Origin: Streptococcaceae bacterium | GTDB lineage: Bacteria > Bacillota > Bacilli > Lactobacillales > Streptococcaceae | Length of the DNA: 64,000 nucleotides | Assembly: GCA_031254115.1 (NCBI GenBank) | Contig: JAIRUZ010000027.1 | Span: forward strand, 2,214 to 66,213 | Reading direction: 5' to 3' | In this document: in pieces, positions 1-64,000 of the stretch | How positions within the stretch are numbered: position 1 is the stretch's first letter | Layout of the letters: the number at the start of each line of letters is the position of its first letter | Notes under the pieces: generated by a model | The model's database searches: none | The model's input: the letters and a program-made list of their open reading frames with translations, nothing else | Told to the model about the DNA's origin: nothing | Program-made: the position numbers and the translations under genes

Positions 1-1
1 G

Positions 2-421
2 GATTATCTGCAGCTTGACGACGGCGTGATGGCGGCTTATTTTCAAGCGTGGGGCGCGTCTAGCGACGCAATTCTCGCAGAGCTCGCGCAAAATGTCGTC
101 AATCGCCATCTTCTGAAATCTGTCAAACTTGCCGACACGACGACGGATATTCTGTCAGCCACGCACGCGTTAATCCCCAACGCCAGCTATTTTTCGGACG
201 TGCAAAACAGTTTTGATTTGCCGTACGACGACTACAACCCAGAAACCGAGCGCACGCCGATTGAGATTCTCACGGCTGACGGAAAATTAACTGAACTTTC
301 AACCTTATCGCCGCTTGTACGCGCGCTGACAGGCGAAAAATTTGGTGACTCACGCTTTTATTTCCCCAAAGAAATGCTCCAAAACACAGACTTTATGACT
401 AGAATGAGAGATTTTACATGA
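2..421 (+). CDS. C-terminal part of HD-domain phosphohydrolase (YwfO-like); 5' end outside window
   Basis: Open frame from window edge; C-terminal 'ELSTLSPLVRALTG...DSRFYFPKE' typical of this family; ATGA overlap with downstream HAD gene. Confidence 0.65.
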   Translation, partial: DYLQLDDGVMAAYFQAWGASSDAILAELAQNVVNRHLLKSVKLADTTTDILSATHALIPNASYFSDVQNSFDLPYDDYNPETERTPIEILTADGKLTELSTLSPLVRALTGEKFGDSRFYFPKEMLQNTDFMTRMRDFT

Positions 422-1227
422 TTAAACTGATTGCGATTGATATTGACGGAACGCTTGTTGACAATGAGCGCAAAATTACGCCCGAGGTGAAAGCCGCGGT
501 CAAAGATGCCACGGCTGCGGGCGTCAAGGTCGTGATTTCGACAGGTCGTCCCCTTCTTGGCGTGACCGAAATCTTAGACGAATTAGGCTTGAACAAAGCG
601 TCCGATTTTGTGATTACATTTAACGGCGCTCTGGTACAACGCGCGACGGGCGAAATTTTTGTCGAAGAGACGCTCACGCCAGATGATTTTTATGATTTGG
701 ATGCGGCCGCGAAAAAAGTGGGCGTTCATTTTCAGGCGCTGACGCGCGACGGTGTCTACACAAGCAATCGCGACATTGGCCGCTATACCGTTTACGAATC
801 CTATTCGAGTCATTCACCGCTGCATTTTCGCCAGCCCGAGGAAATCGCTGCGCTCGATCTCGCCAAAGTCATGATGATTGATGAGCCTAAAATTCTCGAC
901 AACGCAATCGCTTATCTGCCGTTCGAGTTCTTTGAGCGCTTTACCATGGTCAAATCCACGCCGTTTTTCCTCGAATTCATGAATAAAAAAGTCAGCAAAG
1001 GCATGGCTGTCGCGCAATTGGCCAAAAAGCTTTTCCTTGACACGGACGAGCTCATGGCGATTGGCGACGAAGAAAACGACCGCTCCATGCTCGAAGCCGT
1101 CGGAAATCCCGTCGTCATGGGAAATGGCAAGGAAGAGCTCAAAAAAATTGCCAAATATATTACCAAGCCCAACACCGAATCAGGCGTCGCTTATGCCATT
1201 CGCGAATGGGTTCTCAAAGATTATTAA
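418..1227 (+). CDS. Cof-type HAD-IIB sugar phosphatase (YidA-like)
   Basis: DIDGTL motif I, STGR motif II, SKG and GDEEND..ML motifs. Confidence 0.9.
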   Translation: MIKLIAIDIDGTLVDNERKITPEVKAAVKDATAAGVKVVISTGRPLLGVTEILDELGLNKASDFVITFNGALVQRATGEIFVEETLTPDDFYDLDAAAKKVGVHFQALTRDGVYTSNRDIGRYTVYESYSSHSPLHFRQPEEIAALDLAKVMMIDEPKILDNAIAYLPFEFFERFTMVKSTPFFLEFMNKKVSKGMAVAQLAKKLFLDTDELMAIGDEENDRSMLEAVGNPVVMGNGKEELKKIAKYITKPNTESGVAYAIREWVLKDY

Positions 1228-1485
1228 ATCTGTTTCATAACCCGTTTTGCTTTTGAAGACTAACTCAGCTTTGCGTTTATTTGCGATTTAGCGAAATCGA
1301 CAGCGTAGCGTAGCGAAGATACTCGGCGACGAACGAGGAAAACGTTGTTTTCCTCATCTGCAACCTTGAAGCGGTGCTTCAAGCGCCGAGCGCCAAAGCG
1401 TGGTTGAACGAAGAGCTGACTCTTGCGCTTTAGCGCTTAGAGGTCGCTTTCCCCTTTAGGGGCAAGCAGGGTTATGAAACAAGTC
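1227..1485. mobile_element. MITE-like repeat, long copy with terminal inverted repeats and internal hairpins
   Basis: TGTTTCATAACCC (1231-1243) ... GGGTTATGAAACA (1469-1481); TA on both flanks; homologous to 56061-56180. Confidence 0.75.
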
Positions 1486-1494
1486 TACTAAACA

Positions 1495-1524
1495 AAAATT
1501 CCGCCAGTAATGTGCGGAATTTTT
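1495..1524 (-). terminator. Intrinsic terminator after rplT
   Basis: AAAAATTCCGC-loop-GCGGAATTTTT just past the rplT stop. Confidence 0.75.
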
Positions 1525-1527
1525 AGT

Positions 1528-1881
1528 TTACAATGCTTTTTTAGCAGCGTCAGCAAGTGCTGTAAACGCTGCAGCGTCGTTCACTGCGAGGTCAGCGAGC
1601 ATTTTGCGGTTGACTTCAATCTCGGCTAATTTGAGACCGTGCATCAATTTGCTGTATGACAAACCGTTCATGCGAGCCGCAGCGTTGATACGTGCAATCC
1701 AAAGCTTTCTGAAGTCGCGTTTTTTCTGACGGCGATCACGGAAAGCGTAGTAGTACGAATTCATGACCTGCTCGTTTGCTGTCTTGAAGAGACGGTGCTT
1801 CGCGCCGTAGTAACCCTTCGCTAATTTTAAAATACGTTTGCGGCGGTTGCGTGCAACCGTTCCACCTTTAACACGTGCCAT
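1528..1881 (-). CDS. rplT: 50S ribosomal protein L20
   Basis: MARVKGG...AKGYYG...[23 protein letters not shown]; SD GGAG upstream of ATG 1881. Confidence 0.98.
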
Positions 1882-1987
1882 TTTTATTTCTCCAATTTCT
1901 TTATTTAATAACGCCTGATTGTCAGTTCTGACAGCACACAATCTAGCGAATGCCTTCTGTCAGATCTGACAGAAATTTCTACAACGC

Positions 1988-2188
1988 TTAACGCATTGTT
2001 GCTACCATGCGGCGAATGCGCTTGAAGTCTGATTTTGAAACCATCGCAGATTTGCGCAATTGACGGCGTTGCTTCACTGTTTTACCGTGGAAACGGTGGC
2101 TTGTGTAAGCGTGGAAGCGCTTGAGACCGCCTTTACCCGTGCGTTTGAAACGCTTAGCTGATGCGCGGTGAGTTTTTTGTTTGTACAT
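1988..2188 (-). CDS. rpmI: 50S ribosomal protein L35
   Basis: [16 protein letters not shown]; lies between infC and rplT. Confidence 0.97.
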
Positions 2189-2239
2189 ACTGATACCGAT
2201 ACCTTTCATTTTGCCAGCAGCTACAGAGCTGTTGACAAT

Positions 2240-2764
2240 TTATTTTGCAGTTTTTTTGATGGGTGCAATCTGCAGAAACATCTGCCGACCATCCATCTTC
2301 GCTTTTGCCTCAACAACCGCAATATCTTTGGTTGCCTCAGCAAATTTGTCCATGACTTCGCGCCCAATATCCTGGTGCGTGATCATACGCCCACGAAAGC
2401 GAATAGACGCCTTGACTTTGTAACCTTTTTCAATAAAGCCACGCGCTTGTTTAAGCTTCGTGTTAAAGTCATTCAAGTCAATGACTGGTGAGAGCCTGAC
2501 CTCTTTAATCGTGATTTGTTGCTGATTTTTCTTCGCTTCTTTTTGTTTCTTTTTCTGCTCAAACTTGAATTTTGTAAAATCCATAATTTTCGCAACGGGC
2601 GGCGTCGCTTGCGCCGAAATCAGCACCAAATCAACACCCGCATCTTTCGCCTGACGCAATGCGTCATTTGTGTCTGTGATGCCAAGCTGATCTCCGTCTT
2701 CCGAGATGAGGCGCACTTCCTTTGCACGAATCGCCTCATTCATCGTCACTTGTTCTCTTGCTAT
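2240..2764 (-). CDS. infC: Translation initiation factor IF-3, probable non-canonical ATA start
   Basis: [27 protein letters not shown] motifs; SD AAGGAG 6 nt before in-frame ATA at 2764. Confidence 0.95.
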
Positions 2765-2811
2765 GTGAGTCTCCTTTCTGTTCACACCACGCGGTGTTCA
2801 GTTTCATCATT

Positions 2812-2925
2812 GAAAAGAAAATGCGAGCAGAATTTCACTGCCCGCACTAAAAAGTCTAATTTTTAGAGTGCCCAAGGACCAAAGGTCAACTTTAGGCGTC
2901 AGCGGCAGCTGAACTTTTCAACTGA
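2812..2925 (-). promoter_or_regulatory. Probable L20 leader/attenuator of infC-rpmI-rplT
   Basis: Promoter TTGCTT (2956-2951) / TGATATAAT (-10 at 2934-2929), then leader ending in terminator GTGCGGGCAG...CTGCTCGCAT-TTTCTTTT; position matches Firmicutes L20 leaders. Confidence 0.6.
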
Positions 2926-3132
2926 CATATTATATCATATTTCAGATAAAAAGCAAGCCAGAGCATTCTACTCTCACAGCCAAAGATCGACTGCGCTGAC
3001 AAGTAGCAAAAACGCCAAAATAACGCGCATAGATTGCAAGACCTGATTACTCTGATAGCTTTCTGTCAGACCTGACAGGGCTTTAACAGCAAACCATAAG
3101 ACAGCGGATGGAAAAGGTCCTCAAACTATTTA

Positions 3133-3162
3133 AAAATTCCGCAGGAAATTTCTGCGGAATTT
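3133..3162 (-). terminator. Intrinsic terminator after htpX
   Basis: AAATTCCGCAG...CTGCGGAATTT hairpin adjacent to the stop. Confidence 0.7.
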
Positions 3163-3163
3163 G

Positions 3164-4150
3164 TTATTCTTCGACTTGCGCACCCATCGCAATCAACGCT
3201 TTAACGCGTTTTTCCGTTGACGGATGCGTGGACAAATTGAGCCCCGCTGACAGCGGATTGAAAAAGGCGACTGGCCCGATGGTATTGCCAAAATCTTCGC
3301 GCATTTTTTTAGAGCCATAATGATCCGAACCATTTTCAAGCGCAATAAGCGCTTGCGCGATACCCGTTGGATTGCGCGTAAACTCGACGGCTGACGCGTC
3401 CGCGCGGCTTTCACGCTCGCGCGACATGTAAGATTCCGCAACTTTTGAGAGCAAAGGCGCAACCATCAGGAAAATAAAACTCAGTACAATGATGACAATC
3501 GCAATCGGATTATTGCCATTTCCGTCCCGATTATTGCCGCGACGATTACCGCCGCCACCGCCCCAAAACATCAACCGGCCCGCCATACCTGCGATGATTG
3601 CGGTCGTTGAAGTCAAAGCCACAAGACGCGTCATCGCTTGGCTATCGCCCGTTTTGAGATGCCCGATTTCATGGGCAATCACACCCTCGAGCTCTTCGCG
3701 CGTATTGAGCAGATCCAAAAGCTCGGCTGTCACAACAACTTGCGCATTCCCAAAATTATCCGCTGACGCATACGCGTTTGCAACGCCCGATCCGCGCAAC
3801 TCATACACGCGCGGCGTTTTTGGTAATGCCGCTGCAATTGCCATCTCCTCAACAATATTTTTCAGCTGGCCGCTCGTGATTTCAACCGAATCGCCAGCTG
3901 GTGCCGCCAGCAATATGCGCGTCGCTTGTGCGTTTACGATAAACATCACAAGCACCGCAAGTAGAGCCGCAACGGCCGCATCAACCACAAGAAAATTAGC
4001 CAATTGTTGGTTGGACACATGGGTTGAGAGCCCGAGCACCACGCCCACCGCAATAAAAACGAGCCAAAGAATACCAAAATTGAGCACCCAGGCAATGCGA
4101 ATGCCCGTTTTCAGCCGCGCAAGCTCATCTCGAAATGTCGTCGTTGCCAT
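3164..4150 (-). CDS. htpX: M48 zinc metalloprotease HtpX
   Basis: NAYA, HEIGH zinc motif, SRERESRAD, STHP; downstream of lemA; SD AAGGA before ATG 4150. Confidence 0.9.
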   Translation of the reverse strand: MATTTFRDELARLKTGIRIAWVLNFGILWLVFIAVGVVLGLSTHVSNQQLANFLVVDAAVAALLAVLVMFIVNAQATRILLAAPAGDSVEITSGQLKNIVEEMAIAAALPKTPRVYELRGSGVANAYASADNFGNAQVVVTAELLDLLNTREELEGVIAHEIGHLKTGDSQAMTRLVALTSTTAIIAGMAGRLMFWGGGGGNRRGNNRDGNGNNPIAIVIIVLSFIFLMVAPLLSKVAESYMSRERESRADASAVEFTRNPTGIAQALIALENGSDHYGSKKMREDFGNTIGPVAFFNPLSAGLNLSTHPSTEKRVKALIAMGAQVEE

Positions 4151-4195
4151 AAAATCCTTCCTTTGAAAAATTGCCGCGAGCGACAATCCGTATCA

Positions 4196-4762
4196 TTAAA
4201 ATGAAACTTTCGGTGCCTCTTTGGCCGCTTCATTTTCAAGCTCAAACATATTTTTCTTTGTGTAACCAAATAGACCCGCAATCAGCACCGTCGGAAAAAC
4301 TTGAATGCCATTATTGTAGCTCATGACAGCGTCGTTAAACGCCTGACGCGCAAAGGAAACTTTGTTTTCTGTTGACGTCAGCTCTTCTTGCAAGCTCAAA
4401 AAGTTCTGATTGGCCTTGAGGTCTGGATAAGCTTCTGCCGTCGCATTAATCGCAAGACGCGCTTGTCCCATAGCTTCCTGAGCCTTTGCGACATCTTCTG
4501 CGCTGCCCGATTGAATCGCTTTACCCGCCGCCGCACGCGCTTCTGTTACTTTTGTGAAGACGCTGTCCTCGTGCTTGGCGTACCCTTTGACCGTTTCGAC
4601 AAGATTTGGAATCAGATCGTAACGGCGTTGAAGCTGTGTCGAAATCTGCGCAAACGCATTATCCACACCATTTGAGAGCCGCACAAGCGTGTTTCGTCCA
4701 CCAATAAAAAGCCACAGAACGAAAAGCACAACGACGACTAAAAGCACTAAAACAATTACCAT
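4196..4762 (-). CDS. lemA: LemA family protein
   Basis: N-terminal TM; QLQRRYDLIPNLVETVKGYAKHE; AEAYPDLKANQNF. Confidence 0.95.
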   Translation of the reverse strand: MVIVLVLLVVVVLFVLWLFIGGRNTLVRLSNGVDNAFAQISTQLQRRYDLIPNLVETVKGYAKHEDSVFTKVTEARAAAGKAIQSGSAEDVAKAQEAMGQARLAINATAEAYPDLKANQNFLSLQEELTSTENKVSFARQAFNDAVMSYNNGIQVFPTVLIAGLFGYTKKNMFELENEAAKEAPKVSF

Positions 4763-4817
4763 TTGAATTCTCCTTTAAAATTATGACTCTATTATACCAT
4801 TTTAAGCTTAGAAAAAT

Positions 4818-5744
4818 CTAAATCTTTTCTTCGTAAAAATCTTTCACGACGTAGCTACTTTCATGAATAGCGCGCGCTTCTGCCGCCAGTTGATGCGCAA
4901 TCGGACCCACATAGCGCGCCGAGACATGATTGAGAAGGAGGCGCTTGACGGCTGCCTCATTTGCAACTTCAGCCGCTTGTGCCGACGTTGAATGCCCGTG
5001 TTTCTTTGCCATTTTTGCTTCCTTGGCTTCGTAAGTCGCTTCATGAACCAACACATCGCTTCCCACAGCCAGGCGCACCGAACGCTCCGTTTTCCTTGTG
5101 TCCCCCAAAATCGTCACCACTTTGCCTGAAATATCTGCACCGATATAATCCGACGGCTTGAAAATTTTTCCGTCAAACCCAACCGCCTCGCCCGTTTTTA
5201 TTTTGCCAAAAAGCGGACCAAACGGTAAACCATCAGCTGCAAGCTTGTGCGCATCAAGCTCGCCCGTCTTGTCCGCTTGCACAACACGATATCCCAAACA
5301 GAAAATCGTGTGATCAAGCGGCTCTGCATAAACGCTGAAAGTCGCGTCCTCAAAAATTTTTCCGCCGTCAGCCAGCTCATGAAAATGAATCCGAAATTGC
5401 AAGCGCGTTTTTGACGCTGTCAGCGCTGACAACACATAATTTTTCAGCCCTACTGGTCCGTACATCTCCAAATCTGTCTGCCCTTCTTCTTCCGACGCCT
5501 GAAAATTACGGCTTGCCAAAAAACCGGGCAAGCCAAAAATGTGATCCCCGTGCAAATGCGTGATAAAAACTTTCGTGATTTTGCGCGGCCGCAACGTCGT
5601 GCGCAAAATCTGATGCTGCGTGCCCTCGCCGCAATCAAACAACCAAACTTCATTGCGCTCATCAAGCAGTTTCAGCGCCAAGCTCGACACATTGCGCGAT
5701 TTTGACGGCTGCCCCGCAGACGTCCCCAAAAATTGAATATCCAT
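4818..5744 (-). CDS. rnz: Ribonuclease Z
   Basis: [32 protein letters not shown] motifs. Confidence 0.95.
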
Positions 5745-5871
5745 TCTTCTCCAGTCACCTAAAAGCCATCAGTCCGCACGATCAACCGCAAACTGACAGC
5801 CGCCTTCTACCGATAGATTATATCATATTTTTCGAGCCCTTTTTAAGCTGTCAGCGCTGATAGTAGACAAA

Positions 5872-5901
5872 AAGACCTCTTGTCACTGCTGACAAGAGGT
5901 A
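5872..5901 (-). terminator. Terminator after pgmH whose stem contains TGTCA/TGACA half-sites
   Basis: ACCTCTTGTCA-CTGC-TGACAAGAGGT hairpin followed on minus strand by CTTTTT. Confidence 0.7.
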
Positions 5902-5914
5902 GAAAGAAGAGCTT

Positions 5915-6673
5915 TTAGGCTTCCATGTAGAGGAGGGCTTGCAGAACGGCTGCGGTTTCTTGCCAATCGCGCACGGTAATCGTCTCAATGCCCATCTGGA
6001 CGACAGGATAATCATTGCCGCCTTCTTGGGTCATATCGCCAAAGTAAAGAATTTCATCTCTGGTAACGCCCAATTCTTCCATGAGATGATTCATACCGAA
6101 CTCTTTATTTTGTCCTGGGACAAAGCCGTTAATCGTCGTTGTGCCAGCCACCTCAAATTCGTATGCTGGCGCGTATTCTTTGGCGAGTTTGGCGATTTTA
6201 TTGCGCTTTGTCATATCGGGATCCCATGCTTGTTTGGCCTCGACGCCTGCTTTTTGCCCAATAGCGGAGTAAGCAATCATCGACTCGCGGTTTTCGTTGA
6301 TTTCATCGCCAGGCGCAAGAACGCTCTCGTCCCAATAACCAAGCTCACGCGCCGCTTTTTCAAGCGCGCCCATAATCGCGTCTGCCTGCTCCTGTGTCAG
6401 CGCAAAGTTGAAAATTTGATGCCACGCGCCACCTTTGTACGCATAGTACTGCGTGCCCTGCGCAACAAACAGATGGAAATTCTCCAATTTTGTAGTTTCT
6501 GGCAAATTGTTGATGATTTGAATTAAAAATTGGTCGTATTTTTGGCCAGAAATCGGTGCGATGATGTATTTTTGCGAGAGTTCAGCAAGTAATTTCGCCA
6601 TTTCTGGGAAAATCGGCATTTTTGGCTCATTGAGCGTGTTATCAATGTCGAAAGACAAGATTTTTTTAGTCAT
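5915..6673 (-). CDS. pgmH: HAD-IIB alpha-phosphoglucomutase (eukaryotic PMM-like, lactococcal PgmH type)
   Basis: FDIDNTL, ISGQ, YFGDMTQEGGNDY; SD GGAGG before ATG 6673. Confidence 0.8.
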   Translation of the reverse strand: MTKKILSFDIDNTLNEPKMPIFPEMAKLLAELSQKYIIAPISGQKYDQFLIQIINNLPETTKLENFHLFVAQGTQYYAYKGGAWHQIFNFALTQEQADAIMGALEKAARELGYWDESVLAPGDEINENRESMIAYSAIGQKAGVEAKQAWDPDMTKRNKIAKLAKEYAPAYEFEVAGTTTINGFVPGQNKEFGMNHLMEELGVTRDEILYFGDMTQEGGNDYPVVQMGIETITVRDWQETAAVLQALLYMEA

Positions 6674-6739
6674 AGTGACCTCCATCGGTTATTTTGTATT
6701 CGCTTACATTATATCATTTTTGTATTAAAAAAACACATC

Positions 6740-7315
6740 TCAACGACGTGATTTTTCAAGCGCGGGAACAATGGCAGCCGTTAAGATTGCCGCCGCACCC
6801 ACTTCTATCAAGGAATTCCAGCTAATAATGAGGGTCAAAATACCCGTCATTGTCGTTCCTTTGAAGAACAGGAAAATAAAACCGAGGACAAAAATTGTAT
6901 TCGTTGCTGCGCCCGCAAACCCTGCAAGCCCAGCTCCCATACGATTTTTCAAGCTCTTATAAACCAAACCTGCAATGACACCAATCAAGATTCGCGGCAA
7001 AAACGTAACGACCAATGACCACCAATTGGAGCTGTGTAATGCTGGATCTTGAAAAACTGGCGTGAAAAAATAATTGGTCGGATCTGGCGTGACGCTCGCT
7101 TGGATAAATAAAATCAGACCCATAGCAAAGCCAAGAAAAGCGCCTTTTTTAATGCCCAAGACACTCGCGCCCACAATCACGGGAATGGCAGCAAATGTTG
7201 GCTTCATCGGAATCGGCCAAACGGCGTAGATGTAGGTTGAAAGAAGCTGAATGACAACAATCGTTGCGATTAAGATGGACAAAATAGCGATATCAGATGC
7301 TTTTGATTTTCTCAT
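6740..7315 (-). CDS. ECF transporter S component (PanT-like)
   Basis: Hydrophobic; 'IPVIVGASVLGIKKGAFLG', 'PRILIG', 'TNTIFVL' typical of PanT-type S components. Confidence 0.8.
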   Translation of the reverse strand: MRKSKASDIAILSILIATIVVIQLLSTYIYAVWPIPMKPTFAAIPVIVGASVLGIKKGAFLGFAMGLILFIQASVTPDPTNYFFTPVFQDPALHSSNWWSLVVTFLPRILIGVIAGLVYKSLKNRMGAGLAGFAGAATNTIFVLGFIFLFFKGTTMTGILTLIISWNSLIEVGAAAILTAAIVPALEKSRR

Positions 7316-7398
7316 GAACTTATTATACAAAAAAAAGTGGATTTCTTCCACTTTTTTACTTATACTTTTTTGGCATATTATCAAAACGTGCGGTTTAT

Positions 7399-7587
7399 TC
7401 ACTTTTTGACCTTGCGCATTTCGCCGGCCTCGTAGAAATCGCCTTCTTTCATGTCGCTGAAAATGACTTGCACCGCTGAAGCTGGCGCGCCGAGATTTTT
7501 GACAATGGCTTCTGTAATTGCTTTAGCAGCGGCCTCTTTTTGAGCGATGGTGCGCCCTTCGACAAGTTGAATATTAACTAATGGCAT
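7399..7587 (-). CDS. 4-oxalocrotonate tautomerase family protein
   Basis: N-terminal catalytic Pro (MPLVNI), EGRT..QK; SD GGAGG. Confidence 0.9.
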   Translation of the reverse strand: MPLVNIQLVEGRTIAQKEAAAKAITEAIVKNLGAPASAVQVIFSDMKEGDFYEAGEMRKVKK

Positions 7588-7647
7588 TTTTTGCCCTCCT
7601 TTTATTGAATCTATTTCTAAATTCTATATTTTGTCAGCTGCTTGAGC

Positions 7648-8640
7648 TTACTGGCTGACGATTTTTTTGAGTTCTGAAACGGCTGGATTTGATACAATCA
7701 TCTCGAGTGTCTCAAGCGATGTGATATAAAAATCGCGCACCGTGCTTGGCAGTATGAAGTGATCGCCGCGTTTGATTTCGTAATTTTTCTCGGCGACGCG
7801 CAAATTGCCTTCACCAGAAAGCACCGAAACAAGCACATAATTGTCCGTTTTCTCGAAATAGCTCGAGCCTGAAACGCGCCATTTATAGACGTCAAAAAAT
7901 TCATTTTCTGTGAGCGTGGTGATTTCAGTCGCGCCTTTTGTGACGGTCGTCGTCTGGTTCTCAGGCAATTTATTGCCTGGCACGCTCAGCGTGTCAATCG
8001 ACTGCTGAATGTGGAGCTCGCGCAATTTTCCGTTTACATCTGGGCGATCAAAATCGTAGACGCGGTAGGTCGTGTCAGAGCTTTGCTGAGTCTCAAGAAT
8101 CAGGCAGCCCGCGCCGATCGCGTGCATCGTGCCCGACGGAACATAGAAAAAATCGCCCGTTTTAACTGGAATTTTTGTGAGGAGCTTCTCCCACGCGCCC
8201 GCGTGAATCATCTCCGCAAGCTCTTCGCGCGTTTTGGCGGTATGACCGTAGATAATTTCAGCGCCTGGCTCGGCCGAAATCACATACCAGCATTCTGTTT
8301 TCCCGAGCTCATTTTCGCCCTCGTGCGCGCGCGCATAGGCATCATCTGGGTGGACTTGCACGGAAAGCCAATCGTTCGCATCGAGAATTTTGGTCAAAAG
8401 TGGGAAAACTTTCGAGGTCGGATTGCCAAAAAGCTCTGGATTATTTTCATAGAGCGAGTCCAGTGTCACACCACGAAATTCGCCATTTTTCACGGTCGAA
8501 ACGCCATTTTTGTGGCCCGAAATCGCCCAGTATTCGCCCGTTTTCTCGCTCGGCAAGTCATACCCAAATTGCCGCATGTGCGCGCCGCCCCACAATTTCT
8601 CATGAAATTGTGAATCCATAAATAAAGGTTCAATAGTCAT
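7648..8640 (-). CDS. manA: Mannose-6-phosphate isomerase class I
   Basis: KLWGG, LSVQVHPDD, GKTECWY, HAIG, ETQQSSDTTYR. Confidence 0.95.
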   Translation of the reverse strand: MTIEPLFMDSQFHEKLWGGAHMRQFGYDLPSEKTGEYWAISGHKNGVSTVKNGEFRGVTLDSLYENNPELFGNPTSKVFPLLTKILDANDWLSVQVHPDDAYARAHEGENELGKTECWYVISAEPGAEIIYGHTAKTREELAEMIHAGAWEKLLTKIPVKTGDFFYVPSGTMHAIGAGCLILETQQSSDTTYRVYDFDRPDVNGKLRELHIQQSIDTLSVPGNKLPENQTTTVTKGATEITTLTENEFFDVYKWRVSGSSYFEKTDNYVLVSVLSGEGNLRVAEKNYEIKRGDHFILPSTVRDFYITSLETLEMIVSNPAVSELKKIVSQ

Positions 8641-8792
8641 AGATTTATTATACCACACTATAAAAGCGACGATGTTTCGATTTTATAGTGTTAATGAGAT
8701 AGCTAGAAAGCCCGCCATGGCGGCTTTCGTCTGACCGTTCCTGACTTGTCAGGTTACGGGCAGTGCTATTTATAACATTTCATGAAAAAAAT

Positions 8793-8844
8793 AACCTGTC
8801 AGCGCTGATGTTCATAAACGTGAACAACTGCGAACTGACAGGTT
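8793..8844. repeat. Hairpin element with CTGTCAG/CTGACAG arms, just after phoH stop
   Basis: AACCTGTCAG...CTGACAGGTT outer stem, inner TGTTCA/TGAACA stem; same architecture as 54395 and 59799. Confidence 0.6.
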
Positions 8845-8851
8845 TATTGTG

Positions 8852-9814
8852 CTACATTTCGTCTTCTTTTTCGTAGGCTTTGATGATTTCAGCGACGATG
8901 GGGTGTCTGACAACGTCTTTTGCGGTGAAATACACGAAATCAAGCGCTGACAGAAGCGACAACTTGTCCCGCGCGTCCATCAGGCCTGATTTTTGATGGC
9001 GCGATAAATCAATTTGTGACATGTCGCCATTCACAATCATCTTTGAGTTGAAGCCCAGACGCGTGAGGAACATTTTCATTTGCATGGTCGTCGTATTTTG
9101 CGCCTCATCGAGAATGACAAACGCATCATCAAGCGTGCGACCGCGCATGTAAGCAAGCGGCGCGATTTCGATGAGGCCGCGTTCCATCAGCCGCTCGGTG
9201 CTTGCTTTCCCTAAAATCATGTACAGCGCATCGTAAATCGGCCGCAGATACGGATCCACTTTTTCTTGCAAATCGCCTGGCAAAAAGCCGAGATTTTCGC
9301 CCGCTTCAACGGCCGGACGCGTGAGAATAATGCGCTTGACTTGTCCGTTTCTAAACGCTTGAACCGCGAGCACGACGGCAAGAAACGTTTTACCTGTGCC
9401 CGCGGGTCCAATGCCAAAGACGACATCGTGCGTTTTCACACTGTCAACATAGAGCTTTTGCGCCAGATTTTTTACGCGAATAGCACGGCCAAGCGTGTCT
9501 TTTGTGAGCTCGACTTCGTACAAGCTCGTAAAATTCGCGATTTCACCATTTTGCGCCATTTGCGCCGCAATCGCAACGTCAGACGTGTGCACGGGCAAAC
9601 TGCGCCCGACAAGCACAAGCAGGGCTTTCAGTGTCCATTCGGCGTTTTGGACGTTTTCTGCATCCTCGCCCAAAATCTCCACGGTTTCACCGCGGTAATT
9701 TATCTCAACGCCAAGCGTTTTTTCAATCAGCTTGAGGTGCTTGTCCTCGCTTCCAAAGACAACACGCGCATCGTCGCTATTTAGAAGCGCAAATTCGATT
9801 GATGAAGTCGTTAT
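8852..9814 (-). CDS. phoH: PhoH family ATPase; real start probably upstream of the track ORF (ATA at 9814)
   Basis: GPAGTGKT, RPAVEAGE, YMRGRTL, DEAQN; frame stays open and PhoH-like (FGSEDKHLKLIE) for 44 codons upstream of GTG 9682. Confidence 0.9.
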   Translation of the reverse strand: MTTSSIEFALLNSDDARVVFGSEDKHLKLIEKTLGVEINYRGETVEILGEDAENVQNAEWTLKALLVLVGRSLPVHTSDVAIAAQMAQNGEIANFTSLYEVELTKDTLGRAIRVKNLAQKLYVDSVKTHDVVFGIGPAGTGKTFLAVVLAVQAFRNGQVKRIILTRPAVEAGENLGFLPGDLQEKVDPYLRPIYDALYMILGKASTERLMERGLIEIAPLAYMRGRTLDDAFVILDEAQNTTTMQMKMFLTRLGFNSKMIVNGDMSQIDLSRHQKSGLMDARDKLSLLSALDFVYFTAKDVVRHPIVAEIIKAYEKEDEM

Positions 9815-9969
9815 TTTTCTCCTTTTTCCTCTTTGTGATAATGCAGCGTGCCGCTCGGATTGTATTTTTTGAGCAAGGCTTCGATTTTCGCTTGCGTCCA
9901 GCCCTCCGCCGCATCAATAAACTCGCCCGTTTTCGGGTCACGATCAGAAATAATTTTTATCTCTGCCAT
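9811..9969 (-). CDS. Small hypothetical protein, 52 aa (below ORF-track cutoff)
   Basis: AAGGAGG SD + ATG; MAEIKIISDRDPKTGEFIDAAEGWTQAKIEALLKKYNPSGTLHYHKEEKGEK; fills the obgE-phoH gap. Confidence 0.7.
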   Translation of the reverse strand: MAEIKIISDRDPKTGEFIDAAEGWTQAKIEALLKKYNPSGTLHYHKEEKGEK

Positions 9970-9990
9970 TTTGCCTCCTTTATTTGTGAA

Positions 9991-11283
9991 TTAATCCACA
10001 AATTCAAATTCAAATTTTTCAATGCGCACGAGATCACCGTCTTTGGCGCCGCGCGCACGAAGCGCTTCGTCAACGCCCATACCGCGCATCTGTCTGGCAA
10101 ATTTCATGACGGACTCGTCGTGATCCAGATTGGTCATCTTGTACAGCTTGACAAGCTTCTCGCCTTCAAGTCGGTATGCCCCGTCGTCGTCGCGGCTGAC
10201 AGAAAACGGCGCTTCGTCAGCCTCAAACGCGTACAACACCTCGTCTGTTTTTTCTAGTGCTTCGTACAAGGGGAATTCTGGCGTTGTCCCGAGCAATTCG
10301 GACGTTGCGCGCAAGAGTTCAGTCACGCCTGTTTTTGTCAGCGCTGACAGCTCAAAAATGGCGGGTGCATCAGCGCCCAATTTTTCACGAAAAGCAGCCA
10401 AATTCTCAGCACTTTCTGGCATGTCCATTTTATTGGCCACAATCAGCTGCGGACGCTCCATCAGCCGCAAATCGTAGCTTTCAAGCTCGTCATTGATGGT
10501 CACATAATCCGTGTACGGATCGCGCCCATCAGCCGCGGACATGTCAATCACGTGGAGCAAAACGCGCGTACGCTCAATGTGCTTGAGAAATTCGATGCCA
10601 AGCCCCATCCCAGAATGCGCGCCCTCGATGAGCCCAGGCATATCCGCGACAACAAAATCACGCATGTCAGGCATCTGCACCATGCCAATATTTGGCACAA
10701 GCGTCGTAAAATGATACGCGCCGATTTTCGGGCGCGCATTACTGACAACGGACAAAAGCGTTGATTTGCCAACACTCGGAAATCCGACAAGGCCAACGTC
10801 TGCAAGCACGCGCAGCTCAAGCAGTAATTCTTTTTCTTCGCCTGGCTCGCCATTTTCAGCAATTTCAGGCGCCGGATTTTTCCCCGTCGCAAAACGCATA
10901 TTGCCACGACCGCCACGACCGCCACGCGCGACACTAATCTCCTGATTTTTCGTCACCAAATCCGCGATAACAGCGCCCGTTTCATTGTCTCTAATCGTCG
11001 TGCCAAGCGGCACACTCACAATATAATCTTCGGATCCGCGGCCGTGCATGCCTTTGCGCATGCCATTTTCGCCCGGTTTCGCACGAAACATGCGATTGTA
11101 GCGAAAATCCATGAGCGTCGCAATCCCTTCGTCCACGCGGAAAATGACCGAGCCACCACGTCCACCGTCACCGCCTGCAGGACCGCCGTCTGGCACATAT
11201 TTTTCTCGCCGAAAGGCCACTGCACCGTCGCCGCCTTTGCCAGCTTTCACGCTGATTTTTGCTGTATCTAAAAATAAACTCAT
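9991..11283 (-). CDS. obgE: GTPase ObgE
   Basis: Gly-rich Obg fold, [23 protein letters not shown]-terminal OCT domain. Confidence 0.97.
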
Positions 11284-11312
11284 AACTTGAATTATAACAT
11301 AAAAACAAGGCT

Positions 11313-12068
11313 TTACGCCTTGTCATTTTCTGTTGCCACACTCCGATTGACGAAATCTTTAAAAAGTTGAAAATGTGCGGGAAAATCACGCCACATGTTT
11401 TCTGGATGCCATTGAACACCCAAAATCCGGCTATCAGCGCTGACAATCGCCTCAACAACGCCGTCTGGCGCGCTTGCGATTTCTGTCAGCGCTGACGGGA
11501 TCTCCTTGATCGCCTGATGATGGCGCGAATTGACCGCCGCTTCTTCCCCATAAATCGGCGTAAGCAGGCTGTCAGCCGCAATCGCAACGCGGTGCGTCGG
11601 ATGGCTGCCGTAAGCTGCCTGCGCATGTTTGATGGAGTTCCCTGGAAATTGCGCCGCGAGATCTTGATACAGCGTGCCGCCGAGCGCGACATTGATGACT
11701 TGCAGGCCGCGGCAAATGCCAAGAACAGGCTTTCCGGCAGTAACAGCCGCCGCAACGAGCGCTATCTCAAACGTATCGCGTTTGTAATTTGTGCGGCCGA
11801 GCCCAGGAATCGGCGATTCACCAAAAAATTGGGGGTCAATGTCAGCGCCGCCAGGAATAATCACGCCATCGACAAAACTCAAAATTTCCGCCGCCGTCGC
11901 GTCCGCGAGCGCCGTATTTTCTGGCAACGGCACGATAATAGGCAGTCCGCCTGCCGCAAAAATGGCTTCTTTCAGGTCGTTCGAGCCAAAATCAGCATGA
12001 TTTTGATTCAACACATCGCTCGCTTTGGGCAATTGATCCGCGCTAATCGCTATAATAGGTCTTTTCAT
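11313..12068 (-). CDS. Peptidase C26 / gamma-glutamyl-GABA hydrolase family glutamine amidotransferase
   Basis: [29 protein letters not shown]. Confidence 0.9.
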
Positions 12069-12153
12069 AGTGACTAAATAATAGCAAATTGACTGACCAT
12101 TTGCAAGAAGACGCGCCAAAAACTCCTAGCAATTGCTGCTAGGAGTAATGATT

Positions 12154-13350
12154 TTAGCTTGAGCTACTTGTGCTGCCTGACGTGCTTGACGCGCTCGTGC
12201 TACTTGTTGAATGAGACGCATCGTATTCGCTGGCGGCGTGTGCATAATCCACGCCCGCGGACTGCATGATAGAGCCAATTGCCGCTTCGCGGCTTGAAGA
12301 CGCAGCTGCCGAAGCTTGTCTGGAAGCGCCCGCAGGCGAATCATCCGCAAAATTTTTGTTGTAAGTCGTGGTGTTATTTGAGAAAATGCCAACTTCCATA
12401 TCGACCGTTTCAGGCGCGGTGAGGTGTTTTGCAATCGACGGATAATAGCCGAGTTTTTCTTTCATCTGCGACAGCGGTACCTTGACCGTGTTCTTGTCCG
12501 CCATCTGAAGCGTCAAAAAATCAGGCGTGGTTTGGCTTGGCTCGATTGTCACCGTGCGAATCAACTTTTTGAGCCCCGCCGTAAACGTCATGTACGCAGC
12601 GCCAAACGTGCGCGCTTGCGTGTCCGTGAAGTCTTTTAGGACAACGCTCGTTGCGGCAATTTTTTTGCTGTCAACCGCCTGATCATGCAGTATCACGCCA
12701 TTTTCAAGCAGCGTGTAATACTTATTTTTTTGGACGACATAGCCGACCGTTTGAAATTCTGTGATTTTCAGCACAATTTTATTTGGCGCGGAAATCTGCA
12801 AATCGGCGGCTTTGATGCGCGCCGAGCTATTGACGACGCGCGCTTCGATTTTGGATTTATTGAGCAAAAGGCTTGCAATGCTGTCACTTGTGCTGATTTT
12901 TGAGCTGCTCGCAACCGCACTTGCTTCAAGCGTCACATTGCCCGACACATTGAACTGACCCACTTTTGAAATCGGCAAAATGAAATACAGTGCGAGCAAA
13001 AAAGCAACGCTAAACACGACGAGCAGCGGCCACAAACGCTTTAACACGCGACCTGCGGGACGCAAAATCGGTAGCATTGTCGCGCTCCAAAAAGAGGCGT
13101 CAGTCGTTCGTCTTTGCTTTCTGTCAGCGCTGACAGATTTTCCATTACTTTCGCCGCCATTTTCGGCATCCTGTTTTTTTGTCAGCGCTGACAAATTTTT
13201 ATCAGACTTGTGCGCAAGTTTCAAGCCGCGCAAAAAAGCTGCGCGCTCTGCGCGCGCCTGCGTTTTTTGTTCTTCGCGCGCTTGGGCCGCTTGTTTTTCA
13301 AGCGCCTGTTGGTACGGCGATTTTTCGATTGTTTCTTTTTCGTCAGCCAT
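12154..13350 (-). CDS. divIB: Cell division protein DivIB/FtsQ with Ser-rich tail
   Basis: Charged N-terminus, single TM, POTRA-like region, VDMEVGIF motif; murD-murG-divIB order. Confidence 0.85.
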   Translation of the reverse strand: MADEKETIEKSPYQQALEKQAAQAREEQKTQARAERAAFLRGLKLAHKSDKNLSALTKKQDAENGGESNGKSVSADRKQRRTTDASFWSATMLPILRPAGRVLKRLWPLLVVFSVAFLLALYFILPISKVGQFNVSGNVTLEASAVASSSKISTSDSIASLLLNKSKIEARVVNSSARIKAADLQISAPNKIVLKITEFQTVGYVVQKNKYYTLLENGVILHDQAVDSKKIAATSVVLKDFTDTQARTFGAAYMTFTAGLKKLIRTVTIEPSQTTPDFLTLQMADKNTVKVPLSQMKEKLGYYPSIAKHLTAPETVDMEVGIFSNNTTTYNKNFADDSPAGASRQASAAASSSREAAIGSIMQSAGVDYAHAASEYDASHSTSSTSASSTSGSTSSSS

Positions 13351-14419
13351 GGCTTGCACTTAAAATCAGTTTGTAGAGCCGCAAAGACGCATCAGGAACG
13401 CCAGATTCGCGCGCTGCGGCACTCATTTTATTATATTTTACACTATTTCCCAGGATTTCGGAAATGGCACGAACAAGTCTCGCGCCTGTAAGCTCGGAAT
13501 CCTTGATAATACTTGCAGCGCCCGCGTCCACGTACTCTTGCGCATTTTTCGTCTGCTGATCCGCCGTGACGTTCGGCGACGGAATATAGATTGCAGGCAA
13601 GCCCAAAGCCGTCACCTCGGCAATCGTCGTTGAGCCACTGCGCCCGAGAAACAGGTGACTTTTCGCTAAAAGCTCGGTCATATTGTGAATATACGGGCGA
13701 ATATCAAGCTTCGGATTATCCGCATATTTCTCAAAAATCGGCTTATAATCGTCGTAATAAATTTGCCCCGACGCATAAACCGTGCGAAAATTAGCCGTCG
13801 CAAGCTCTGGCAAAGCGTCAACAAATGCGCGATTGAGCGTCAGCGCACCGCGCGAGCCGCCAAAAATAACGACTGTTGGCGTTTCAAATTTGGACATTTG
13901 TTGCGACGCGTCAGCGACTTCTTGTGCGCGCGGATTGCCCGTAAATGCCGTTTTTTCTGACGGAAAATAGCTCTCAGCTGCGTGAAAACCCACAGCAATT
14001 TTCGAGACGCGCTTGGCCAAAAAGCGATTCGTGATGCCAGGGTACGAATTTCCCTCGTGAACCACCGTCGGAATTTTCAGCTGCGTAGCCGCGTAAACAA
14101 CGGGTCCCGAAACATAGCCGCCCGTGCCAAGGACGACATCAGGCTTGAACGCGCGCATGATTTTTTTCGCCTCGGAAATAGCCGTGAAAAATTCAAACGC
14201 GGTTTTGATGTTTTGCAGGCTAAGCGAGCGCCTAATGCCCTGAATTTTCACGGTTTTAAACGCCAATCCCGCCTCAGGCACAAGCGTACTCTCGAGCCCT
14301 TTTTCCGTACCAATGTAGAGAATCTCTGACTCGGGCTCCATTTTTTTGAGATAATTGACAAATGCGAGCGCTGGATAAATGTGCCCGCCTGTACCGCCGC
14401 CTGTAACGATTAGCCTCAT
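13343..14419 (-). CDS. murG: Lipid I GlcNAc transferase MurG
   Basis: GGGTGGHIYP, GGYVS, TGNPR, GGSRGA. Confidence 0.97.
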   Translation of the reverse strand: MRLIVTGGGTGGHIYPALAFVNYLKKMEPESEILYIGTEKGLESTLVPEAGLAFKTVKIQGIRRSLSLQNIKTAFEFFTAISEAKKIMRAFKPDVVLGTGGYVSGPVVYAATQLKIPTVVHEGNSYPGITNRFLAKRVSKIAVGFHAAESYFPSEKTAFTGNPRAQEVADASQQMSKFETPTVVIFGGSRGALTLNRAFVDALPELATANFRTVYASGQIYYDDYKPIFEKYADNPKLDIRPYIHNMTELLAKSHLFLGRSGSTTIAEVTALGLPAIYIPSPNVTADQQTKNAQEYVDAGAASIIKDSELTGARLVRAISEILGNSVKYNKMSAAARESGVPDASLRLYKLILSASHG

Positions 14420-15765
14420 TTTGCGCCTCGCAATGCTTCAAATGCGTCAATAAACAAGTCGCCGCGCTCCTCAAACGTTTTATATTGATCCCAGCTCGCG
14501 CACGCGGGCGACAAGAGAATCACGTCCCCTACATCAGATGCGGCAAATGCTTTTGTCAGCGCGTCATCGACTTTGTCAGCCCTGACAACGGGAATACCCA
14601 GTCTGTCAGCCGCAGACGCCAGCTTGTCAGCCGTCTCACCAACGACGACAAGGCCTTTGAGCCCTGACAGATTGTCAAACAACGCGTCAAAATCATTTCC
14701 GCGGTCAAGTCCGCCTGCAATCAGCCAGAGACTTTGGGCGTCAAAACCCGAAAGCGCATGCTGCGTCTCAACAATATTAGTTGCTTTTGAGTCGTTATAA
14801 ACTTTGCGGCCTGACAACTCGCCGAGATATTGATTGCGGTGTTTCACGCCTTTAAAAGTCGTCAAAACAGAAATAATCGCGGCGTTGTCTATGCCTTTGA
14901 TTTTTGCAACGGCAAGTGCAGCCAGTGCATTTTCAAGATAGGCGTCACCTGGCAGCGACAAATCAGAGACGCGCAGAATTTCCTCACCTTTGTAGAAAAT
15001 GACGCCGTCTTTTGAATACGCGCCATTGACCACCGAATCCGTCGCAAATGGCACAATCGTCGCCTTTGTCGTGAGCGCGCGCTGCTCAAGCTTTGGCTGA
15101 TTGAAATTCAACACCAAGAAATCATCCGCATTCATCGCCGCCTGAATGCGCCATTTCGCGTTTTCATACGCTTCTTGTGAGCCGTGCCAATCCAAATGCG
15201 CGCTGTAAAAATTGACAATAACGGCAATATGCGGGTGAAAATGCTGCGTGCCTTGCAGCTGAAAGCTCGAAAGCTCCATGACAATGTCGTCAGTCGCGCC
15301 AGCAGCACTTACCACTTCAGACGCTGGAAAACCAATATTTCCAGCGAGTTTGGGCGTACGTCCGCCAGCTGACAAAATATCCGCAATCAGCGTCGTTGTC
15401 GTCGTTTTTCCCGCCGTGCCCGTGATGCCAATAATCTCGGCTTCTGAAAGCTCCCACGCAAGCTCAACCTCTGTAATAACAGGAATTTCGCGGCGCAACG
15501 CTTCTGCAACCATGACATTGTCATAGCGAATGCCCGGATTTTTCACCAAAAGAGAAATCCCGTCATCAAACAGCGCCAGATCATGCTTTCCCGTGACAAC
15601 GCGCACATCAAGCGCTGAAAGACTGTCAGGAATGCCAGAATTTCCGCCGTCATTCACCGTGACAAGCGCGCCCAAATCATGCAGCACGCGCGCTGCTGCA
15701 ACGCCCGATTTGCCAAGTCCAAGCACAAGCACGCACCGTCCTTTATAATCCGTCTTTTGTTTCAT
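14416..15765 (-). CDS. murD: UDP-MurNAc-L-Ala:D-Glu ligase
   Basis: GLGKSG, NPGI, GITGTAGKTT, ELSSFQL, NDSKATN, SPACASWDQ. Confidence 0.97.
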   Translation of the reverse strand: MKQKTDYKGRCVLVLGLGKSGVAAARVLHDLGALVTVNDGGNSGIPDSLSALDVRVVTGKHDLALFDDGISLLVKNPGIRYDNVMVAEALRREIPVITEVELAWELSEAEIIGITGTAGKTTTTTLIADILSAGGRTPKLAGNIGFPASEVVSAAGATDDIVMELSSFQLQGTQHFHPHIAVIVNFYSAHLDWHGSQEAYENAKWRIQAAMNADDFLVLNFNQPKLEQRALTTKATIVPFATDSVVNGAYSKDGVIFYKGEEILRVSDLSLPGDAYLENALAALAVAKIKGIDNAAIISVLTTFKGVKHRNQYLGELSGRKVYNDSKATNIVETQHALSGFDAQSLWLIAGGLDRGNDFDALFDNLSGLKGLVVVGETADKLASAADRLGIPVVRADKVDDALTKAFAASDVGDVILLSPACASWDQYKTFEERGDLFIDAFEALRGAK

Positions 15766-15804
15766 AACGCTTATTTTACCATTTTTGGCATCAAAAAACT
15801 GACC

Positions 15805-17283
15805 TCAGTCAGCTTTAGGAAGTTTGAGCGTGAACGTCGTTCCAACACCGACGGCACTTTCAAGTACGATTTTCCCCGCGTAAAATTTGACAAGATTTGA
15901 CAAAACTGCAAGGCCAATGCCTGTGCCACCAATCTCACGATTGCGTGACTTATCTGCACGGAAAAAACGCTCAAAGACACGCGGTACTTCGCTCTCAGGG
16001 ATTCCCATGCCATGATCTGTCAGCCGCGTCGTCACAAAATCAGCCTCAACTGACAGCGCGATTTCGATTAATTTTTCGCCTTGGCCCGTGTATTTGACCG
16101 CGTTATCCAAAAGAATCGTCAGCATTTGCGTGTAATGATGCGCATTTACTTGCGCAATTCCCGTTCCTTTCGATTCGTCACGGAATTTAATCTCAAAATC
16201 AGGATACAATTTTCTAAAATTTCGGATGGCCTCTGCACACTCTTTTGAAAGCATACAGGTTGCTAGCCGATTTTCTTCGGACAATTGCTCCGAGCGCGAC
16301 AGCTCAAGCATCTCAGAAATCATGGTATTCATGCGCGCAATTTCGTGCACCGAAATCTCAAGCGTTTCGGCAAGCATGCTCGGATCGTCTTTTCCCCAGC
16401 GCATCAGCATCTTCAAATTGCCTTCAATGATTGCAATCGGCGTGCGCAGCTCGTGTGAAACGTCCGAAATAAAGTCTTTCTGGCTCTTTTGGACAATCAT
16501 CAAGCGCGCCATCATCACATTGTAAAAATCGCCGATTTGCTGAATTTCGTCTTTACTTTGTAGACTAATCGGCGTGAAAATTTCCAGAGGATTCGCCGTG
16601 ACATGCATCATCGAATCTGAAATTCCTTTGAGCGGCCGTAAATCGCGTTTGGCCTTGAAATAGCCAAATAGCGCCGCAGCCAGCGTCGCTGCAAGCGCCA
16701 AACCGCTCAACCACGCAATGAGCGCATTGCGCATGCCATAATACGGCTTCAAATCGAAAAAGGCTTGCGCATACGCGACGATTTTGCCTGTTTTTTGGGA
16801 CCTAATGGGCTGCGACAACAAATATCCTTGATAGCCCTGCGCCGTATTGACAATTTCAATCTTTCCGTCCGTCGTATCAATACTCATAATCGATTGTCCC
16901 GCCGTTGAGAAAATCAGCTGCTTGTTTATACCATAAACAAACAATTGAGTGCGCGACGCAATCAGCTCAGAGAGAACGTCAGACGTTTGTATCACACCCG
17001 TGCTTCTATTGGCACGGTATTCAAACACCGTGCGCAAATTGCTACCTGAGAGCGGCTCTGTCGACTGAGAGAGATGATCGTCAACCAGCTGCATCACCGT
17101 ACCTATCGCTTCTTTTTGGCGTCCAAGGAGAATTTGCGTCGCACTTCTGTAAGCAATGGCCGCAAACAGCGTAAATGCTATGAAAAAAAAGAGTGCATTA
17201 GCAAAAGACCAGCGCCAAAGCAAACTCCTTTTCGGTTTTTCCACAATTCCCGTGAAATTTTTTGAAACTTTCGAGCGGCTCAT
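15805..17283 (-). CDS. Sensor histidine kinase (ArlS/CovS/KinA-like)
   Basis: Two TMs, HAMP, SHELRTP H-box, DNAVKY, DHGMGI, GTGIGL. Confidence 0.92.
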   Translation of the reverse strand: MSRSKVSKNFTGIVEKPKRSLLWRWSFANALFFFIAFTLFAAIAYRSATQILLGRQKEAIGTVMQLVDDHLSQSTEPLSGSNLRTVFEYRANRSTGVIQTSDVLSELIASRTQLFVYGINKQLIFSTAGQSIMSIDTTDGKIEIVNTAQGYQGYLLSQPIRSQKTGKIVAYAQAFFDLKPYYGMRNALIAWLSGLALAATLAAALFGYFKAKRDLRPLKGISDSMMHVTANPLEIFTPISLQSKDEIQQIGDFYNVMMARLMIVQKSQKDFISDVSHELRTPIAIIEGNLKMLMRWGKDDPSMLAETLEISVHEIARMNTMISEMLELSRSEQLSEENRLATCMLSKECAEAIRNFRKLYPDFEIKFRDESKGTGIAQVNAHHYTQMLTILLDNAVKYTGQGEKLIEIALSVEADFVTTRLTDHGMGIPESEVPRVFERFFRADKSRNREIGGTGIGLAVLSNLVKFYAGKIVLESAVGVGTTFTLKLPKAD

Positions 17284-17284
17284 A

Positions 17285-17986
17285 TTAAATCCTGATATCC
17301 CGCATAATATAACCCAAACCGCGCACCGTCTGGATGTAGGACGGCTCGCCTGGAACGTCCAATTTATTTCTCAGATAGCGAATGTAGACATCCACGACAT
17401 TCGTTTCTGAGTTCGGAAAGCCCCAAACCTCAGTTACCAAATACTCGCGCGTCACGGTATTGCCTGCATTTTTCATCAGATTCAAAAGCAGCTCGTACTC
17501 GCGCTTTGTAAGATCAATAATCTTGTCGCCGCGATGCACGGTACGATTTGCCTTATCGATAACCAAATCACGAAATGCAGTGCGATTTTGCGCGTAGAGA
17601 TCATTTTCGAGCGCTGCATCTTCCCGCCTGAAATACGCGCGCAAACGCGCAAGCAATTCCTCAATCGCAAAAGGTTTGACAATATAATCGTCGGCGCCGA
17701 TGTCAAGTCCAGCCACGCGGTCCATCGTCGAATCACGCGCCGTCATCATGATAATCGGCGTTTTAATTTCGCTTTTACGCAAACGGCGTGCAACCTCAAA
17801 GCCGTCAAGCTCAGGCAACATCAAATCCAGCAAAATCAAATCATATTTTTCTGTCTGCGCTTCTTCAAGCCCGTGCCGCCCATCAGCCTCCACGTGCGTG
17901 CGATAGCCTTCGTGCTCCAGCTCAAGCGACACAAAACGCGATAGATTTTTTTCATCTTCAATGATTAAAATTTTTTTAGCGACCAT
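17285..17986 (-). CDS. OmpR-family response regulator (ArlR/CovR/LlrA-like)
   Basis: IIEDE, LDLMLP, GADDYIVKPF, winged helix NVVDVYIRYLRNK, TVRGLGY. Confidence 0.93.
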   Translation of the reverse strand: MVAKKILIIEDEKNLSRFVSLELEHEGYRTHVEADGRHGLEEAQTEKYDLILLDLMLPELDGFEVARRLRKSEIKTPIIMMTARDSTMDRVAGLDIGADDYIVKPFAIEELLARLRAYFRREDAALENDLYAQNRTAFRDLVIDKANRTVHRGDKIIDLTKREYELLLNLMKNAGNTVTREYLVTEVWGFPNSETNVVDVYIRYLRNKLDVPGEPSYIQTVRGLGYIMRDIRI

Positions 17987-18018
17987 ATTTTCTCCTCTTG
18001 TTTTTCATTTTTCTATTA

Positions 18019-18063
18019 GACTTGTTTCATAAATCCATTTTATTTTTGAAAAAGATCAGTTTT
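18019..18063. repeat. Degenerate single end of the MITE-like family
   Basis: TA-GACTTGTTTCATAAATCCATTTTATTTTTGAA resembles the first ~45 nt of the 1227 copy. Confidence 0.45.
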
Positions 18064-18091
18064 AATTTATCTTAATTTCTTTAATTAAAGC

Positions 18092-18610
18092 TTAATTTTC
18101 TTCAAAAATTTTTCCCAAATTGGAAAATGGATTACTCTTTTGCTTTTCTTCTTTTTGCAGGGCAGCATAATCTTCCTCTGACAAAACTTGCCACGCGTTG
18201 CCAGAAGGCAATTTCTCATTTTTTTCTTCGTCAGCCGTCAAAATCTGCAGCGGAATTTCAAGCAAAACATTGTCAGCCAAGGAATCGTCCAGGCTTATTT
18301 CATCGCTTTCAAGCGCAAGCACTGCCTCATTTTCGTCAGCTGACGCAGCATCTGAAAAGGTCTCAGCGACATCAAGCACCACCTCGCGCGCAACGGGCGT
18401 CAAACTGCGGCTTGACGGCAACGTGATGGTGTAACTCGCCGTGTAGACAAGGTCGTAATAGCCGTCCTCAAAGCGAATCGTGCCTTTTACTGTCAGCGCT
18501 GACAGCGAAAGAATACTGGGTTCGCGGCTCTGAATCACCTCTGTCAGCGCGATACTTTCGTCAAACGCAATCTCGCGCTCACGTTGAATTTCTTGTAACT
18601 TCCATTTCAT
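18092..18610 (-). CDS. YceD/DUF177 family protein
   Basis: TLPSSRSLTP, DNVLLEIP, LPSGNAWQV, NPF C-terminus. Confidence 0.88.
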   Translation of the reverse strand: MKWKLQEIQREREIAFDESIALTEVIQSREPSILSLSALTVKGTIRFEDGYYDLVYTASYTITLPSSRSLTPVAREVVLDVAETFSDAASADENEAVLALESDEISLDDSLADNVLLEIPLQILTADEEKNEKLPSGNAWQVLSEEDYAALQKEEKQKSNPFSNLGKIFEEN

Positions 18611-18670
18611 AAACTTATTTTAACTTTTTTATCATTTTTTAGCAAGTATAAAAAAACTTCCCGAAGGAAG

Positions 18671-18832
18671 TTTTTATTTGAGTCCGTATTTTTTGCTCAC
18701 AATCAAAGATTGCTTCGCAGATTATTTCAAACCGTACTTCTTGTCAGATTATTTCGACAAAAACTCCGATCAAATGATAGAAAGAAACCTCACACTGTGA
18801 GGTTTCTTTTTTATTTGAGTCCGTATTTTTTG
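18671..18832. repeat. Direct repeats of the rpmE2 3' end (att-like)
   Basis: 25-bp TTTTTATTTGAGTCCGTATTTTTTG at 18671-18695 and 18808-18832; synonymous variant at 18722-18743. Confidence 0.7.
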
Positions 18833-19056
18833 TTGAAACGATCCACGCGGCCGTCTGCCTGCGTGAATTTCTGACGTCCTGTGTAGAACGGATGGCTGTC
18901 AGATGAAATCTCGACTTTAATGAGCGGGTATTCGTTCCCATCTTCCCATTTTTCAGTTTCTCTACTGCCCTTTGTTGAGCCTGAGAGGAATTTGTAGCCT
19001 GTCGTCGTATCCATAAAAATTACAGTCTGATAATTTGGATGAATTTCTTTTTTCAT
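18811..19056 (-). CDS. rpmE2: 50S ribosomal protein L31 type B
   Basis: [30 protein letters not shown]; no Cys; terminator at 18781-18810. Confidence 0.96.
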
Positions 19057-19175
19057 TGTCATAACCTTTCTGCCATGTCGCGTTTCCCGCGCATAGTTTG
19101 TTGACTTGCGTCAACCTTTATAGTTTATCAGAGCGCACGGCATTTGTCAAGCCACAGCTCTATAAGCCGCGACAC

Positions 19176-20321
19176 TTACTTTTTCAGGCGGTCAATTTTC
19201 ACGCCGGTGTAAGTTTTCACAGCGTCAATCGCGTGATGATAGCGGCTCAAATAACCGCTGTGATCACGGCTGATATCGCCTGCATCGTTGAGAACCACAA
19301 CACGATTCATCAGCCCAAATTCTGTCAGCTGGCGCATCAATTCCTCGTGAAATTCAACGCGCGAACTTTCCCATTCCATATTCCGAAAACCGTCATCAAT
19401 GTATTCTGTAATCGGCGGAATCACCAAAACCAAATCAATGCGCTCATCAGCAATCGTTTTTTGAAACAGCGGCTCAAGCGCCAAAAAATCAGCTTCTGAC
19501 AGATATAATTTCGCGTAAACCCGCGTCACAATTGCATCCGTATCCAGAAACACAATGCCTTGATTCGCTGACGAATTAATCTCGCGCGAATTGGCATCGT
19601 ATTGCCCCGTAATCATCCGCGCGTAATCGTCCATCTTAAGCTCGGCATCGTCGATATTGTACTGCTCCTCGTAAGTTCGCGCGTATTCTTCGCTAAATGG
19701 CGCGTTGATTGAACGCGCAAGACGCCGTGTCAGTGTTGATTTCCCCGTTGAAGCCGAGCCCATGAGAGTCACCACCTTTGAAAAATGCCGCCTGAACACG
19801 CGATTGATGTAATTCCAATGCCGCAGCGGATTCTCACGAATCTCTGTCGCCGAAATCTGAATATCTGCGCGGTCCGCAATCTCGACCGCGTAAGAATTTC
19901 CATCAGCCACCGGAAAACGCTTAGTGAGCTCCGTCACATAATCTTCCTCACCCACATAAAACGTGACCTCAAGCCCTTCCTCGCGCGTATTCTCCCGAAT
20001 CGTCTCAAAAAGCCTAGCGCTCCACTCGTCCCAACCATTTGGAAACGCTGGCAAATCCGTCTCGTCAAGCTGCGCAACTTTCACGCATTCCTCATCATTG
20101 AACGCCTCACGCAAATAACGAAAACGCTTTTCAAGATGCAAACCAACCTTCGAACCGCGGTCATTGTCAGCGCCCGACACAACCAAAAGTACGCCCTCAT
20201 TTAACGACGCACATTTGTAAATCTGCTGCTGATGCCCCACATGAAGCGGCGCAAACGTCCCAAAATACACACCAATTTTCTTACCAGACAATTTCTGCTT
20301 GGAAATGTTGTTCGTAATCAT
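19176..20321 (-). CDS. nadR: NadR-type NMN adenylyltransferase / ribosylnicotinamide kinase, no HTH
   Basis: GTFAPLHVGH (HxGH), ISATEIR, P-loop GSASTGKST, EYAR, DTD, DDGFR. Confidence 0.85.
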   Translation of the reverse strand: MITNNISKQKLSGKKIGVYFGTFAPLHVGHQQQIYKCASLNEGVLLVVSGADNDRGSKVGLHLEKRFRYLREAFNDEECVKVAQLDETDLPAFPNGWDEWSARLFETIRENTREEGLEVTFYVGEEDYVTELTKRFPVADGNSYAVEIADRADIQISATEIRENPLRHWNYINRVFRRHFSKVVTLMGSASTGKSTLTRRLARSINAPFSEEYARTYEEQYNIDDAELKMDDYARMITGQYDANSREINSSANQGIVFLDTDAIVTRVYAKLYLSEADFLALEPLFQKTIADERIDLVLVIPPITEYIDDGFRNMEWESSRVEFHEELMRQLTEFGLMNRVVVLNDAGDISRDHSGYLSRYHHAIDAVKTYTGVKIDRLKK

Positions 20322-20392
20322 ACTCTTTATTATACCAAAAAGCCGCTTCTCCTGCTTCCATTGAGAAGTATAACGCCCTAAGACAAGTTAGT

Positions 20393-22087
20393 TCAAACTT
20401 TCTGATACTTGGACTTATTTTCACTCGTGAACAAAATAGCCGAAAAAGTTGATAGACCAACAAAAACTATTGACAGCTTATACAAATCTATAAAAGCATT
20501 TGAGAATTTTTGTTTTGTATAACTTACAATATCTAAAATTGAAGCATTGATTTTCGTATTCATTTTAGATATTTCACTTGTTACCGCAACTGTAACTTTC
20601 TGCAAGATTGCTGCTTGTACCTCGGAAGAGAGCCCTGCTTTCCCTGATAGTGCCGCCTTATAATTCTCTTGAATAAGCGCTTCTTTTTCTTGTTCCGACA
20701 CATGATTCTTATCAAATGTTGCACTGCTCTTTTCATCTTGAATTTGTTGAATCACTTGTTTTTGCATTGTTATTGCTTGAGCAGTCGGAAGTTTTAATTT
20801 CACAATTTGATTTTTTGCATAGTCAATAGATTGGCTTTTAGCAGTATTGATATTGCCGTAAAGTCCTGTTACAAAAATTGCGACAGCAAGTACAATGCCT
20901 ACCTGTCGTAAAACTCCGGCAACGCTCTGAGAAGCTGTTAGCATTTCTCCCGTAAAATCTGAGGCGGCTAAAACAACAATGGGTCCTGCGATAATCCCAT
21001 AACCAAAACCAAGTAAAAGACAGGTACTTACAACTTCAGAAATATTCGTCATGCTAATTCTTGTAAATAAAATATAGGCACCTGTCATTGCTAAGAAGCC
21101 TGTCCCAATAACTATTCTTGCTCCGATTTTTTTAATTAATAGCGCTGCAATTGGAGAAAAGACAAAAATCATTGCAGAAATTGGAGTTACAAGTAAGGCT
21201 GCTATCAGTTCCGATTTACCCTGAATTTTTGTGAAATACGTCGGCAAAACAACCGTGACAGCAACCAAGAATAGATTGCTTAAGACAATTGTTAAAGCCG
21301 CGCCATTAAATTGTCTATTTTTAAATAGCTTCATCGGAATCATGGAATAGTCAATTTTTCTCTCATAAACTATAAAAATAGTTAGAGATGAGAAACTCAC
21401 AACAAACAGCAAAACAATAATTAGACTAGACCACCCCCAGTCACGGCCTTGCACCAAGGCTAAAGTGAGTGTAAACAAGGAAATAATAGAGATCAAGGCA
21501 CCGAATATATCGATTTTTATGTTTTTTCTCTCTTCGTGAAAGTTTAGAGCCACCAAAGATAGTATAAGAGCAATTACGATAAGAGGTGCATTGACCAAGA
21601 AAATCCATCTCCAAGAGGCGAACTGAGTTAAAATCCCACCGATTGTTGGTCCTAATGCTGCCGCAAGTCCCTGTGTTACCCCCAGAGCCGCAATTACACG
21701 AGTTCTTCTTTCGACATTCACGGTAGATATTCCAATGACCATAGACAATGGAAAAACTGTTGCTGCTCCAAGACTTTGAATGATTCGACCTACGATTAAA
21801 TATACGAGGTTGGGTGACATAGCTGAGATAACTGAGCCTACCAAAAATAGAAGCAATCCCCCCATAAAAAATTTATGCAGGCCAATCTTCTCAGCAACCC
21901 TGCTGAGTGGAATTGTCAACGCAGCGAATACTATTGTATAAGCATTAATTGCCCACGACAGATTACTAAGATTCGTATTTAATCCATTCTGAATTGCTGG
22001 TAAAGCTATATTCATAACAGTTGTATCCAACATGCAAAGGAATATTCCAATGCACGTTGCAATAATTACTAAAAATGATCTGTTCAT
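20393..22087 (-). CDS. DHA2-family MFS transporter with large C-terminal loop
   Basis: LDTTVMNIALP, GRIIQSLGAA, GPTIGG, WRWIFLVN. Confidence 0.9.
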   Translation of the reverse strand: MNRSFLVIIATCIGIFLCMLDTTVMNIALPAIQNGLNTNLSNLSWAINAYTIVFAALTIPLSRVAEKIGLHKFFMGGLLLFLVGSVISAMSPNLVYLIVGRIIQSLGAATVFPLSMVIGISTVNVERRTRVIAALGVTQGLAAALGPTIGGILTQFASWRWIFLVNAPLIVIALILSLVALNFHEERKNIKIDIFGALISIISLFTLTLALVQGRDWGWSSLIIVLLFVVSFSSLTIFIVYERKIDYSMIPMKLFKNRQFNGAALTIVLSNLFLVAVTVVLPTYFTKIQGKSELIAALLVTPISAMIFVFSPIAALLIKKIGARIVIGTGFLAMTGAYILFTRISMTNISEVVSTCLLLGFGYGIIAGPIVVLAASDFTGEMLTASQSVAGVLRQVGIVLAVAIFVTGLYGNINTAKSQSIDYAKNQIVKLKLPTAQAITMQKQVIQQIQDEKSSATFDKNHVSEQEKEALIQENYKAALSGKAGLSSEVQAAILQKVTVAVTSEISKMNTKINASILDIVSYTKQKFSNAFIDLYKLSIVFVGLSTFSAILFTSENKSKYQKV

Positions 22088-22124
22088 TTTCTCTCCATTC
22101 ATAAAGTCATTATGTATAATATAT

Positions 22125-22153
22125 ATATTAACATTGTTAATATTGATTGTCAA
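22125..22153 (-). promoter_or_regulatory. MFS promoter overlapped by a 9-1-9 inverted repeat (candidate PadR operator)
   Basis: TTGACA (22153-22148), 17 bp, TAATAT; ATATTAACA-T-TGTTAATAT at 22125-22143. Confidence 0.6.
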
Positions 22154-22230
22154 CCATTAAAAATAATAAAAGCAAGAACTTTAATCATTCTTGCTTTTAT
22201 TAGTTTATTTCACCAGTTATATTTTTTGTG

Positions 22231-22758
22231 TTATTTACTATCCCTATTTAATTCTTCAAGTGATTCTGTAAGAAGTTTTAGAACAGAATCATAATAAGCT
22301 ATTCCATACTTATATGCAATAGTCTGTAACGAATCCATCCCAGAACTTTGCCATTTCTCAAAATGAAGTTGCAAATCATTCAGATTTCTCTCTTTTCTAT
22401 CTATTTCCCGCGAAATAATAGCTTTAATCTGATCTGTTTCAAGCTCTTTCCCAAAATAAATTCGCACTAAAAAGTCGGATTTTAAAGTTTCTTCCTCTGT
22501 TTCTGAGGATAAATAGTTAATAAAATCAGCCTTACCTTCGTCAGTTATAGTATAAACATTCTTATTGGGTCTGCCTTCTTGAAAAACAACATTTTTTTCT
22601 ACCTTGCCCTCTTTTTCAAGCTTTTTTAAGGTAGGATAAATCATTCCCGCTGTTCCATCAAAAAAATATTTTAATCTTGTTTCAATTAGTTCTTTAATTT
22701 CATAACCAGACCGACTCTGGCCATTTAACAGCCCTAAAACAACGTCTTTTCCCTGCAT
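22231..22758 (-). CDS. PadR-family transcriptional regulator
   Basis: VLGLL...SGYEI, IYPTLKKLE, GRPNKNVYTITDEG; start MQGKD. Confidence 0.9.
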   Translation of the reverse strand: MQGKDVVLGLLNGQSRSGYEIKELIETRLKYFFDGTAGMIYPTLKKLEKEGKVEKNVVFQEGRPNKNVYTITDEGKADFINYLSSETEEETLKSDFLVRIYFGKELETDQIKAIISREIDRKERNLNDLQLHFEKWQSSGMDSLQTIAYKYGIAYYDSVLKLLTESLEELNRDSK

Positions 22759-23146
22759 AATTACTTTTCCTTTTGATAATAATCTCAATGTGATTATTAT
22801 CATAACACTATTCCAAACGTATTGCAACCGAGCAAACAAAATAGTCATCATAGAACCTAGAACAATCAAATAAATGGGGAAAACAACTTCAGAGAAAGAT
22901 TGAAAAGTAAACATTCCTGTTAATGTATGTATTAAACCGTTTGCAAATGGTGCGGAGTTTTCTGCATCTGGGCATTACTTAGTTAAAATACCTGCCATAC
23001 CGTCTGATCCGATGGATAAGGCAATTTCCACAGTAGCATCTCGTGTCAAGCCTAAATAACCAAGGTAATGGATATTATCAACTTTGCACCTAATCTCCCT
23101 CGATTATCGCAGCGGAATGAATAATAGTGAGGATTCTATTTGTTTA

Positions 23147-24148
23147 TCAATTTGACAAACGCTTTTTTACGCTCTCTCGAATGATGAGTTGGCCTCCTAG
23201 TAAATTCTTCTTGCTTTTGTCTTTTTCGATTGATTCTACCAAAACTGAAAGTGCTAGTTTTCCTTTTTCGACCTGGTCAATTTTGACGGTAGTGAGTTTT
23301 GGCGTCATAAATTCTGCAAAGGGAGCATCATCTACACCGATAATTGAGATATCTTTGAAAATTTGATTGAGCTTAACGGCAAGAATATCTGCAGTAGCAT
23401 AAATGGCGGTGAAAGGTTGCTTTATCAAATAGTCTTGAACTTGCTCAAGAATTTCCTGATAGTCACTGGAATTTGTTGTTCCGTAAAAAATTTCACCTTT
23501 GAAATTTGATGTAAAACTTGTCACACGCTGCTGCATGACTGAGATATCATCGAGGTGAAAATCAAAACTAAAGCAAAGGACTTTTTCATGACCATTTTCA
23601 CTTAAATATTGCGCGGCAGTTTGCGAAATTTCCGCATCATTGGTTCCAATAAAATTTCTAAGTTTCGGTAAAGTTGATGGCACATCGTCGCAGTAACTAT
23701 CAACGTAGGTCACAGGAATTGAAATCACAGAATCCAACTCCTGAAAATGTTGATGTTCCATTCCAATCATAACAAAACCTGCAAAATTCCAGTTTCTCTC
23801 AAGCACTTCGATTTCTTTTGCAGATTGGATGATATCCACCATGATAAAATATCCATGACGCTTGGCTTCATCAGAAATTCCAGTCAAAACACTCGAAACA
23901 AATGGATCTGCAAAGTCCAAGAATTGACGTTTATTATAGAGTAAGACACCAATGAGATGCGATTGCTTGCTTTTCAAATTTGACGCGTTTTGGTTGGGCA
24001 CATATTGATAATCTTCCATCAAATTCTTGATTTTTTTACGTGTTGTAGCAGAAACCTCGCTATCTTTTCCTCGAATAACATTGGATACGGTCATCGCTGA
24101 AACACCTGCTATTTTCGCCAAATCTTTGATTGTGATGTGTGTACTCAT
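23147..24148 (-). CDS. LacI-family regulator (module 1)
   Basis: TIKDLAKIAGVSAMTVSNV, YVPNQNA, PKLTTV, IIRES. Confidence 0.93.
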   Translation of the reverse strand: MSTHITIKDLAKIAGVSAMTVSNVIRGKDSEVSATTRKKIKNLMEDYQYVPNQNASNLKSKQSHLIGVLLYNKRQFLDFADPFVSSVLTGISDEAKRHGYFIMVDIIQSAKEIEVLERNWNFAGFVMIGMEHQHFQELDSVISIPVTYVDSYCDDVPSTLPKLRNFIGTNDAEISQTAAQYLSENGHEKVLCFSFDFHLDDISVMQQRVTSFTSNFKGEIFYGTTNSSDYQEILEQVQDYLIKQPFTAIYATADILAVKLNQIFKDISIIGVDDAPFAEFMTPKLTTVKIDQVEKGKLALSVLVESIEKDKSKKNLLGGQLIIRESVKKRLSN

Positions 24149-26340
24149 GATTTTTTGTTGTAAATAATTTCAAACAGTGCATTTGCAAGTGATTTATTAT
24201 CAAGCTGCTGAATATAGGCGATTTGTTTGTCATGGTCTGTCATCTGTGATAATTTTTGGTAAATGACATCTTTTTTATCATAAGCTATTTCAGCAATGTC
24301 AAGCCGCCCAAACAGTGCCGTTTCAAAGTCCCATATTGGAGATGTTTCTGAGATTTCAAGTTCAAAATCCCCCATCAGCTCTGATGCGATTTCTTGACCA
24401 AAAACTTTTACCGAATGATGTCGATTGGAAGGATTTTTTTCCCTCAACTTCAAGGTTTTCCCATCAAACCTGACAGTCGTTTCATTTTCGTCTTCAAAAA
24501 GGGTATAGGTTCCGGTTTCTCCAGGGAAGATATGCCATTCTAATTCGGATGCTTTTTCGTCATTTGCAAGTGGATTTTTATCCAACGGAACAATTGCACC
24601 AGATCTGACAAATACTGGAATCTGAGACGAATCGCGATAAACTGAAATCTCAATACCCCCTTGATAACACTGCCCTGTGAAAAAGTCATACCAAACTCCT
24701 TCTGGCAACCAGACATCAACATGTGCCATTTGCAACTCTGCATCAGATTTTGATGTGATAGGTGCAATCATCATCTGTGTACCAAACATGAATTGGTTCG
24801 GGTGACAATAAGCTTCCTCAGAATCGGGATACTCATAATACATAGGCTCAATTAAAGGGCGCCCCTCTAAATGAGTTCGTATATTGGCCGAATACAGATA
24901 AGGAATCAACGCATGACGTAAGCGTAGGAACTCCTCCATCGTCACCTCAGTTACCGCATCAAAATGCCAAGGCTCTTTACTTGTAAATAAAGAATTTGAC
25001 GAATGCAAACGATTAATTGGTGAAAAGACACCTAACTGTAGCCAACGCAAAGATAACTCTGTATCTTTCATTCCATGCATGTGTCCGCCAATATCATGGC
25101 TCCACCAGCTATAGCCAATATTTGATGCAGTGGACGTAAAATAGGGCTGAAAATTCAGACTTGCCCATGAAATCACTGTGTCCCCAGAAAATCCAATTGG
25201 ATAACGATGGCTTCCAGGTCCTGCATAGCGGCTCAAAATAATATCATTTTGCCCTTTGCGCTGGATATCTTTGTAGTGATAGTGGTTTACTTGCCAAAGA
25301 GGATCTGCACCAGATTTTGAGGATGTCCCTTGCTGCCAATCTAGCCACCAAAAATCGACTCCCTCGTCTTCCAAACGATGATGCACATCATTAAAATAGG
25401 TCTCACGAAATGTCGGTGAGTCAAAATCAAACGTTGCAGGTTCCTCAAGGTCTATATTGAGATTGAGTGATTTTGCTACTTTTTCATAATCGTCCTCAAA
25501 GGCGCGAATTCCGTCCGCAGGATGAACATTTAGTGTTGTTTTCAAGCCACGTCGATGCAACTCCGCCAAAAAACGTCGACTATCTGGAAACCAGGCTTTA
25601 TTCCAAGAATAACCAGTCCAGCCTGATCCGAAGCGGATAGGGACATCATCCACACAATGCCAGCCCATGTCAATAACTGCAACAGACAGCGGAACTTGAT
25701 GCACCGCAAACTTATCCATCAATGCAAGATACGATTCCTCTGTGTAGTCATAATAGCGACTCCACCAGTTTCCTAGCGCATAACGGGGCAAAAGAGGTGT
25801 TTCACCCGTTAAGTGATAAAAGTCTTGTAAAGCTTGTCGATAATCGTGACCATAGGCAAACAGATAGAGATCGATTTGATTATTCCGAATACCGCGGATA
25901 TCACCCGTTTTAGTCATTGCCAGTGAGTCATCCCTCAGAAATGCAAAACCGTTCTTAGACAAGATTCCATCTTCAAGCTCGCATCCCCCGTCAATCTTAT
26001 CTAGTGTTTTAGTCGTTCCGCCCAGATTTCCTTCGATTGCTTGTCCAAAATACCAGCGATTCGCATAATTACTGAAATTGAATTTGAAATCAGCAAAGAG
26101 CGACCGTGAGCTAAAATCTCCACCTTTATAATATAAATGCACTGTAGGCGTGATAATTTCGATGCCATCTGATTTTTCAAGAATATCAAATTTGACAGAA
26201 CTATCAAACTCACGATTCACAACAATTTGTGTAGCAGCTTCCTCAAAAATTTCATTTTCATCAAATTCGATACGCATCATATTTTCTGTCAAAATCATAA
26301 AGCGTGCCCTATCAAATTTGACATAATTTTTTTCATCCAT
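24145..26340 (-). CDS. GH31 glycosidase, WWLDWQQG type (GH31_u1-like)
   Basis: LGNWWSRY, FWWLDWQQG nucleophile motif, GFSGD, WWSHDIGG, RLHSS. Confidence 0.88.
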   Translation of the reverse strand: MDEKNYVKFDRARFMILTENMMRIEFDENEIFEEAATQIVVNREFDSSVKFDILEKSDGIEIITPTVHLYYKGGDFSSRSLFADFKFNFSNYANRWYFGQAIEGNLGGTTKTLDKIDGGCELEDGILSKNGFAFLRDDSLAMTKTGDIRGIRNNQIDLYLFAYGHDYRQALQDFYHLTGETPLLPRYALGNWWSRYYDYTEESYLALMDKFAVHQVPLSVAVIDMGWHCVDDVPIRFGSGWTGYSWNKAWFPDSRRFLAELHRRGLKTTLNVHPADGIRAFEDDYEKVAKSLNLNIDLEEPATFDFDSPTFRETYFNDVHHRLEDEGVDFWWLDWQQGTSSKSGADPLWQVNHYHYKDIQRKGQNDIILSRYAGPGSHRYPIGFSGDTVISWASLNFQPYFTSTASNIGYSWWSHDIGGHMHGMKDTELSLRWLQLGVFSPINRLHSSNSLFTSKEPWHFDAVTEVTMEEFLRLRHALIPYLYSANIRTHLEGRPLIEPMYYEYPDSEEAYCHPNQFMFGTQMMIAPITSKSDAELQMAHVDVWLPEGVWYDFFTGQCYQGGIEISVYRDSSQIPVFVRSGAIVPLDKNPLANDEKASELEWHIFPGETGTYTLFEDENETTVRFDGKTLKLREKNPSNRHHSVKVFGQEIASELMGDFELEISETSPIWDFETALFGRLDIAEIAYDKKDVIYQKLSQMTDHDKQIAYIQQLDNKSLANALFEIIYNKKS

Positions 26341-26418
26341 CTTAAACTTCCTTTCAATAAAGAAAGGTGTATAAGCTATACACCTCACTATAAGCTACAT
26401 TTCATTAGAGGAAATCGC

Positions 26419-28578
26419 TTATTTATAGTCTCCCGCTCTTTTGAGCGTAAAGTCTTGCTTTACTTCGTATCCTTCGCGTTTGAATAAGGGTAAACTAAGG
26501 AAACTGTGCTTTTCTTCAAACCATTCCCCACGCGATACGATAGATTCTGTCATTCCCTCATCTCGGACAAGTCTTGTCCATTTTCCAGCAGGCAAATAAA
26601 ACCTTGCACGTCCGGCCTTATTGAATACAGGCGCAACTAAGATACTCTCTCCAAGCATGTACTGCAAATCCAGATTGAAAGTATTTGGATCATTGGGAAA
26701 TTCCATAAACATTGGTCGCATTAGCGGTATGCCTGCTTCGACTGATTGCCGTGCTTGTTTATAAAGATAAGGCATCAGTGAAATCTTTAGCTTCGTAAAT
26801 TTACGTGTGACTTCAACGGCTTCATCATCAAAATTCCAAGGTACGCGATATTGGATATTTCCATGATAACGAGAATGCGAGGACAACAAGCCAAACTGAG
26901 TCCATCGCTTATACAAATCTGCTGGTGTTTCTTCTTCAAAGCCACCGATATCATGACTCCAGAAGTTAAAACCACTCGTTAGAAAACTCAATCCTCCACG
27001 CAAAGTATCTGCCATTGATTGGTAGCTTGAGACATTGTCTCCGCCCCAATGGACAGGGAATTTTTGCGAGCCAACTGTTGCAGACCGAGCAAAAACAACT
27101 GCCTCTTCTGTACCTTTTTCAGTTTTTAACACATCATAGACTGCTTGATTATAAAGATAAGTGTAGAAATTATGGGCTCCTTTGGGGTTTGAGCCATCAA
27201 AGAACTGAGCATCCTGAACTGGAATTCGCTCTCCAAAATCAGTTTTGAAGCAATCCACACCCATTTGAAGGAGCACACGAAGCTTTTCTTGGTACCAAGT
27301 TACGGCTGCAGGATTTGTAAAATCTACATAAGCCATTCCCGCCTGCCAGAGATCCGTTTGCCAGACTGAGCCATCACGATGTTTGACAAAGTATCCCCTG
27401 GCTTTGCCTTCCGCAAACAAGGGGGATTTCTGAGCAATATAAGGATTAATCCAGACACAGATTTTTAATCCTTTACTGTGAATACGCTGTAACATTCCTT
27501 CTGGATCCGAAAAGCTCTCACTATCCCAAGTGAAATTGCTCCACTCGAACTCCTTCATCCAGAAACAATCAAAATGAAAAACGTCCAGTGGAATATCTCG
27601 CTCAGCCATGCCATCTATGAAAGACATGACCGTTTTTTCGGAATAATCTGTCGTAAAGCTTGTAGAAAGCCAGAGACCAAAAGTCCATGCTGGCGGCAAA
27701 GTTCCGCCTCCCATCAGTTTATTGAGCTTTCCAACAACTGATTTTGGAGAGTCTCCTGTAATCACATAATATTCGAGACTTTCTCCTTCGGTTGAGAACT
27801 GGACGCAGTCTACATTTTCAGAGGCCATTTCAAAACTTACGGGCTGACTTTCATTCACAAATACACCGTAATAAATCCCCGCACTATCAGCAAATCCTGG
27901 CTTTGCGGCTAAGTAAAAAGGAATATTTTTATAGGATTGTTCAGAGCCCGTTCCTCCGTCCTTATTGATGCTGTCTATGCTTTGACCGTTTTTTATAAAT
28001 GGCGTAAATCGCTCGCCAGTTCCGTAAATTTTTGTATCCATATCAATATTGAGCATCTCACGCATATAATGCTTCGGACGCACCAGATTTGCTGAAAAGT
28101 TCTGCATTCCCATGACGGATTCGCTACTCATCATTAAAAAACTTCCCGTAGTTAAGTCATCAATCGAGGCTTGTGCATTGAGTTCAGAGGCTATTATTTC
28201 CTGTCCTTTGTAGCCAAAGCTCAGCCTAAATTTTGAAGAAATCGGCAATTTTAAAGTCAAATCTCCTGAGCTCAAACTTGCTTCTGCTTCGTGAATCGTG
28301 ACCAAAATAGGAATATCTTTCTCAGTATGAAGCTCATAACAAGGATTCGAATCTTCCGCTTCAAAATGGGTCAGTCTCAGGCCAATCACATCTTTCATAG
28401 GAGAAAAGGCCTCAATTTTTGTATTGCCGACGTTCAACGTATCCCCGCGTGTCTCAATGCGCTTATAACTTGCAAAGGCTTCAAGTCCTTCTGCTATTCG
28501 CCTTACCTCATAAATCTCTTTTGGATTTTCAATACGATACCGCTCCTGCTTCATCCAATAACCATCTGTAAACTTCAT
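26419..28578 (-). CDS. GH31 alpha-xylosidase, YicI type
   Basis: MKFTDGYW, GLWLSTSFTTDY, FHFDCFWM, FKTDFGE, WSHDIGG. Confidence 0.9.
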   Translation of the reverse strand: MKFTDGYWMKQERYRIENPKEIYEVRRIAEGLEAFASYKRIETRGDTLNVGNTKIEAFSPMKDVIGLRLTHFEAEDSNPCYELHTEKDIPILVTIHEAEASLSSGDLTLKLPISSKFRLSFGYKGQEIIASELNAQASIDDLTTGSFLMMSSESVMGMQNFSANLVRPKHYMREMLNIDMDTKIYGTGERFTPFIKNGQSIDSINKDGGTGSEQSYKNIPFYLAAKPGFADSAGIYYGVFVNESQPVSFEMASENVDCVQFSTEGESLEYYVITGDSPKSVVGKLNKLMGGGTLPPAWTFGLWLSTSFTTDYSEKTVMSFIDGMAERDIPLDVFHFDCFWMKEFEWSNFTWDSESFSDPEGMLQRIHSKGLKICVWINPYIAQKSPLFAEGKARGYFVKHRDGSVWQTDLWQAGMAYVDFTNPAAVTWYQEKLRVLLQMGVDCFKTDFGERIPVQDAQFFDGSNPKGAHNFYTYLYNQAVYDVLKTEKGTEEAVVFARSATVGSQKFPVHWGGDNVSSYQSMADTLRGGLSFLTSGFNFWSHDIGGFEEETPADLYKRWTQFGLLSSHSRYHGNIQYRVPWNFDDEAVEVTRKFTKLKISLMPYLYKQARQSVEAGIPLMRPMFMEFPNDPNTFNLDLQYMLGESILVAPVFNKAGRARFYLPAGKWTRLVRDEGMTESIVSRGEWFEEKHSFLSLPLFKREGYEVKQDFTLKRAGDYK

Positions 28579-29396
28579 TACTTCACCGCCCCATCTGCAA
28601 TGCCTTTGACGACATATTTTTGTAAGAAGACAAAGAGAATAATCAGTGGCAACACAACCACGACCAAAGCCGCAAGTGCCAAATTCCATTGTTTACTAAA
28701 TTGTCCAAAGAAATAGAAGGTCTTCAGCGGAATCGTCAACATTCCTGGTTTATTGATTGTGATAGAAGGAAGCAGGTAGTCATTCCAGAACCAGAGGGAA
28801 TTCAGCACGACAACTGTAACTGTTGTCGGCTTTAATAACGGAAAAACGACTTTCCAATAAACCTTCCAAGGACTCGCCCCATCAATAATCGCTGCTTCGT
28901 CGAGCGAGCGAGGAATGCTTTGCAAAGCGCCATAATACAAAAAGGTAGCCATTGATGTACCAAGTCCCAGATACATGAACATCAAAGCGGGGCGATTCAA
29001 GGCGTTAAATTTACCAAAAATTGAAACCAGAGGAATCATAATCCCCTGAAAAGGAATCAAAAGTCCAACTGCAATGATTAAATATAAAGTTTTGGATAGT
29101 CGTTTGTTATTCCGAGACAGAGCATAGGCCGCCATAGAACTCGCAAAGATTAGCAAAACAAGTGAACCAATTGTCACAAAAAGTGAGCTAAACAAAGTCT
29201 TTCCAAAATCGAGTTGTTGCAAGGCCAGTGAATAGTTTGAAAGGTCTAGTGTTTTGGGTAAGCTCAAGGTACTTGCAAAAATTTCTGTTTGATTTTTAAA
29301 TGAATTGATCAACATCAGCCAGAAGGGATAGATCCAGAGTAGAGATACGACGACTCCTACTGCAATTAGAATAAATTTTGTTGATTTCTTTTGCAT
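28578..29396 (-). CDS. Carbohydrate ABC permease
   Basis: EAA motif LDEAAIIDGAS, WNDYLLP. Confidence 0.92.
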   Translation of the reverse strand: MQKKSTKFILIAVGVVVSLLWIYPFWLMLINSFKNQTEIFASTLSLPKTLDLSNYSLALQQLDFGKTLFSSLFVTIGSLVLLIFASSMAAYALSRNNKRLSKTLYLIIAVGLLIPFQGIMIPLVSIFGKFNALNRPALMFMYLGLGTSMATFLYYGALQSIPRSLDEAAIIDGASPWKVYWKVVFPLLKPTTVTVVVLNSLWFWNDYLLPSITINKPGMLTIPLKTFYFFGQFSKQWNLALAALVVVVLPLIILFVFLQKYVVKGIADGAVK

Positions 29397-30262
29397 TAGG
29401 CACTAATCTCCTTTTTACTGGTAATACGGATTTGGATAATCGAGACAATGACAATCAAAGCCAAGAAAATAACCGCTTTTGCCTGAGCATAAGCCATATT
29501 ATTATTTTGGAAGGCTTCATTGTAGATATTCATCGCAGTTGTTTGTGAGGAATTGAATGGACCGCCCTGCGTCAAGGCCAGCACTTGATCATAAATCTTG
29601 AGCGAACTTCCTAGTGTAAGGAATAATGTAATCGTAAAGGCTGGCATCAACATTGGTAATTTCACTCGGAAAAAACTCTGCAATCCTGTTGCCCCATCTA
29701 TTGCTGCGGCTTCAAGAATATCATCAGAGATACTATTGATGAAAGATACATAGATAATCATCATATAGCCTGACATTTGCCAAACAAAAAGAATTGTAAG
29801 CCCCCAAAATGCCGTCGTCGGGGTTGATAGCCAGTTGGCAAAGAAATGAATACCTGTCAAATCTGCAATTCCTTGAAAAGCTTTATTAAAGACAAACTGC
29901 CAGATAAATCCTAGGATAATCCCGCCGATCAAGTTCGGCATGAAGAATACTGTGCGAAAGAAAGTATTCCAAGCACCCAGTTTTTGAGTGACAAGTTGTG
30001 CAAGCAAAAGCGCGATAACATTGATTAAAATGATTGAAACTACTGAAAATTTTGCCGTAAAGATTAAACTATTAATAAAAGTCTGATCTTGAAAAGCTTT
30101 CATGTAGTTTTCAAAGCCAACCATCGCAGTTGAGCTTAAGCCATCCCAATTTGTAAAAGAGTAATATGTCCCCATGAAAAGTGGGATAAATAAGACAAGC
30201 AGCATACCTATCAATGACGGTGCTAAAAATAACCAATAAGATTTTGACTTGTTATTTAACAT
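29396..30262 (-). CDS. Carbohydrate ABC permease
   Basis: SFTNWDG, LEAAAIDGA, LTQGGP. Confidence 0.92.
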   Translation of the reverse strand: MLNNKSKSYWLFLAPSLIGMLLVLFIPLFMGTYYSFTNWDGLSSTAMVGFENYMKAFQDQTFINSLIFTAKFSVVSIILINVIALLLAQLVTQKLGAWNTFFRTVFFMPNLIGGIILGFIWQFVFNKAFQGIADLTGIHFFANWLSTPTTAFWGLTILFVWQMSGYMMIIYVSFINSISDDILEAAAIDGATGLQSFFRVKLPMLMPAFTITLFLTLGSSLKIYDQVLALTQGGPFNSSQTTAMNIYNEAFQNNNMAYAQAKAVIFLALIVIVSIIQIRITSKKEISA

Positions 30263-30319
30263 CTGAGTTCCTTTCTTATAAATAGGCTCCGCCAAATTTG
30301 GCGGAGCCTGAATTCGCTT

Positions 30320-31600
30320 TTAAGGTTTTGGACGTGAATTCCAATCTTTTGTAACTGTCTCTACAAGTTTGTCCCATGAGGTTTGACCTGAAGCATAGGC
30401 TTGGACTTGCACGCCCAGTGTGTTCTCCCCCCAACCATCTGGTTCGGCATTTTGGATAAATGGAATTGTTTTTCCAGCGTTCAAAGAGGTTAGAATTTTG
30501 TGTGAAATAGGATCTGTCACATCAGCAGCGTTAAAGTTGGTGTAGGCTGGAACATACTGGAAATCATTTATAATCTGCTTCATTGCCACCTTATCTGTGT
30601 ACATCCAAGTCAAGAAATCTTCAGCTGCTTTTTCTTTAGTAGTACCCTGTGTCTTATTTACCCCCCAGTACCATGAAGCTCCTGCATCAAGATAGCCTGA
30701 GCTGTTACTTTGACCATAAGTGGGTAAGATATCAATCTGTTCTTTAGCAATATTAGGGTCGATGCTGTTTAATGTTGGTACAATCCAGTTTCCTTGATGA
30801 ATGATAGCTGCCTTGCCTTGCGCAAAGAGCTCACTGACAGATGTTGTATAATCAAGCGATGAAAAAGGTGACGCATTGTACTTATTCGCTAAGTCAATGT
30901 AGTCTTTCATGACGCTATTGTTAGAAAATTTGAAGTCACGTGATGTGAATGTTTTGGAAAGACTATTACCAAATTCAGGTCCTACCACTTCAGATGAAAA
31001 TTGAGAAGTTACCCATTTTTCTGCACCTGAGTAAGCAAAGACACCTTTGAGTCCGAGCTCAGACTTTTTAGCATCTAAGGTTTCAACTGCATTTTTGAAG
31101 TCTGCAAAGGATTTGATTGTGTCAACATCAATCCCTGCTTTTTTGAAGATGGCTTTGTTCACAATCCAACCGAAACCTTCAATATTAACTGGCACACCAT
31201 AAGCCTTTCCATCAAGTGTAGCGCCATCAAGCGTTCCTTTAATCGCATCTTTTGCAAGTGTACCATCTGATATATCAGCCAATTTATTTTTATAGGTTTT
31301 GACATCAGCAAGTCCACCCATCATGAAGATTGTTGGTTCATCACCAGAAGTGAATTTTGCTTTCAGAGCTGCACGTGCATCTTGACCTCCACCAACTGTT
31401 GTCACATCAATTTTGACATTCTTATGTGTTGATTCATAATCTTTGACCATGCTATCCAGCTGTTTTGCAGTTTCAGTCTTAATATTGAATAGACTGATTG
31501 TCGTTGTTCCACCTGATGAACTCCCCGAACTACTACAAGCTGCCAACGTGAGGGCTGCAAGGGCAGTTACTCCAAATAATACAACATTCTTCTTTTTCAT
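30320..31600 (-). CDS. Sugar ABC substrate-binding lipoprotein
   Basis: Lipobox LAAC; SBP_bac_1-like; hairpin 30283-30309 downstream. Confidence 0.9.
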   Translation of the reverse strand: MKKKNVVLFGVTALAALTLAACSSSGSSSGGTTTISLFNIKTETAKQLDSMVKDYESTHKNVKIDVTTVGGGQDARAALKAKFTSGDEPTIFMMGGLADVKTYKNKLADISDGTLAKDAIKGTLDGATLDGKAYGVPVNIEGFGWIVNKAIFKKAGIDVDTIKSFADFKNAVETLDAKKSELGLKGVFAYSGAEKWVTSQFSSEVVGPEFGNSLSKTFTSRDFKFSNNSVMKDYIDLANKYNASPFSSLDYTTSVSELFAQGKAAIIHQGNWIVPTLNSIDPNIAKEQIDILPTYGQSNSSGYLDAGASWYWGVNKTQGTTKEKAAEDFLTWMYTDKVAMKQIINDFQYVPAYTNFNAADVTDPISHKILTSLNAGKTIPFIQNAEPDGWGENTLGVQVQAYASGQTSWDKLVETVTKDWNSRPKP

Positions 31601-31621
31601 AAGAAATTCTCCTTAAATTTA

Positions 31622-31648
31622 CTTTACCGTTAAAGTATAGCGCTTTCT
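31622..31648 (-). promoter_or_regulatory. Candidate LacI operator, -10 and cre-like site of module 1
   Basis: CTTTACCGTTAAAG imperfect palindrome; TATACT on minus strand; AGAAAGCGCTATAC resembles cre. Confidence 0.5.
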
Positions 31649-32069
31649 TCTTTTGATTTTATGGATTTGTTGCTTATTTTAAGTGTAAAGATTGCGATTT
31701 GATTAAAATTGTAATTGGGTTTTGTTTATAAACTTTAATCAATCATATTCTAATCAAATTATATGTACTCTATAGAAGATATAAAGATCGACTCTGATTT
31801 GGTATTAGTATATATTCACAACTTATGCTCTTAATGAATTGCCTTTAACGTACGTCTTTCTTCATGATTCTCGGTATTTCAACAGAGGAATAGTTGGATG
31901 GTTAGTTTTGATTATGATGTACTTCTTCTGTCGCAACTTTTGAGCCCTCAAGGATTGTTCCCAAGACTTCCACTCCAATTCATAATGTGTACCATCGGAG
32001 TAAGTTATTAATTGGTCTGATTTACTAAAATATATTTCTTTCATTGTCTGATTGTGGTAAAATATTGCC

Positions 32070-32870
32070 ATGCAAAAGATTAAACAAATCTGGAATCGGC
32101 AATTTAAGTCCTCTAAAGTCCCACAGATTGCGCTCTTGTTTTGGTTGACAAAACTTGTAAGTACGGGGCTAGGCGAGTCAGTATCGGATTACTCTGTGCG
32201 CCATTTGTCAAATAATTTAATTTTAGGTTCTGTCTTGACTTTGGCTTGGTCCTCCGTATTTTTCTTTGGATTCTTATATTTAACTATGCGGGCACATCGT
32301 TATTTGGCAAGTCCTTACTGGCTGACGGTTGCTTTGCTTGCAGTTTTTGGGACCTTTATTTCAGATGCGCTGCGCGTTGGGCTGGGGATTTCTCTAGTTT
32401 TTGCGACGGCATTCTGGTTCGTTACCCTTCTCATCAGCCTTGTGGCTATGCGCTTGATTACAGGTAGTCTATCAATTCATCAGATTAAAACAGGGAAGGC
32501 TGAGTTCCTTTATTGGATAGCCGTTGGAATTTCTTTTGTCATGGGAACTTCTCTGGGAGATTACTTAGCCAATGCCAAAAGTCTAGGCGGGCTTGGCTTG
32601 GGGACACTTTCCTCAGGAATTTTATTATTCATTCCTTTTGCGGTCATTCTCATTTATAGATTTTTTGCCCATCCCAAGCTTGATGGAATGTTGGAAGTTT
32701 CAAGCTTTTGGATTGCTTATATCTTGACGCGTCCAATTGGTGCAAGTTTTGCTGATTATTTTGGACGAGAATTTCTAGGAAAAGGTATTGGTGTCTTGAC
32801 AATGGTGTTTATCTGGCTTGCCCTTTTCATTCCCTTGTTTAGTCTGAATGTTTCAAGTAGTAAAAAATAG
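32070..32870 (+). CDS. Membrane protein, COG4705/DUF347-like
   Basis: SKVPQ..LFWLTK..STGLGE..SD; GTSLGD; FWIAYILTRPIGASFAD repeats. Confidence 0.75.
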   Translation: MQKIKQIWNRQFKSSKVPQIALLFWLTKLVSTGLGESVSDYSVRHLSNNLILGSVLTLAWSSVFFFGFLYLTMRAHRYLASPYWLTVALLAVFGTFISDALRVGLGISLVFATAFWFVTLLISLVAMRLITGSLSIHQIKTGKAEFLYWIAVGISFVMGTSLGDYLANAKSLGGLGLGTLSSGILLFIPFAVILIYRFFAHPKLDGMLEVSSFWIAYILTRPIGASFADYFGREFLGKGIGVLTMVFIWLALFIPLFSLNVSSSKK

Positions 32871-33109
32871 ACTAGACCATTACAGCGCAGCCTATTTTTA
32901 TTAGATGTTTCTGCTATATATTGTAAATATCCTTGATTTAATATCTTGACCTATTTTTACTTGAATTGTGCTTCCCGCTGTAATTTTAATTTTGTGCATG
33001 AGGATTTTACAAATCATATAGTATTAAGGCTTATAAGCTTTAATTAGCAAAACTGTTGTCCAACGAGAATGGCCTAAAAGCATGAATCGGACAAAAAGCC
33101 ACATTCATA

Positions 33110-33211
33110 AAAGAAATTCGTTTCATACTCTTTCCGAACATTTGCCATGCTTACCTCCTCAGCTGGGCCGAACTCAGGATAGCCTGCATTGTTAAGGAAC
33201 ATATCAATACG
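33110..33211 (-). pseudogene. Internal fragment of an SDR oxidoreductase
   Basis: Translates RIDMFLNNAGYPEFGPAEEVSMANVRKEYETNFF (NNAG motif); preceded by in-frame TGA. Confidence 0.7.
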
Positions 33212-33349
33212 TCATACCTAATTTGTCATGGTTACAGTTAGCTAATCATATTTAGATCAGATCATAAACAATTGACAGTCTCACAAACAAGAACTCTGCC
33301 ATGCAAGGCAGAACCCTTGTTGATTTCTAACACCATTAGTTAAACCGTT

Positions 33350-33373
33350 TGTACTGACCCCAAAATGTTGGAC
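33350..33373. mobile_element. Orphan IS3-family-like terminal inverted repeat
   Basis: TGTACTGACCCCAAAATGTTGGAC resembles streptococcal IS150-group ends as I recall them; no transposase nearby. Confidence 0.5.
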
Positions 33374-33387
33374 TATTGCATCCAGCC

Positions 33388-33591
33388 TTACTTTATTTGC
33401 TTTCTAGAAGATTGATAGACGCCTGCATGTTTCAAAACTGCACGAATAGCAGAGGTTGAACGATTATATTCTTTGGCTAAACGAGCCGTGATATTTGTCT
33501 CATTCTTGACTCGACGTTTGTAGTCCAAGATTATAGATACGTTTTCCTCGGATTTTGTATTTGTATTAATTCCCATTCCACGTTTTTTCAT
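33388..33591 (-). CDS. Small basic hypothetical protein, possible HTH (may be a remnant)
   Basis: ARLAKEYNRSTSAIRAVLK is HTH-like; no clear SD. Confidence 0.35.
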   Translation of the reverse strand: MKKRGMGINTNTKSEENVSIILDYKRRVKNETNITARLAKEYNRSTSAIRAVLKHAGVYQSSRKQIK

Positions 33592-33701
33592 CTTTGTATC
33601 TAAAAACGTTAAAGTGTTCCGCCGAGTACGGTATCACGTTCTGATACCACATAAATCTTGTTACGTGATAATAAATTCACATTATTCCTTCTTTATTTCT
33701 G

Positions 33702-34706
33702 TTAGTCTTTTTTAGGCTGAACACTCTCTCGCTCAATTAACGATGATTTAGAATAAAAGTTATTGCTTACTCCTGTCCTGATAGATTTAATCAAATATTT
33801 CATAGCAATTTCACCTTTTTTTACTTGATCAATAGCAATCGTAGTCAATTTGGGAGAAATAAACTCGCTAAATTCTGCATTATCCACACCGATAATTGAA
33901 ATTCCTTTAAAAATCTGATTAAGCTTAACAGCCAGAATATCTGCTGTGGCATAAATTGCAGTAAAAGGTTGTGACACCAGATAAGGTTCTACACTTTTCA
34001 AAACGTCTTGATAGGTCGATGAGCGTGCAGTACTAATTTCAAATTTTTTTCCACCGTTTCGTTCAAAAAATTTTTTAAACGAGAGAAATCGATTCTGAAT
34101 TACACTAGGTTTTTCGTCAAACTCAAAACTATAGAAGAGAATGTTCTTGTGTCCTTTATTAATCAGATAGTCTACAGCCAATTTTGAAACACTCGCTTCA
34201 TCAGTCCCAATAAAATTTCGAGCTGATGCAACTAAATTTTGCCCTTTGGGGGGATAAGTATCGATGTAACTCACCGGGGTATGAAATTTTTTATCTACTT
34301 TTATAAAATCCTCACTACTCACACCAACTGCTATGAAACCTGCAAACGTCCAATTTCGCTGCAAAATCTCAATTTCTGACGAAGAACGAATAGATTGAAT
34401 CATCGTAAAATAACCATTTTTTCTTGCTATATTTTCGATACCTGTTAGTACGGAAGAAATAAATGGATCAGTAAAATCAATTCGTTTTTCTTTCGTATAA
34501 AATACTACGCCAATCATTTTTGATGATCCCGTTCTGAGATTTGAAGCATTCTGGTTTGGAACATAATTATATTGTTCAACAAGGTTGAGCACCTTTTCTT
34601 TGACATGCTTTGAAACTTTTGAATCTTTTCCGTGAACAACATTTGAAACCGTCATAGCAGAAACATTTGCCATTGCAGCAATTTCTTTTAGTGTAATTTT
34701 CGCCAT
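33702..34706 (-). CDS. LacI-family regulator (module 2), paralog of 23147-24148
   Basis: TLKEIAAMANVSAMTVSNV; shares QPFTAIYATADILAVKLNQIFK with paralog. Confidence 0.93.
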   Translation of the reverse strand: MAKITLKEIAAMANVSAMTVSNVVHGKDSKVSKHVKEKVLNLVEQYNYVPNQNASNLRTGSSKMIGVVFYTKEKRIDFTDPFISSVLTGIENIARKNGYFTMIQSIRSSSEIEILQRNWTFAGFIAVGVSSEDFIKVDKKFHTPVSYIDTYPPKGQNLVASARNFIGTDEASVSKLAVDYLINKGHKNILFYSFEFDEKPSVIQNRFLSFKKFFERNGGKKFEISTARSSTYQDVLKSVEPYLVSQPFTAIYATADILAVKLNQIFKGISIIGVDNAEFSEFISPKLTTIAIDQVKKGEIAMKYLIKSIRTGVSNNFYSKSSLIERESVQPKKD

Positions 34707-34744
34707 AGTTAGATAACTATAATAACACAAAAAAGTCTTTCTTT

Positions 34745-36943
34745 TTATTTTCCGCTATAAATTATCTCAAACAATGAATCCTGTAATTCTACATTTTCTA
34801 ATCTTTTGATAAATGCAACTTTTTTATCAAAATCATTCAAGCTGGAAAGCTTCTTAAAAATCAGGTCTTTCTCATCATAAGGCATTTCTGCAATATCTAA
34901 GCGCCTAAAAAGATTCCGGATAAATGACCAATCGAATTCAATATCCTCCTGGCTCAAATCCAATGCAAAGTTTCCAGTCTTAACTGCCGATATTTCTCGC
35001 CCAGCATAAACAACAGTGTGTTTGCGTGTAGTTTTTACTTTTTCCTCTAATCTAAAAATTCCTTTTTCTAATTCAGCTATTGTTTCATTATCATCTTCGA
35101 GTAGGGTATATCTCCCATCATTACCTGGAAAAATTCTCCACTCAATCTCAGAGGACACATTTTCATTAGCCAAAGGATTTTTATCTACGGGAATAATCGA
35201 CCCTGACTTGACAAATACAGGGATTTTATCTATTTCGCGGTAAATCTTCAGTTCTGTATCTCCATCATACTTTTGCCCTGTGAAGAAATCGTACCACGTA
35301 CCTTTAGGTAGCCAAACATCAACTTCACCCATCTTTAGAGCACTATTCGATTTTTGCGTAATTGGAGCTACAATTAATTCGCCACCGAAAAGATATTGAT
35401 TTTTATGCTGATAAGCTTCCTCATCAAGCGGATAAGCGTAATACATTGGCTCAATTAACGCACGTCCATCCCGTTCTGTGCGGATATTTGCTGTGTAGAT
35501 ATAAGGAATCAAAGCGTGGCGCAAGCGCAAAAACTCTTCCATTGATTCTTCAACAACTTTATCAAAATGCCAAGGTTCTTTACCTGAAAACTCAGATTTT
35601 GACGAATGAAGGCGATTGATTGGCGAAAACACACCAAATTGTAACCAGCGCAAGCTCAACTCACTGTCCTTAATACCATGCATGTGGCCACCAATATCGT
35701 GGCTCCACCAAGTATAACCGATATTCGTCGCCGTACTGGTAAAATACGGTTGAAATTCAAGACTCGCCCAAGAAATCACCGTATCTCCAGAAAATCCGAG
35801 CGGATAGCGGTGTGATCCAGGTCCCGCATAACGGCTCAGGATAATATTATTCTTAGATAATTTTTGAGCGTCGCAATACTGATAATGATTCAGCAACCAC
35901 AGCGGATCAGCACCAGACGCAGAAACCGTGCCTTGCTGCCAGTCTAGCCACCAAAAATCTACCCCATCCTTTTCAAGTGGTCCATGCGCATCTTCAAAAT
36001 AAGCCCTTCTAAATTCAGGATCATCAAAATCAAATTTAGCAGGTTCTTCAAGCGATTCTTTCAGGTGCAAATGCTCTGCTACCGCTGGATAAGCATCCTC
36101 AAATGCACGCACGCCAGATGCCGGATGGTCATTAAGTGTGATTTTTAAGCCTTTTTCGTGCAATTTTTTGAGGAATCTCGCAGGGTCTGGAAACCAATTT
36201 CGATTCCAAGAATAGCCCGTCCAACCTGAGCCATAATGTGAAGGCACGTCTGCAACGCGATGCCAATCCATGTCAATAACTGATACCGATAGTGGTACTT
36301 TCTTCTCCTCAAACTTATCCATCAGCTGAAGGTACGACTTCTCAGTGTATTCATAAAAACGACTCCACCAATTTCCTAACGCAAAGCGTGGCAATTTGGG
36401 TGTTGGCCCCGTCAGCTTATAAAAATCTTGCAGTGCTCGTCTGAAATCCCGACCATACGCAAAGAAGTATAAATCCGTCAGATCTGACGGGCGCTCTGCA
36501 ATATCTCCATTTTTCGTCAGAAGTAATGAGTCATCTATCAAAACTGAAAAACCATTTCGCGACATAATTCCATCATCAAGCTCACATTCGCCGTCAATCG
36601 TATCCAGCGTCCGCGTCGTCCCGCCCAGATTTCCTTCAATTTTCTCGCCAAAGTACCAACGATTCGAGTAAACTGAAAAGGCAAATTTTACATCTGCATA
36701 CAAACTTTCCTTTGAAAACGGCCCGCCCGCATAATACAAATGCACAGCTGACGTGACGAGTTCAATTCCGGCATTTTTCTCAATTCTGTCATAGTTAACA
36801 GAATCAGCAAATTCCCGATTTTGCACAATTTGTGTTGTTGAGTCATTAAAAATCCCTGTCTCGCTATACTCTACCCGAATCAGATTCTCCGTCAAAATTG
36901 TAAACCGTGCCTTGTCAAATCTGACCACATTATTTTCATTCAT
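34745..36943 (-). CDS. GH31 glycosidase, WWLDWQQG type; paralog of 24145-26340
   Basis: Same motif set and colinear over full length. Confidence 0.88.
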   Translation of the reverse strand: MNENNVVRFDKARFTILTENLIRVEYSETGIFNDSTTQIVQNREFADSVNYDRIEKNAGIELVTSAVHLYYAGGPFSKESLYADVKFAFSVYSNRWYFGEKIEGNLGGTTRTLDTIDGECELDDGIMSRNGFSVLIDDSLLLTKNGDIAERPSDLTDLYFFAYGRDFRRALQDFYKLTGPTPKLPRFALGNWWSRFYEYTEKSYLQLMDKFEEKKVPLSVSVIDMDWHRVADVPSHYGSGWTGYSWNRNWFPDPARFLKKLHEKGLKITLNDHPASGVRAFEDAYPAVAEHLHLKESLEEPAKFDFDDPEFRRAYFEDAHGPLEKDGVDFWWLDWQQGTVSASGADPLWLLNHYQYCDAQKLSKNNIILSRYAGPGSHRYPLGFSGDTVISWASLEFQPYFTSTATNIGYTWWSHDIGGHMHGIKDSELSLRWLQFGVFSPINRLHSSKSEFSGKEPWHFDKVVEESMEEFLRLRHALIPYIYTANIRTERDGRALIEPMYYAYPLDEEAYQHKNQYLFGGELIVAPITQKSNSALKMGEVDVWLPKGTWYDFFTGQKYDGDTELKIYREIDKIPVFVKSGSIIPVDKNPLANENVSSEIEWRIFPGNDGRYTLLEDDNETIAELEKGIFRLEEKVKTTRKHTVVYAGREISAVKTGNFALDLSQEDIEFDWSFIRNLFRRLDIAEMPYDEKDLIFKKLSSLNDFDKKVAFIKRLENVELQDSLFEIIYSGK

Positions 36944-37051
36944 TTTATTCTCTTTCTAAGGCAAATTATTTTCTGCCGCCAAATACTGCTCATACTATTC
37001 TCAAGTGCCATATGTGACGCTTACATCTCACCGTCTGATTTTTTCATTTCT

Positions 37052-37675
37052 TCATCTCTCAACTTTCACAGATACTTGTTTGATCATAATTCCTGAAAAA
37101 TAGTTGATAACTGCAACCCCACCAAAGGTGCATACATATACCATTGTCAGCAATGCAGCAGGGCTTGACACACTAAAATAAATAATAAAGCTATTGTAAA
37201 CCACAAGAAATGCTGTCGTTAAAAGATTCTGCAGGCTAATAACCAAAACGTTTCTTGTCGAGACACATAGTGTATCTTGGTATCTCCCGATATAAGCGAA
37301 CAAATAAGATGCTTCAATAACAACGATAATAGAAAGAATAATTGCCGCAATCCCCATCAAAAACCTAATAGGCAAGGGCAAATCGCCAAATCGCTGAAAA
37401 TCAAAAATTACAATCGCCGCAACTGACAATAACATCAGCCAAGCAACCGTTGCCTGCCTAAAATTTTCTATAAATATTCTAAAATAATTTCTTGCAATAC
37501 CAGCATCTTTTTTATGTAAAATATTCTGTATGCTTGTTTGAAGTGCACACAGACTTGCACCAATAGTAATGAGCGGTAAAGAAGTCAATATAAATAAAGA
37601 GTTTAAAATTATCAAATCAACAAACCTTGCCAAAAGGCGCATAATTGGGCTATCTAAGTTAAGCAACTGTTTCAT
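37052..37675 (-). CDS. YesL/DUF624 membrane protein
   Basis: DLIILN.LFILTSLPLITIGAS; typical sugar-ABC accessory. Confidence 0.85.
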   Translation of the reverse strand: MKQLLNLDSPIMRLLARFVDLIILNSLFILTSLPLITIGASLCALQTSIQNILHKKDAGIARNYFRIFIENFRQATVAWLMLLSVAAIVIFDFQRFGDLPLPIRFLMGIAAIILSIIVVIEASYLFAYIGRYQDTLCVSTRNVLVISLQNLLTTAFLVVYNSFIIYFSVSSPAALLTMVYVCTFGGVAVINYFSGIMIKQVSVKVER

Positions 37676-37766
37676 AATTACCTCAAATTACAAAAATATA
37701 AAGTCAGAGAACTGGGAGAAACTCTGACTTTGCTATTTTCATTTAATTATATAGCTTCCATAATAA

Positions 37767-39323
37767 TCATTTAAGTGATTTTTTGTATCGATTATAGGCA
37801 TCTTGTTGGATCTTCATAAATTTATCAAGCCCCATATCTTTAAGTTTCTTCTGATAAGCTGACCAATCACTGTCTACGCCACCCTTTGTAACCCAAAGAG
37901 CCTCTTGTTGAGTAGCATATGAAGTTAATTGTGTTGAAATGGTGCTCAAAGTCTTCAGCTCATCACTACTATAAGTCACATTTGGATAAGCAGGCAAAGC
38001 ATATTTCTTATATTGTGCATCCATCTGCAATTTCACAGCATCACCATTTGTCGTGTCCTGGTAAGTCACTTTGCTATTTTCAACTGAGTTCCAAGCTTTT
38101 GGTCCAAAATCACGTAAGGAATTAATCCACGCTTGTGTGTCTGATGAGTTGCTTCCCGTAGGTTTCAAAACCGTGTAGCCATCAGATGTTTTTTGTGTCC
38201 CAACTCCAAACTGACCATAGAAATTTTGGATAGCGGCATCTTCCGTGTAGAAGGAATCCAACCATTTCATCATAGCTTTTACATTTTTAGCGTGTGTTGT
38301 AACCAATACTTCGTTACGTGATTCGTTGTAGTGTTCAGGATCAGACATCACATAAGCCTTGCCATCAGGTCCCTTTAATGGGGGCAGTGCCGCATAATCT
38401 TTTGCATTTGCACCAAATACAGCGTCTGCCGTCCAGCCTGCAGATACACCCACGGTTTCATTTTTCGCCAATGTCTTGTTTTGCATCTGGGTTGTGTTTT
38501 CTGTATAAGTTCCCGAGTCAATTAATCCTTTGGTATAAGCATCGTGCATAGCAGCAATTCCTGTTTTGTAGTTGTCCGTGTTATAATTCCAAACCACTTT
38601 GCCACTTTCAATAGACACATCATTCGTGCCTGGCGCTCCATCACGCACACCAAATGGTAACAAATAGGAGAATGTAGGATCCACATTTCCTGAAGGTGCA
38701 TAAGGTACAGCACCTGGAATTTTTGCCTTAAACTGTTCTAACACATTAACAAATTCATCATAGGTAGTAGGCATCTGAAGCCCCAGCTGATCTAACCATT
38801 TTTTATTAATAAAGAGCTGATTGGCAACCGTAGGACGCATTGGAGAGGTCTTTGGTAGACTGTAAATCTTCCCATCAGGATTTGTAATCATTGATTTGAG
38901 CTGTGGTTGCTCTTTCAACAATTTTGTTAGATTTGGCATATCCGTTGAGTTAATATATTTATTAAGTGGGATAAAATCAGCTTGATTTTGAGAAATTTGC
39001 TGATCTGTAAAAGCATTAGACCCAATAAATGCATCTGGCAGTTTCCCAGAAGCCAGAACTGTCGCAGACTTATCTGGCCAGTTAGCATTAAGGTACGTAT
39101 CCCATTTTATAGTAATCCCCGCATTTTTCGCCAACTCGTTGGGATAATTCTGGAATGTCGTTCCCCAGTCGGACCAGCGAACGGTTGCAACTTCAAAATT
39201 CTTATTGGCTGTATTATCCGCGTTATTGCTGGATGAATTGCTGCTGCATCCCGCCAAAAGGAATGCAGATATTAAGAGTGTTGCAGCTCCTGCTGCGAAG
39301 TAAATTTTTTTGTGCTGTTTCAT
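37767..39323 (-). CDS. Sugar ABC substrate-binding lipoprotein (LplA-like)
   Basis: Lipobox LAGC; DGKIYSLP, INKKWLD.LGL.MPTT.DE, LPPLKGPDG. Confidence 0.9.
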   Translation of the reverse strand: MKQHKKIYFAAGAATLLISAFLLAGCSSNSSSNNADNTANKNFEVATVRWSDWGTTFQNYPNELAKNAGITIKWDTYLNANWPDKSATVLASGKLPDAFIGSNAFTDQQISQNQADFIPLNKYINSTDMPNLTKLLKEQPQLKSMITNPDGKIYSLPKTSPMRPTVANQLFINKKWLDQLGLQMPTTYDEFVNVLEQFKAKIPGAVPYAPSGNVDPTFSYLLPFGVRDGAPGTNDVSIESGKVVWNYNTDNYKTGIAAMHDAYTKGLIDSGTYTENTTQMQNKTLAKNETVGVSAGWTADAVFGANAKDYAALPPLKGPDGKAYVMSDPEHYNESRNEVLVTTHAKNVKAMMKWLDSFYTEDAAIQNFYGQFGVGTQKTSDGYTVLKPTGSNSSDTQAWINSLRDFGPKAWNSVENSKVTYQDTTNGDAVKLQMDAQYKKYALPAYPNVTYSSDELKTLSTISTQLTSYATQQEALWVTKGGVDSDWSAYQKKLKDMGLDKFMKIQQDAYNRYKKSLK

Positions 39324-39364
39324 TTTTTCTCCAATTTGTATTATTTTTTGTTACCAGAATAAAA

Positions 39365-40264
39365 TCATTCCTTTATCGCACCAACCATCACCCCCTGATT
39401 GAAATATTTTTGCAAGAATGGATAAACAAGCATAATAGGTACTGTAGAAATAACAATTGCTGCATATTGCATCATTTGCGATGTTTGTGCAAGTTGACTT
39501 GCCAGTGCCCCAGTTGTTTGTGTTTGCAAAGTTTGATTCATAATTAATAATTGTCTCAACAATAGTTGCAGAGGCTGAAGGTTTGGATCGCTTAAATAAA
39601 TAAGAGCATTAAACCAAGAATTCCAAATTCCTACAGCTGTCCAAAGCCCTATCACAGCAAGAATTGCCTTAGACAACGGTAGTACAATTTGGAAAAAGTA
39701 TCTAATCGTTCCACTTCCATCAATTTGAGCAGACTCCCACAGACCTTCTGGCAGGGAATTATCAAAAAAGGTTCTTGCAACAATAATATTATATGGAGAC
39801 ACGGCAAATGGCACGATCATAACCCAAATAGTATTTAGTAAGCCAAAATTTTTAGTAACCAAGTAAATGGGGATAAGGCCTCCCGTAACAAACATAGGAA
39901 TAACATAAAGAATATTAATCCATTTTCGGCCAAATAAGTCTTTACGGGATAAGGCATAGCCAACTGGTATATTCACCAGTAAACCAAAAAGAGTTCCTGC
40001 TACCGTATAAAAGATTGTATTAAAATACGAGCGCCAAAGCAGTGGTTGTTTGAAAAGCACCTCATAGCCTTGCAAGCTCCATGACTTTGGCCAAAACCAA
40101 ACAGCGCCACTTGCTACATCCTGTGGATTTGAGAAACTTGCAATGATAACAAACCATAATGGGTAAACGATTACCAATATCAAAAGAATTGATAGACCAT
40201 AGATGGCTAAGTTAAATATTTTCTCTCCAGTCGAAGTTGGTTTTTTATTTTTCTTTAACATCAT
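39365..40264 (-). CDS. Carbohydrate ABC permease (LplC-like)
   Basis: GGLIP, ESAQIDG, WNSWF, YPFLQKYF. Confidence 0.92.
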   Translation of the reverse strand: MMLKKNKKPTSTGEKIFNLAIYGLSILLILVIVYPLWFVIIASFSNPQDVASGAVWFWPKSWSLQGYEVLFKQPLLWRSYFNTIFYTVAGTLFGLLVNIPVGYALSRKDLFGRKWINILYVIPMFVTGGLIPIYLVTKNFGLLNTIWVMIVPFAVSPYNIIVARTFFDNSLPEGLWESAQIDGSGTIRYFFQIVLPLSKAILAVIGLWTAVGIWNSWFNALIYLSDPNLQPLQLLLRQLLIMNQTLQTQTTGALASQLAQTSQMMQYAAIVISTVPIMLVYPFLQKYFNQGVMVGAIKE

Positions 40265-40269
40265 TCCTC

Positions 40270-41208
40270 CTAAAATAGTCCAGTCTTCGTGAGACGTCTT
40301 GAGATAAAATTCACAGTAACAAGTACGACTAGATTAATCAACGTCTGGAAAAGGTTTATTGCAGTTGAATATGAATATTGGAATGATTGTAACCCCACCT
40401 TATAAACATAAGTTGAAATTATTTCACTACCTGGTAAATTCAATGGATTTTGAAGTAACAAAACTTTTTCAAAACCTATATTAAGAAGTTGCCCAACCGT
40501 TAATATTAACATGATCATCATAGTTGGGACTAAAAGTGGCAAATCAATATTTCTCATCTGTTGGAAACGTGATGCGCCATCCATAGTTGCTGCCTCATAA
40601 AAAGTTGGATCAATTGCGGAAAGTGCCGCTAAGTAAATAATAGAATTCCAACCAACATGTTGCCAGACATCCGTCCAGACATAGAGACTAGCAAAAGCGT
40701 TTGGGTTACCAATCACATCTAGCATATGTAGATTCAACAGATGTAATAAGTTTGCAATCAAGCCCGATTGAGGAGAAAAAAACAAAAGAATCATTCCACA
40801 CATTACCATTGTTGATATGAAATGTGGGAGATATGTCGTCACCTGAAAAAACTTTTTAAAGGCTTGAACACGTATCTGGTTACAAATAAGCGCTAAAACG
40901 ATAGGAAGAGTAAAGCCAAACGCAGTACTATAAAGGGCTATTTTCAAGGTGTTCAGTATGGTGGGCCAAAATTGATAGGAACTAAAATATTGATGAAACC
41001 ACTGAAATCCGACCCATGGGCTATTCCATACGCCTACAGCAGGTGAATAGTCTTTAAATGCCATAAGCAGACCATACATTGGAACATAGGCGAACATTAT
41101 TAACAAAATTGTTGCAGGCGCCAATAAAACATACAATGAAGCATTGTGCGCCAACTTCTCTCTTAATAAACTCTTTTTACGTAAGGGAACTTTAGTTACT
41201 ACTTCCAT
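40270..41208 (-). CDS. Carbohydrate ABC permease (LplB-like)
   Basis: YVPMYG..MAFKDY, YLPHFIS, YEAATMDGASR. Confidence 0.92.
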   Translation of the reverse strand: MEVVTKVPLRKKSLLREKLAHNASLYVLLAPATILLIMFAYVPMYGLLMAFKDYSPAVGVWNSPWVGFQWFHQYFSSYQFWPTILNTLKIALYSTAFGFTLPIVLALICNQIRVQAFKKFFQVTTYLPHFISTMVMCGMILLFFSPQSGLIANLLHLLNLHMLDVIGNPNAFASLYVWTDVWQHVGWNSIIYLAALSAIDPTFYEAATMDGASRFQQMRNIDLPLLVPTMMIMLILTVGQLLNIGFEKVLLLQNPLNLPGSEIISTYVYKVGLQSFQYSYSTAINLFQTLINLVVLVTVNFISRRLTKTGLF

Positions 41209-41253
41209 AATTATTCTCCACTAATTCTAAATACTCTTTACTTTAACTTTAAC

Positions 41254-41308
41254 TTTAACGTTAAACCAAAACTAAACAGATATTATCATTTTTTGGAAGC
41301 GTTGTCAA
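41254..41308 (-). promoter_or_regulatory. Module 2 promoter with cre-like site and candidate LacI operator
   Basis: TTGACA (41308-41303), 17 bp, TAATAT; TGGAAGCGTTGTCA (41294-41307); perfect palindrome TTTAACGTTAAA (41254-41265). Confidence 0.65.
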
Positions 41309-41465
41309 GAATAAAGTAACACAAATAATTGTCCAGAAACTCGCTTAGAAATTTAGTATGATACTCACCATCACTTTTTAAAACAAAGGCTGAGCCACTG
41401 AATTTAGTCCTTTTGCTAATCTAATTCTTTTGTTCCTGCACAAATGTCAGATATCCGTTTATCAA

Positions 41466-41984
41466 TTATTCTCCCATTATCATAATGTGGCATTTTCGAT
41501 CTCGAGCACGGTTTTGATCCCAATCAATAAAGTAGATATATCCCACCCCGCCAGTTTGAAGAACTTTGTCTTTAATAACAAAGGTTTCACTCGCTCCAAA
41601 GAGAGAGCCACGTATATGCGCATCCCCATTTAATATAGTTGCCTTATCACCAGCATATTGTGGGTTATCTTGCAACTTATGAAGAAAGTCAACATGCTTC
41701 GGACCGGGATAACGATAATTTGTATTTTCTGATAGTTCCCGAGGCACTAATTTATCAAGTAGCCTATTCAAATCCACTTGTAAAAATTCATCTCCATTAA
41801 AGTCTTTGTCATGCACAAACTCCTCAAAGATTACTGAACATGTTGTGTGGGGCGATTGAACGACACACATACCAGTTGTAACACCCGATTCCTCAACTGC
41901 TTTAAGCACATCTTCCTTAATATTGTGATAAGTTACTCTCGAACCATTTGAACATAATGTAAGTTCTTTTGTATAAATTTTCAT
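41466..41984 (-). CDS. YjbQ/UPF0047 family protein
   Basis: PHTTCS, NGDAHIR, IYFIDWD..R.R. Confidence 0.85.
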   Translation of the reverse strand: MKIYTKELTLCSNGSRVTYHNIKEDVLKAVEESGVTTGMCVVQSPHTTCSVIFEEFVHDKDFNGDEFLQVDLNRLLDKLVPRELSENTNYRYPGPKHVDFLHKLQDNPQYAGDKATILNGDAHIRGSLFGASETFVIKDKVLQTGGVGYIYFIDWDQNRARDRKCHIMIMGE

Positions 41985-42676
41985 TTATTTGACGCTTTCC
42001 ATTGATACATGACCTGAAGCATCTCGTCTACGACACAAACCGGATCATCTGCAGCCACAATGCCACTCGTTCCTCCTGATGCATCCGCTCCTGACTCAAG
42101 TGCTTTTTGGATATCTGCCGCACTTGAAATGCCTGCAGCCTGTAATATGAAGATATTCGGATTTTTTCTTCTAATAGCGCTATTTGTAGCTTTCATATAG
42201 CTAACATCGCTTGATTTTCCCGTTCCTATCAGTTCTGTGGGTTCACATACCACAACATCTGGTTCCAAGGCAGCAATCATCTCAGCCTCCTTAACAGAAT
42301 TTGCGCAAACAATCGTCAATATCCCTAATTCATCTGCTCGATTTATGGCTTTTGTAAGTTCTCCTGTTGTCATCGGATGCTCCGCATGATTCAAGAAGGT
42401 TGCTTCCGCACCTGCAGTTTTAATGCTTTCAGGCAGAATCTTTCCCATACCTGCCCCTGCCATATGCCCATCCATATGCTGCGCAGTTACAATAAGATTT
42501 TTTGTTTCGTTTCTTAATCGATAGAGATCAGCGTGTTGGGCAGTGAAGAGAAAATCTATACCATATTTCTCAGAAAGCGAATCACATGATTTGGCTAACT
42601 TTATTAATTCATCCCCATAAAGGTATGATTTGGGGTTCATTACAAAAAATGGAGTGTTTAATTGTCTTTTTTTCAT
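41981..42676 (-). CDS. Short (archaeal-like) triosephosphate isomerase family protein
   Basis: NPKSY, AQH, LNHAEH, EPTELIGTG, AAGIS; 231 aa. Confidence 0.8.
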   Translation of the reverse strand: MKKRQLNTPFFVMNPKSYLYGDELIKLAKSCDSLSEKYGIDFLFTAQHADLYRLRNETKNLIVTAQHMDGHMAGAGMGKILPESIKTAGAEATFLNHAEHPMTTGELTKAINRADELGILTIVCANSVKEAEMIAALEPDVVVCEPTELIGTGKSSDVSYMKATNSAIRRKNPNIFILQAAGISSAADIQKALESGADASGGTSGIVAADDPVCVVDEMLQVMYQWKASNK

Positions 42677-42685
42677 ACTGCCGCC

Positions 42686-43513
42686 CTATCTCGTTTCAAA
42701 AACTTGATAGTAATGTTCAAGCAATTCAGCCATAGACTCGTTTGTGGCTTTTTTTAAGTCAAAATATGTTTCTGGCTTTTTCTTAGAAATCGCGGACATC
42801 CCTGCAAGGCAAAAATCAGTGAATATATTTATCTTATTAATTCCACCCATTGCGCATTTTTTCAAGTTTTTATCCCCAGATGAAGATCCCCCATGGAGAA
42901 CAAGTGGCAAGTTTACTGCTTGATGAATTTTAGACAGCAGTTCAAAATTGATTTCAGGATTTCCCTTATATTCTCCATGAGTTGTACCAATTGAGACTGC
43001 AAGTGAATCCACCTTGGTGGCTTCGGCAAACTTTATAGCTTCTTCAACTGTCGTATATTTTTGCTCACTTTCTTCAATAAAATCTACTCGCTCACCCGAG
43101 GCCACATGTCCGATTTCTGCTTCAACAAAAACGCCATGTTCATGGGCATAATTAGCCATATTTTTTGAGCGTTCAATATTTTTTTCAAAAGGATCATAAG
43201 AAGCATCGATCATTATTGATGTAAACCCTAAATCAATTCCTTCTTTTATGAAATCTTCCGTTTGTCCATGATCCAGATGTAAATCAACAGCCACATTTGT
43301 ATTTTGGGCTAAAAACTTCCCAATCAGGGCGGCTTCTTTAAGAGGCAGTATATCAGCGTGAGTCTGAGCAAATGACAGGATAACAGGCTTTTGTAATTTT
43401 TCCGCAACTGCTATATATGTTCGAGCTGAATCTAAATCGAAGAAGTTGGGAGCTGGAATTGCAAAGTTTTCTTCTCTTGCTTTTTTTAACATTTGTTCAG
43501 AAGTAACTAACAC
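42686..43513 (-). CDS. Class II ketose-phosphate aldolase
   Basis: HLDHG, MIDAS, EAEIG, AVSIGTTHG, LVLHGGS, KINI; GTG start. Confidence 0.92.
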   Translation of the reverse strand: MLVTSEQMLKKAREENFAIPAPNFFDLDSARTYIAVAEKLQKPVILSFAQTHADILPLKEAALIGKFLAQNTNVAVDLHLDHGQTEDFIKEGIDLGFTSIMIDASYDPFEKNIERSKNMANYAHEHGVFVEAEIGHVASGERVDFIEESEQKYTTVEEAIKFAEATKVDSLAVSIGTTHGEYKGNPEINFELLSKIHQAVNLPLVLHGGSSSGDKNLKKCAMGGINKINIFTDFCLAGMSAISKKKPETYFDLKKATNESMAELLEHYYQVFETR

Positions 43514-43515
43514 AA

Positions 43516-43800
43516 TCAGTCCCTCAACTTTTTCTCGATTTGCGCAAACATTTCTTCAATCCCCATGCCTGTCAATAAGGGTAACCCCATGATAACTTTA
43601 TCCTTGATACCATCCGAAACAACCGTAGTAGAAACCACAACATCGTAATCATCGATCTTGTTCATTTCATCAGCTACTTTAGATTGGAAGAGCTGTACTT
43701 GATTTTCAATTCCCTTTTCTTTTAGCCAATCTTTCACTTTGCTCATAACAATTGTGGAGGTTGCAACGCCTGTACCACACATTACCATTAGTTTTTTCAT
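43516..43800 (-). CDS. PTS galactitol-family IIB
   Basis: CGTGVATS phosphorylation loop. Confidence 0.92.
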   Translation of the reverse strand: MKKLMVMCGTGVATSTIVMSKVKDWLKEKGIENQVQLFQSKVADEMNKIDDYDVVVSTTVVSDGIKDKVIMGLPLLTGMGIEEMFAQIEKKLRD

Positions 43801-43813
43801 TATTAATTACCTT

Positions 43814-45157
43814 CTACTTTCCATTACTTGCTTGACGTTTGGGTTGTATTTTACGCGTATAAATCATCCCTGCGAGAAGCAAAACAAATACTATTGCAAA
43901 GATAGCCCAACCCATAATTTTTACGCCACCTATATACATAAAGGTTGTCCAAAGACCACCTTCAGCTAATGCCGTTATTTGTGAGTGACCTTCCAAATTG
44001 AACTTAGCTGCCTTTGCAGCTGATGTAACAAGAGGGGCAACCCAGGAAGTTACATATAAAATTGAAATCATATAAAATGTACCAGCAATAACGGTGCGTA
44101 TTACATTTCCGTTAAATACGGCCGCCATCAAACATACAATAAACGGTATGGTTGCCAAATCCCCAAACGGAAGTGTTGTGTTGCCCGGTAAAATTGCAGC
44201 TAGGAGAATTGTAATTGGAACCAACAAAAGCGAAGAGGATAGAACTGCTGGGTGACCAACCGAAAGAGCTGAGTCCATACCGATGAAAAGTTCGCGACCT
44301 GGGAATCGTTTCTGGATAAAAGATTTGGCCGCTTCAGAAATTGGCATCAATCCTTCCATAAGTAACGAAACCATACGGGGCATTAAAACTAACACTGCAG
44401 CAGTTTGAACAGATAGTTGCGCAACTTGGGAGAAGTTCTGTCCTGCCAAAATGCCGATAATCAATCCGATAATCAATCCCATAACGGTTGAATCACCAAA
44501 TATTCCAAAGCGTTTTTGGATTGTTTCTGGATCAGCCTTCCAATCTTTAAATCCTGGGATACGATCAAACAACCAATTAAAAGGAAGCGCTATAAAAAAT
44601 CCAGGAGCGGAAGTACCATGAGGGAAAGTAATGTCAGGAAATCCATAAAATTTTGTTATCTGAGGGCCGATTACGTCTGCAAAGAATAAAATCATCATTG
44701 TATAAACAACAATAGCTATAATGCCCATCACAAAGCTATCGGTCAACGCATAAGTAAGTGAGGCAATAAAAGCAGCATGCCATAAGTTCCAAATATCAAT
44801 ATTAAGAGTTTTGGTCAATCCAAAAACAAGAAGGATGACATTCACCAAAATTGCGATTGGAATAGATAAAGTTCCTAAGGTAGTACCAAATGAAATTGCT
44901 GACGCCGCTGGCCAACCAACATCAATAGTGTTTAGATGTAGTCCGAAGCGTTTGACCATTTCTTGAGCAGCAGGGCCAAGAGTAGTTGTTAACAGAGTGA
45001 TGACCAAATTAAGTCCAACAAATCCAACTCCTACAGTCAATGCCGATGTAAAGGCTTTTCCGGGTTTTGTTCCCAAAATAAGACCAAAAATAAAGATGAG
45101 TATAGGTAGGACGACCGTGGCACCTAAGCCGACAAACCAAGTAATTGCTTGTAACAT
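43814..45157 (-). CDS. PTS galactitol-family IIC
   Basis: IDVGWP, NIDIWNLWH, IGMDSA, LPGNTTLPFGDL. Confidence 0.92.
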   Translation of the reverse strand: MLQAITWFVGLGATVVLPILIFIFGLILGTKPGKAFTSALTVGVGFVGLNLVITLLTTTLGPAAQEMVKRFGLHLNTIDVGWPAASAISFGTTLGTLSIPIAILVNVILLVFGLTKTLNIDIWNLWHAAFIASLTYALTDSFVMGIIAIVVYTMMILFFADVIGPQITKFYGFPDITFPHGTSAPGFFIALPFNWLFDRIPGFKDWKADPETIQKRFGIFGDSTVMGLIIGLIIGILAGQNFSQVAQLSVQTAAVLVLMPRMVSLLMEGLMPISEAAKSFIQKRFPGRELFIGMDSALSVGHPAVLSSSLLLVPITILLAAILPGNTTLPFGDLATIPFIVCLMAAVFNGNVIRTVIAGTFYMISILYVTSWVAPLVTSAAKAAKFNLEGHSQITALAEGGLWTTFMYIGGVKIMGWAIFAIVFVLLLAGMIYTRKIQPKRQASNGK

Positions 45158-45176
45158 GAGTTTCTCCTATAATTGA

Positions 45177-45638
45177 TTAGTATAAATTGTTTTCGTTCAT
45201 TATTGAAATGAACTCGTCTACATCTGTGATGCTTTGTAAATGCTTTAGTACGCTTTCTTTTTGAAACATTGTAACAAGAGCTTGTAGCATCTCAGGCTGT
45301 TCATGCGCTTCTTTCAGAGCAAGCATAAAGACTAATGTAACTTCAACAGGATTATCTAATGTTCCCATTTGATAAAAAGTCATTGGCTTCTTTAGCGATG
45401 CAAAAGCTATCTGAGAAGTTTTTACCCATTCAGCATCCGTATGAGGAATCGCCACACCGCAATCGCCAATAACTAAACCTGTTGGAAAAATCATTTCCCG
45501 TTGTGCAACTTTAAATTTGTATTCCTCAGAAACTAATCCTCGATTTTCAAAGTCACTTGATAATAGCTGAAATATATCATCTTTTGAACTTGCTTCAATT
45601 TGAAATCGTACTATTTTTTTATCGAAATATGTTGTCAT
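45177..45638 (-). CDS. PTS IIA (galactitol/fructose type)
   Basis: RE..FPTGL, VAIPH; SD AGGAGG before ATG 45638. Confidence 0.9.
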   Translation of the reverse strand: MTTYFDKKIVRFQIEASSKDDIFQLLSSDFENRGLVSEEYKFKVAQREMIFPTGLVIGDCGVAIPHTDAEWVKTSQIAFASLKKPMTFYQMGTLDNPVEVTLVFMLALKEAHEQPEMLQALVTMFQKESVLKHLQSITDVDEFISIMNENNLY

Positions 45639-45720
45639 ATTTAACCTCCTTTCTTTGTTATTTACCCAAACACAGTATACTCTTTTAAAAGAACATTGGA
45701 GGCGCTTCAAAGTTCTAAAA

Positions 45721-45736
45721 TTGGACTTTTGTCCAA
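45721..45736. promoter_or_regulatory. Inverted repeat between divergent PTS and rpiR promoters (candidate RpiR site)
   Basis: TTGGAC-TTTT-GTCCAA. Confidence 0.4.
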
Positions 45737-45765
45737 GACTTCATTTAAAATGGTATAATGCCTTT

Positions 45766-46524
45766 ATGGGAATTATACTAGAAAGCTTTTTAAACAATAC
45801 AAGCAGCCTTACGAAGACAGAGTTGCAGCTACTCACAAAAATCGATAATAATCCCGAATTATCAATTGAGTATAATCTCATTGAGCTTGCAGAAAAATTT
45901 TTTACTTCTAAAACTGAATTAATACGTATGGCTCAAAAATTAGGGTTTTCTGGCTTTTCAGAATTTAAATTCAAAATTAAATCTCTTGTTTTATTAGAAA
46001 ATACTGATAATTCTAATTTCATTAGTAGCTTAAGAGATTGGGTAAGTGCTTTCCCTGATTTGGAAGATGCAAAAAATATCAAATATTTTATTCAAAAAAT
46101 TCATAAAGCTGATACAGTTTATATTACTGCAGTTGGGGTTACTAAACCTTTAGCTGAATATTTTTCAAAGAAATTAATCGGATTCGATAAAAGAGCTGTA
46201 TACATTCATGAAGATCCCTTTTTGGATTTATTACCAAATCTATTAAGACCAAATGATATTGTCATTTACCTTTCTGTTTCTGGAGATGTAGATATTTTAG
46301 TTAACTCCGCAAAAAAAGTTAATAGCCTCCAACAGGACCCACTCGCAATCACAGGAGTGAGGTCATCTAAATTAGGAAGAACTGTAAAAAGAAATATTTC
46401 AGTGAAATCAAGCATGAGTTATTATCACGGCTATGACATTTCCAGCCGCGCCTACCTCATGATTATTATTGACACAATCTTAGAGCACTATCACGCGAAT
46501 TATTTAATCAATTCCGCCGTCTAA
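45766..46524 (+). CDS. MurR/RpiR-family regulator
   Basis: LTKTE, RMAQKLGFSGFSEFK HTH, SIS domain LSVSG. Confidence 0.9.
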   Translation: MGIILESFLNNTSSLTKTELQLLTKIDNNPELSIEYNLIELAEKFFTSKTELIRMAQKLGFSGFSEFKFKIKSLVLLENTDNSNFISSLRDWVSAFPDLEDAKNIKYFIQKIHKADTVYITAVGVTKPLAEYFSKKLIGFDKRAVYIHEDPFLDLLPNLLRPNDIVIYLSVSGDVDILVNSAKKVNSLQQDPLAITGVRSSKLGRTVKRNISVKSSMSYYHGYDISSRAYLMIIIDTILEHYHANYLINSAV

Positions 46525-46536
46525 ACTCTTTTTCAG

Positions 46537-46791
46537 TCAAAAAATGGAATAATTTATCAGCATTTTAATACGCCCAGACTGGCTTACTATCTGACGGATA
46601 AAGTCCTGATTGGACTCACTATCTGTGACATCAAGCTTCAGCGCGTTGATATTTTTGCCAGTTGGTATTTTTTCAAGTCGCCTCGCTGCGGCGTAAACCA
46701 TCCAGCCTTTTTGAGCAAAAAGTTGTACTGCCGCGTAACCTAAGCCAGATGAGGCACCTGTGATTGCGATAACTTTTTCTGTAGAGTGCAT
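46537..46791 (-). pseudogene. N-terminal fragment of an SDR oxidoreductase
   Basis: ITGASSGLG, AARR, LDVTD; stops at GRIKMLIN just before NNAG; good SD. Confidence 0.8.
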
Positions 46792-46941
46792 TATTTTCTC
46801 CTTTTTGATATAATTAGTATATTCTTTTTATATCAATAAATCAAATAAATAAAAAGTCACAACCGAAGTTATGACTTTATACAAGAATTTAAGTTTCTTA
46901 TTTAGCTAATTTGCGTCGACGGGCGTGGCTCTCTTTAGGGA

Positions 46942-49410
46942 TTATTTAATCTGAATCGAAGCGACACCTGGCGCTACTTCATCTCCATTTGCTGTGCGTT
47001 CAGATAAATGTAAATCTGCTAGAATCACGTCGTAAAGCTTGCCATTGTCAGTTGTAATCTCGAGCGTCTGCGGCGTTTTGTCAGTGCTGACAGAAGGTGC
47101 AGGCTCTGTGCTAAACAAATCCGTCTCATCATAAGGCGCGGTATTTCCGTCAGCTGTGACCGTGCCTGCCGCAAAGACTTGCAGCGGCTCAGATTTGACG
47201 GTTTTTAGGACTTGTAAGCCACGATTCGCGCGCGCGGTGGCTGGAATTTCGCTTGCCGCCACGCGTTTCAAAAACCCTTTTACCGTGAGCAGCCACCAGC
47301 TGTCAGTCGTCACGAAGAATGCGGTTTGAACGGTATCGCCGGCTTTGAGATTCATGGCTTTCACGCCAGCGGCTTTGGCGCCGATGACAGGCACGTCTGA
47401 CAAGTCAAAGCGCAGCGCATAGCCGTTTTTCGAGACGAGCATCACGTCGGCTGACAAAACAGTGCTGACAAACACGACCATGTCGTCCGCTGTTTTCAAT
47501 TTTGCGTAAGCGGTCGCTTTTGACTTGTACGTGCGCCACGGCGCGAATGCGGCAACTTCCAGCTGCTTGATTTGCCCATTTTTCGTGACAACAAGCAATT
47601 TTTCTGGCGTCTCAAAAGTGTCGAGCACTTTGACAAAAAGAATTTCTTCTGCCGCGTCAAAATTCGTCACAGTTTGCGATACATGCTCGCCAATGTCCTT
47701 CCAGCGCGTGTCAGCGAGCTCGTGAACGGGCCGATAAATCACATTGCCAAGCGTCGTGAACAGCAAAAGATGTTGCGTCGTTTTCGCCGTGCCAAAATAC
47801 AACAGCTCATCGCCGTCGCGCTTGCCGATTTCTGTCAGCTCTGACGACGCAAAACTCCGCGGCGATGTGCGTTTGATATAGCCTGCGCGCGTCACGCTGA
47901 TGACCGTTTCTTCCTCGGAAATCAGCTCATGCGCTTCGATTTCAATCGTCTCGACTTCGTCTTGCAAGCTCGAGCGGCGCGCTTTGCCAAATTTTTTCTT
48001 GACCTCACGCAGCTCACGCTTCATCAGATTAAACAGCGTTTTTTCATCATTAATGACCGCTTTGAGCTCTAAAATTTTCGCGCGCAAGTCAGCATCTTCT
48101 TTTTGCAGCGTCACGATGTCCGTATTCGTCAATCGGTACAGTTGCAGCGTGACAATCGCCTCGGCCTGCTCTTCCGTGAAGCCAAATGACAGTTTGATAT
48201 TTTCCTTTGCATCGCTCTTATTTTCACTCGCGCGAATCGTTGCGACCACCTCGTCAAGAATTGAGACCATCTTAATCAAGCCTTCAACAATGTGCAGGCG
48301 TTTTTCCGCCCGACGCAAATCAAACTGTGAACGCTTGATGATCACTGTCTCGCGGTGCTTGATGTACGCGCGCAAAATCGGCAAAACGCCCAGCTGACGC
48401 GGCGTCATTGCGTCAATCGCCACCATATTAAAGTTGTAATTAACCTGCAAGTCGGTGTTTTTAAAAAGATAATTCAGCACGAGCTGGCTGTCCGCTTCTT
48501 TTTTCAAATCAATCGCAATACGCAGACCTTCGCGGTCGCTTTCGTCGCGCACCTCAGCGATGCCAGGCACTTTCCCCGCCACGCGCACATCGTCGATGCG
48601 CTTCACGAGATTTGCCTTGTTGATTTCATACGGGATTTCGGTAATGACAATCTGTGCGCGACCGCCTTTGAGCGACTCAATCGCCGTTTTGGAGCGCAAA
48701 ACGATTTTACCTTTGCCCGTTTCATACGCCTGACGAATGCCTGCTTTGCCTTGTATCACGCCACCTGTCGGGAAATCTGGTCCTGGCAGGAAACGCATGA
48801 TTTTGTCAATTGATAACTCCGCGTCGTCAATCAGCGCAACCGTCGCGTCAATGACCTCGGACAAATTATGCGGCGGAATATCGGTCGCATAGCCTGCCGA
48901 AATTCCCGTCGAGCCGTTGACCAAAAGGTTTGGGAAGCTCGCAGGCAAAACCGTTGGCTCTTTTTCTGTGTCATCAAAATTCCACGCCGTCGAAACGGTT
49001 TCTTTTTCAATGTCCTGCAGTAAAAAACCCGAAATTTCGGACAAGCGCGCCTCGGTGTAACGCATGGCAGCCGCTGGATCGCCGTCCATCGAGCCATTGT
49101 TTCCGTGCATCTCAATGAGCGGCTCCATCATTTTCCAGTCCTGCGACAGGCGAATCATCGCATCGTAAATCGAGCTGTCGCCGTGCGGGTGAAAATTGCC
49201 CATGACATTGCCGACAGACTTCGCAGATTTTCGGTACGCCTTGTCAAAGGTATTGCCGTCTTTATTCATCGAGTAAAGAATGCGACGTTGCACAGGTTTC
49301 AGCCCATCGCGAATGTCGGGCAGCGCGCGCTCCTGAATGATGTATTTGCTGTAACGGCCGAAACGGTCGCCCATAATGTCTTCTAATGGTAATTGTTGTA
49401 TGTTCGTCAT
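46942..49410 (-). CDS. parC: Topoisomerase IV subunit A
   Basis: RALPDIRDGLKPVQRR, HPHGDSSIYDA, AAMRYTE. Confidence 0.97.
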   Translation of the reverse strand: MTNIQQLPLEDIMGDRFGRYSKYIIQERALPDIRDGLKPVQRRILYSMNKDGNTFDKAYRKSAKSVGNVMGNFHPHGDSSIYDAMIRLSQDWKMMEPLIEMHGNNGSMDGDPAAAMRYTEARLSEISGFLLQDIEKETVSTAWNFDDTEKEPTVLPASFPNLLVNGSTGISAGYATDIPPHNLSEVIDATVALIDDAELSIDKIMRFLPGPDFPTGGVIQGKAGIRQAYETGKGKIVLRSKTAIESLKGGRAQIVITEIPYEINKANLVKRIDDVRVAGKVPGIAEVRDESDREGLRIAIDLKKEADSQLVLNYLFKNTDLQVNYNFNMVAIDAMTPRQLGVLPILRAYIKHRETVIIKRSQFDLRRAEKRLHIVEGLIKMVSILDEVVATIRASENKSDAKENIKLSFGFTEEQAEAIVTLQLYRLTNTDIVTLQKEDADLRAKILELKAVINDEKTLFNLMKRELREVKKKFGKARRSSLQDEVETIEIEAHELISEEETVISVTRAGYIKRTSPRSFASSELTEIGKRDGDELLYFGTAKTTQHLLLFTTLGNVIYRPVHELADTRWKDIGEHVSQTVTNFDAAEEILFVKVLDTFETPEKLLVVTKNGQIKQLEVAAFAPWRTYKSKATAYAKLKTADDMVVFVSTVLSADVMLVSKNGYALRFDLSDVPVIGAKAAGVKAMNLKAGDTVQTAFFVTTDSWWLLTVKGFLKRVAASEIPATARANRGLQVLKTVKSEPLQVFAAGTVTADGNTAPYDETDLFSTEPAPSVSTDKTPQTLEITTDNGKLYDVILADLHLSERTANGDEVAPGVASIQIK

Positions 49411-49433
49411 TTTAGTTGTTTCTATTTCCAGTT

Positions 49434-50222
49434 TTACTCACCAAAACCAGGCTTTTGCATTTCTTTGAAATAATCGGCGTGAATTTGAATTTCAGCGCCC
49501 GTGTCCAGTTTGAGTACGAGGCCCGAGCCGCTGGTGTATTCGCGCGCGATTCGCAGCGAGATGACCTCGTATTGTTTTGCTTCGCGGTCGATGTAAATGA
49601 GGGCTTTCGTAATTGGCAAGCCCAGATATTTGCGCAATTCTGTGGAGATTTCTTCCCCAAAAAGTCCCAGCTGCCCGCTGTCAGCTGCTACAAAATGTGC
49701 GCGCGGCTTATCCAATTCTTGTAAGCGCTGATAGAGCTTCGCCGTAATCAACACGTCGTTTAGCGCGTCGTGGCTGCGCAAATCAGACAGCCCTAAGTCT
49801 TTTTTCAGATTTGAAAGGGCATACGAGCGCGCTTTCATCAGCCGCTTCGCCTCTGACAGCGTGTCGTACACCTCAAAATGCGCAACACCTTGAATGCCGC
49901 AATCAATAATCGCCTGATTCAAAAAGCTCATGTCAAACGGCGCATTGTGCGCGACGAGTAAACAACCGCTGATAAACGCCAGAAAATCGGGCAGCACGGC
50001 AGAAATCATGGGCTGACTCGCGACATCAGCTGGCGAAATGCCTGTCAGTGCTGTGATTTCAGCGCTGACAAGACTTCGCACAGGCCGCAGCAATTGATTG
50101 ACACGCCCGAGCTCTTCGTGTGACACGCTGTCAAATTTTGCGGCACCAATCTGAATAATCTCGTTGAATTTAGGCGACAAACCTGTCGTCTCGAAATCCA
50201 AAACTACGTATTGCTCTGCCAT
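49434..50222 (-). CDS. DEDDh 3'-5' exonuclease (DnaQ-like) with extra C-terminal region
   Basis: LDFETTG, AHNAPFD, DTL, HDALND. Confidence 0.88.
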   Translation of the reverse strand: MAEQYVVLDFETTGLSPKFNEIIQIGAAKFDSVSHEELGRVNQLLRPVRSLVSAEITALTGISPADVASQPMISAVLPDFLAFISGCLLVAHNAPFDMSFLNQAIIDCGIQGVAHFEVYDTLSEAKRLMKARSYALSNLKKDLGLSDLRSHDALNDVLITAKLYQRLQELDKPRAHFVAADSGQLGLFGEEISTELRKYLGLPITKALIYIDREAKQYEVISLRIAREYTSGSGLVLKLDTGAEIQIHADYFKEMQKPGFGE

Positions 50223-50254
50223 ACTCATCCTTTCTGTCTCAAAATCCGTTCCTA

Positions 50255-52189
50255 TTAAAACACGCTATCTTCTTCAAGTGTAAATCGGACATTGCTTTCA
50301 ATCCATTTACGGCGCGGCGGAACCTTGTCGCCCATGAGCACGGACACACGTTTTTCGGCTTGCGCCGCGTCGTCAATTTGCACCTGAATGAGCGTGCGCG
50401 TTTCAGGATCCATTGTGGTTTCCCAAAGCTGATCCGCATTCATCTCGCCAAGTCCCTTGTAGCGCTGGAGCGCAGCACCGCGGCCAAATTTCTTGCGCAT
50501 TCTATCCAGTTCTGCATTCGTCCAAGCATAGGCGACTTTTTCTTTTTTTCCTTTGCCCTCGCTCATTTTGTAAAGCGGCGGTAAGGCAATGTACACGTGT
50601 CCCGCCTCGACGAGCGGTTTCATGTAGCGGTAAAAGAACGTCAGCAGCAAAATTTGAATGTGGCTACCGTCGTCGTCCGCGTCCGTCATGATGATGATTT
50701 TGTCATAGTTTCTGTCTTCAAGCGTAAAATCAGCACCCACACCCGCGCCAATCGTATAAATCATCGTGTTGATTTCTTCATTTTTGAGAATGTCGGCCAT
50801 TTTGGCTTTTTCGGTATTGATGACTTTACCGCGCAACGGCAAAATCGCTTGGAACTTGCGGTCGCGTCCCTGCTTGGCTGAGCCACCGGCAGAGTCACCC
50901 TCGACGAGATACAATTCATTTTTCGACGGATTTTTCGTCTGCGCGGGGGTCAATTTGCCTGACAAAAGTCCTTTGTCTTTTTTGGATTTTTTGCCATTTC
51001 TCGAATCCTCGCGCGCCTTACGCGCCGCCTCGCGCGCTTCACGCGCCTTGATGGCTTTGCGAATCAGATTTTGCGCCAATTCGCCATTTTCCATCAGATA
51101 AAAACTGAGTTTTTCAGCGACAATGCTGTCCACAATCGGGCGGGCAAGCGGCGAGCCAAGTTTATCTTTCGTCTGCCCTTCAAACTGCAAATGCTCCTCA
51201 GGCACAAGAATTGACAGCACCGCCGTCAACCCTTCACGGTAATCCGAGCCCTCGAGATTTTTGTCTTTTTCTTTCAAAAGCGCCGTTTTACGCGCGTAAT
51301 CGTTCATCGCTTTTGTCAGCGCTGACTTAAAGCCCGACTCGTGCGTTCCGCCGTCTTTCGTGCGCACATTGTTGACAAAACTGAGAAGATTTTCGGAATA
51401 GCCGTCGTTGTATTGCATCGCCACTTCCACCTCAAAATCGTCTTGCACGCCGTTGAAATACAATACAGGCGTCAGCGAATCTTTGTCTTCATTCAGATAG
51501 CTGACGAAATCCTGCACGCCATTTTCATAGTGAAACTGGTCTGATTGCCCATCACGCTTGTCTTCAAGCGAAATCGTCACATCTTTGAGCAAAAATGCGG
51601 ACTCATTGAGCCTCTCAGAAATAATCGCGTATTTGAAATCCGTCGTCGAGAAAATCGTCACGTCTGGCATAAACGTGACTTTCGTGCCCGTTTTATCCTT
51701 GGGCGCCGAGCCGATTTTTTTAAGACCTGTTGCAGGATGACCGCCATTTTCAAAACGCTGTTTGTAAATCGCGCCGTCGCGCGTGACCTCGACTTCGAGC
51801 CAGCTTGAGAGCGCATTGACAACGGATGAGCCCACACCGTGCAAGCCGCCAGACGTTTTGTAGCCGCCCTGTCCGAATTTTCCGCCCGCGTGCAAAATGG
51901 TAAAAATGACCTCGATTGTCGGCTTGCCGCTTGCGTGCATTCCCGTCGGCATGCCGCGCCCTTCGTCTTCGACCGTTAAACTACCATCCTCGTTAATCGT
52001 CACGCTAATTTTATTGCCAAAGCCGGAGAGCGCCTCGTCGACCGCATTGTCCACGATTTCCCAAACTAAATGATGAAGCCCTGTTGCGTCTGTCGAGCCA
52101 ATATACATGCCCGGCCGCTTTCTGACCGCATCAAGCCCCTCGAGAACCTGAATGCTGCTGTCGTCATAATTCATTATTTCTGTAACCAT
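50255..52189 (-). CDS. parE: Topoisomerase IV subunit B
   Basis: EIVDNAVDE, GLHGVG, EGDSAGG, PLRGK, QRYKGLGEM. Confidence 0.97.
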   Translation of the reverse strand: MVTEIMNYDDSSIQVLEGLDAVRKRPGMYIGSTDATGLHHLVWEIVDNAVDEALSGFGNKISVTINEDGSLTVEDEGRGMPTGMHASGKPTIEVIFTILHAGGKFGQGGYKTSGGLHGVGSSVVNALSSWLEVEVTRDGAIYKQRFENGGHPATGLKKIGSAPKDKTGTKVTFMPDVTIFSTTDFKYAIISERLNESAFLLKDVTISLEDKRDGQSDQFHYENGVQDFVSYLNEDKDSLTPVLYFNGVQDDFEVEVAMQYNDGYSENLLSFVNNVRTKDGGTHESGFKSALTKAMNDYARKTALLKEKDKNLEGSDYREGLTAVLSILVPEEHLQFEGQTKDKLGSPLARPIVDSIVAEKLSFYLMENGELAQNLIRKAIKAREAREAARKAREDSRNGKKSKKDKGLLSGKLTPAQTKNPSKNELYLVEGDSAGGSAKQGRDRKFQAILPLRGKVINTEKAKMADILKNEEINTMIYTIGAGVGADFTLEDRNYDKIIIMTDADDDGSHIQILLLTFFYRYMKPLVEAGHVYIALPPLYKMSEGKGKKEKVAYAWTNAELDRMRKKFGRGAALQRYKGLGEMNADQLWETTMDPETRTLIQVQIDDAAQAEKRVSVLMGDKVPPRRKWIESNVRFTLEEDSVF

Positions 52190-52299
52190 ACTCGCCTATT
52201 TTACACATTATCGGGCGCTTTGTCAAAGGACGACCGTCTATTTTGCTTGCAAGCCCCAAATTTTAAGCAAGGATTAAACTTTTATGATAAAATGTGGTC

Positions 52300-53256
52300 A
52301 TGGTAAAAACACTTTATATGGTGCTCCCGTGCTACAACGAAGAGCTGGTCATTGGCGAAACGTCAAAACGCCTGTCTGAAAAATTTGACCGTCTTCTGTC
52401 AGCTGGCGTGATTTCGGCTGACAGCCGCATTTGTTTTGTCAATGACGGCTCAAAAGACGCGACGTGGGAAAAAATCGCGGCGCTGCATTCTGTCAGCCCT
52501 GACAGATTTTCTGGCATCAATTTGTCGCGCAATCGCGGCCATCAAAATGCGCTTTTGGCTGGGCTGATGACGGTCAAAGACGTGCCTGGCGTAGATTGCG
52601 TGATTTCCATGGACGCGGATCTTCAAGACGATATTGATGCGATTGACGGCATGCTCGAAAAATTTGAAGCAGGCGTTGAGGTCGTATACGGGGTGCGTGA
52701 CAATCGCGACACTGACACGGGCTTTAAGCGCGGGACTGCGGGGCTTTTCTACAAGCTGATGAAATCGCTCGGCTCTGAATCCGTGCCAAATTCAGCTGAT
52801 TTTCGCCTGATGAGCAGACGCGCGCTTGACGGACTTGCCGAATTTGGCGAAGTGAATCTCTTTTTGCGCGGCATGGTGCCGCTCATCGGCTTCAAATCTG
52901 ACATCGTCTACTACAAACGCGGCGAGCGCTTTGCTGGCGAATCCAAATATCCATTCAAAAAAATGTTGTCATTTGCGCTTGACGGCATCACGTCCATGTC
53001 CGCGACGCCCATGCGACTGATTTTCTGGTCGGGGCTGCTCATGTTTCTCATAGCCGTCATCTCTGGGCTCTGGGTGCTGCTCAGTCATTTCATTGGCCAC
53101 ACCGCGGCCGGCTGGTCTTCTCTTGCCGTTCTCATCGTCGCTTTTGGCGGCTTGCAACTCTTAGCTATTGGCATTATCGGCGAATATATCGGGAAAATAT
53201 TCCTTGAAGTCAAAGCGCGCCCGCGCTATCTCATCCAAGATTTTCTCAATAAATAA
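52300..53256 (+). CDS. GT2 polyprenol-phosphate glycosyltransferase (GtrB-like)
   Basis: PCYNE, NDGSKD, DADLQD, DFRLMSR, two C-terminal TMs, GEYIGKI..EVKARP. Confidence 0.92.
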   Translation: MVKTLYMVLPCYNEELVIGETSKRLSEKFDRLLSAGVISADSRICFVNDGSKDATWEKIAALHSVSPDRFSGINLSRNRGHQNALLAGLMTVKDVPGVDCVISMDADLQDDIDAIDGMLEKFEAGVEVVYGVRDNRDTDTGFKRGTAGLFYKLMKSLGSESVPNSADFRLMSRRALDGLAEFGEVNLFLRGMVPLIGFKSDIVYYKRGERFAGESKYPFKKMLSFALDGITSMSATPMRLIFWSGLLMFLIAVISGLWVLLSHFIGHTAAGWSSLAVLIVAFGGLQLLAIGIIGEYIGKIFLEVKARPRYLIQDFLNK

Positions 53257-53269
53257 TATCTGTTTATCA

Positions 53270-53304
53270 AAAAAGTGATCAGCCAAACAGCTGCATCACT
53301 TTTT
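53270..53304. terminator. Bidirectional terminator between convergent genes
   Basis: AAAAAGTGATCAGC...GCTGCATCACTTTTT. Confidence 0.7.
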
Positions 53305-53314
53305 CTTTATCTGT

Positions 53315-54361
53315 TCATTTGAGCTTGAAATCCATGACGACTGGCTGATGGTCGCTGGATTTGAAGTTGTTCGAGACCGTTTTGACTGATAAGCTCGTGA
53401 CATTTTCCGAGACGAGAAAGCCGTCAATCCAGCCAAAAATTTCCTTTGGATCGCTCAGCGTCACGCCATTTGAGCGCACGGACGGCGCCGAACTGTCAGG
53501 ATTTGGCGCTACCACGCGCATGCCTTTTGTCAAATCCGCCGTGGGAAATGATTTCATCCAAGTCAGCTCATTTTTCGGACGGCCAACAAGGTCGTGATTG
53601 TAATCGCCGCCACAAATCACATAATCGCCTGCATCAACGTAAGTTTGCATCGTGTCAAAAATCTTTTTGAGCTGCGCTTTTTGCACGGCAACATTTTTCG
53701 TGTAGGCTGACAAATGTGTGTTAATCAGGACAAATTTCTTCGTCGAGCTTGCAATGGGCAAAATATTCACGTCAAACGCCCGATCCAAGTCAAAAAATTT
53801 ACTGAAATTCGTGTCAATCGGCAAACTGTAACGTGTAGACGCACTAATGTTGTATTTTGAAAGCGTCAAAATGCCAGATTTCGCCTTGCCGATCGGGTCG
53901 AGCACAGGATATTGCAGCCACGCCGAGTCGTAATTTTGCGTCAAAACCGAGCCGTAATCGCCGACTTTCGAGCGCAAACGCGCGGGCTCATTGACGTACT
54001 GGCTGCGTGTGCCTTGCCAATCAATTTCCTGAACCGTCACGAAATCAGGCGCCTGCGAGCGAATCATCCGCGCATCCTCGTCAATCGCGTCATTTACCGC
54101 TTGAACCGAGCGCGCCCGCACTTCCTTGCCACCGTCCATGAAAAACGTATAATCCGCCGGATAAGAGCCGTAGCCGATGTTATACGTCATCAGCTTGTAA
54201 GTTTTGCCCGTCGTGAGCTCAGTCGCACGGTTTGACGTGACCGTCTGCTTTTGAGCGTCCGCAATTCGGTGATACTGAATATAAACATACGCCACATAGA
54301 CGCCCGCAATCAGCACGACAAGCGCAAATAAAAGAACGATACTTTTGATAAACTTTTTCAT
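53315..54361 (-). CDS. Membrane-anchored EEP-family protein
   Basis: N-terminal TM, TYNIG, QE, NTHL, GGDYN, SDHQP. Confidence 0.88.
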   Translation of the reverse strand: MKKFIKSIVLLFALVVLIAGVYVAYVYIQYHRIADAQKQTVTSNRATELTTGKTYKLMTYNIGYGSYPADYTFFMDGGKEVRARSVQAVNDAIDEDARMIRSQAPDFVTVQEIDWQGTRSQYVNEPARLRSKVGDYGSVLTQNYDSAWLQYPVLDPIGKAKSGILTLSKYNISASTRYSLPIDTNFSKFFDLDRAFDVNILPIASSTKKFVLINTHLSAYTKNVAVQKAQLKKIFDTMQTYVDAGDYVICGGDYNHDLVGRPKNELTWMKSFPTADLTKGMRVVAPNPDSSAPSVRSNGVTLSDPKEIFGWIDGFLVSENVTSLSVKTVSNNFKSSDHQPVVMDFKLK

Positions 54362-54394
54362 TCGTTAATTATAACCTAAAATTTTGCAAAATAA

Positions 54395-54451
54395 AAACCT
54401 GTCAGTTTCGTACGCTGAGCTGTGCTCAGGAGAAAATGCTCTGACAGGTTT
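54395..54451. repeat. Hairpin repeat element, inverted copy of 59799-59851
   Basis: AAACCTGTCAG...CTGACAGGTTT with inner CTGAGC/GCTCAG stem. Confidence 0.75.
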
Positions 54452-54458
54452 AAATCTT

Positions 54459-55868
54459 TTATTTTCTGCCTTTGACGACGTTGTAAATCGGGAAGCCAAT
54501 GGCAATGACGACGATACTGATGAGCGCCGGTAGCTGATAGCCAAGGAATGAGCCTGTCAGCGTCATGACGAGAATGAACACACCACCGATGATGGCAATG
54601 GCTGGAACCACTGGATAAAGCGGCACTTTGTAAGGGCGCTCAAGCTCAGGTTCTTTTTTGCGGAGGATAAAGAGCGCCACGAACACCATTGTGTAAAACA
54701 GCCAGTTGGCAAAGATACACAGATTTGTGAGCAAGCCAAACGCACCGCCAGCCGCCGCGAAATCGCCAGATGCGGGGATAAAATTCGCCAAAAGCATCAC
54801 CGTTGCAATAATCAACTGCAGAATGGCTGCATTTACAGGTACACTATTCTTTGAAAGTTTTGAAAGGCTGAAAAGTTTTATTTTGTTTTCTCTTGCAAAC
54901 GCGTATGTCGCGCGCGATCCCGTCATCGTGTAGCCGTTGATAGTCCCATAGACCGAAATCATGATACCAATTGTAATTAATTTGCCAGCCCAGCCGCCAA
55001 ATAAAAGATCTGCAATTTTGCCTGGTAAGACAGCCGTTCCTTGATGCGGATCATTTGTGATTGTTGCAAGCTGATTCACGCCCAACGTGTGAATGTAGGC
55101 CGCATTGATCAGCACATAAATCAGGGTAATCGCAATAAGTCCAAAAATAATTGCGCGCGGCAAATCCCGTTTTGGATTTTTCATCTCACCTGCAACATTT
55201 CCGACATAAATCCAGCCGTCATAGGCAAACATCGTAGCCAAAAGGCCCAGCCCAATTGTCTGTGCAAGCGATGGATGATTCGCAACCGCCTCACCCACAG
55301 CAATCGGAAAGATTGAAAAATTCACTGCGTGCGGATTAATAAATAAACCGATCAAGATAATCAAGACAATCGGAATCAACTTAATGACAAGCGTCACAGA
55401 CTGAACAGTTCCTGCAACTTTTGCGCTGATAAAATTCAGCAAGGTCACAGACAAGGCAGCAAGAATACCGATAATGACAATCGCACCCGTTGTTTGCTTC
55501 ATACCGAATAAATTTAGAAATTGAACTGCAAAAACCGTCGCAAGCGCCGCAATCTGCGCTGGATAATTAATCAGCGTCTGCGCCCAGCCAGTCACAAACC
55601 CCCACGCCTTGCCAAAGCCTCGTTCAATGTAGCGAATGAGACCGCCAGTCTCAGGAATCGCAGCTGCAAGTTCTGCCGCCGTCAACCCACCTGCGATGGA
55701 AAGTAGTCCACCGAGCGTCCAAACGAGCAATTGCAAACCCGCATTACCTGTCATGCTTGAGATAGTGCCCGCTTTAAAGAATACACCCGCTCCAATGACG
55801 GTTCCCATGACCATCGCAAGTACTGGGAAAAAGCCGAGCGAGCGCTTTAATTCTTGTTTTTCTTCCAT
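54459..55868 (-). CDS. APC-family amino acid permease (SteT/SerP-like)
   Basis: GTVIGAGVF, ELAAAIPETGG, FAYDGW, EMKNPKRDLPRAI, RPYKVP. Confidence 0.92.
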   Translation of the reverse strand: MEEKQELKRSLGFFPVLAMVMGTVIGAGVFFKAGTISSMTGNAGLQLLVWTLGGLLSIAGGLTAAELAAAIPETGGLIRYIERGFGKAWGFVTGWAQTLINYPAQIAALATVFAVQFLNLFGMKQTTGAIVIIGILAALSVTLLNFISAKVAGTVQSVTLVIKLIPIVLIILIGLFINPHAVNFSIFPIAVGEAVANHPSLAQTIGLGLLATMFAYDGWIYVGNVAGEMKNPKRDLPRAIIFGLIAITLIYVLINAAYIHTLGVNQLATITNDPHQGTAVLPGKIADLLFGGWAGKLITIGIMISVYGTINGYTMTGSRATYAFARENKIKLFSLSKLSKNSVPVNAAILQLIIATVMLLANFIPASGDFAAAGGAFGLLTNLCIFANWLFYTMVFVALFILRKKEPELERPYKVPLYPVVPAIAIIGGVFILVMTLTGSFLGYQLPALISIVVIAIGFPIYNVVKGRK

Positions 55869-56060
55869 TTGTTTCTCCTTAATAAATAAATCCAACACAG
55901 AGAATCCTCTGCAAGTAAACTGTAACACAAATTTCTTGATTACGCAAGTAATTCTAAAAATTATCTCATCTCAAATGAGCAATTGTTCGATTTATGTGAA
56001 AATAATGAGAAAAAAATCCCACACGGCAGGTGCCCGAATGGAATTTTGAGTTTTTTAATG

Positions 56061-56180
56061 AATCTGTTTCATAACCCTACTTTTTCTCCTAACCACGCTT
56101 TAGCGCTCGGCGCATGCGCCAAGTAAATGAACGCAAAGCTGAGTTAGAATTCAAAAGCAAAGCGGGTTATGAAACAAGTT
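56061..56180. mobile_element. MITE-like repeat, short copy
   Basis: Same 13-bp TIRs; reverse complement aligns with both ends and the core of 1227-1485. Confidence 0.75.
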
Positions 56181-57598
56181 TAATCCACGAAATCTTTGAG
56201 TTTCTTGCTTCTTCGCGGATGGCGAAGTTTTTTGAGCGCTTTGGCTTCGATTTGACGAATGCGTTCGCGTGTCACTTTAAATTGGCGTCCGACATCTTCG
56301 AGCGTATGCAAACGGCCATCGTCAAGACCAAAACGCATGCGCAGCACATTTTCCTCGCGATCCGTCAGTGTGTCCATGACCTCGTCCAGCTGCTGACGCA
56401 GCATCATACGATTCGTGTAAGCCGCTGGATCTTCAATCACATCATCTTCGATGAAATCGCCCAAATGACTGTCGTCTTCTTCGCCAATTGGCGTTTCAAG
56501 CGATACGGGATCTTGTGCAATTTTCAAAATCTCACGCACGCGCTGCGGCTCAAGATTCATGCGCTCGCCGATTTGCTCAGGCGTTGGATCCGAGCCCAAC
56601 TCTTGGAGCAATGTGCGTTGCACGCGAATGAGCTTATTAATCGTCTCAACCATGTGCACAGGAATACGAATCGTACGAGCCTGATCGGCAATCGCGCGCG
56701 TAATCGCTTGGCGAATCCACCAAGTTGCATAGGTCGAGAACTTGAAGCCTTTGGTGTAGTCAAACTTGTCGACGGCTTTCATAAGCCCCATATTGCCTTC
56801 TTGAATCAAATCCAAAAATTGCATGCCGCGCCCTGAATAGCGCTTGGCAATCGAGACAACCAGACGCAGATTAGCTTCGGCTAACATTTGCTTGGCAAGC
56901 GCGCCTTCGTCTCCGCCTCGAATAATCGCCTCTGCAAGCTGCGTTTCGCGTTCAATCGGAATTAAATCATACTGGCCGATTTCTTTGAGATACATGCGTA
57001 CGGGATCGTCAACGCGGCTTTTGGCGACAATATTATCAAGCTGTGCAAGTTCTTTTTCAAGTTCTTTATTCACCTGAAGCGCCATGGCTGACGGATTTCC
57101 CTCTTCGTCAACGATGGCAATACCTGCATCTTGGATTTTCTGGAGCGTATCCTCGATTTGCTCGGGATTGAGCGTCAAATCAGCCGAGAATTCCGTAATC
57201 TCACTGTCAATGACTTGCACCGTCACCATATGATCTTTGATGAAGGCGCGCAGAGCACGCTCAAATTCTGCTTTTGAGGTCTGCGGCAAGGGCTGTTTTG
57301 GCGCGCTGATTTTAGGAGAGGCTGATTTTTTAGGCGCGGGTGCGCTTGCTGCCTTTTTTTCAGCCGCTTTTTTATCTTCGGCTTCTTTTGCCTTTAATTG
57401 CGCTTTTTTTTGTGCGTCTTTAACTTTGGCCACTTTTTTGGCTTCGTCTAAAATCCTCTTTTCTTCGTCAGCTGTGACAGAATTCGAGTGGCTGATTGCT
57501 GGAATTCCAAGGGTTTTCGCGGCAGACATCAACTCTTGATTGGTAAATCCGTTTTCTTTTGCAATTTGGTTGAGTCGTTTTTTAGTAGGTGTTGTCAT
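56180..57598 (-). CDS. rpoD: Primary sigma factor with ~100 aa N-terminal extension
   Basis: [44 protein letters not shown]; follows dnaG. Confidence 0.97.
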
Positions 57599-59442
57599 TT
57601 GCTCGTTTCTCCTTGTAATTGTTTTTTGAGTGCGACGATATCAATCGTCAATCTGAGGACCTTTTCGCTGTCAGAGAGCTGCTGCGCGGCTGTAAGCTCG
57701 CGACCCGCCGCTTCTATTTTTTGCTGAATCGCGGCTTTTGCGAGACTTTCGGTCAGCTCCAAAATTTCTCGGTCTGTCACAATTTCTGGCAAATCAAGAG
57801 CCAAAATCACCAACATTTTCCCGCGAAGTGGCTCAGGGAGCGTCAGGGCAAACTCTGTCCAATCCGTGACGTGCGAGAGTTGCGCGTTAATTATTTTTCC
57901 GAACAAGTGTTGATAGTCCGTATGAATGAAACTCGGCGCACCGTTTTTCTCGAGCATATCAATCAACTCTGGCTTTTTTGTCAGCCGCGAGAGGAGCTGC
58001 TGCTCAAGCCGCTCGCCGCCTGCAAGCGGCGCAATGAACGCTTCTTGTGCCTCAGGTTGTTCTTGCGGCCACGCCTGCGGCGCGTCGAGTTCTGAAAACG
58101 TATCATAGTACCTGTCAGCCGCTCTATCAGTTCTGTCAGCGCTGACAGAACCTGAATTTCGATACTGATTGACCGCTTTTTCGACCTGATCGTACTCAAA
58201 ATCTGGCAACAGCTCTGTTAGCCGCTTGACATAAACATCTTGAGCCGCAAGGCTCATTTCATGCGCGATAATCGGTGCAAGCTGCCCCAGAAAATCAACT
58301 TGCGTGTCCACCGTGCTCAGATTTTCTGGGCGCAGATAAGCCATCAAAAATTCGCTGCGGCTGATCCGCGTGGTGCCAAGAAGCGCGCGAAGCGCGTCAA
58401 TTCCCTGCGTGCGCTGATAATCGTCAGGGTCTTTTCCATCAGGAATTTTGACAATTGCAACCTCGCGATTCTCTAACAATGCGAGCGCCTTGTAAATTGC
58501 GGCCTGACCTGCAGCGTCGCCGTCATACACGAGCACAAATTTTTGCGCGAGCCGGCTCAATCGCTTGACGTGCTTTTCTGTCAGCGCAGTTCCCATGCTC
58601 GCGACCGCATTGTCAACGCCCGCACGATGCGCGGCAATCACGTCCATGAAGCCTTCCATGAGAACGACTTCGTGCATTTTTGCAATGGAGGCACGCGCTT
58701 TATCAAAATTCCAGAGCTCAAAGGATTTATCAAAAATCTTTGTCGCGCTCGTGTTGACATATTTGCCTTGGCGCGTATCGCCCTCTTGCCAAATCCGCCC
58801 CGAGAAACCGACTGTTTGCCCATATTGATTGCGAATCGGGAACATCAGTCGATTCTGAAACGTATCAAATACTTTGGAGCGACTAAAGTTGAACAAACCA
58901 CTGTCAGCCAGCACGCTTTCGTCAAATGTGACAGACAGATTTTGATACAAAAAATCGTCATTGTCAGGCGCGAGCCCGATTTCGTAGCGTTTAATCGTGT
59001 CCTCATCAATGCCACGCGCTGACAGATACGCGTGCGCCGCAACGCCTGCCTGCGTTGACGTGAGAATCATGTGATACATGCGCGCCGCTTGATTATTGAT
59101 GTCAAACAACGCACGATTCGGGTCATCTTCCTGCGTCTCGCCCATTTTGTCAAAGCTGACAGAAATTCCCGCCATTTCCGCGACCTGCGCGAGTGCCGCT
59201 TGAAAATCAACCGTCTGAGAATCTTGGATGAATTGGAACACATCACCCGATTTTCCGCAGCCGAAGCAATGATAGAAGCCTTTTTCCGCATTGACGCTGA
59301 AACTTGGCGTTTTTTCCCCGTGAAAGGGACACAGCCCCAAATAATTGCGCCCTTGCTTCTTGAGCTGTACCACTTGGCCTACCACGTCAAGAATCGAGAC
59401 GCGCGACTTTATCTCAGCAATTTCTTCTTTAGTGACTGCCAT
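57595..59442 (-). CDS. dnaG: DNA primase
   Basis: CPFH...CFGC zinc finger, FSGR, EGFMDV, YDGD, KDPD. Confidence 0.97.
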
Positions 59443-59493
59443 GCCTCTCCTTTCTTACGCGCTCACAAGCTCGCATACATTTTCATAAAGCAC

Positions 59494-59520
59494 AAAAAAC
59501 GCCGTCAGGCGCTATTTTTT
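59494..59520 (-). terminator. Weak terminator after the small ORF
   Basis: Minus strand GCGCC-TGAC-GGCGT followed by T run. Confidence 0.5.
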
Positions 59521-59535
59521 CTGTTTCCTGAAAAA

Positions 59536-59655
59536 TTATTTTTTCTCAGTCTTTGCAGCTGGTTTTTCAACTTTTTTGATACCATAAGCTGCGAAATGTT
59601 TATGTCCGCCGCTTGGTGTGTTACGCTTACCAAATTTTTTTGATTTATAAGCCAT
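59536..59655 (-). CDS. Small basic hypothetical protein, 39 aa (below ORF-track cutoff)
   Basis: SD GAAAGGGG; MAYKSKKFGKRNTPSGGHKHFAAYGIKKVEKPAAKTEKK; downstream terminator. Confidence 0.6.
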   Translation of the reverse strand: MAYKSKKFGKRNTPSGGHKHFAAYGIKKVEKPAAKTEKK

Positions 59656-59697
59656 CATTGCCCCTTTCAATTACACAGAACGGTCAAGCCGAACTTA

Positions 59698-59785
59698 CGG
59701 AGAAGACAGGATTCGAACCTGCGCACCAGTTTCCCAGCCTAACGATTTAGCAAACCGTCCTCTTCAGCCTCTTGAGTACTTCTCC
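59698..59785 (-). tRNA. tRNA-Ser(GCT)
   Basis: Cloverleaf with long variable arm; anticodon loop TT-GCT-AA; GGTTCGAATCC. Confidence 0.95.
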
Positions 59786-59798
59786 ATTTATTTGTCTT

Positions 59799-59851
59799 AT
59801 CTGTCAGCGGTATTTCTCCTGAGCACAGCTCGGTGTGCGAAACTGACAGAT
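59799..59851. repeat. Hairpin repeat element in the tRNA spacer
   Basis: ATCTGTCAG...CTGACAGAT; interior nearly identical to reverse complement of 54395-54451. Confidence 0.75.
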
Positions 59852-59924
59852 GGGAAATTGAGGACTCGAACCTCAGACCCCTGCGTTATCAACACAGTGC
59901 TCTAACCAACTGAGCTAATCTCCC
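59851..59924 (-). tRNA. tRNA-Ile(GAT)
   Basis: TAGCTCAGTTGGTTAGAGC D-arm; loop TT-GAT-AA; GGTTCGAGTCC. Confidence 0.95.
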
Positions 59925-59945
59925 TATTTGGCGAGCGTGTTGTCA

Positions 59946-60016
59946 AGCGGATGACGAGAATCGAACTCGCGACGCGACCTTGGGAAGGTCGAGTTTTACC
60001 ACTAAACTACATCCGC
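59946..60016 (-). tRNA. tRNA-Gly(CCC)
   Basis: GCGGATG acceptor stem; anticodon arm CGACC-TTCCCAA-GGTCG; AGTTCGATTCT. Confidence 0.92.
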
Positions 60017-60046
60017 CTCTTGCAGCTGAACTTAGCAACAAGAGAA

Positions 60047-60075
60047 ATTATACACTAAATTTTAAGGAAATGCAA
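60047..60075 (-). promoter_or_regulatory. Sigma-A promoter of the tRNA cluster
   Basis: TTGCAT, 17 bp, TATAAT. Confidence 0.75.
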
Positions 60076-60100
60076 GCCCGAGCGTCTTTATTTGCCCGCT

Positions 60101-61219
60101 TTATTGCCGACGATTTCGAGCGCCGCGAATGGCTTTTTTTGTCAGCACATTTGCATAAATGCCTTGCGGCGTCTGATTTTCTTCTGAGCGCCTCTGTGCC
60201 TCAGATTCCTCTAACACCAACGTTTCCGAGCTTTCAGAGAAGGCGATTTCGTGCGCACTTTCTGACGACGCCAAAAACGGCGTTTCGCTTTCAGACCACT
60301 CGGAAAATGCAAATGCGGGCGCACTTTCGGCTTCTTCTTTGGGTGCCTCTGGCGTTTCTGAAGTGACAACGCTCTGAACCTCTGAAATTTCTGACTCTGT
60401 CTCTATTTCTTTCTTATTTTTTGACGTCCAATAAACATAATTCAGCATTTCCTCTTCATCGCTGATGAGCGCACGCTCTGACTTGAAAATATAATCAAAA
60501 AATCCGGTTGTTTTAGCCTCAAAATGTGGCACGCTCAGCTGCAGCGCATTGGTTTCATCAGGCTGCAAAACAGAACCCGTTTCTTGCGGCTCAACAGCTT
60601 CAGGATAAGCCGCCAAAACAGGAAATGCTGAGATCCGCACATTTTCGTTCTCATCTTCATCTTTGGGCTCATTTTCAGACAGCGCTTGTGGTGCAGGTTC
60701 TAATTGTGCATGCGCCTTGTCAAGCGTCCTCACGAGCGCCGCGCGCGCCAAGAGATAGTCTTGGTTGGCCTCGTCAAGCGTGCCTTGCGTTTGTAAATAA
60801 CTCGAAAGCGCACGCTCATATCCCTCAGGCAGCGACGTTTTCGCTCTCTCCAACTTGTTGAGCTTATACGTTTTGCCTTTTATCAGAAGTTCAATGGCTT
60901 GCACCAGCATTTTGTCAATTGGATCGGCACTTTTTTGCAATTTGCCAAGTTCACGTGCACGCGCATAAATCTGCTGCTTGAGCTGTATATGCGCGTCAAA
61001 CATCTCGCCAAGCGCTTCTTTGAACGCAAATGTGTCTTGCTGCGCACGCGTCATCTGCTCATTGAGCTGACGCACACGCTTTTCAGAATGCTCCAGCATT
61101 TTTGTATTTTTTTCAACCTCAAAAACCAACTGCGAGAGAGTCAGCGTTTTTTCTTCCTTTTCTCTTTCTTTCAGTTGGTTGAGCGTCTCGCCTGCTATTT
61201 CTTGAAGTTGCCTAATCAT
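60101..61219 (-). CDS. Hypothetical protein, coiled-coil N-half and acidic low-complexity C-half
   Basis: 372-aa open frame; start 6 nt after TGGTATAAT; family not recognised. Confidence 0.7.
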   Translation of the reverse strand: MIRQLQEIAGETLNQLKEREKEEKTLTLSQLVFEVEKNTKMLEHSEKRVRQLNEQMTRAQQDTFAFKEALGEMFDAHIQLKQQIYARARELGKLQKSADPIDKMLVQAIELLIKGKTYKLNKLERAKTSLPEGYERALSSYLQTQGTLDEANQDYLLARAALVRTLDKAHAQLEPAPQALSENEPKDEDENENVRISAFPVLAAYPEAVEPQETGSVLQPDETNALQLSVPHFEAKTTGFFDYIFKSERALISDEEEMLNYVYWTSKNKKEIETESEISEVQSVVTSETPEAPKEEAESAPAFAFSEWSESETPFLASSESAHEIAFSESSETLVLEESEAQRRSEENQTPQGIYANVLTKKAIRGARNRRQ

Positions 61220-61333
61220 AAGTCTATTATACCATAATTCGCGCCATTCCCCCAGCGTTTCCAAAGAACTAAAAGCCTGTTTGGAACACGAAAAGCGAGA
61301 CATTTGACTCGCTTATTTTTTAGATTCGTTGCT

Positions 61334-62047
61334 TCAGATTCTTTTGCTGATAAATTTCTCGAGTGGCTCTTTTTCTTTGTCAAATTTTTCAACGCGATCA
61401 GACCAGCGTTTCAAGAGAACAGGCGCACCCGTGATTTCATAACGTCTGCAAATTAATTGCAAATCAGGTGACAATTTCAAATTTTCCATGTCCACATAAT
61501 ACAGTTTGACAGCGGAAAGTTCGGCCGCAAGCTCACGACTATCAAGATCAGTCACCTTGCCAAAGAAAACAAGCGAACTTTCAGGCAAAAAATCAAGGTC
61601 GCGCGCGCTGATGAGTTGTGCGTTTTTGAGTGCGTTGAAATACCCGCCAATCATCTCATCTGTCAGCCCGTGCGTCAAGCGCTGACCACTGACCGCAAAT
61701 TGATTGCCGTCAAGGTCAAAAAAGCTAAAGGTATAATCTTCGCCAAGCGGCATAATCTCGCTGACACGCTTCGTTTCCTTTGAGATTTCTTCATACGCCT
61801 TGTCAATATCATCTGTCGAAAACAAAATATTGGCGTTAATCGTCTGAATGCCTGGGTTCGTGCGTTCAATGTAGTCGATTTCATAAAGCTGAATGCTGAC
61901 ATTGCCGAAATCATAGCCCGAGAGCAGCACCGACATACTGTTTTCAAGCGGAATCGTCGCGAGTTCATCAAAGCCAATCGCCGTCCAAAAATTCATGGCA
62001 CGACGTACATTTTTCACATAAAGCATGAGTGTCATGCCGTTTATCAT
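61334..62047 (-). CDS. VOC/glyoxalase domain fused to a degenerate thioredoxin-like domain
   Basis: MLYVKN..RAMNFW..IGF and FSFFDLDGNQF (VOC); LVFFGKVT...LYYVD...YEITGAPVLL (Trx-like, no CxxC). Confidence 0.65.
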   Translation of the reverse strand: MINGMTLMLYVKNVRRAMNFWTAIGFDELATIPLENSMSVLLSGYDFGNVSIQLYEIDYIERTNPGIQTINANILFSTDDIDKAYEEISKETKRVSEIMPLGEDYTFSFFDLDGNQFAVSGQRLTHGLTDEMIGGYFNALKNAQLISARDLDFLPESSLVFFGKVTDLDSRELAAELSAVKLYYVDMENLKLSPDLQLICRRYEITGAPVLLKRWSDRVEKFDKEKEPLEKFISKRI

Positions 62048-62069
62048 AAGTTTAGCTCCTCTTATTCAT

Positions 62070-64000
62070 TCAATTTTGTTGTTTGCGGCGTTTGAGTGAC
62101 GCGACTGTCAGCGCTGACAAGATAAGCGTGCTGCCAAGCGTTTCAAGCGCCAATTCACCAGATGTGTCGCCCGTTTCTGGGAGCGCTTTGTTAGCTGACG
62201 ACGCCGTTTTTGAGGTGTTATTTGCGCGCACAATTGTCGCAGACGCTGTTTTTGATTTCACCTGAAAATCAGTGGCGCTTGCAGGCGCTTGCGGCGTCGT
62301 TTGGCCGACGAGTGTGCCTGCTGAAACGCCTGATGGAATCACTTTCGCGCTGTCAGCTGACGACGCAATCTCTGCCAATGTTTGAGACGTGCTGCCAGAC
62401 TCGGATACAAAATTTATTGCTGCAGCCGTTGTCGAAAGCACTTGAGCAAACGCGTAATTTGCTTTCAACGTATGTCCGCTGAGACCTGTGCCGTTAAAAC
62501 TGAGTGTCACCGTCGTGTTTCCGTAGCCATTATTGTCCAGCGTAAACGTGCTTGACGCTTGCGTGACGGCATTTCCTGTCATCTGATCAATCAGCGTCAC
62601 TGTTACCTTTTGAGTGGTGCCCGCTTGCGCTTTCGCGTTATTGATAGTGACGAGATTAAAGGCTAATTGGCCCGGCGCCGCGCTAAAGCCGTTGGTCTGA
62701 TACGCGCCGACAAGTGTGGCTTGCGCAGACGCAACATTGACGGTCGTCGTTACGGTCGCGCTCTTGCCCGTCACAGGATCCACGTAAGAATACGTCAACA
62801 CGTAGCTGCCTGACTGTGACATATTGACAGCCGAGCTGTCAACGCTCACATTGGACGGATTACCTGTCGTGCCATCCGAGTTTGTGACGGAAACTAGGCC
62901 TGCTGACGCGTTTAAGCTGTAGCCTACCCACGTGTCAATTTCTTGCGTGAGAAGCGTTGCGACCCCTGCGGCAGGTGTGCTGCCAAGCAATGTCTGATAA
63001 GCTGCAAGCGCATTGCTATACGCAGCTGTCGCCGAAGACAGATTGGTCGTCAAGCTCGCCTGCAACGTGAGTGCCGCGCTATTTTTTGAAGTATACGAAG
63101 CATACGCACTTGAGTTGACATATTCAAAAATCATATTGGGCAATGGCTTTGTTGCGGGATTGCTCGTCGCACTTGCCATTGAAATAGCCGCATTGTAAGA
63201 CGCATTGTTTGTATAACCGGGACCTTCCATGGCAACAAACAGGTCGTAGCCTGTGCCCGTATTTGCAGACGAAAGCACACTCAGCGCCTCATAGCTCTGC
63301 ATGTAAAGCAAATTCGCGCGGTGACCGTAATGGTCGACGCCTAGAGATTCTGGATTGTCGCTCTCATCGTACCAATCCATCAACAGATAATACGCAACTT
63401 CCTGATCCGATAGCATTTGATCAGTGATACCGCCGTTTGCGGAAATATTTTCAGCATGCGTGCCCGCTTGATCGTGGCTAAAATCAGAAATAATCTGCGC
63501 CGCACGCGTATTTGCAAACGCTTGTAGGCTCGCGACGTCGCTCGCCAAGCTGCCAGAATAGCCCGCCGTTGTGCCATTTGCGTACAAAATCGCTGGCTGA
63601 CCGTTGAGCGCGCGAAGCTGATTCAAATCTGCCAAGAAATAGCTGTTAATCGCCGCTTGATTGGGCACATAAGAGCTTGCTGGCATTGGTAAAACAACGA
63701 CTTCAGAGCTTGAAAAACTCGTTGAAGCAAATAAATCCGTTGCACTCGTTTGCCCATTTGCGCTAAATTTTGTCAAATCTTGCGTGGCGACGGCTGACAA
63801 ATTCACTTGAGCGGCGCTCAGACTTGCAAGCTGCGACTGATTGAGCGCAAGTGCTGACGTTGCCGAAGCCACTGCTGAGCTTGCGCTTGCAACAGCTGAA
63901 CTTGCCGCTGACAGCTGATTGACCGACTGGCTCGTCGTGCTGACAGCCGCCGATGTGACCGTTTGTACAGCAGGCTCTGAGCTTGAAGCTGACAAGACCT
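62070..64000 (-). CDS. LPXTG-anchored surface protein with CAP/SCP-like and Ig-like domains; 5' end outside window
   Basis: LNQLRA, DFSH, AENI, GHRANLL (CAP); VDSSAVN...GSYVLTYS (Ig-like); LPETG + TM + KRRK. Confidence 0.85.
   Translation of the reverse strand, partial: VLSASSSEPAVQTVTSAAVSTTSQSVNQLSAASSAVASASSAVASATSALALNQSQLASLSAAQVNLSAVATQDLTKFSANGQTSATDLFASTSFSSSEVVVLPMPASSYVPNQAAINSYFLADLNQLRALNGQPAILYANGTTAGYSGSLASDVASLQAFANTRAAQIISDFSHDQAGTHAENISANGGITDQMLSDQEVAYYLLMDWYDESDNPESLGVDHYGHRANLLYMQSYEALSVLSSANTGTGYDLFVAMEGPGYTNNASYNAAISMASATSNPATKPLPNMIFEYVNSSAYASYTSKNSAALTLQASLTTNLSSATAAYSNALAAYQTLLGSTPAAGVATLLTQEIDTWVGYSLNASAGLVSVTNSDGTTGNPSNVSVDSSAVNMSQSGSYVLTYSYVDPVTGKSATVTTTVNVASAQATLVGAYQTNGFSAAPGQLAFNLVTINNAKAQAGTTQKVTVTLIDQMTGNAVTQASSTFTLDNNGYGNTTVTLSFNGTGLSGHTLKANYAFAQVLSTTAAAINFVSESGSTSQTLAEIASSADSAKVIPSGVSAGTLVGQTTPQAPASATDFQVKSKTASATIVRANNTSKTASSANKALPETGDTSGELALETLGSTLILSALTVASLKRRKQQN

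Follow-up and report, generated by a model that had tools for sequence, protein, structure and literature searches.

A highly repetitive motif, WWNTTACTGACRR, was reportedly described in Lactococcus lactis by Mrazek, Gaynon and Karlin in 2002 (NAR 30:4216). The L. lactis motif was recovered again as gtcagtaa/ttactgac and is missing from foreign genes (PMC2526093), and the USS of Pasteurellaceae and the DUS of Neisseriaceae are likewise missing from foreign genes (PMC2817400). For HIP1, recent work points to a link with natural transformation (bioRxiv 10.1101/2024.09.10.611283; PMC13756078). Here, we consider the dyad TGTCAG-NN-CTGACA, which is best explained as the form that a hyperabundant word, shared by a Lactococcus-like clade of Streptococcaceae, takes in one species, i.e., a dialect.

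The genome analysed (G000) is a 1.42-Mb, 76% complete MAG of a termite-gut Streptococcaceae relative of Lactococcus, in which gene calls are crude stop-to-stop ORFs. The dyad occurs 447 times genome-wide, in 333 cases in the CG-centred form TGTCAGCGCTGACA; ~2,300 solo half-sites and degenerate dyads with one (221) or two (171) mismatches are also present. In k-mer counts, no 8-, 10- or 12-mers of the genome are commoner than the dyad and half-site words. In full, the unit spans 20 bp and reads as the palindrome TTCTGTCAG-CG-CTGACAGAA, with a centre of strictly 2 bp and the flank consensus T-Y...R-A; further out, beyond 20 bp, the sequence is random. The inner TCAG/CTGA is nearly invariant across single-mismatch variants. 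Long-range spacing of the dyads is Poisson-like (CV 1.12), without regularity.

In the window, i.e., the whole 64-kb stretch of DNA analysed, all 13 exact dyads listed in the earlier note (seven CG-centred, six with other spacers) were found in place (Table 1), and none of 100 dinucleotide-preserving shuffles produced a dyad. Five of its six one-mismatch copies (5849, 11432, 11484, 47833 and 51314) were likewise present, while the sixth, at 8797, carries two mismatches. One-mismatch copies beyond that list start at 5881, 50057 and 59148. The coding frames reported earlier were correct, with LSALT encoded in rnz, obg, divIB and the YceD/DUF177 gene, and VSAD-type peptides in divIB and dnaG. Further examples are LSALT in the LPXTG protein, and VSAD-type frames in parC, murD and the GT2 gene.

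Table 1. Copies of the word and associated features in the 64-kb window.
Feature	Position	Context
Exact dyad, spacer TT	1920..1933	rplT (L20) ORF, VSAD-type frame
Exact dyad, spacer AT	1958..1971	Outside crude ORFs; complete TTC...GAA flanks
Exact dyad, spacer AC	3064..3077	Outside crude ORFs
Exact CG dyad	5418..5431	rnz (tRNase Z-like), LSALT; orthologs MTALK/MNSLK, ungapped
One-mismatch copy (mismatch at position 13)	5849..5862	
One-mismatch copy	5881..5894	Tip of terminator-like hairpin 3' of rnz
Exact CG dyad	10336..10349	obg, LSALT
One-mismatch copy	11432..11445	Glutamine amidotransferase-type gene, VSAD frame
One-mismatch copy	11484..11497	SALT frame; 52 bp after 11432 copy
Exact CG dyad	13122..13135	divIB, VSAD
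Exact CG dyad	13180..13193	divIB, LSALT; 58 bp after 13122 copy
Exact dyad, spacer CC	14574..14587	murD (VRAD), inside phased half-site cluster
Exact CG dyad	18491..18504	YceD/DUF177 gene, LSALT
Low-GC (38%) carbohydrate-use island	20401..46900	3 GH31, 2 LacI, ABC binding protein, MFS, PTS-Gat, RpiR
Variant dyad CCGTCAGATCTGACGG	36475	Within island
Exact dyad, spacer TG	47079..47092	VSTD in parC/gyrA-type topoisomerase subunit A; first copy past island
One-mismatch copy	47833..47846	parC (SELT)
One-mismatch copy	50057..50070	VSAE
One-mismatch copy	51314..51327	parE/gyrB-type subunit B (SALT)
Exact dyad, spacer CC	52491..52504	GT2 glycosyltransferase gene (VSPD)
49-bp hairpin element	54399..54447	Two half-sites form outer stem (CTGTCAG...CTGACAG)
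Exact CG dyad, complete 20-bp palindrome	58134..58147	dnaG (VSAD); ssDNA hairpin -8.1 kcal/mol
One-mismatch copy	59148..59161	dnaG
49-bp hairpin element, second copy	59801..59849	Inverted
Exact CG dyad	62106..62119	LPXTG surface-protein gene (LSALT)

All 13 dyads lie in the window backbone (1-20400 and 46901-64000), where half-sites reach 2.9/kb; the carbohydrate-use island contains no exact dyads and 0.30 half-sites/kb. The variant dyad reported at 36475 is present. The near-absence from the island that the earlier note had claimed persisted after a 0.44-fold GC correction (Poisson P = 0.018 for exact dyads, 0.0015 with up to one mismatch, and 0.008 with up to two). Genome-wide, dyad density is 0.55-0.67/kb in the backbone and 0-0.1/kb in DNA of less than 40% GC. 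Equal density in acquired DNA, which had been named as grounds for refutation, was thus rejected, the density in low-GC DNA being 5-10 times lower. The word is missing or nearly so from recently acquired DNA, and is confined to resident DNA.

Dyads inside ORFs (82% of the total) are restricted to two frames and distributed uniformly along genes. LSALT is the commonest pentapeptide in the proteome (n = 212), and the exact word encodes 187 of the 212 occurrences; among SALT peptides, it is used in 230 of 268. The other refutation test named earlier, a within-gene synonymous-codon shuffle, yielded 4.3 expected versus 365 observed dyads. The use of two frames as well as spacers, the predominance of the exact word among LSALT codings, and an enrichment that survives synonymous shuffling thus support a constraint acting on DNA, not protein. 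Ortholog alignments spanning the sites are gap-free, with residues replaced and none added, and the conserved obg peptide [IV]S[AG]LT was recoded to the word in G000 and, independently, in G070. The word arises via point substitution (synonymous recoding and conservative amino-acid changes) in long-resident DNA, not via insertion, and is near saturation at positions that proteins can tolerate. A palindrome of 14-20 bp, written hundreds of times into the genome's own genes, has reshaped host proteins. Since sites common to different lineages are partly due to pre-adapted peptides, site sharing alone does not prove conservation by selection.

The distances between neighbouring sites follow a period of 10.3-10.5 bp; against frame-preserving jitter, the period was 10.3-10.4 bp (z = 185). 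The phasing is present for distances that are multiples of 3 and for those that are not, extends over more than 100 bp with a minimum spacing of 20-21 bp, and was replicated in 400 kb of DNA from genus g9; Leu-Thr dipeptides with other codons, tested in the same respect, showed none. Neighbouring copies thus sit on one helical face. The strict 2-bp centre, the 20-bp palindrome, and the ~10.4-bp phasing on one face support the dimeric-protein-site geometry suggested earlier.

The same data bear on whether the word might be a repeat of mobile or structural type (MITE, REP/RAYT-type element, or hairpin element at the RNA level) or else a peptide under selection. A few small elements do end in half-sites: the 49-bp hairpin occurs three times, and G083 has a 60-bp tandem repeat of this kind. 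However, flanks are random beyond 20 bp, residues in gap-free orthologs are replaced rather than added, and no Y1/RAYT transposase was found in G000, G081, G085, G073 or G061. A selected peptide is excluded by the two frames and exclusive codon use, and the phasing is that of duplex DNA. Contradicted on all these points, this explanation was rejected as hardly credible.

In genus g9, which is Lactococcus-like, four species carry 705, 494, 376 and 349 dyads, with TA, TG or CA centres and flanks as in G000, while three other species (genomes G073, G061 and G013) use a half-site form, TTACTGACAG, in 824, 541 and 344 copies. In genus g5, 0-1 copy per genome was found (245 genomes), and most congeners are also essentially without the word; the distribution is patchy, with loss inside genera. 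The earlier view of the word as a lineage-specific form of the CTGACRR motif known from L. lactis is supported, as the same arms and flanks, with a TA centre, are hyperabundant in several g9 species and TTACTGACAG matches the published motif (PMC2526093).

The searches made revealed no reader or driver gene for the word. ComEC does not track the motif, being also present in motif-free relatives, and thus the competence machinery does not account for the patchy distribution. Gram-positive DNA uptake is regarded as sequence-independent, which counts against an uptake-linked reading, and we know of no uptake bias or receptor in any Gram-positive bacterium. No extra ParB/Noc-like gene was found, and ParB does not track the motif. 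C5 (PF00145) and Dam-type (PF02086) methylases were not detected; the sole N6/N4 methylase is a type III Mod, whose R-M operon is without the word. The methylase results argue against a by-product of biased repair, whereby a methyltransferase and short-patch repair or conversion bias would regenerate a functionless word, as once proposed for HIP1. While AGCGCT and AGTACT, the hexamers at the centre, resemble typical targets of methylases and restriction enzymes, and HIP1 has been linked to orphan methylases (PMC4390886), the strongest constraint falls on the arms TCAG/CTGA, not on the centre, and neither 14-20 bp specificity nor helical phasing is a property of patch repair. We consider such an origin very improbable.

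Third-codon GC skew drops across the sites, the orientation-free left-minus-right GC3 skew being +0.05 at 0.5-2 kb. Compared with the GC-matched expectation, G000 shows an excess of +0.036 (z = 6.9), and G083, G081 and G085 excesses of +0.15, +0.12 and +0.07, respectively; a general correlation of the statistic with local GC in G000 (r = 0.29) confounds the step, which is absent in G070. In co-oriented gene runs, the GC3 skew of the coding strand falls from high values upstream of a site to low ones downstream, and solo half-sites show the same step. It is absent within ±200 bp of a site, and is positioned ~200 bp downstream of the symmetric site, a pattern that would not be expected from a simple 3'-tail model or from uptake. 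As a source of the step, some strand-asymmetric DNA transaction (recombination, uptake, or a polar block) is indicated no less than static architecture. Of the earlier interpretation, the DNA constraint, the lineage variant, and the dimeric-site geometry are supported; a chromosome-organising or self-marking role may be regarded as a candidate.

A polar block, with protein-bound sites or hairpins acting as bidirectional transcription attenuators or replication pause sites, would generate the step through unequal strand exposure. The fall of coding-strand skew along co-oriented runs agrees with this, as does the clustering of non-ORF copies 4-13 nt past stop codons; of the 82 dyads outside ORFs, 18 sit at the tip of terminator-like A-run/stem/T-run hairpins (also a parallel to uptake signals), and in L. 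lactis 19% of genes are followed by the word, which was linked to mRNA decay (PMC2526093). Yet blocking at the uniformly spread intragenic sites, 82% of the total, would truncate essential transcripts, the hairpins are weak (-2.6 to -8.1 kcal/mol), and solo half-sites, which are unable to fold, give the same step. Accumulation and dialects would also be left unexplained, and we regard a polar block as distinctly unlikely.

A purely architectural array, in which a nucleoid-associated or nucleoid-occlusion-like dimer (cf. Noc/NBS, SlmA/SBS) would mark and bridge the resident chromosome under weak selection, with no recombination or uptake link, appears rather unlikely. Dyad symmetry, the 20-bp footprint, and same-face phasing over more than 100 bp fit co-operative or looping binding, and the central step is pyrimidine-purine in both dialects. 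Also counted in its favour are the absence, to our knowledge, of Noc and Min from Streptococcaceae and the similarity of the core of the word to the E. coli SlmA site and the symmetric lac operator, from which it differs by one symmetric base. However, ~450-1000 sites per 1.4 Mb are ten times denser than known occlusion or partition arrays, near-saturation of codable positions and amino-acid changes are hard to achieve via per-site selection alone, and the silent-site skew step requires a strand-asymmetric process. The lack of an extra ParB/Noc-like gene and the patchy loss inside genera also speak against a core architectural role.

By analogy with DUS, USS and HIP1, the best reading appears to be a protein-read DNA word. 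We propose, with moderate confidence, a DNA-level, putatively protein-read signal with drifting dialects, which anchors a strand-asymmetric DNA transaction. A candidate reader would be a dimeric, sequence-specific protein that recognises the word as double-stranded DNA and binds co-operatively or bridges sites; drift of its specificity among lineages may have produced the dialects (CG centre, TA centre, half-site only). The anchored transaction would most likely be recombination- or transformation-linked processing that exposes a strand with its 3' end pointing at the site. The word may build up by drive or weak per-site selection, as proposed for DUS, USS and HIP1.

The 14-bp dyad, with its central pyrimidine-purine step and TGT...ACA ends, resembles operators bound by dimeric helix-turn-helix proteins (LacI/CcpA cre, SlmA SBS, PadR/LexA TGT-N8-ACA), and the CG dialect fits the cre consensus, TGWNANCGNTNWCA, letter for letter. 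Unlike such operators, the word occurs in hundreds of mostly intragenic copies with no apparent regulon logic; hinge helices of the LacI type do not accept the TA centre found in the sister dialect, and the distribution of the word is patchy, in contrast to that of the universal CcpA. Like HIP1 (GCGATCGC) and other cyanobacterial highly iterated palindromes, it is a lineage-specific, long unexplained palindrome that runs through genes in several frames. HIP1, however, is 8 bp long and lies inside methylase sites, whereas the present unit is 14-20 bp, with no matching methylase found; HIP1 shows 10-90-kb periodicity (PMC5861425), whereas here the long-range distribution is Poisson, with a 10.4-bp helical repeat instead. 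DUS and USS have a similar density (~one per 1.5-3 kb), come about within genes through substitution, in frames that are tolerated, distort peptide frequencies, are absent from recently acquired genes, and have terminator-hairpin copies and dialects in related species (PMC2817400, PMC3630211). They are asymmetric, in contrast to the strict palindrome seen here, inter-site helical phasing is not described for them, and their proteome distortion (roughly doubled tripeptides) is far weaker than one pentapeptide occurring 212 times. As to the L. lactis motif, the available accounts do not describe helical phasing or a skew step; its copies lie downstream of genes, whereas 82% of ours are intragenic, and our host belongs to a termite-gut genus that is uncultured and has 47% GC. 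The G000 word joins two half-sites at an invariable 2-bp CG centre to give a perfect palindrome of 14-20 bp, and shares with the L. lactis motif the core CTGACRR and following A-rich flank, hyperabundance, and near-absence from phage, prophage and transposon genes.

The word TGTCAG-NN-CTGACA (the dyad) occurs in 13 exact copies in the window, all of them where the earlier note had located them; none appeared in 100 dinucleotide-preserving shuffles. Five of the six one-mismatch copies claimed there were correct, while the sixth, at 8797, differs at two positions; three additional one-mismatch copies were found (see table). Pfam agreed with the host genes that had been named, identifying tRNase Z-like, Obg, DivIB, MurD, YceD/DUF177, DnaG, and topoisomerase subunits. 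The genome to which the window belongs (G000, a termite-gut Streptococcaceae MAG of 1,420,991 bp in 74 contigs, 46.7% GC) is 76% complete, and its ORF calls are crude; a search of sequencing runs found the stretch only in a termite-gut metagenome run, which is probably the source of the MAG, and listed no RNA run containing it. In total, G000 contains 447 dyads, 333 of them with CG at the centre (the 2 bp between the arms), as well as 3,654 half-sites (single arms, CTGACA or its complement). Near neighbours of the perfect 14-mer TGTCAGCGCTGACA number 221 with one mismatch and 171 with two. The most frequent 8-, 10-, and 12-mers of G000 all come from the motif. In ~2,300 extra CTGACA half-sites the partner arm is at chance level, yet they have the local context of the dyads.

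Coordinates of features discussed in the text.
Feature	Location	Strand	Description
Additional one-mismatch copies of the dyad	window 5881, 50057, 59148
Low-GC island	window 20401-46900		carbohydrate-use island, 38% GC
Hairpin element	window 54399-54447, 59801-59849; G000 C50:4217		49 bp; outer stem made of two motif half-sites; three near-identical copies
GC-alternating word GCGCGC/CGCGCG	window 13240-13263 (example)
Dispersed small intergenic element	window 1414-1465		~50 bp; shared within the genus; dozens of copies 88-95% identical in G005, few in G002
RpoD, primary sigma factor	window 56180-57598	-	472 aa; N-terminal IF2_N match (residues 4-52, E = 4.5e-6) before region 1.1
Type III R-M operon (L111)	G000 C29:8158-13911		275-aa trypsin-like peptidase ORF (33.6% GC) between mod and res
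comEC	G000 C10:45-416, C8:5-295		split over contig ends; probably one gene broken by assembly
Intergenic tandem repeat of G083	L089:6200-6420		60 bp; three units, one full 20-bp motif copy in each

The arms of the dyad are strictly 2 bp apart: 447 pairs in G000 have this spacing, 27 have 0 bp, and every other spacing accounts for three or fewer. A left-hand T-Y and a right-hand R-A extend the consensus to a palindrome of ~20 bp whose right-hand part reads CTGACA-R-A-a. Since the flanks are random outside these ~20 bp, the word is not part of a longer repeat. The inner TCAG/CTGA is nearly invariant in single-mismatch variants, the outer two positions change by transitions only, and the centre changes mainly to AG/CT. 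Hairpin energies of the word are modest (-2.6 to -8.1 kcal/mol). A second over-represented word, the GC-alternating GCGCGC/CGCGCG, occurs ~1,500 times in G000, about six times the composition expectation, and has no single extended context.

Crude ORFs of G000 hold 365 dyads (82% of copies), 77 more are outside ORFs, and 23% of the ORFs carry at least one. Only the two frames without an internal TGA are used, encoding xSxLT (252 dyads) and VSxD (113). No pentapeptide is more frequent in the G000 proteome than LSALT, with 212 copies (the next unrelated one has 37), and 187 of the LSALT copies are encoded by the exact word. When synonymous codons were shuffled within each gene, 4.3 dyads were obtained in place of the 365 observed. 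The earlier note had placed the constraint on DNA or RNA and not on protein; the use of two frames and of spacers, the encoding of LSALT by the exact word, and the outcome of the synonymous shuffle all support a constraint on DNA.

When orthologs from five congeners and from other relatives were aligned, no gaps appeared at the sites, where it is the residues that differ. The rnz site reads VLSALTAS in G000 and VMTALKIS in orthologs, and divIB orthologs have unrelated residues. The conserved Obg peptide [IV]S[AG]LT is encoded by scattered codons in ten relatives; its codons were changed to the word independently in two genomes, G000 and G070, the latter from the Lactococcus-like genus g9. An origin as a MITE or other insertion element was rejected on account of these gap-free alignments and the randomness of the flanks beyond 20 bp. 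Dyads are spread uniformly along genes, while many of those outside ORFs begin 4-13 nt past a stop codon, and 18 of 82 cap terminator-like hairpins. In a cross-lineage test, 7 of 43 sites were shared with G000, a figure confounded by pre-adapted peptides, and we therefore claim no selection from it.

As claimed, the word is nearly missing from the island of the window, where half-site density falls from 2.9/kb to 0.30/kb; the deficit persists after correction for composition (P = 0.0015-0.018). Genome-wide, copies with up to two mismatches occur at 0.55-0.67/kb in DNA of 46-52% GC, compared with 0-0.1/kb below 40% GC. G000 has two long motif-free islands, that of the window and one on contig C29. 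The word can also serve as a practical marker separating native from acquired DNA in these genomes. We conclude that it is a DNA-level word, made by substitution, near saturation, and confined to resident DNA. Mobile-element, RNA-only, and peptide readings of the word are contradicted.

The distribution of the dyad was surveyed in 300 Streptococcaceae genomes. It is essentially missing from genus g5 (zero or one copy per genome in 245 genomes). In the deep genus of the window, in which orthologs share just 65-80% DNA identity, G000 is followed by G002 with 37 dyads and G003 with 19, the remaining genomes having zero or one. In g9, the dyad is hyperabundant in G083 (705 copies), G070 (494), G081 (376), and G085 (349), while several species have none. 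Samples of 100 kb from each of these four genomes (36-39% GC) gave the consensus TTCTGTCAG-TA-CTGACAGAA; at this sample size, the sites are limited in number and partly dependent on one another. The regions sampled from G081 and G085 are non-syntenic. Arms, flanks, and the two coding frames are identical to those of G000, whereas the centres are TA, TG, or CA. Three other g9 genomes have a half-site form, with few dyads and 344-824 copies of TTACTGACAG, which is the word described from L. lactis. The obg genes of g9 are 73-78% identical at the DNA level to that of Lactococcus fujiensis. No alternative iterated word was found in samples of the motif-free genomes G001 and G021, and a literature search for the exact words returned nothing relevant. 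The word has dialects in the Lactococcus-like clade, and two physical signatures, same-face phasing and an associated silent-site skew step, go with it.

The long-range spacing of sites in G000 is near Poisson (CV 1.12). At short range, distances between same-strand half-sites peak at 21, 30, 42, 51, 63, 72, 84, 93, 105, and 114 bp, and inverted and everted pairs share this register. Measured from one implied dyad centre to another, the distances have a dominant period of 10.3-10.4 bp, which is stronger than the codon period, is equal for distances divisible and not divisible by three, and has a power 185 SD above that of a jitter preserving the reading frame. Leu-Thr dipeptides encoded by other codons have no 3.5-residue periodicity, so the phasing is not an alpha-helix effect. 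The g9 samples repeat it, peaking at 20-21, 30-32, 41, and 51 bp. Such a pattern would be expected of a protein that binds one face of the duplex co-operatively or with looping, and a purely architectural binding array stands as a rival to the readings developed below.

Strand composition around the sites was followed with a statistic that is independent of strand choice, the difference in GC skew between the left and right sides of a site. In G000, it steps by +0.02 to +0.03 at all positions and by +0.05 at third codon positions at distances of 0.5-2 kb; it is ~0 inside 200 bp and past 4 kb, and AT skew has the opposite sign. This polarity means that, of the two strands, the one whose 5'-to-3' direction leads into the site is G/T-rich. 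The step remains in co-oriented flanks and is thus not due to gene orientation. At random G000 positions, the third-position statistic tracks local GC (r = 0.29), even within co-oriented gene runs; this correlation is weaker in G001 (r = 0.20) and not seen in G021. GCGCGC and other GC-rich words also gave a positive statistic, one fully accounted for by the GC trend. For G000 dyads, the statistic lies 0.036 above the GC-matched expectation (z = 6.9); the corresponding surplus is 0.15 in G083, 0.12 in G081, and 0.07 in G085, and G070, with its relaxed centres, has none. Solo half-sites behave like dyads. When oriented by transcription, the GC3 skew of the coding strand starts at 0.14-0.18 upstream, stays at 0.14 within +-200 bp, and drops to 0.04-0.07 at +200 to +3000, against a baseline of 0.11-0.12. 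A sawtooth in the raw skew close to the site was dropped, as it was not seen within +-200 bp.

The observed polarity would fit any of several processes: 3' tails ending at the site (at a break or a Chi-like stop), 3'-first entry of donor strands cut there, convergent synthesis, or transcription meeting a polar block. The 200-bp offset is predicted by neither a simple 3'-tail model nor an uptake model. The polar block, and likewise biased repair, stand as rivals.

Several candidates for a protein that reads or drives the word were considered. HIP1-type palindromes are associated with orphan methyltransferases that recognise their core. No match to C5 methylases (PF00145) or Dam-type methylases (PF02086) was found in this 76% complete MAG, where the sole N6/N4-type candidate is a type III Mod. 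The corresponding R-M operon has zero dyads, and its res gene no half-sites, which makes the operon likely recent. A REP/RAYT element, with a Y1 transposase as driver, was rejected, since copies of the word are mostly intragenic and PF01797 was not found in G000 and most motif-rich genomes. Each g9 genome has one canonical ParB and no extra ParB/Noc-like gene, and ComEC is present nearly everywhere, in motif-rich and motif-free genomes alike. The densest motif clusters of G000 lie in unrelated genes and indicate no single locus. Nothing found among these candidates (methylases, type III R-M, RAYT, ParB, ComEC) tracks the word. A cre/LacI operator is a 14-bp dyad with an obligatory CG at its centre, placed at regulated promoters. 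G000 has seven LacI-family genes, and the CG dialect fits this consensus, but the TA centre of the sister dialect led us to abandon the idea, most sites also being intragenic. The GlnR/TnrA-type spacing TGTNA-N7-TNACA occurs only three times in G000. A polar word of the Chi/KOPS type, which is short, asymmetric, and strongly biased to the leading strand, was rejected, as the G000 word is palindromic and just 58% of solo half-sites are on the inferred leading strand.

We infer that the word has a dimeric sequence-specific reader and that a drive or weak selection, like that of DUS, USS, and HIP1, lies behind it, probably with a link to recombination or transformation. A more specific reading, which we advance as a rather unlikely one, is that the word is the first sequence-specific recombination/uptake signal in Gram-positives: a dimeric reader would bind the 20-bp palindrome in incoming or resident DNA, and processing would start there to yield single strands 3'-ended at the word, which would both spread it and leave the skew step. 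Helical phasing and the skew step, both measurable, constrain the mechanism. Some relatives are culturable and tractable (competence can be induced in L. lactis and L. cremoris), so reader and function are directly testable.

Few non-coding signals of bacterial genomes are as strong as hyperabundant short words, of which DUS, USS, HIP1, and, since 2002, the motif of L. lactis are examples; to our knowledge, only DUS among them has a known reader. DUS and USS are characterised by preferential uptake of DNA that bears them and by a dedicated receptor (a ComP-type minor pilin or an equivalent). Like DUS and USS, the G000 word has accumulated by substitution in resident genes, is absent from new genes, and skews peptide frequencies; like HIP1, it is a hyperabundant palindrome found in more than one reading frame. 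By analogy, its function may resemble that of uptake sequences and HIP1. As summarized in a passage of PMC2526093, which cites Mrazek 2002, the L. lactis word is gtcagtaa/ttactgac and lies downstream of 19% of genes; the same passage describes it as missing from phage and transposon genes (PMC2526093). The G000 word matches the Lactococcus CTGACRR family in its core and A-rich 3' flank, in its copy number per genome (hundreds to thousands), and in its near absence from foreign and mobile DNA. The earlier proposal that it is a lineage variant of this family is upheld by the right-hand flank in G000, by the shared arms and flanks in g9, and by the half-site form of the three further g9 genomes. 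The L. lactis motif is an asymmetric 13-mer found mainly downstream of genes, whereas the G000 word is a fixed palindrome, mostly within ORFs; its non-ORF copies, directly past stop codons, retain the likeness. The unexplained L. lactis word is thus one member of a family that spans a clade and has dialects; where the word takes the form of a perfect 20-bp palindrome, its strength is such that LSALT outnumbers every other pentapeptide of a proteome. Among known objects, the highly repetitive motif of L. lactis comes nearest, and the G000 word is a dialect of it that is palindromic, centred on CG, and mostly located inside genes, in a new host.
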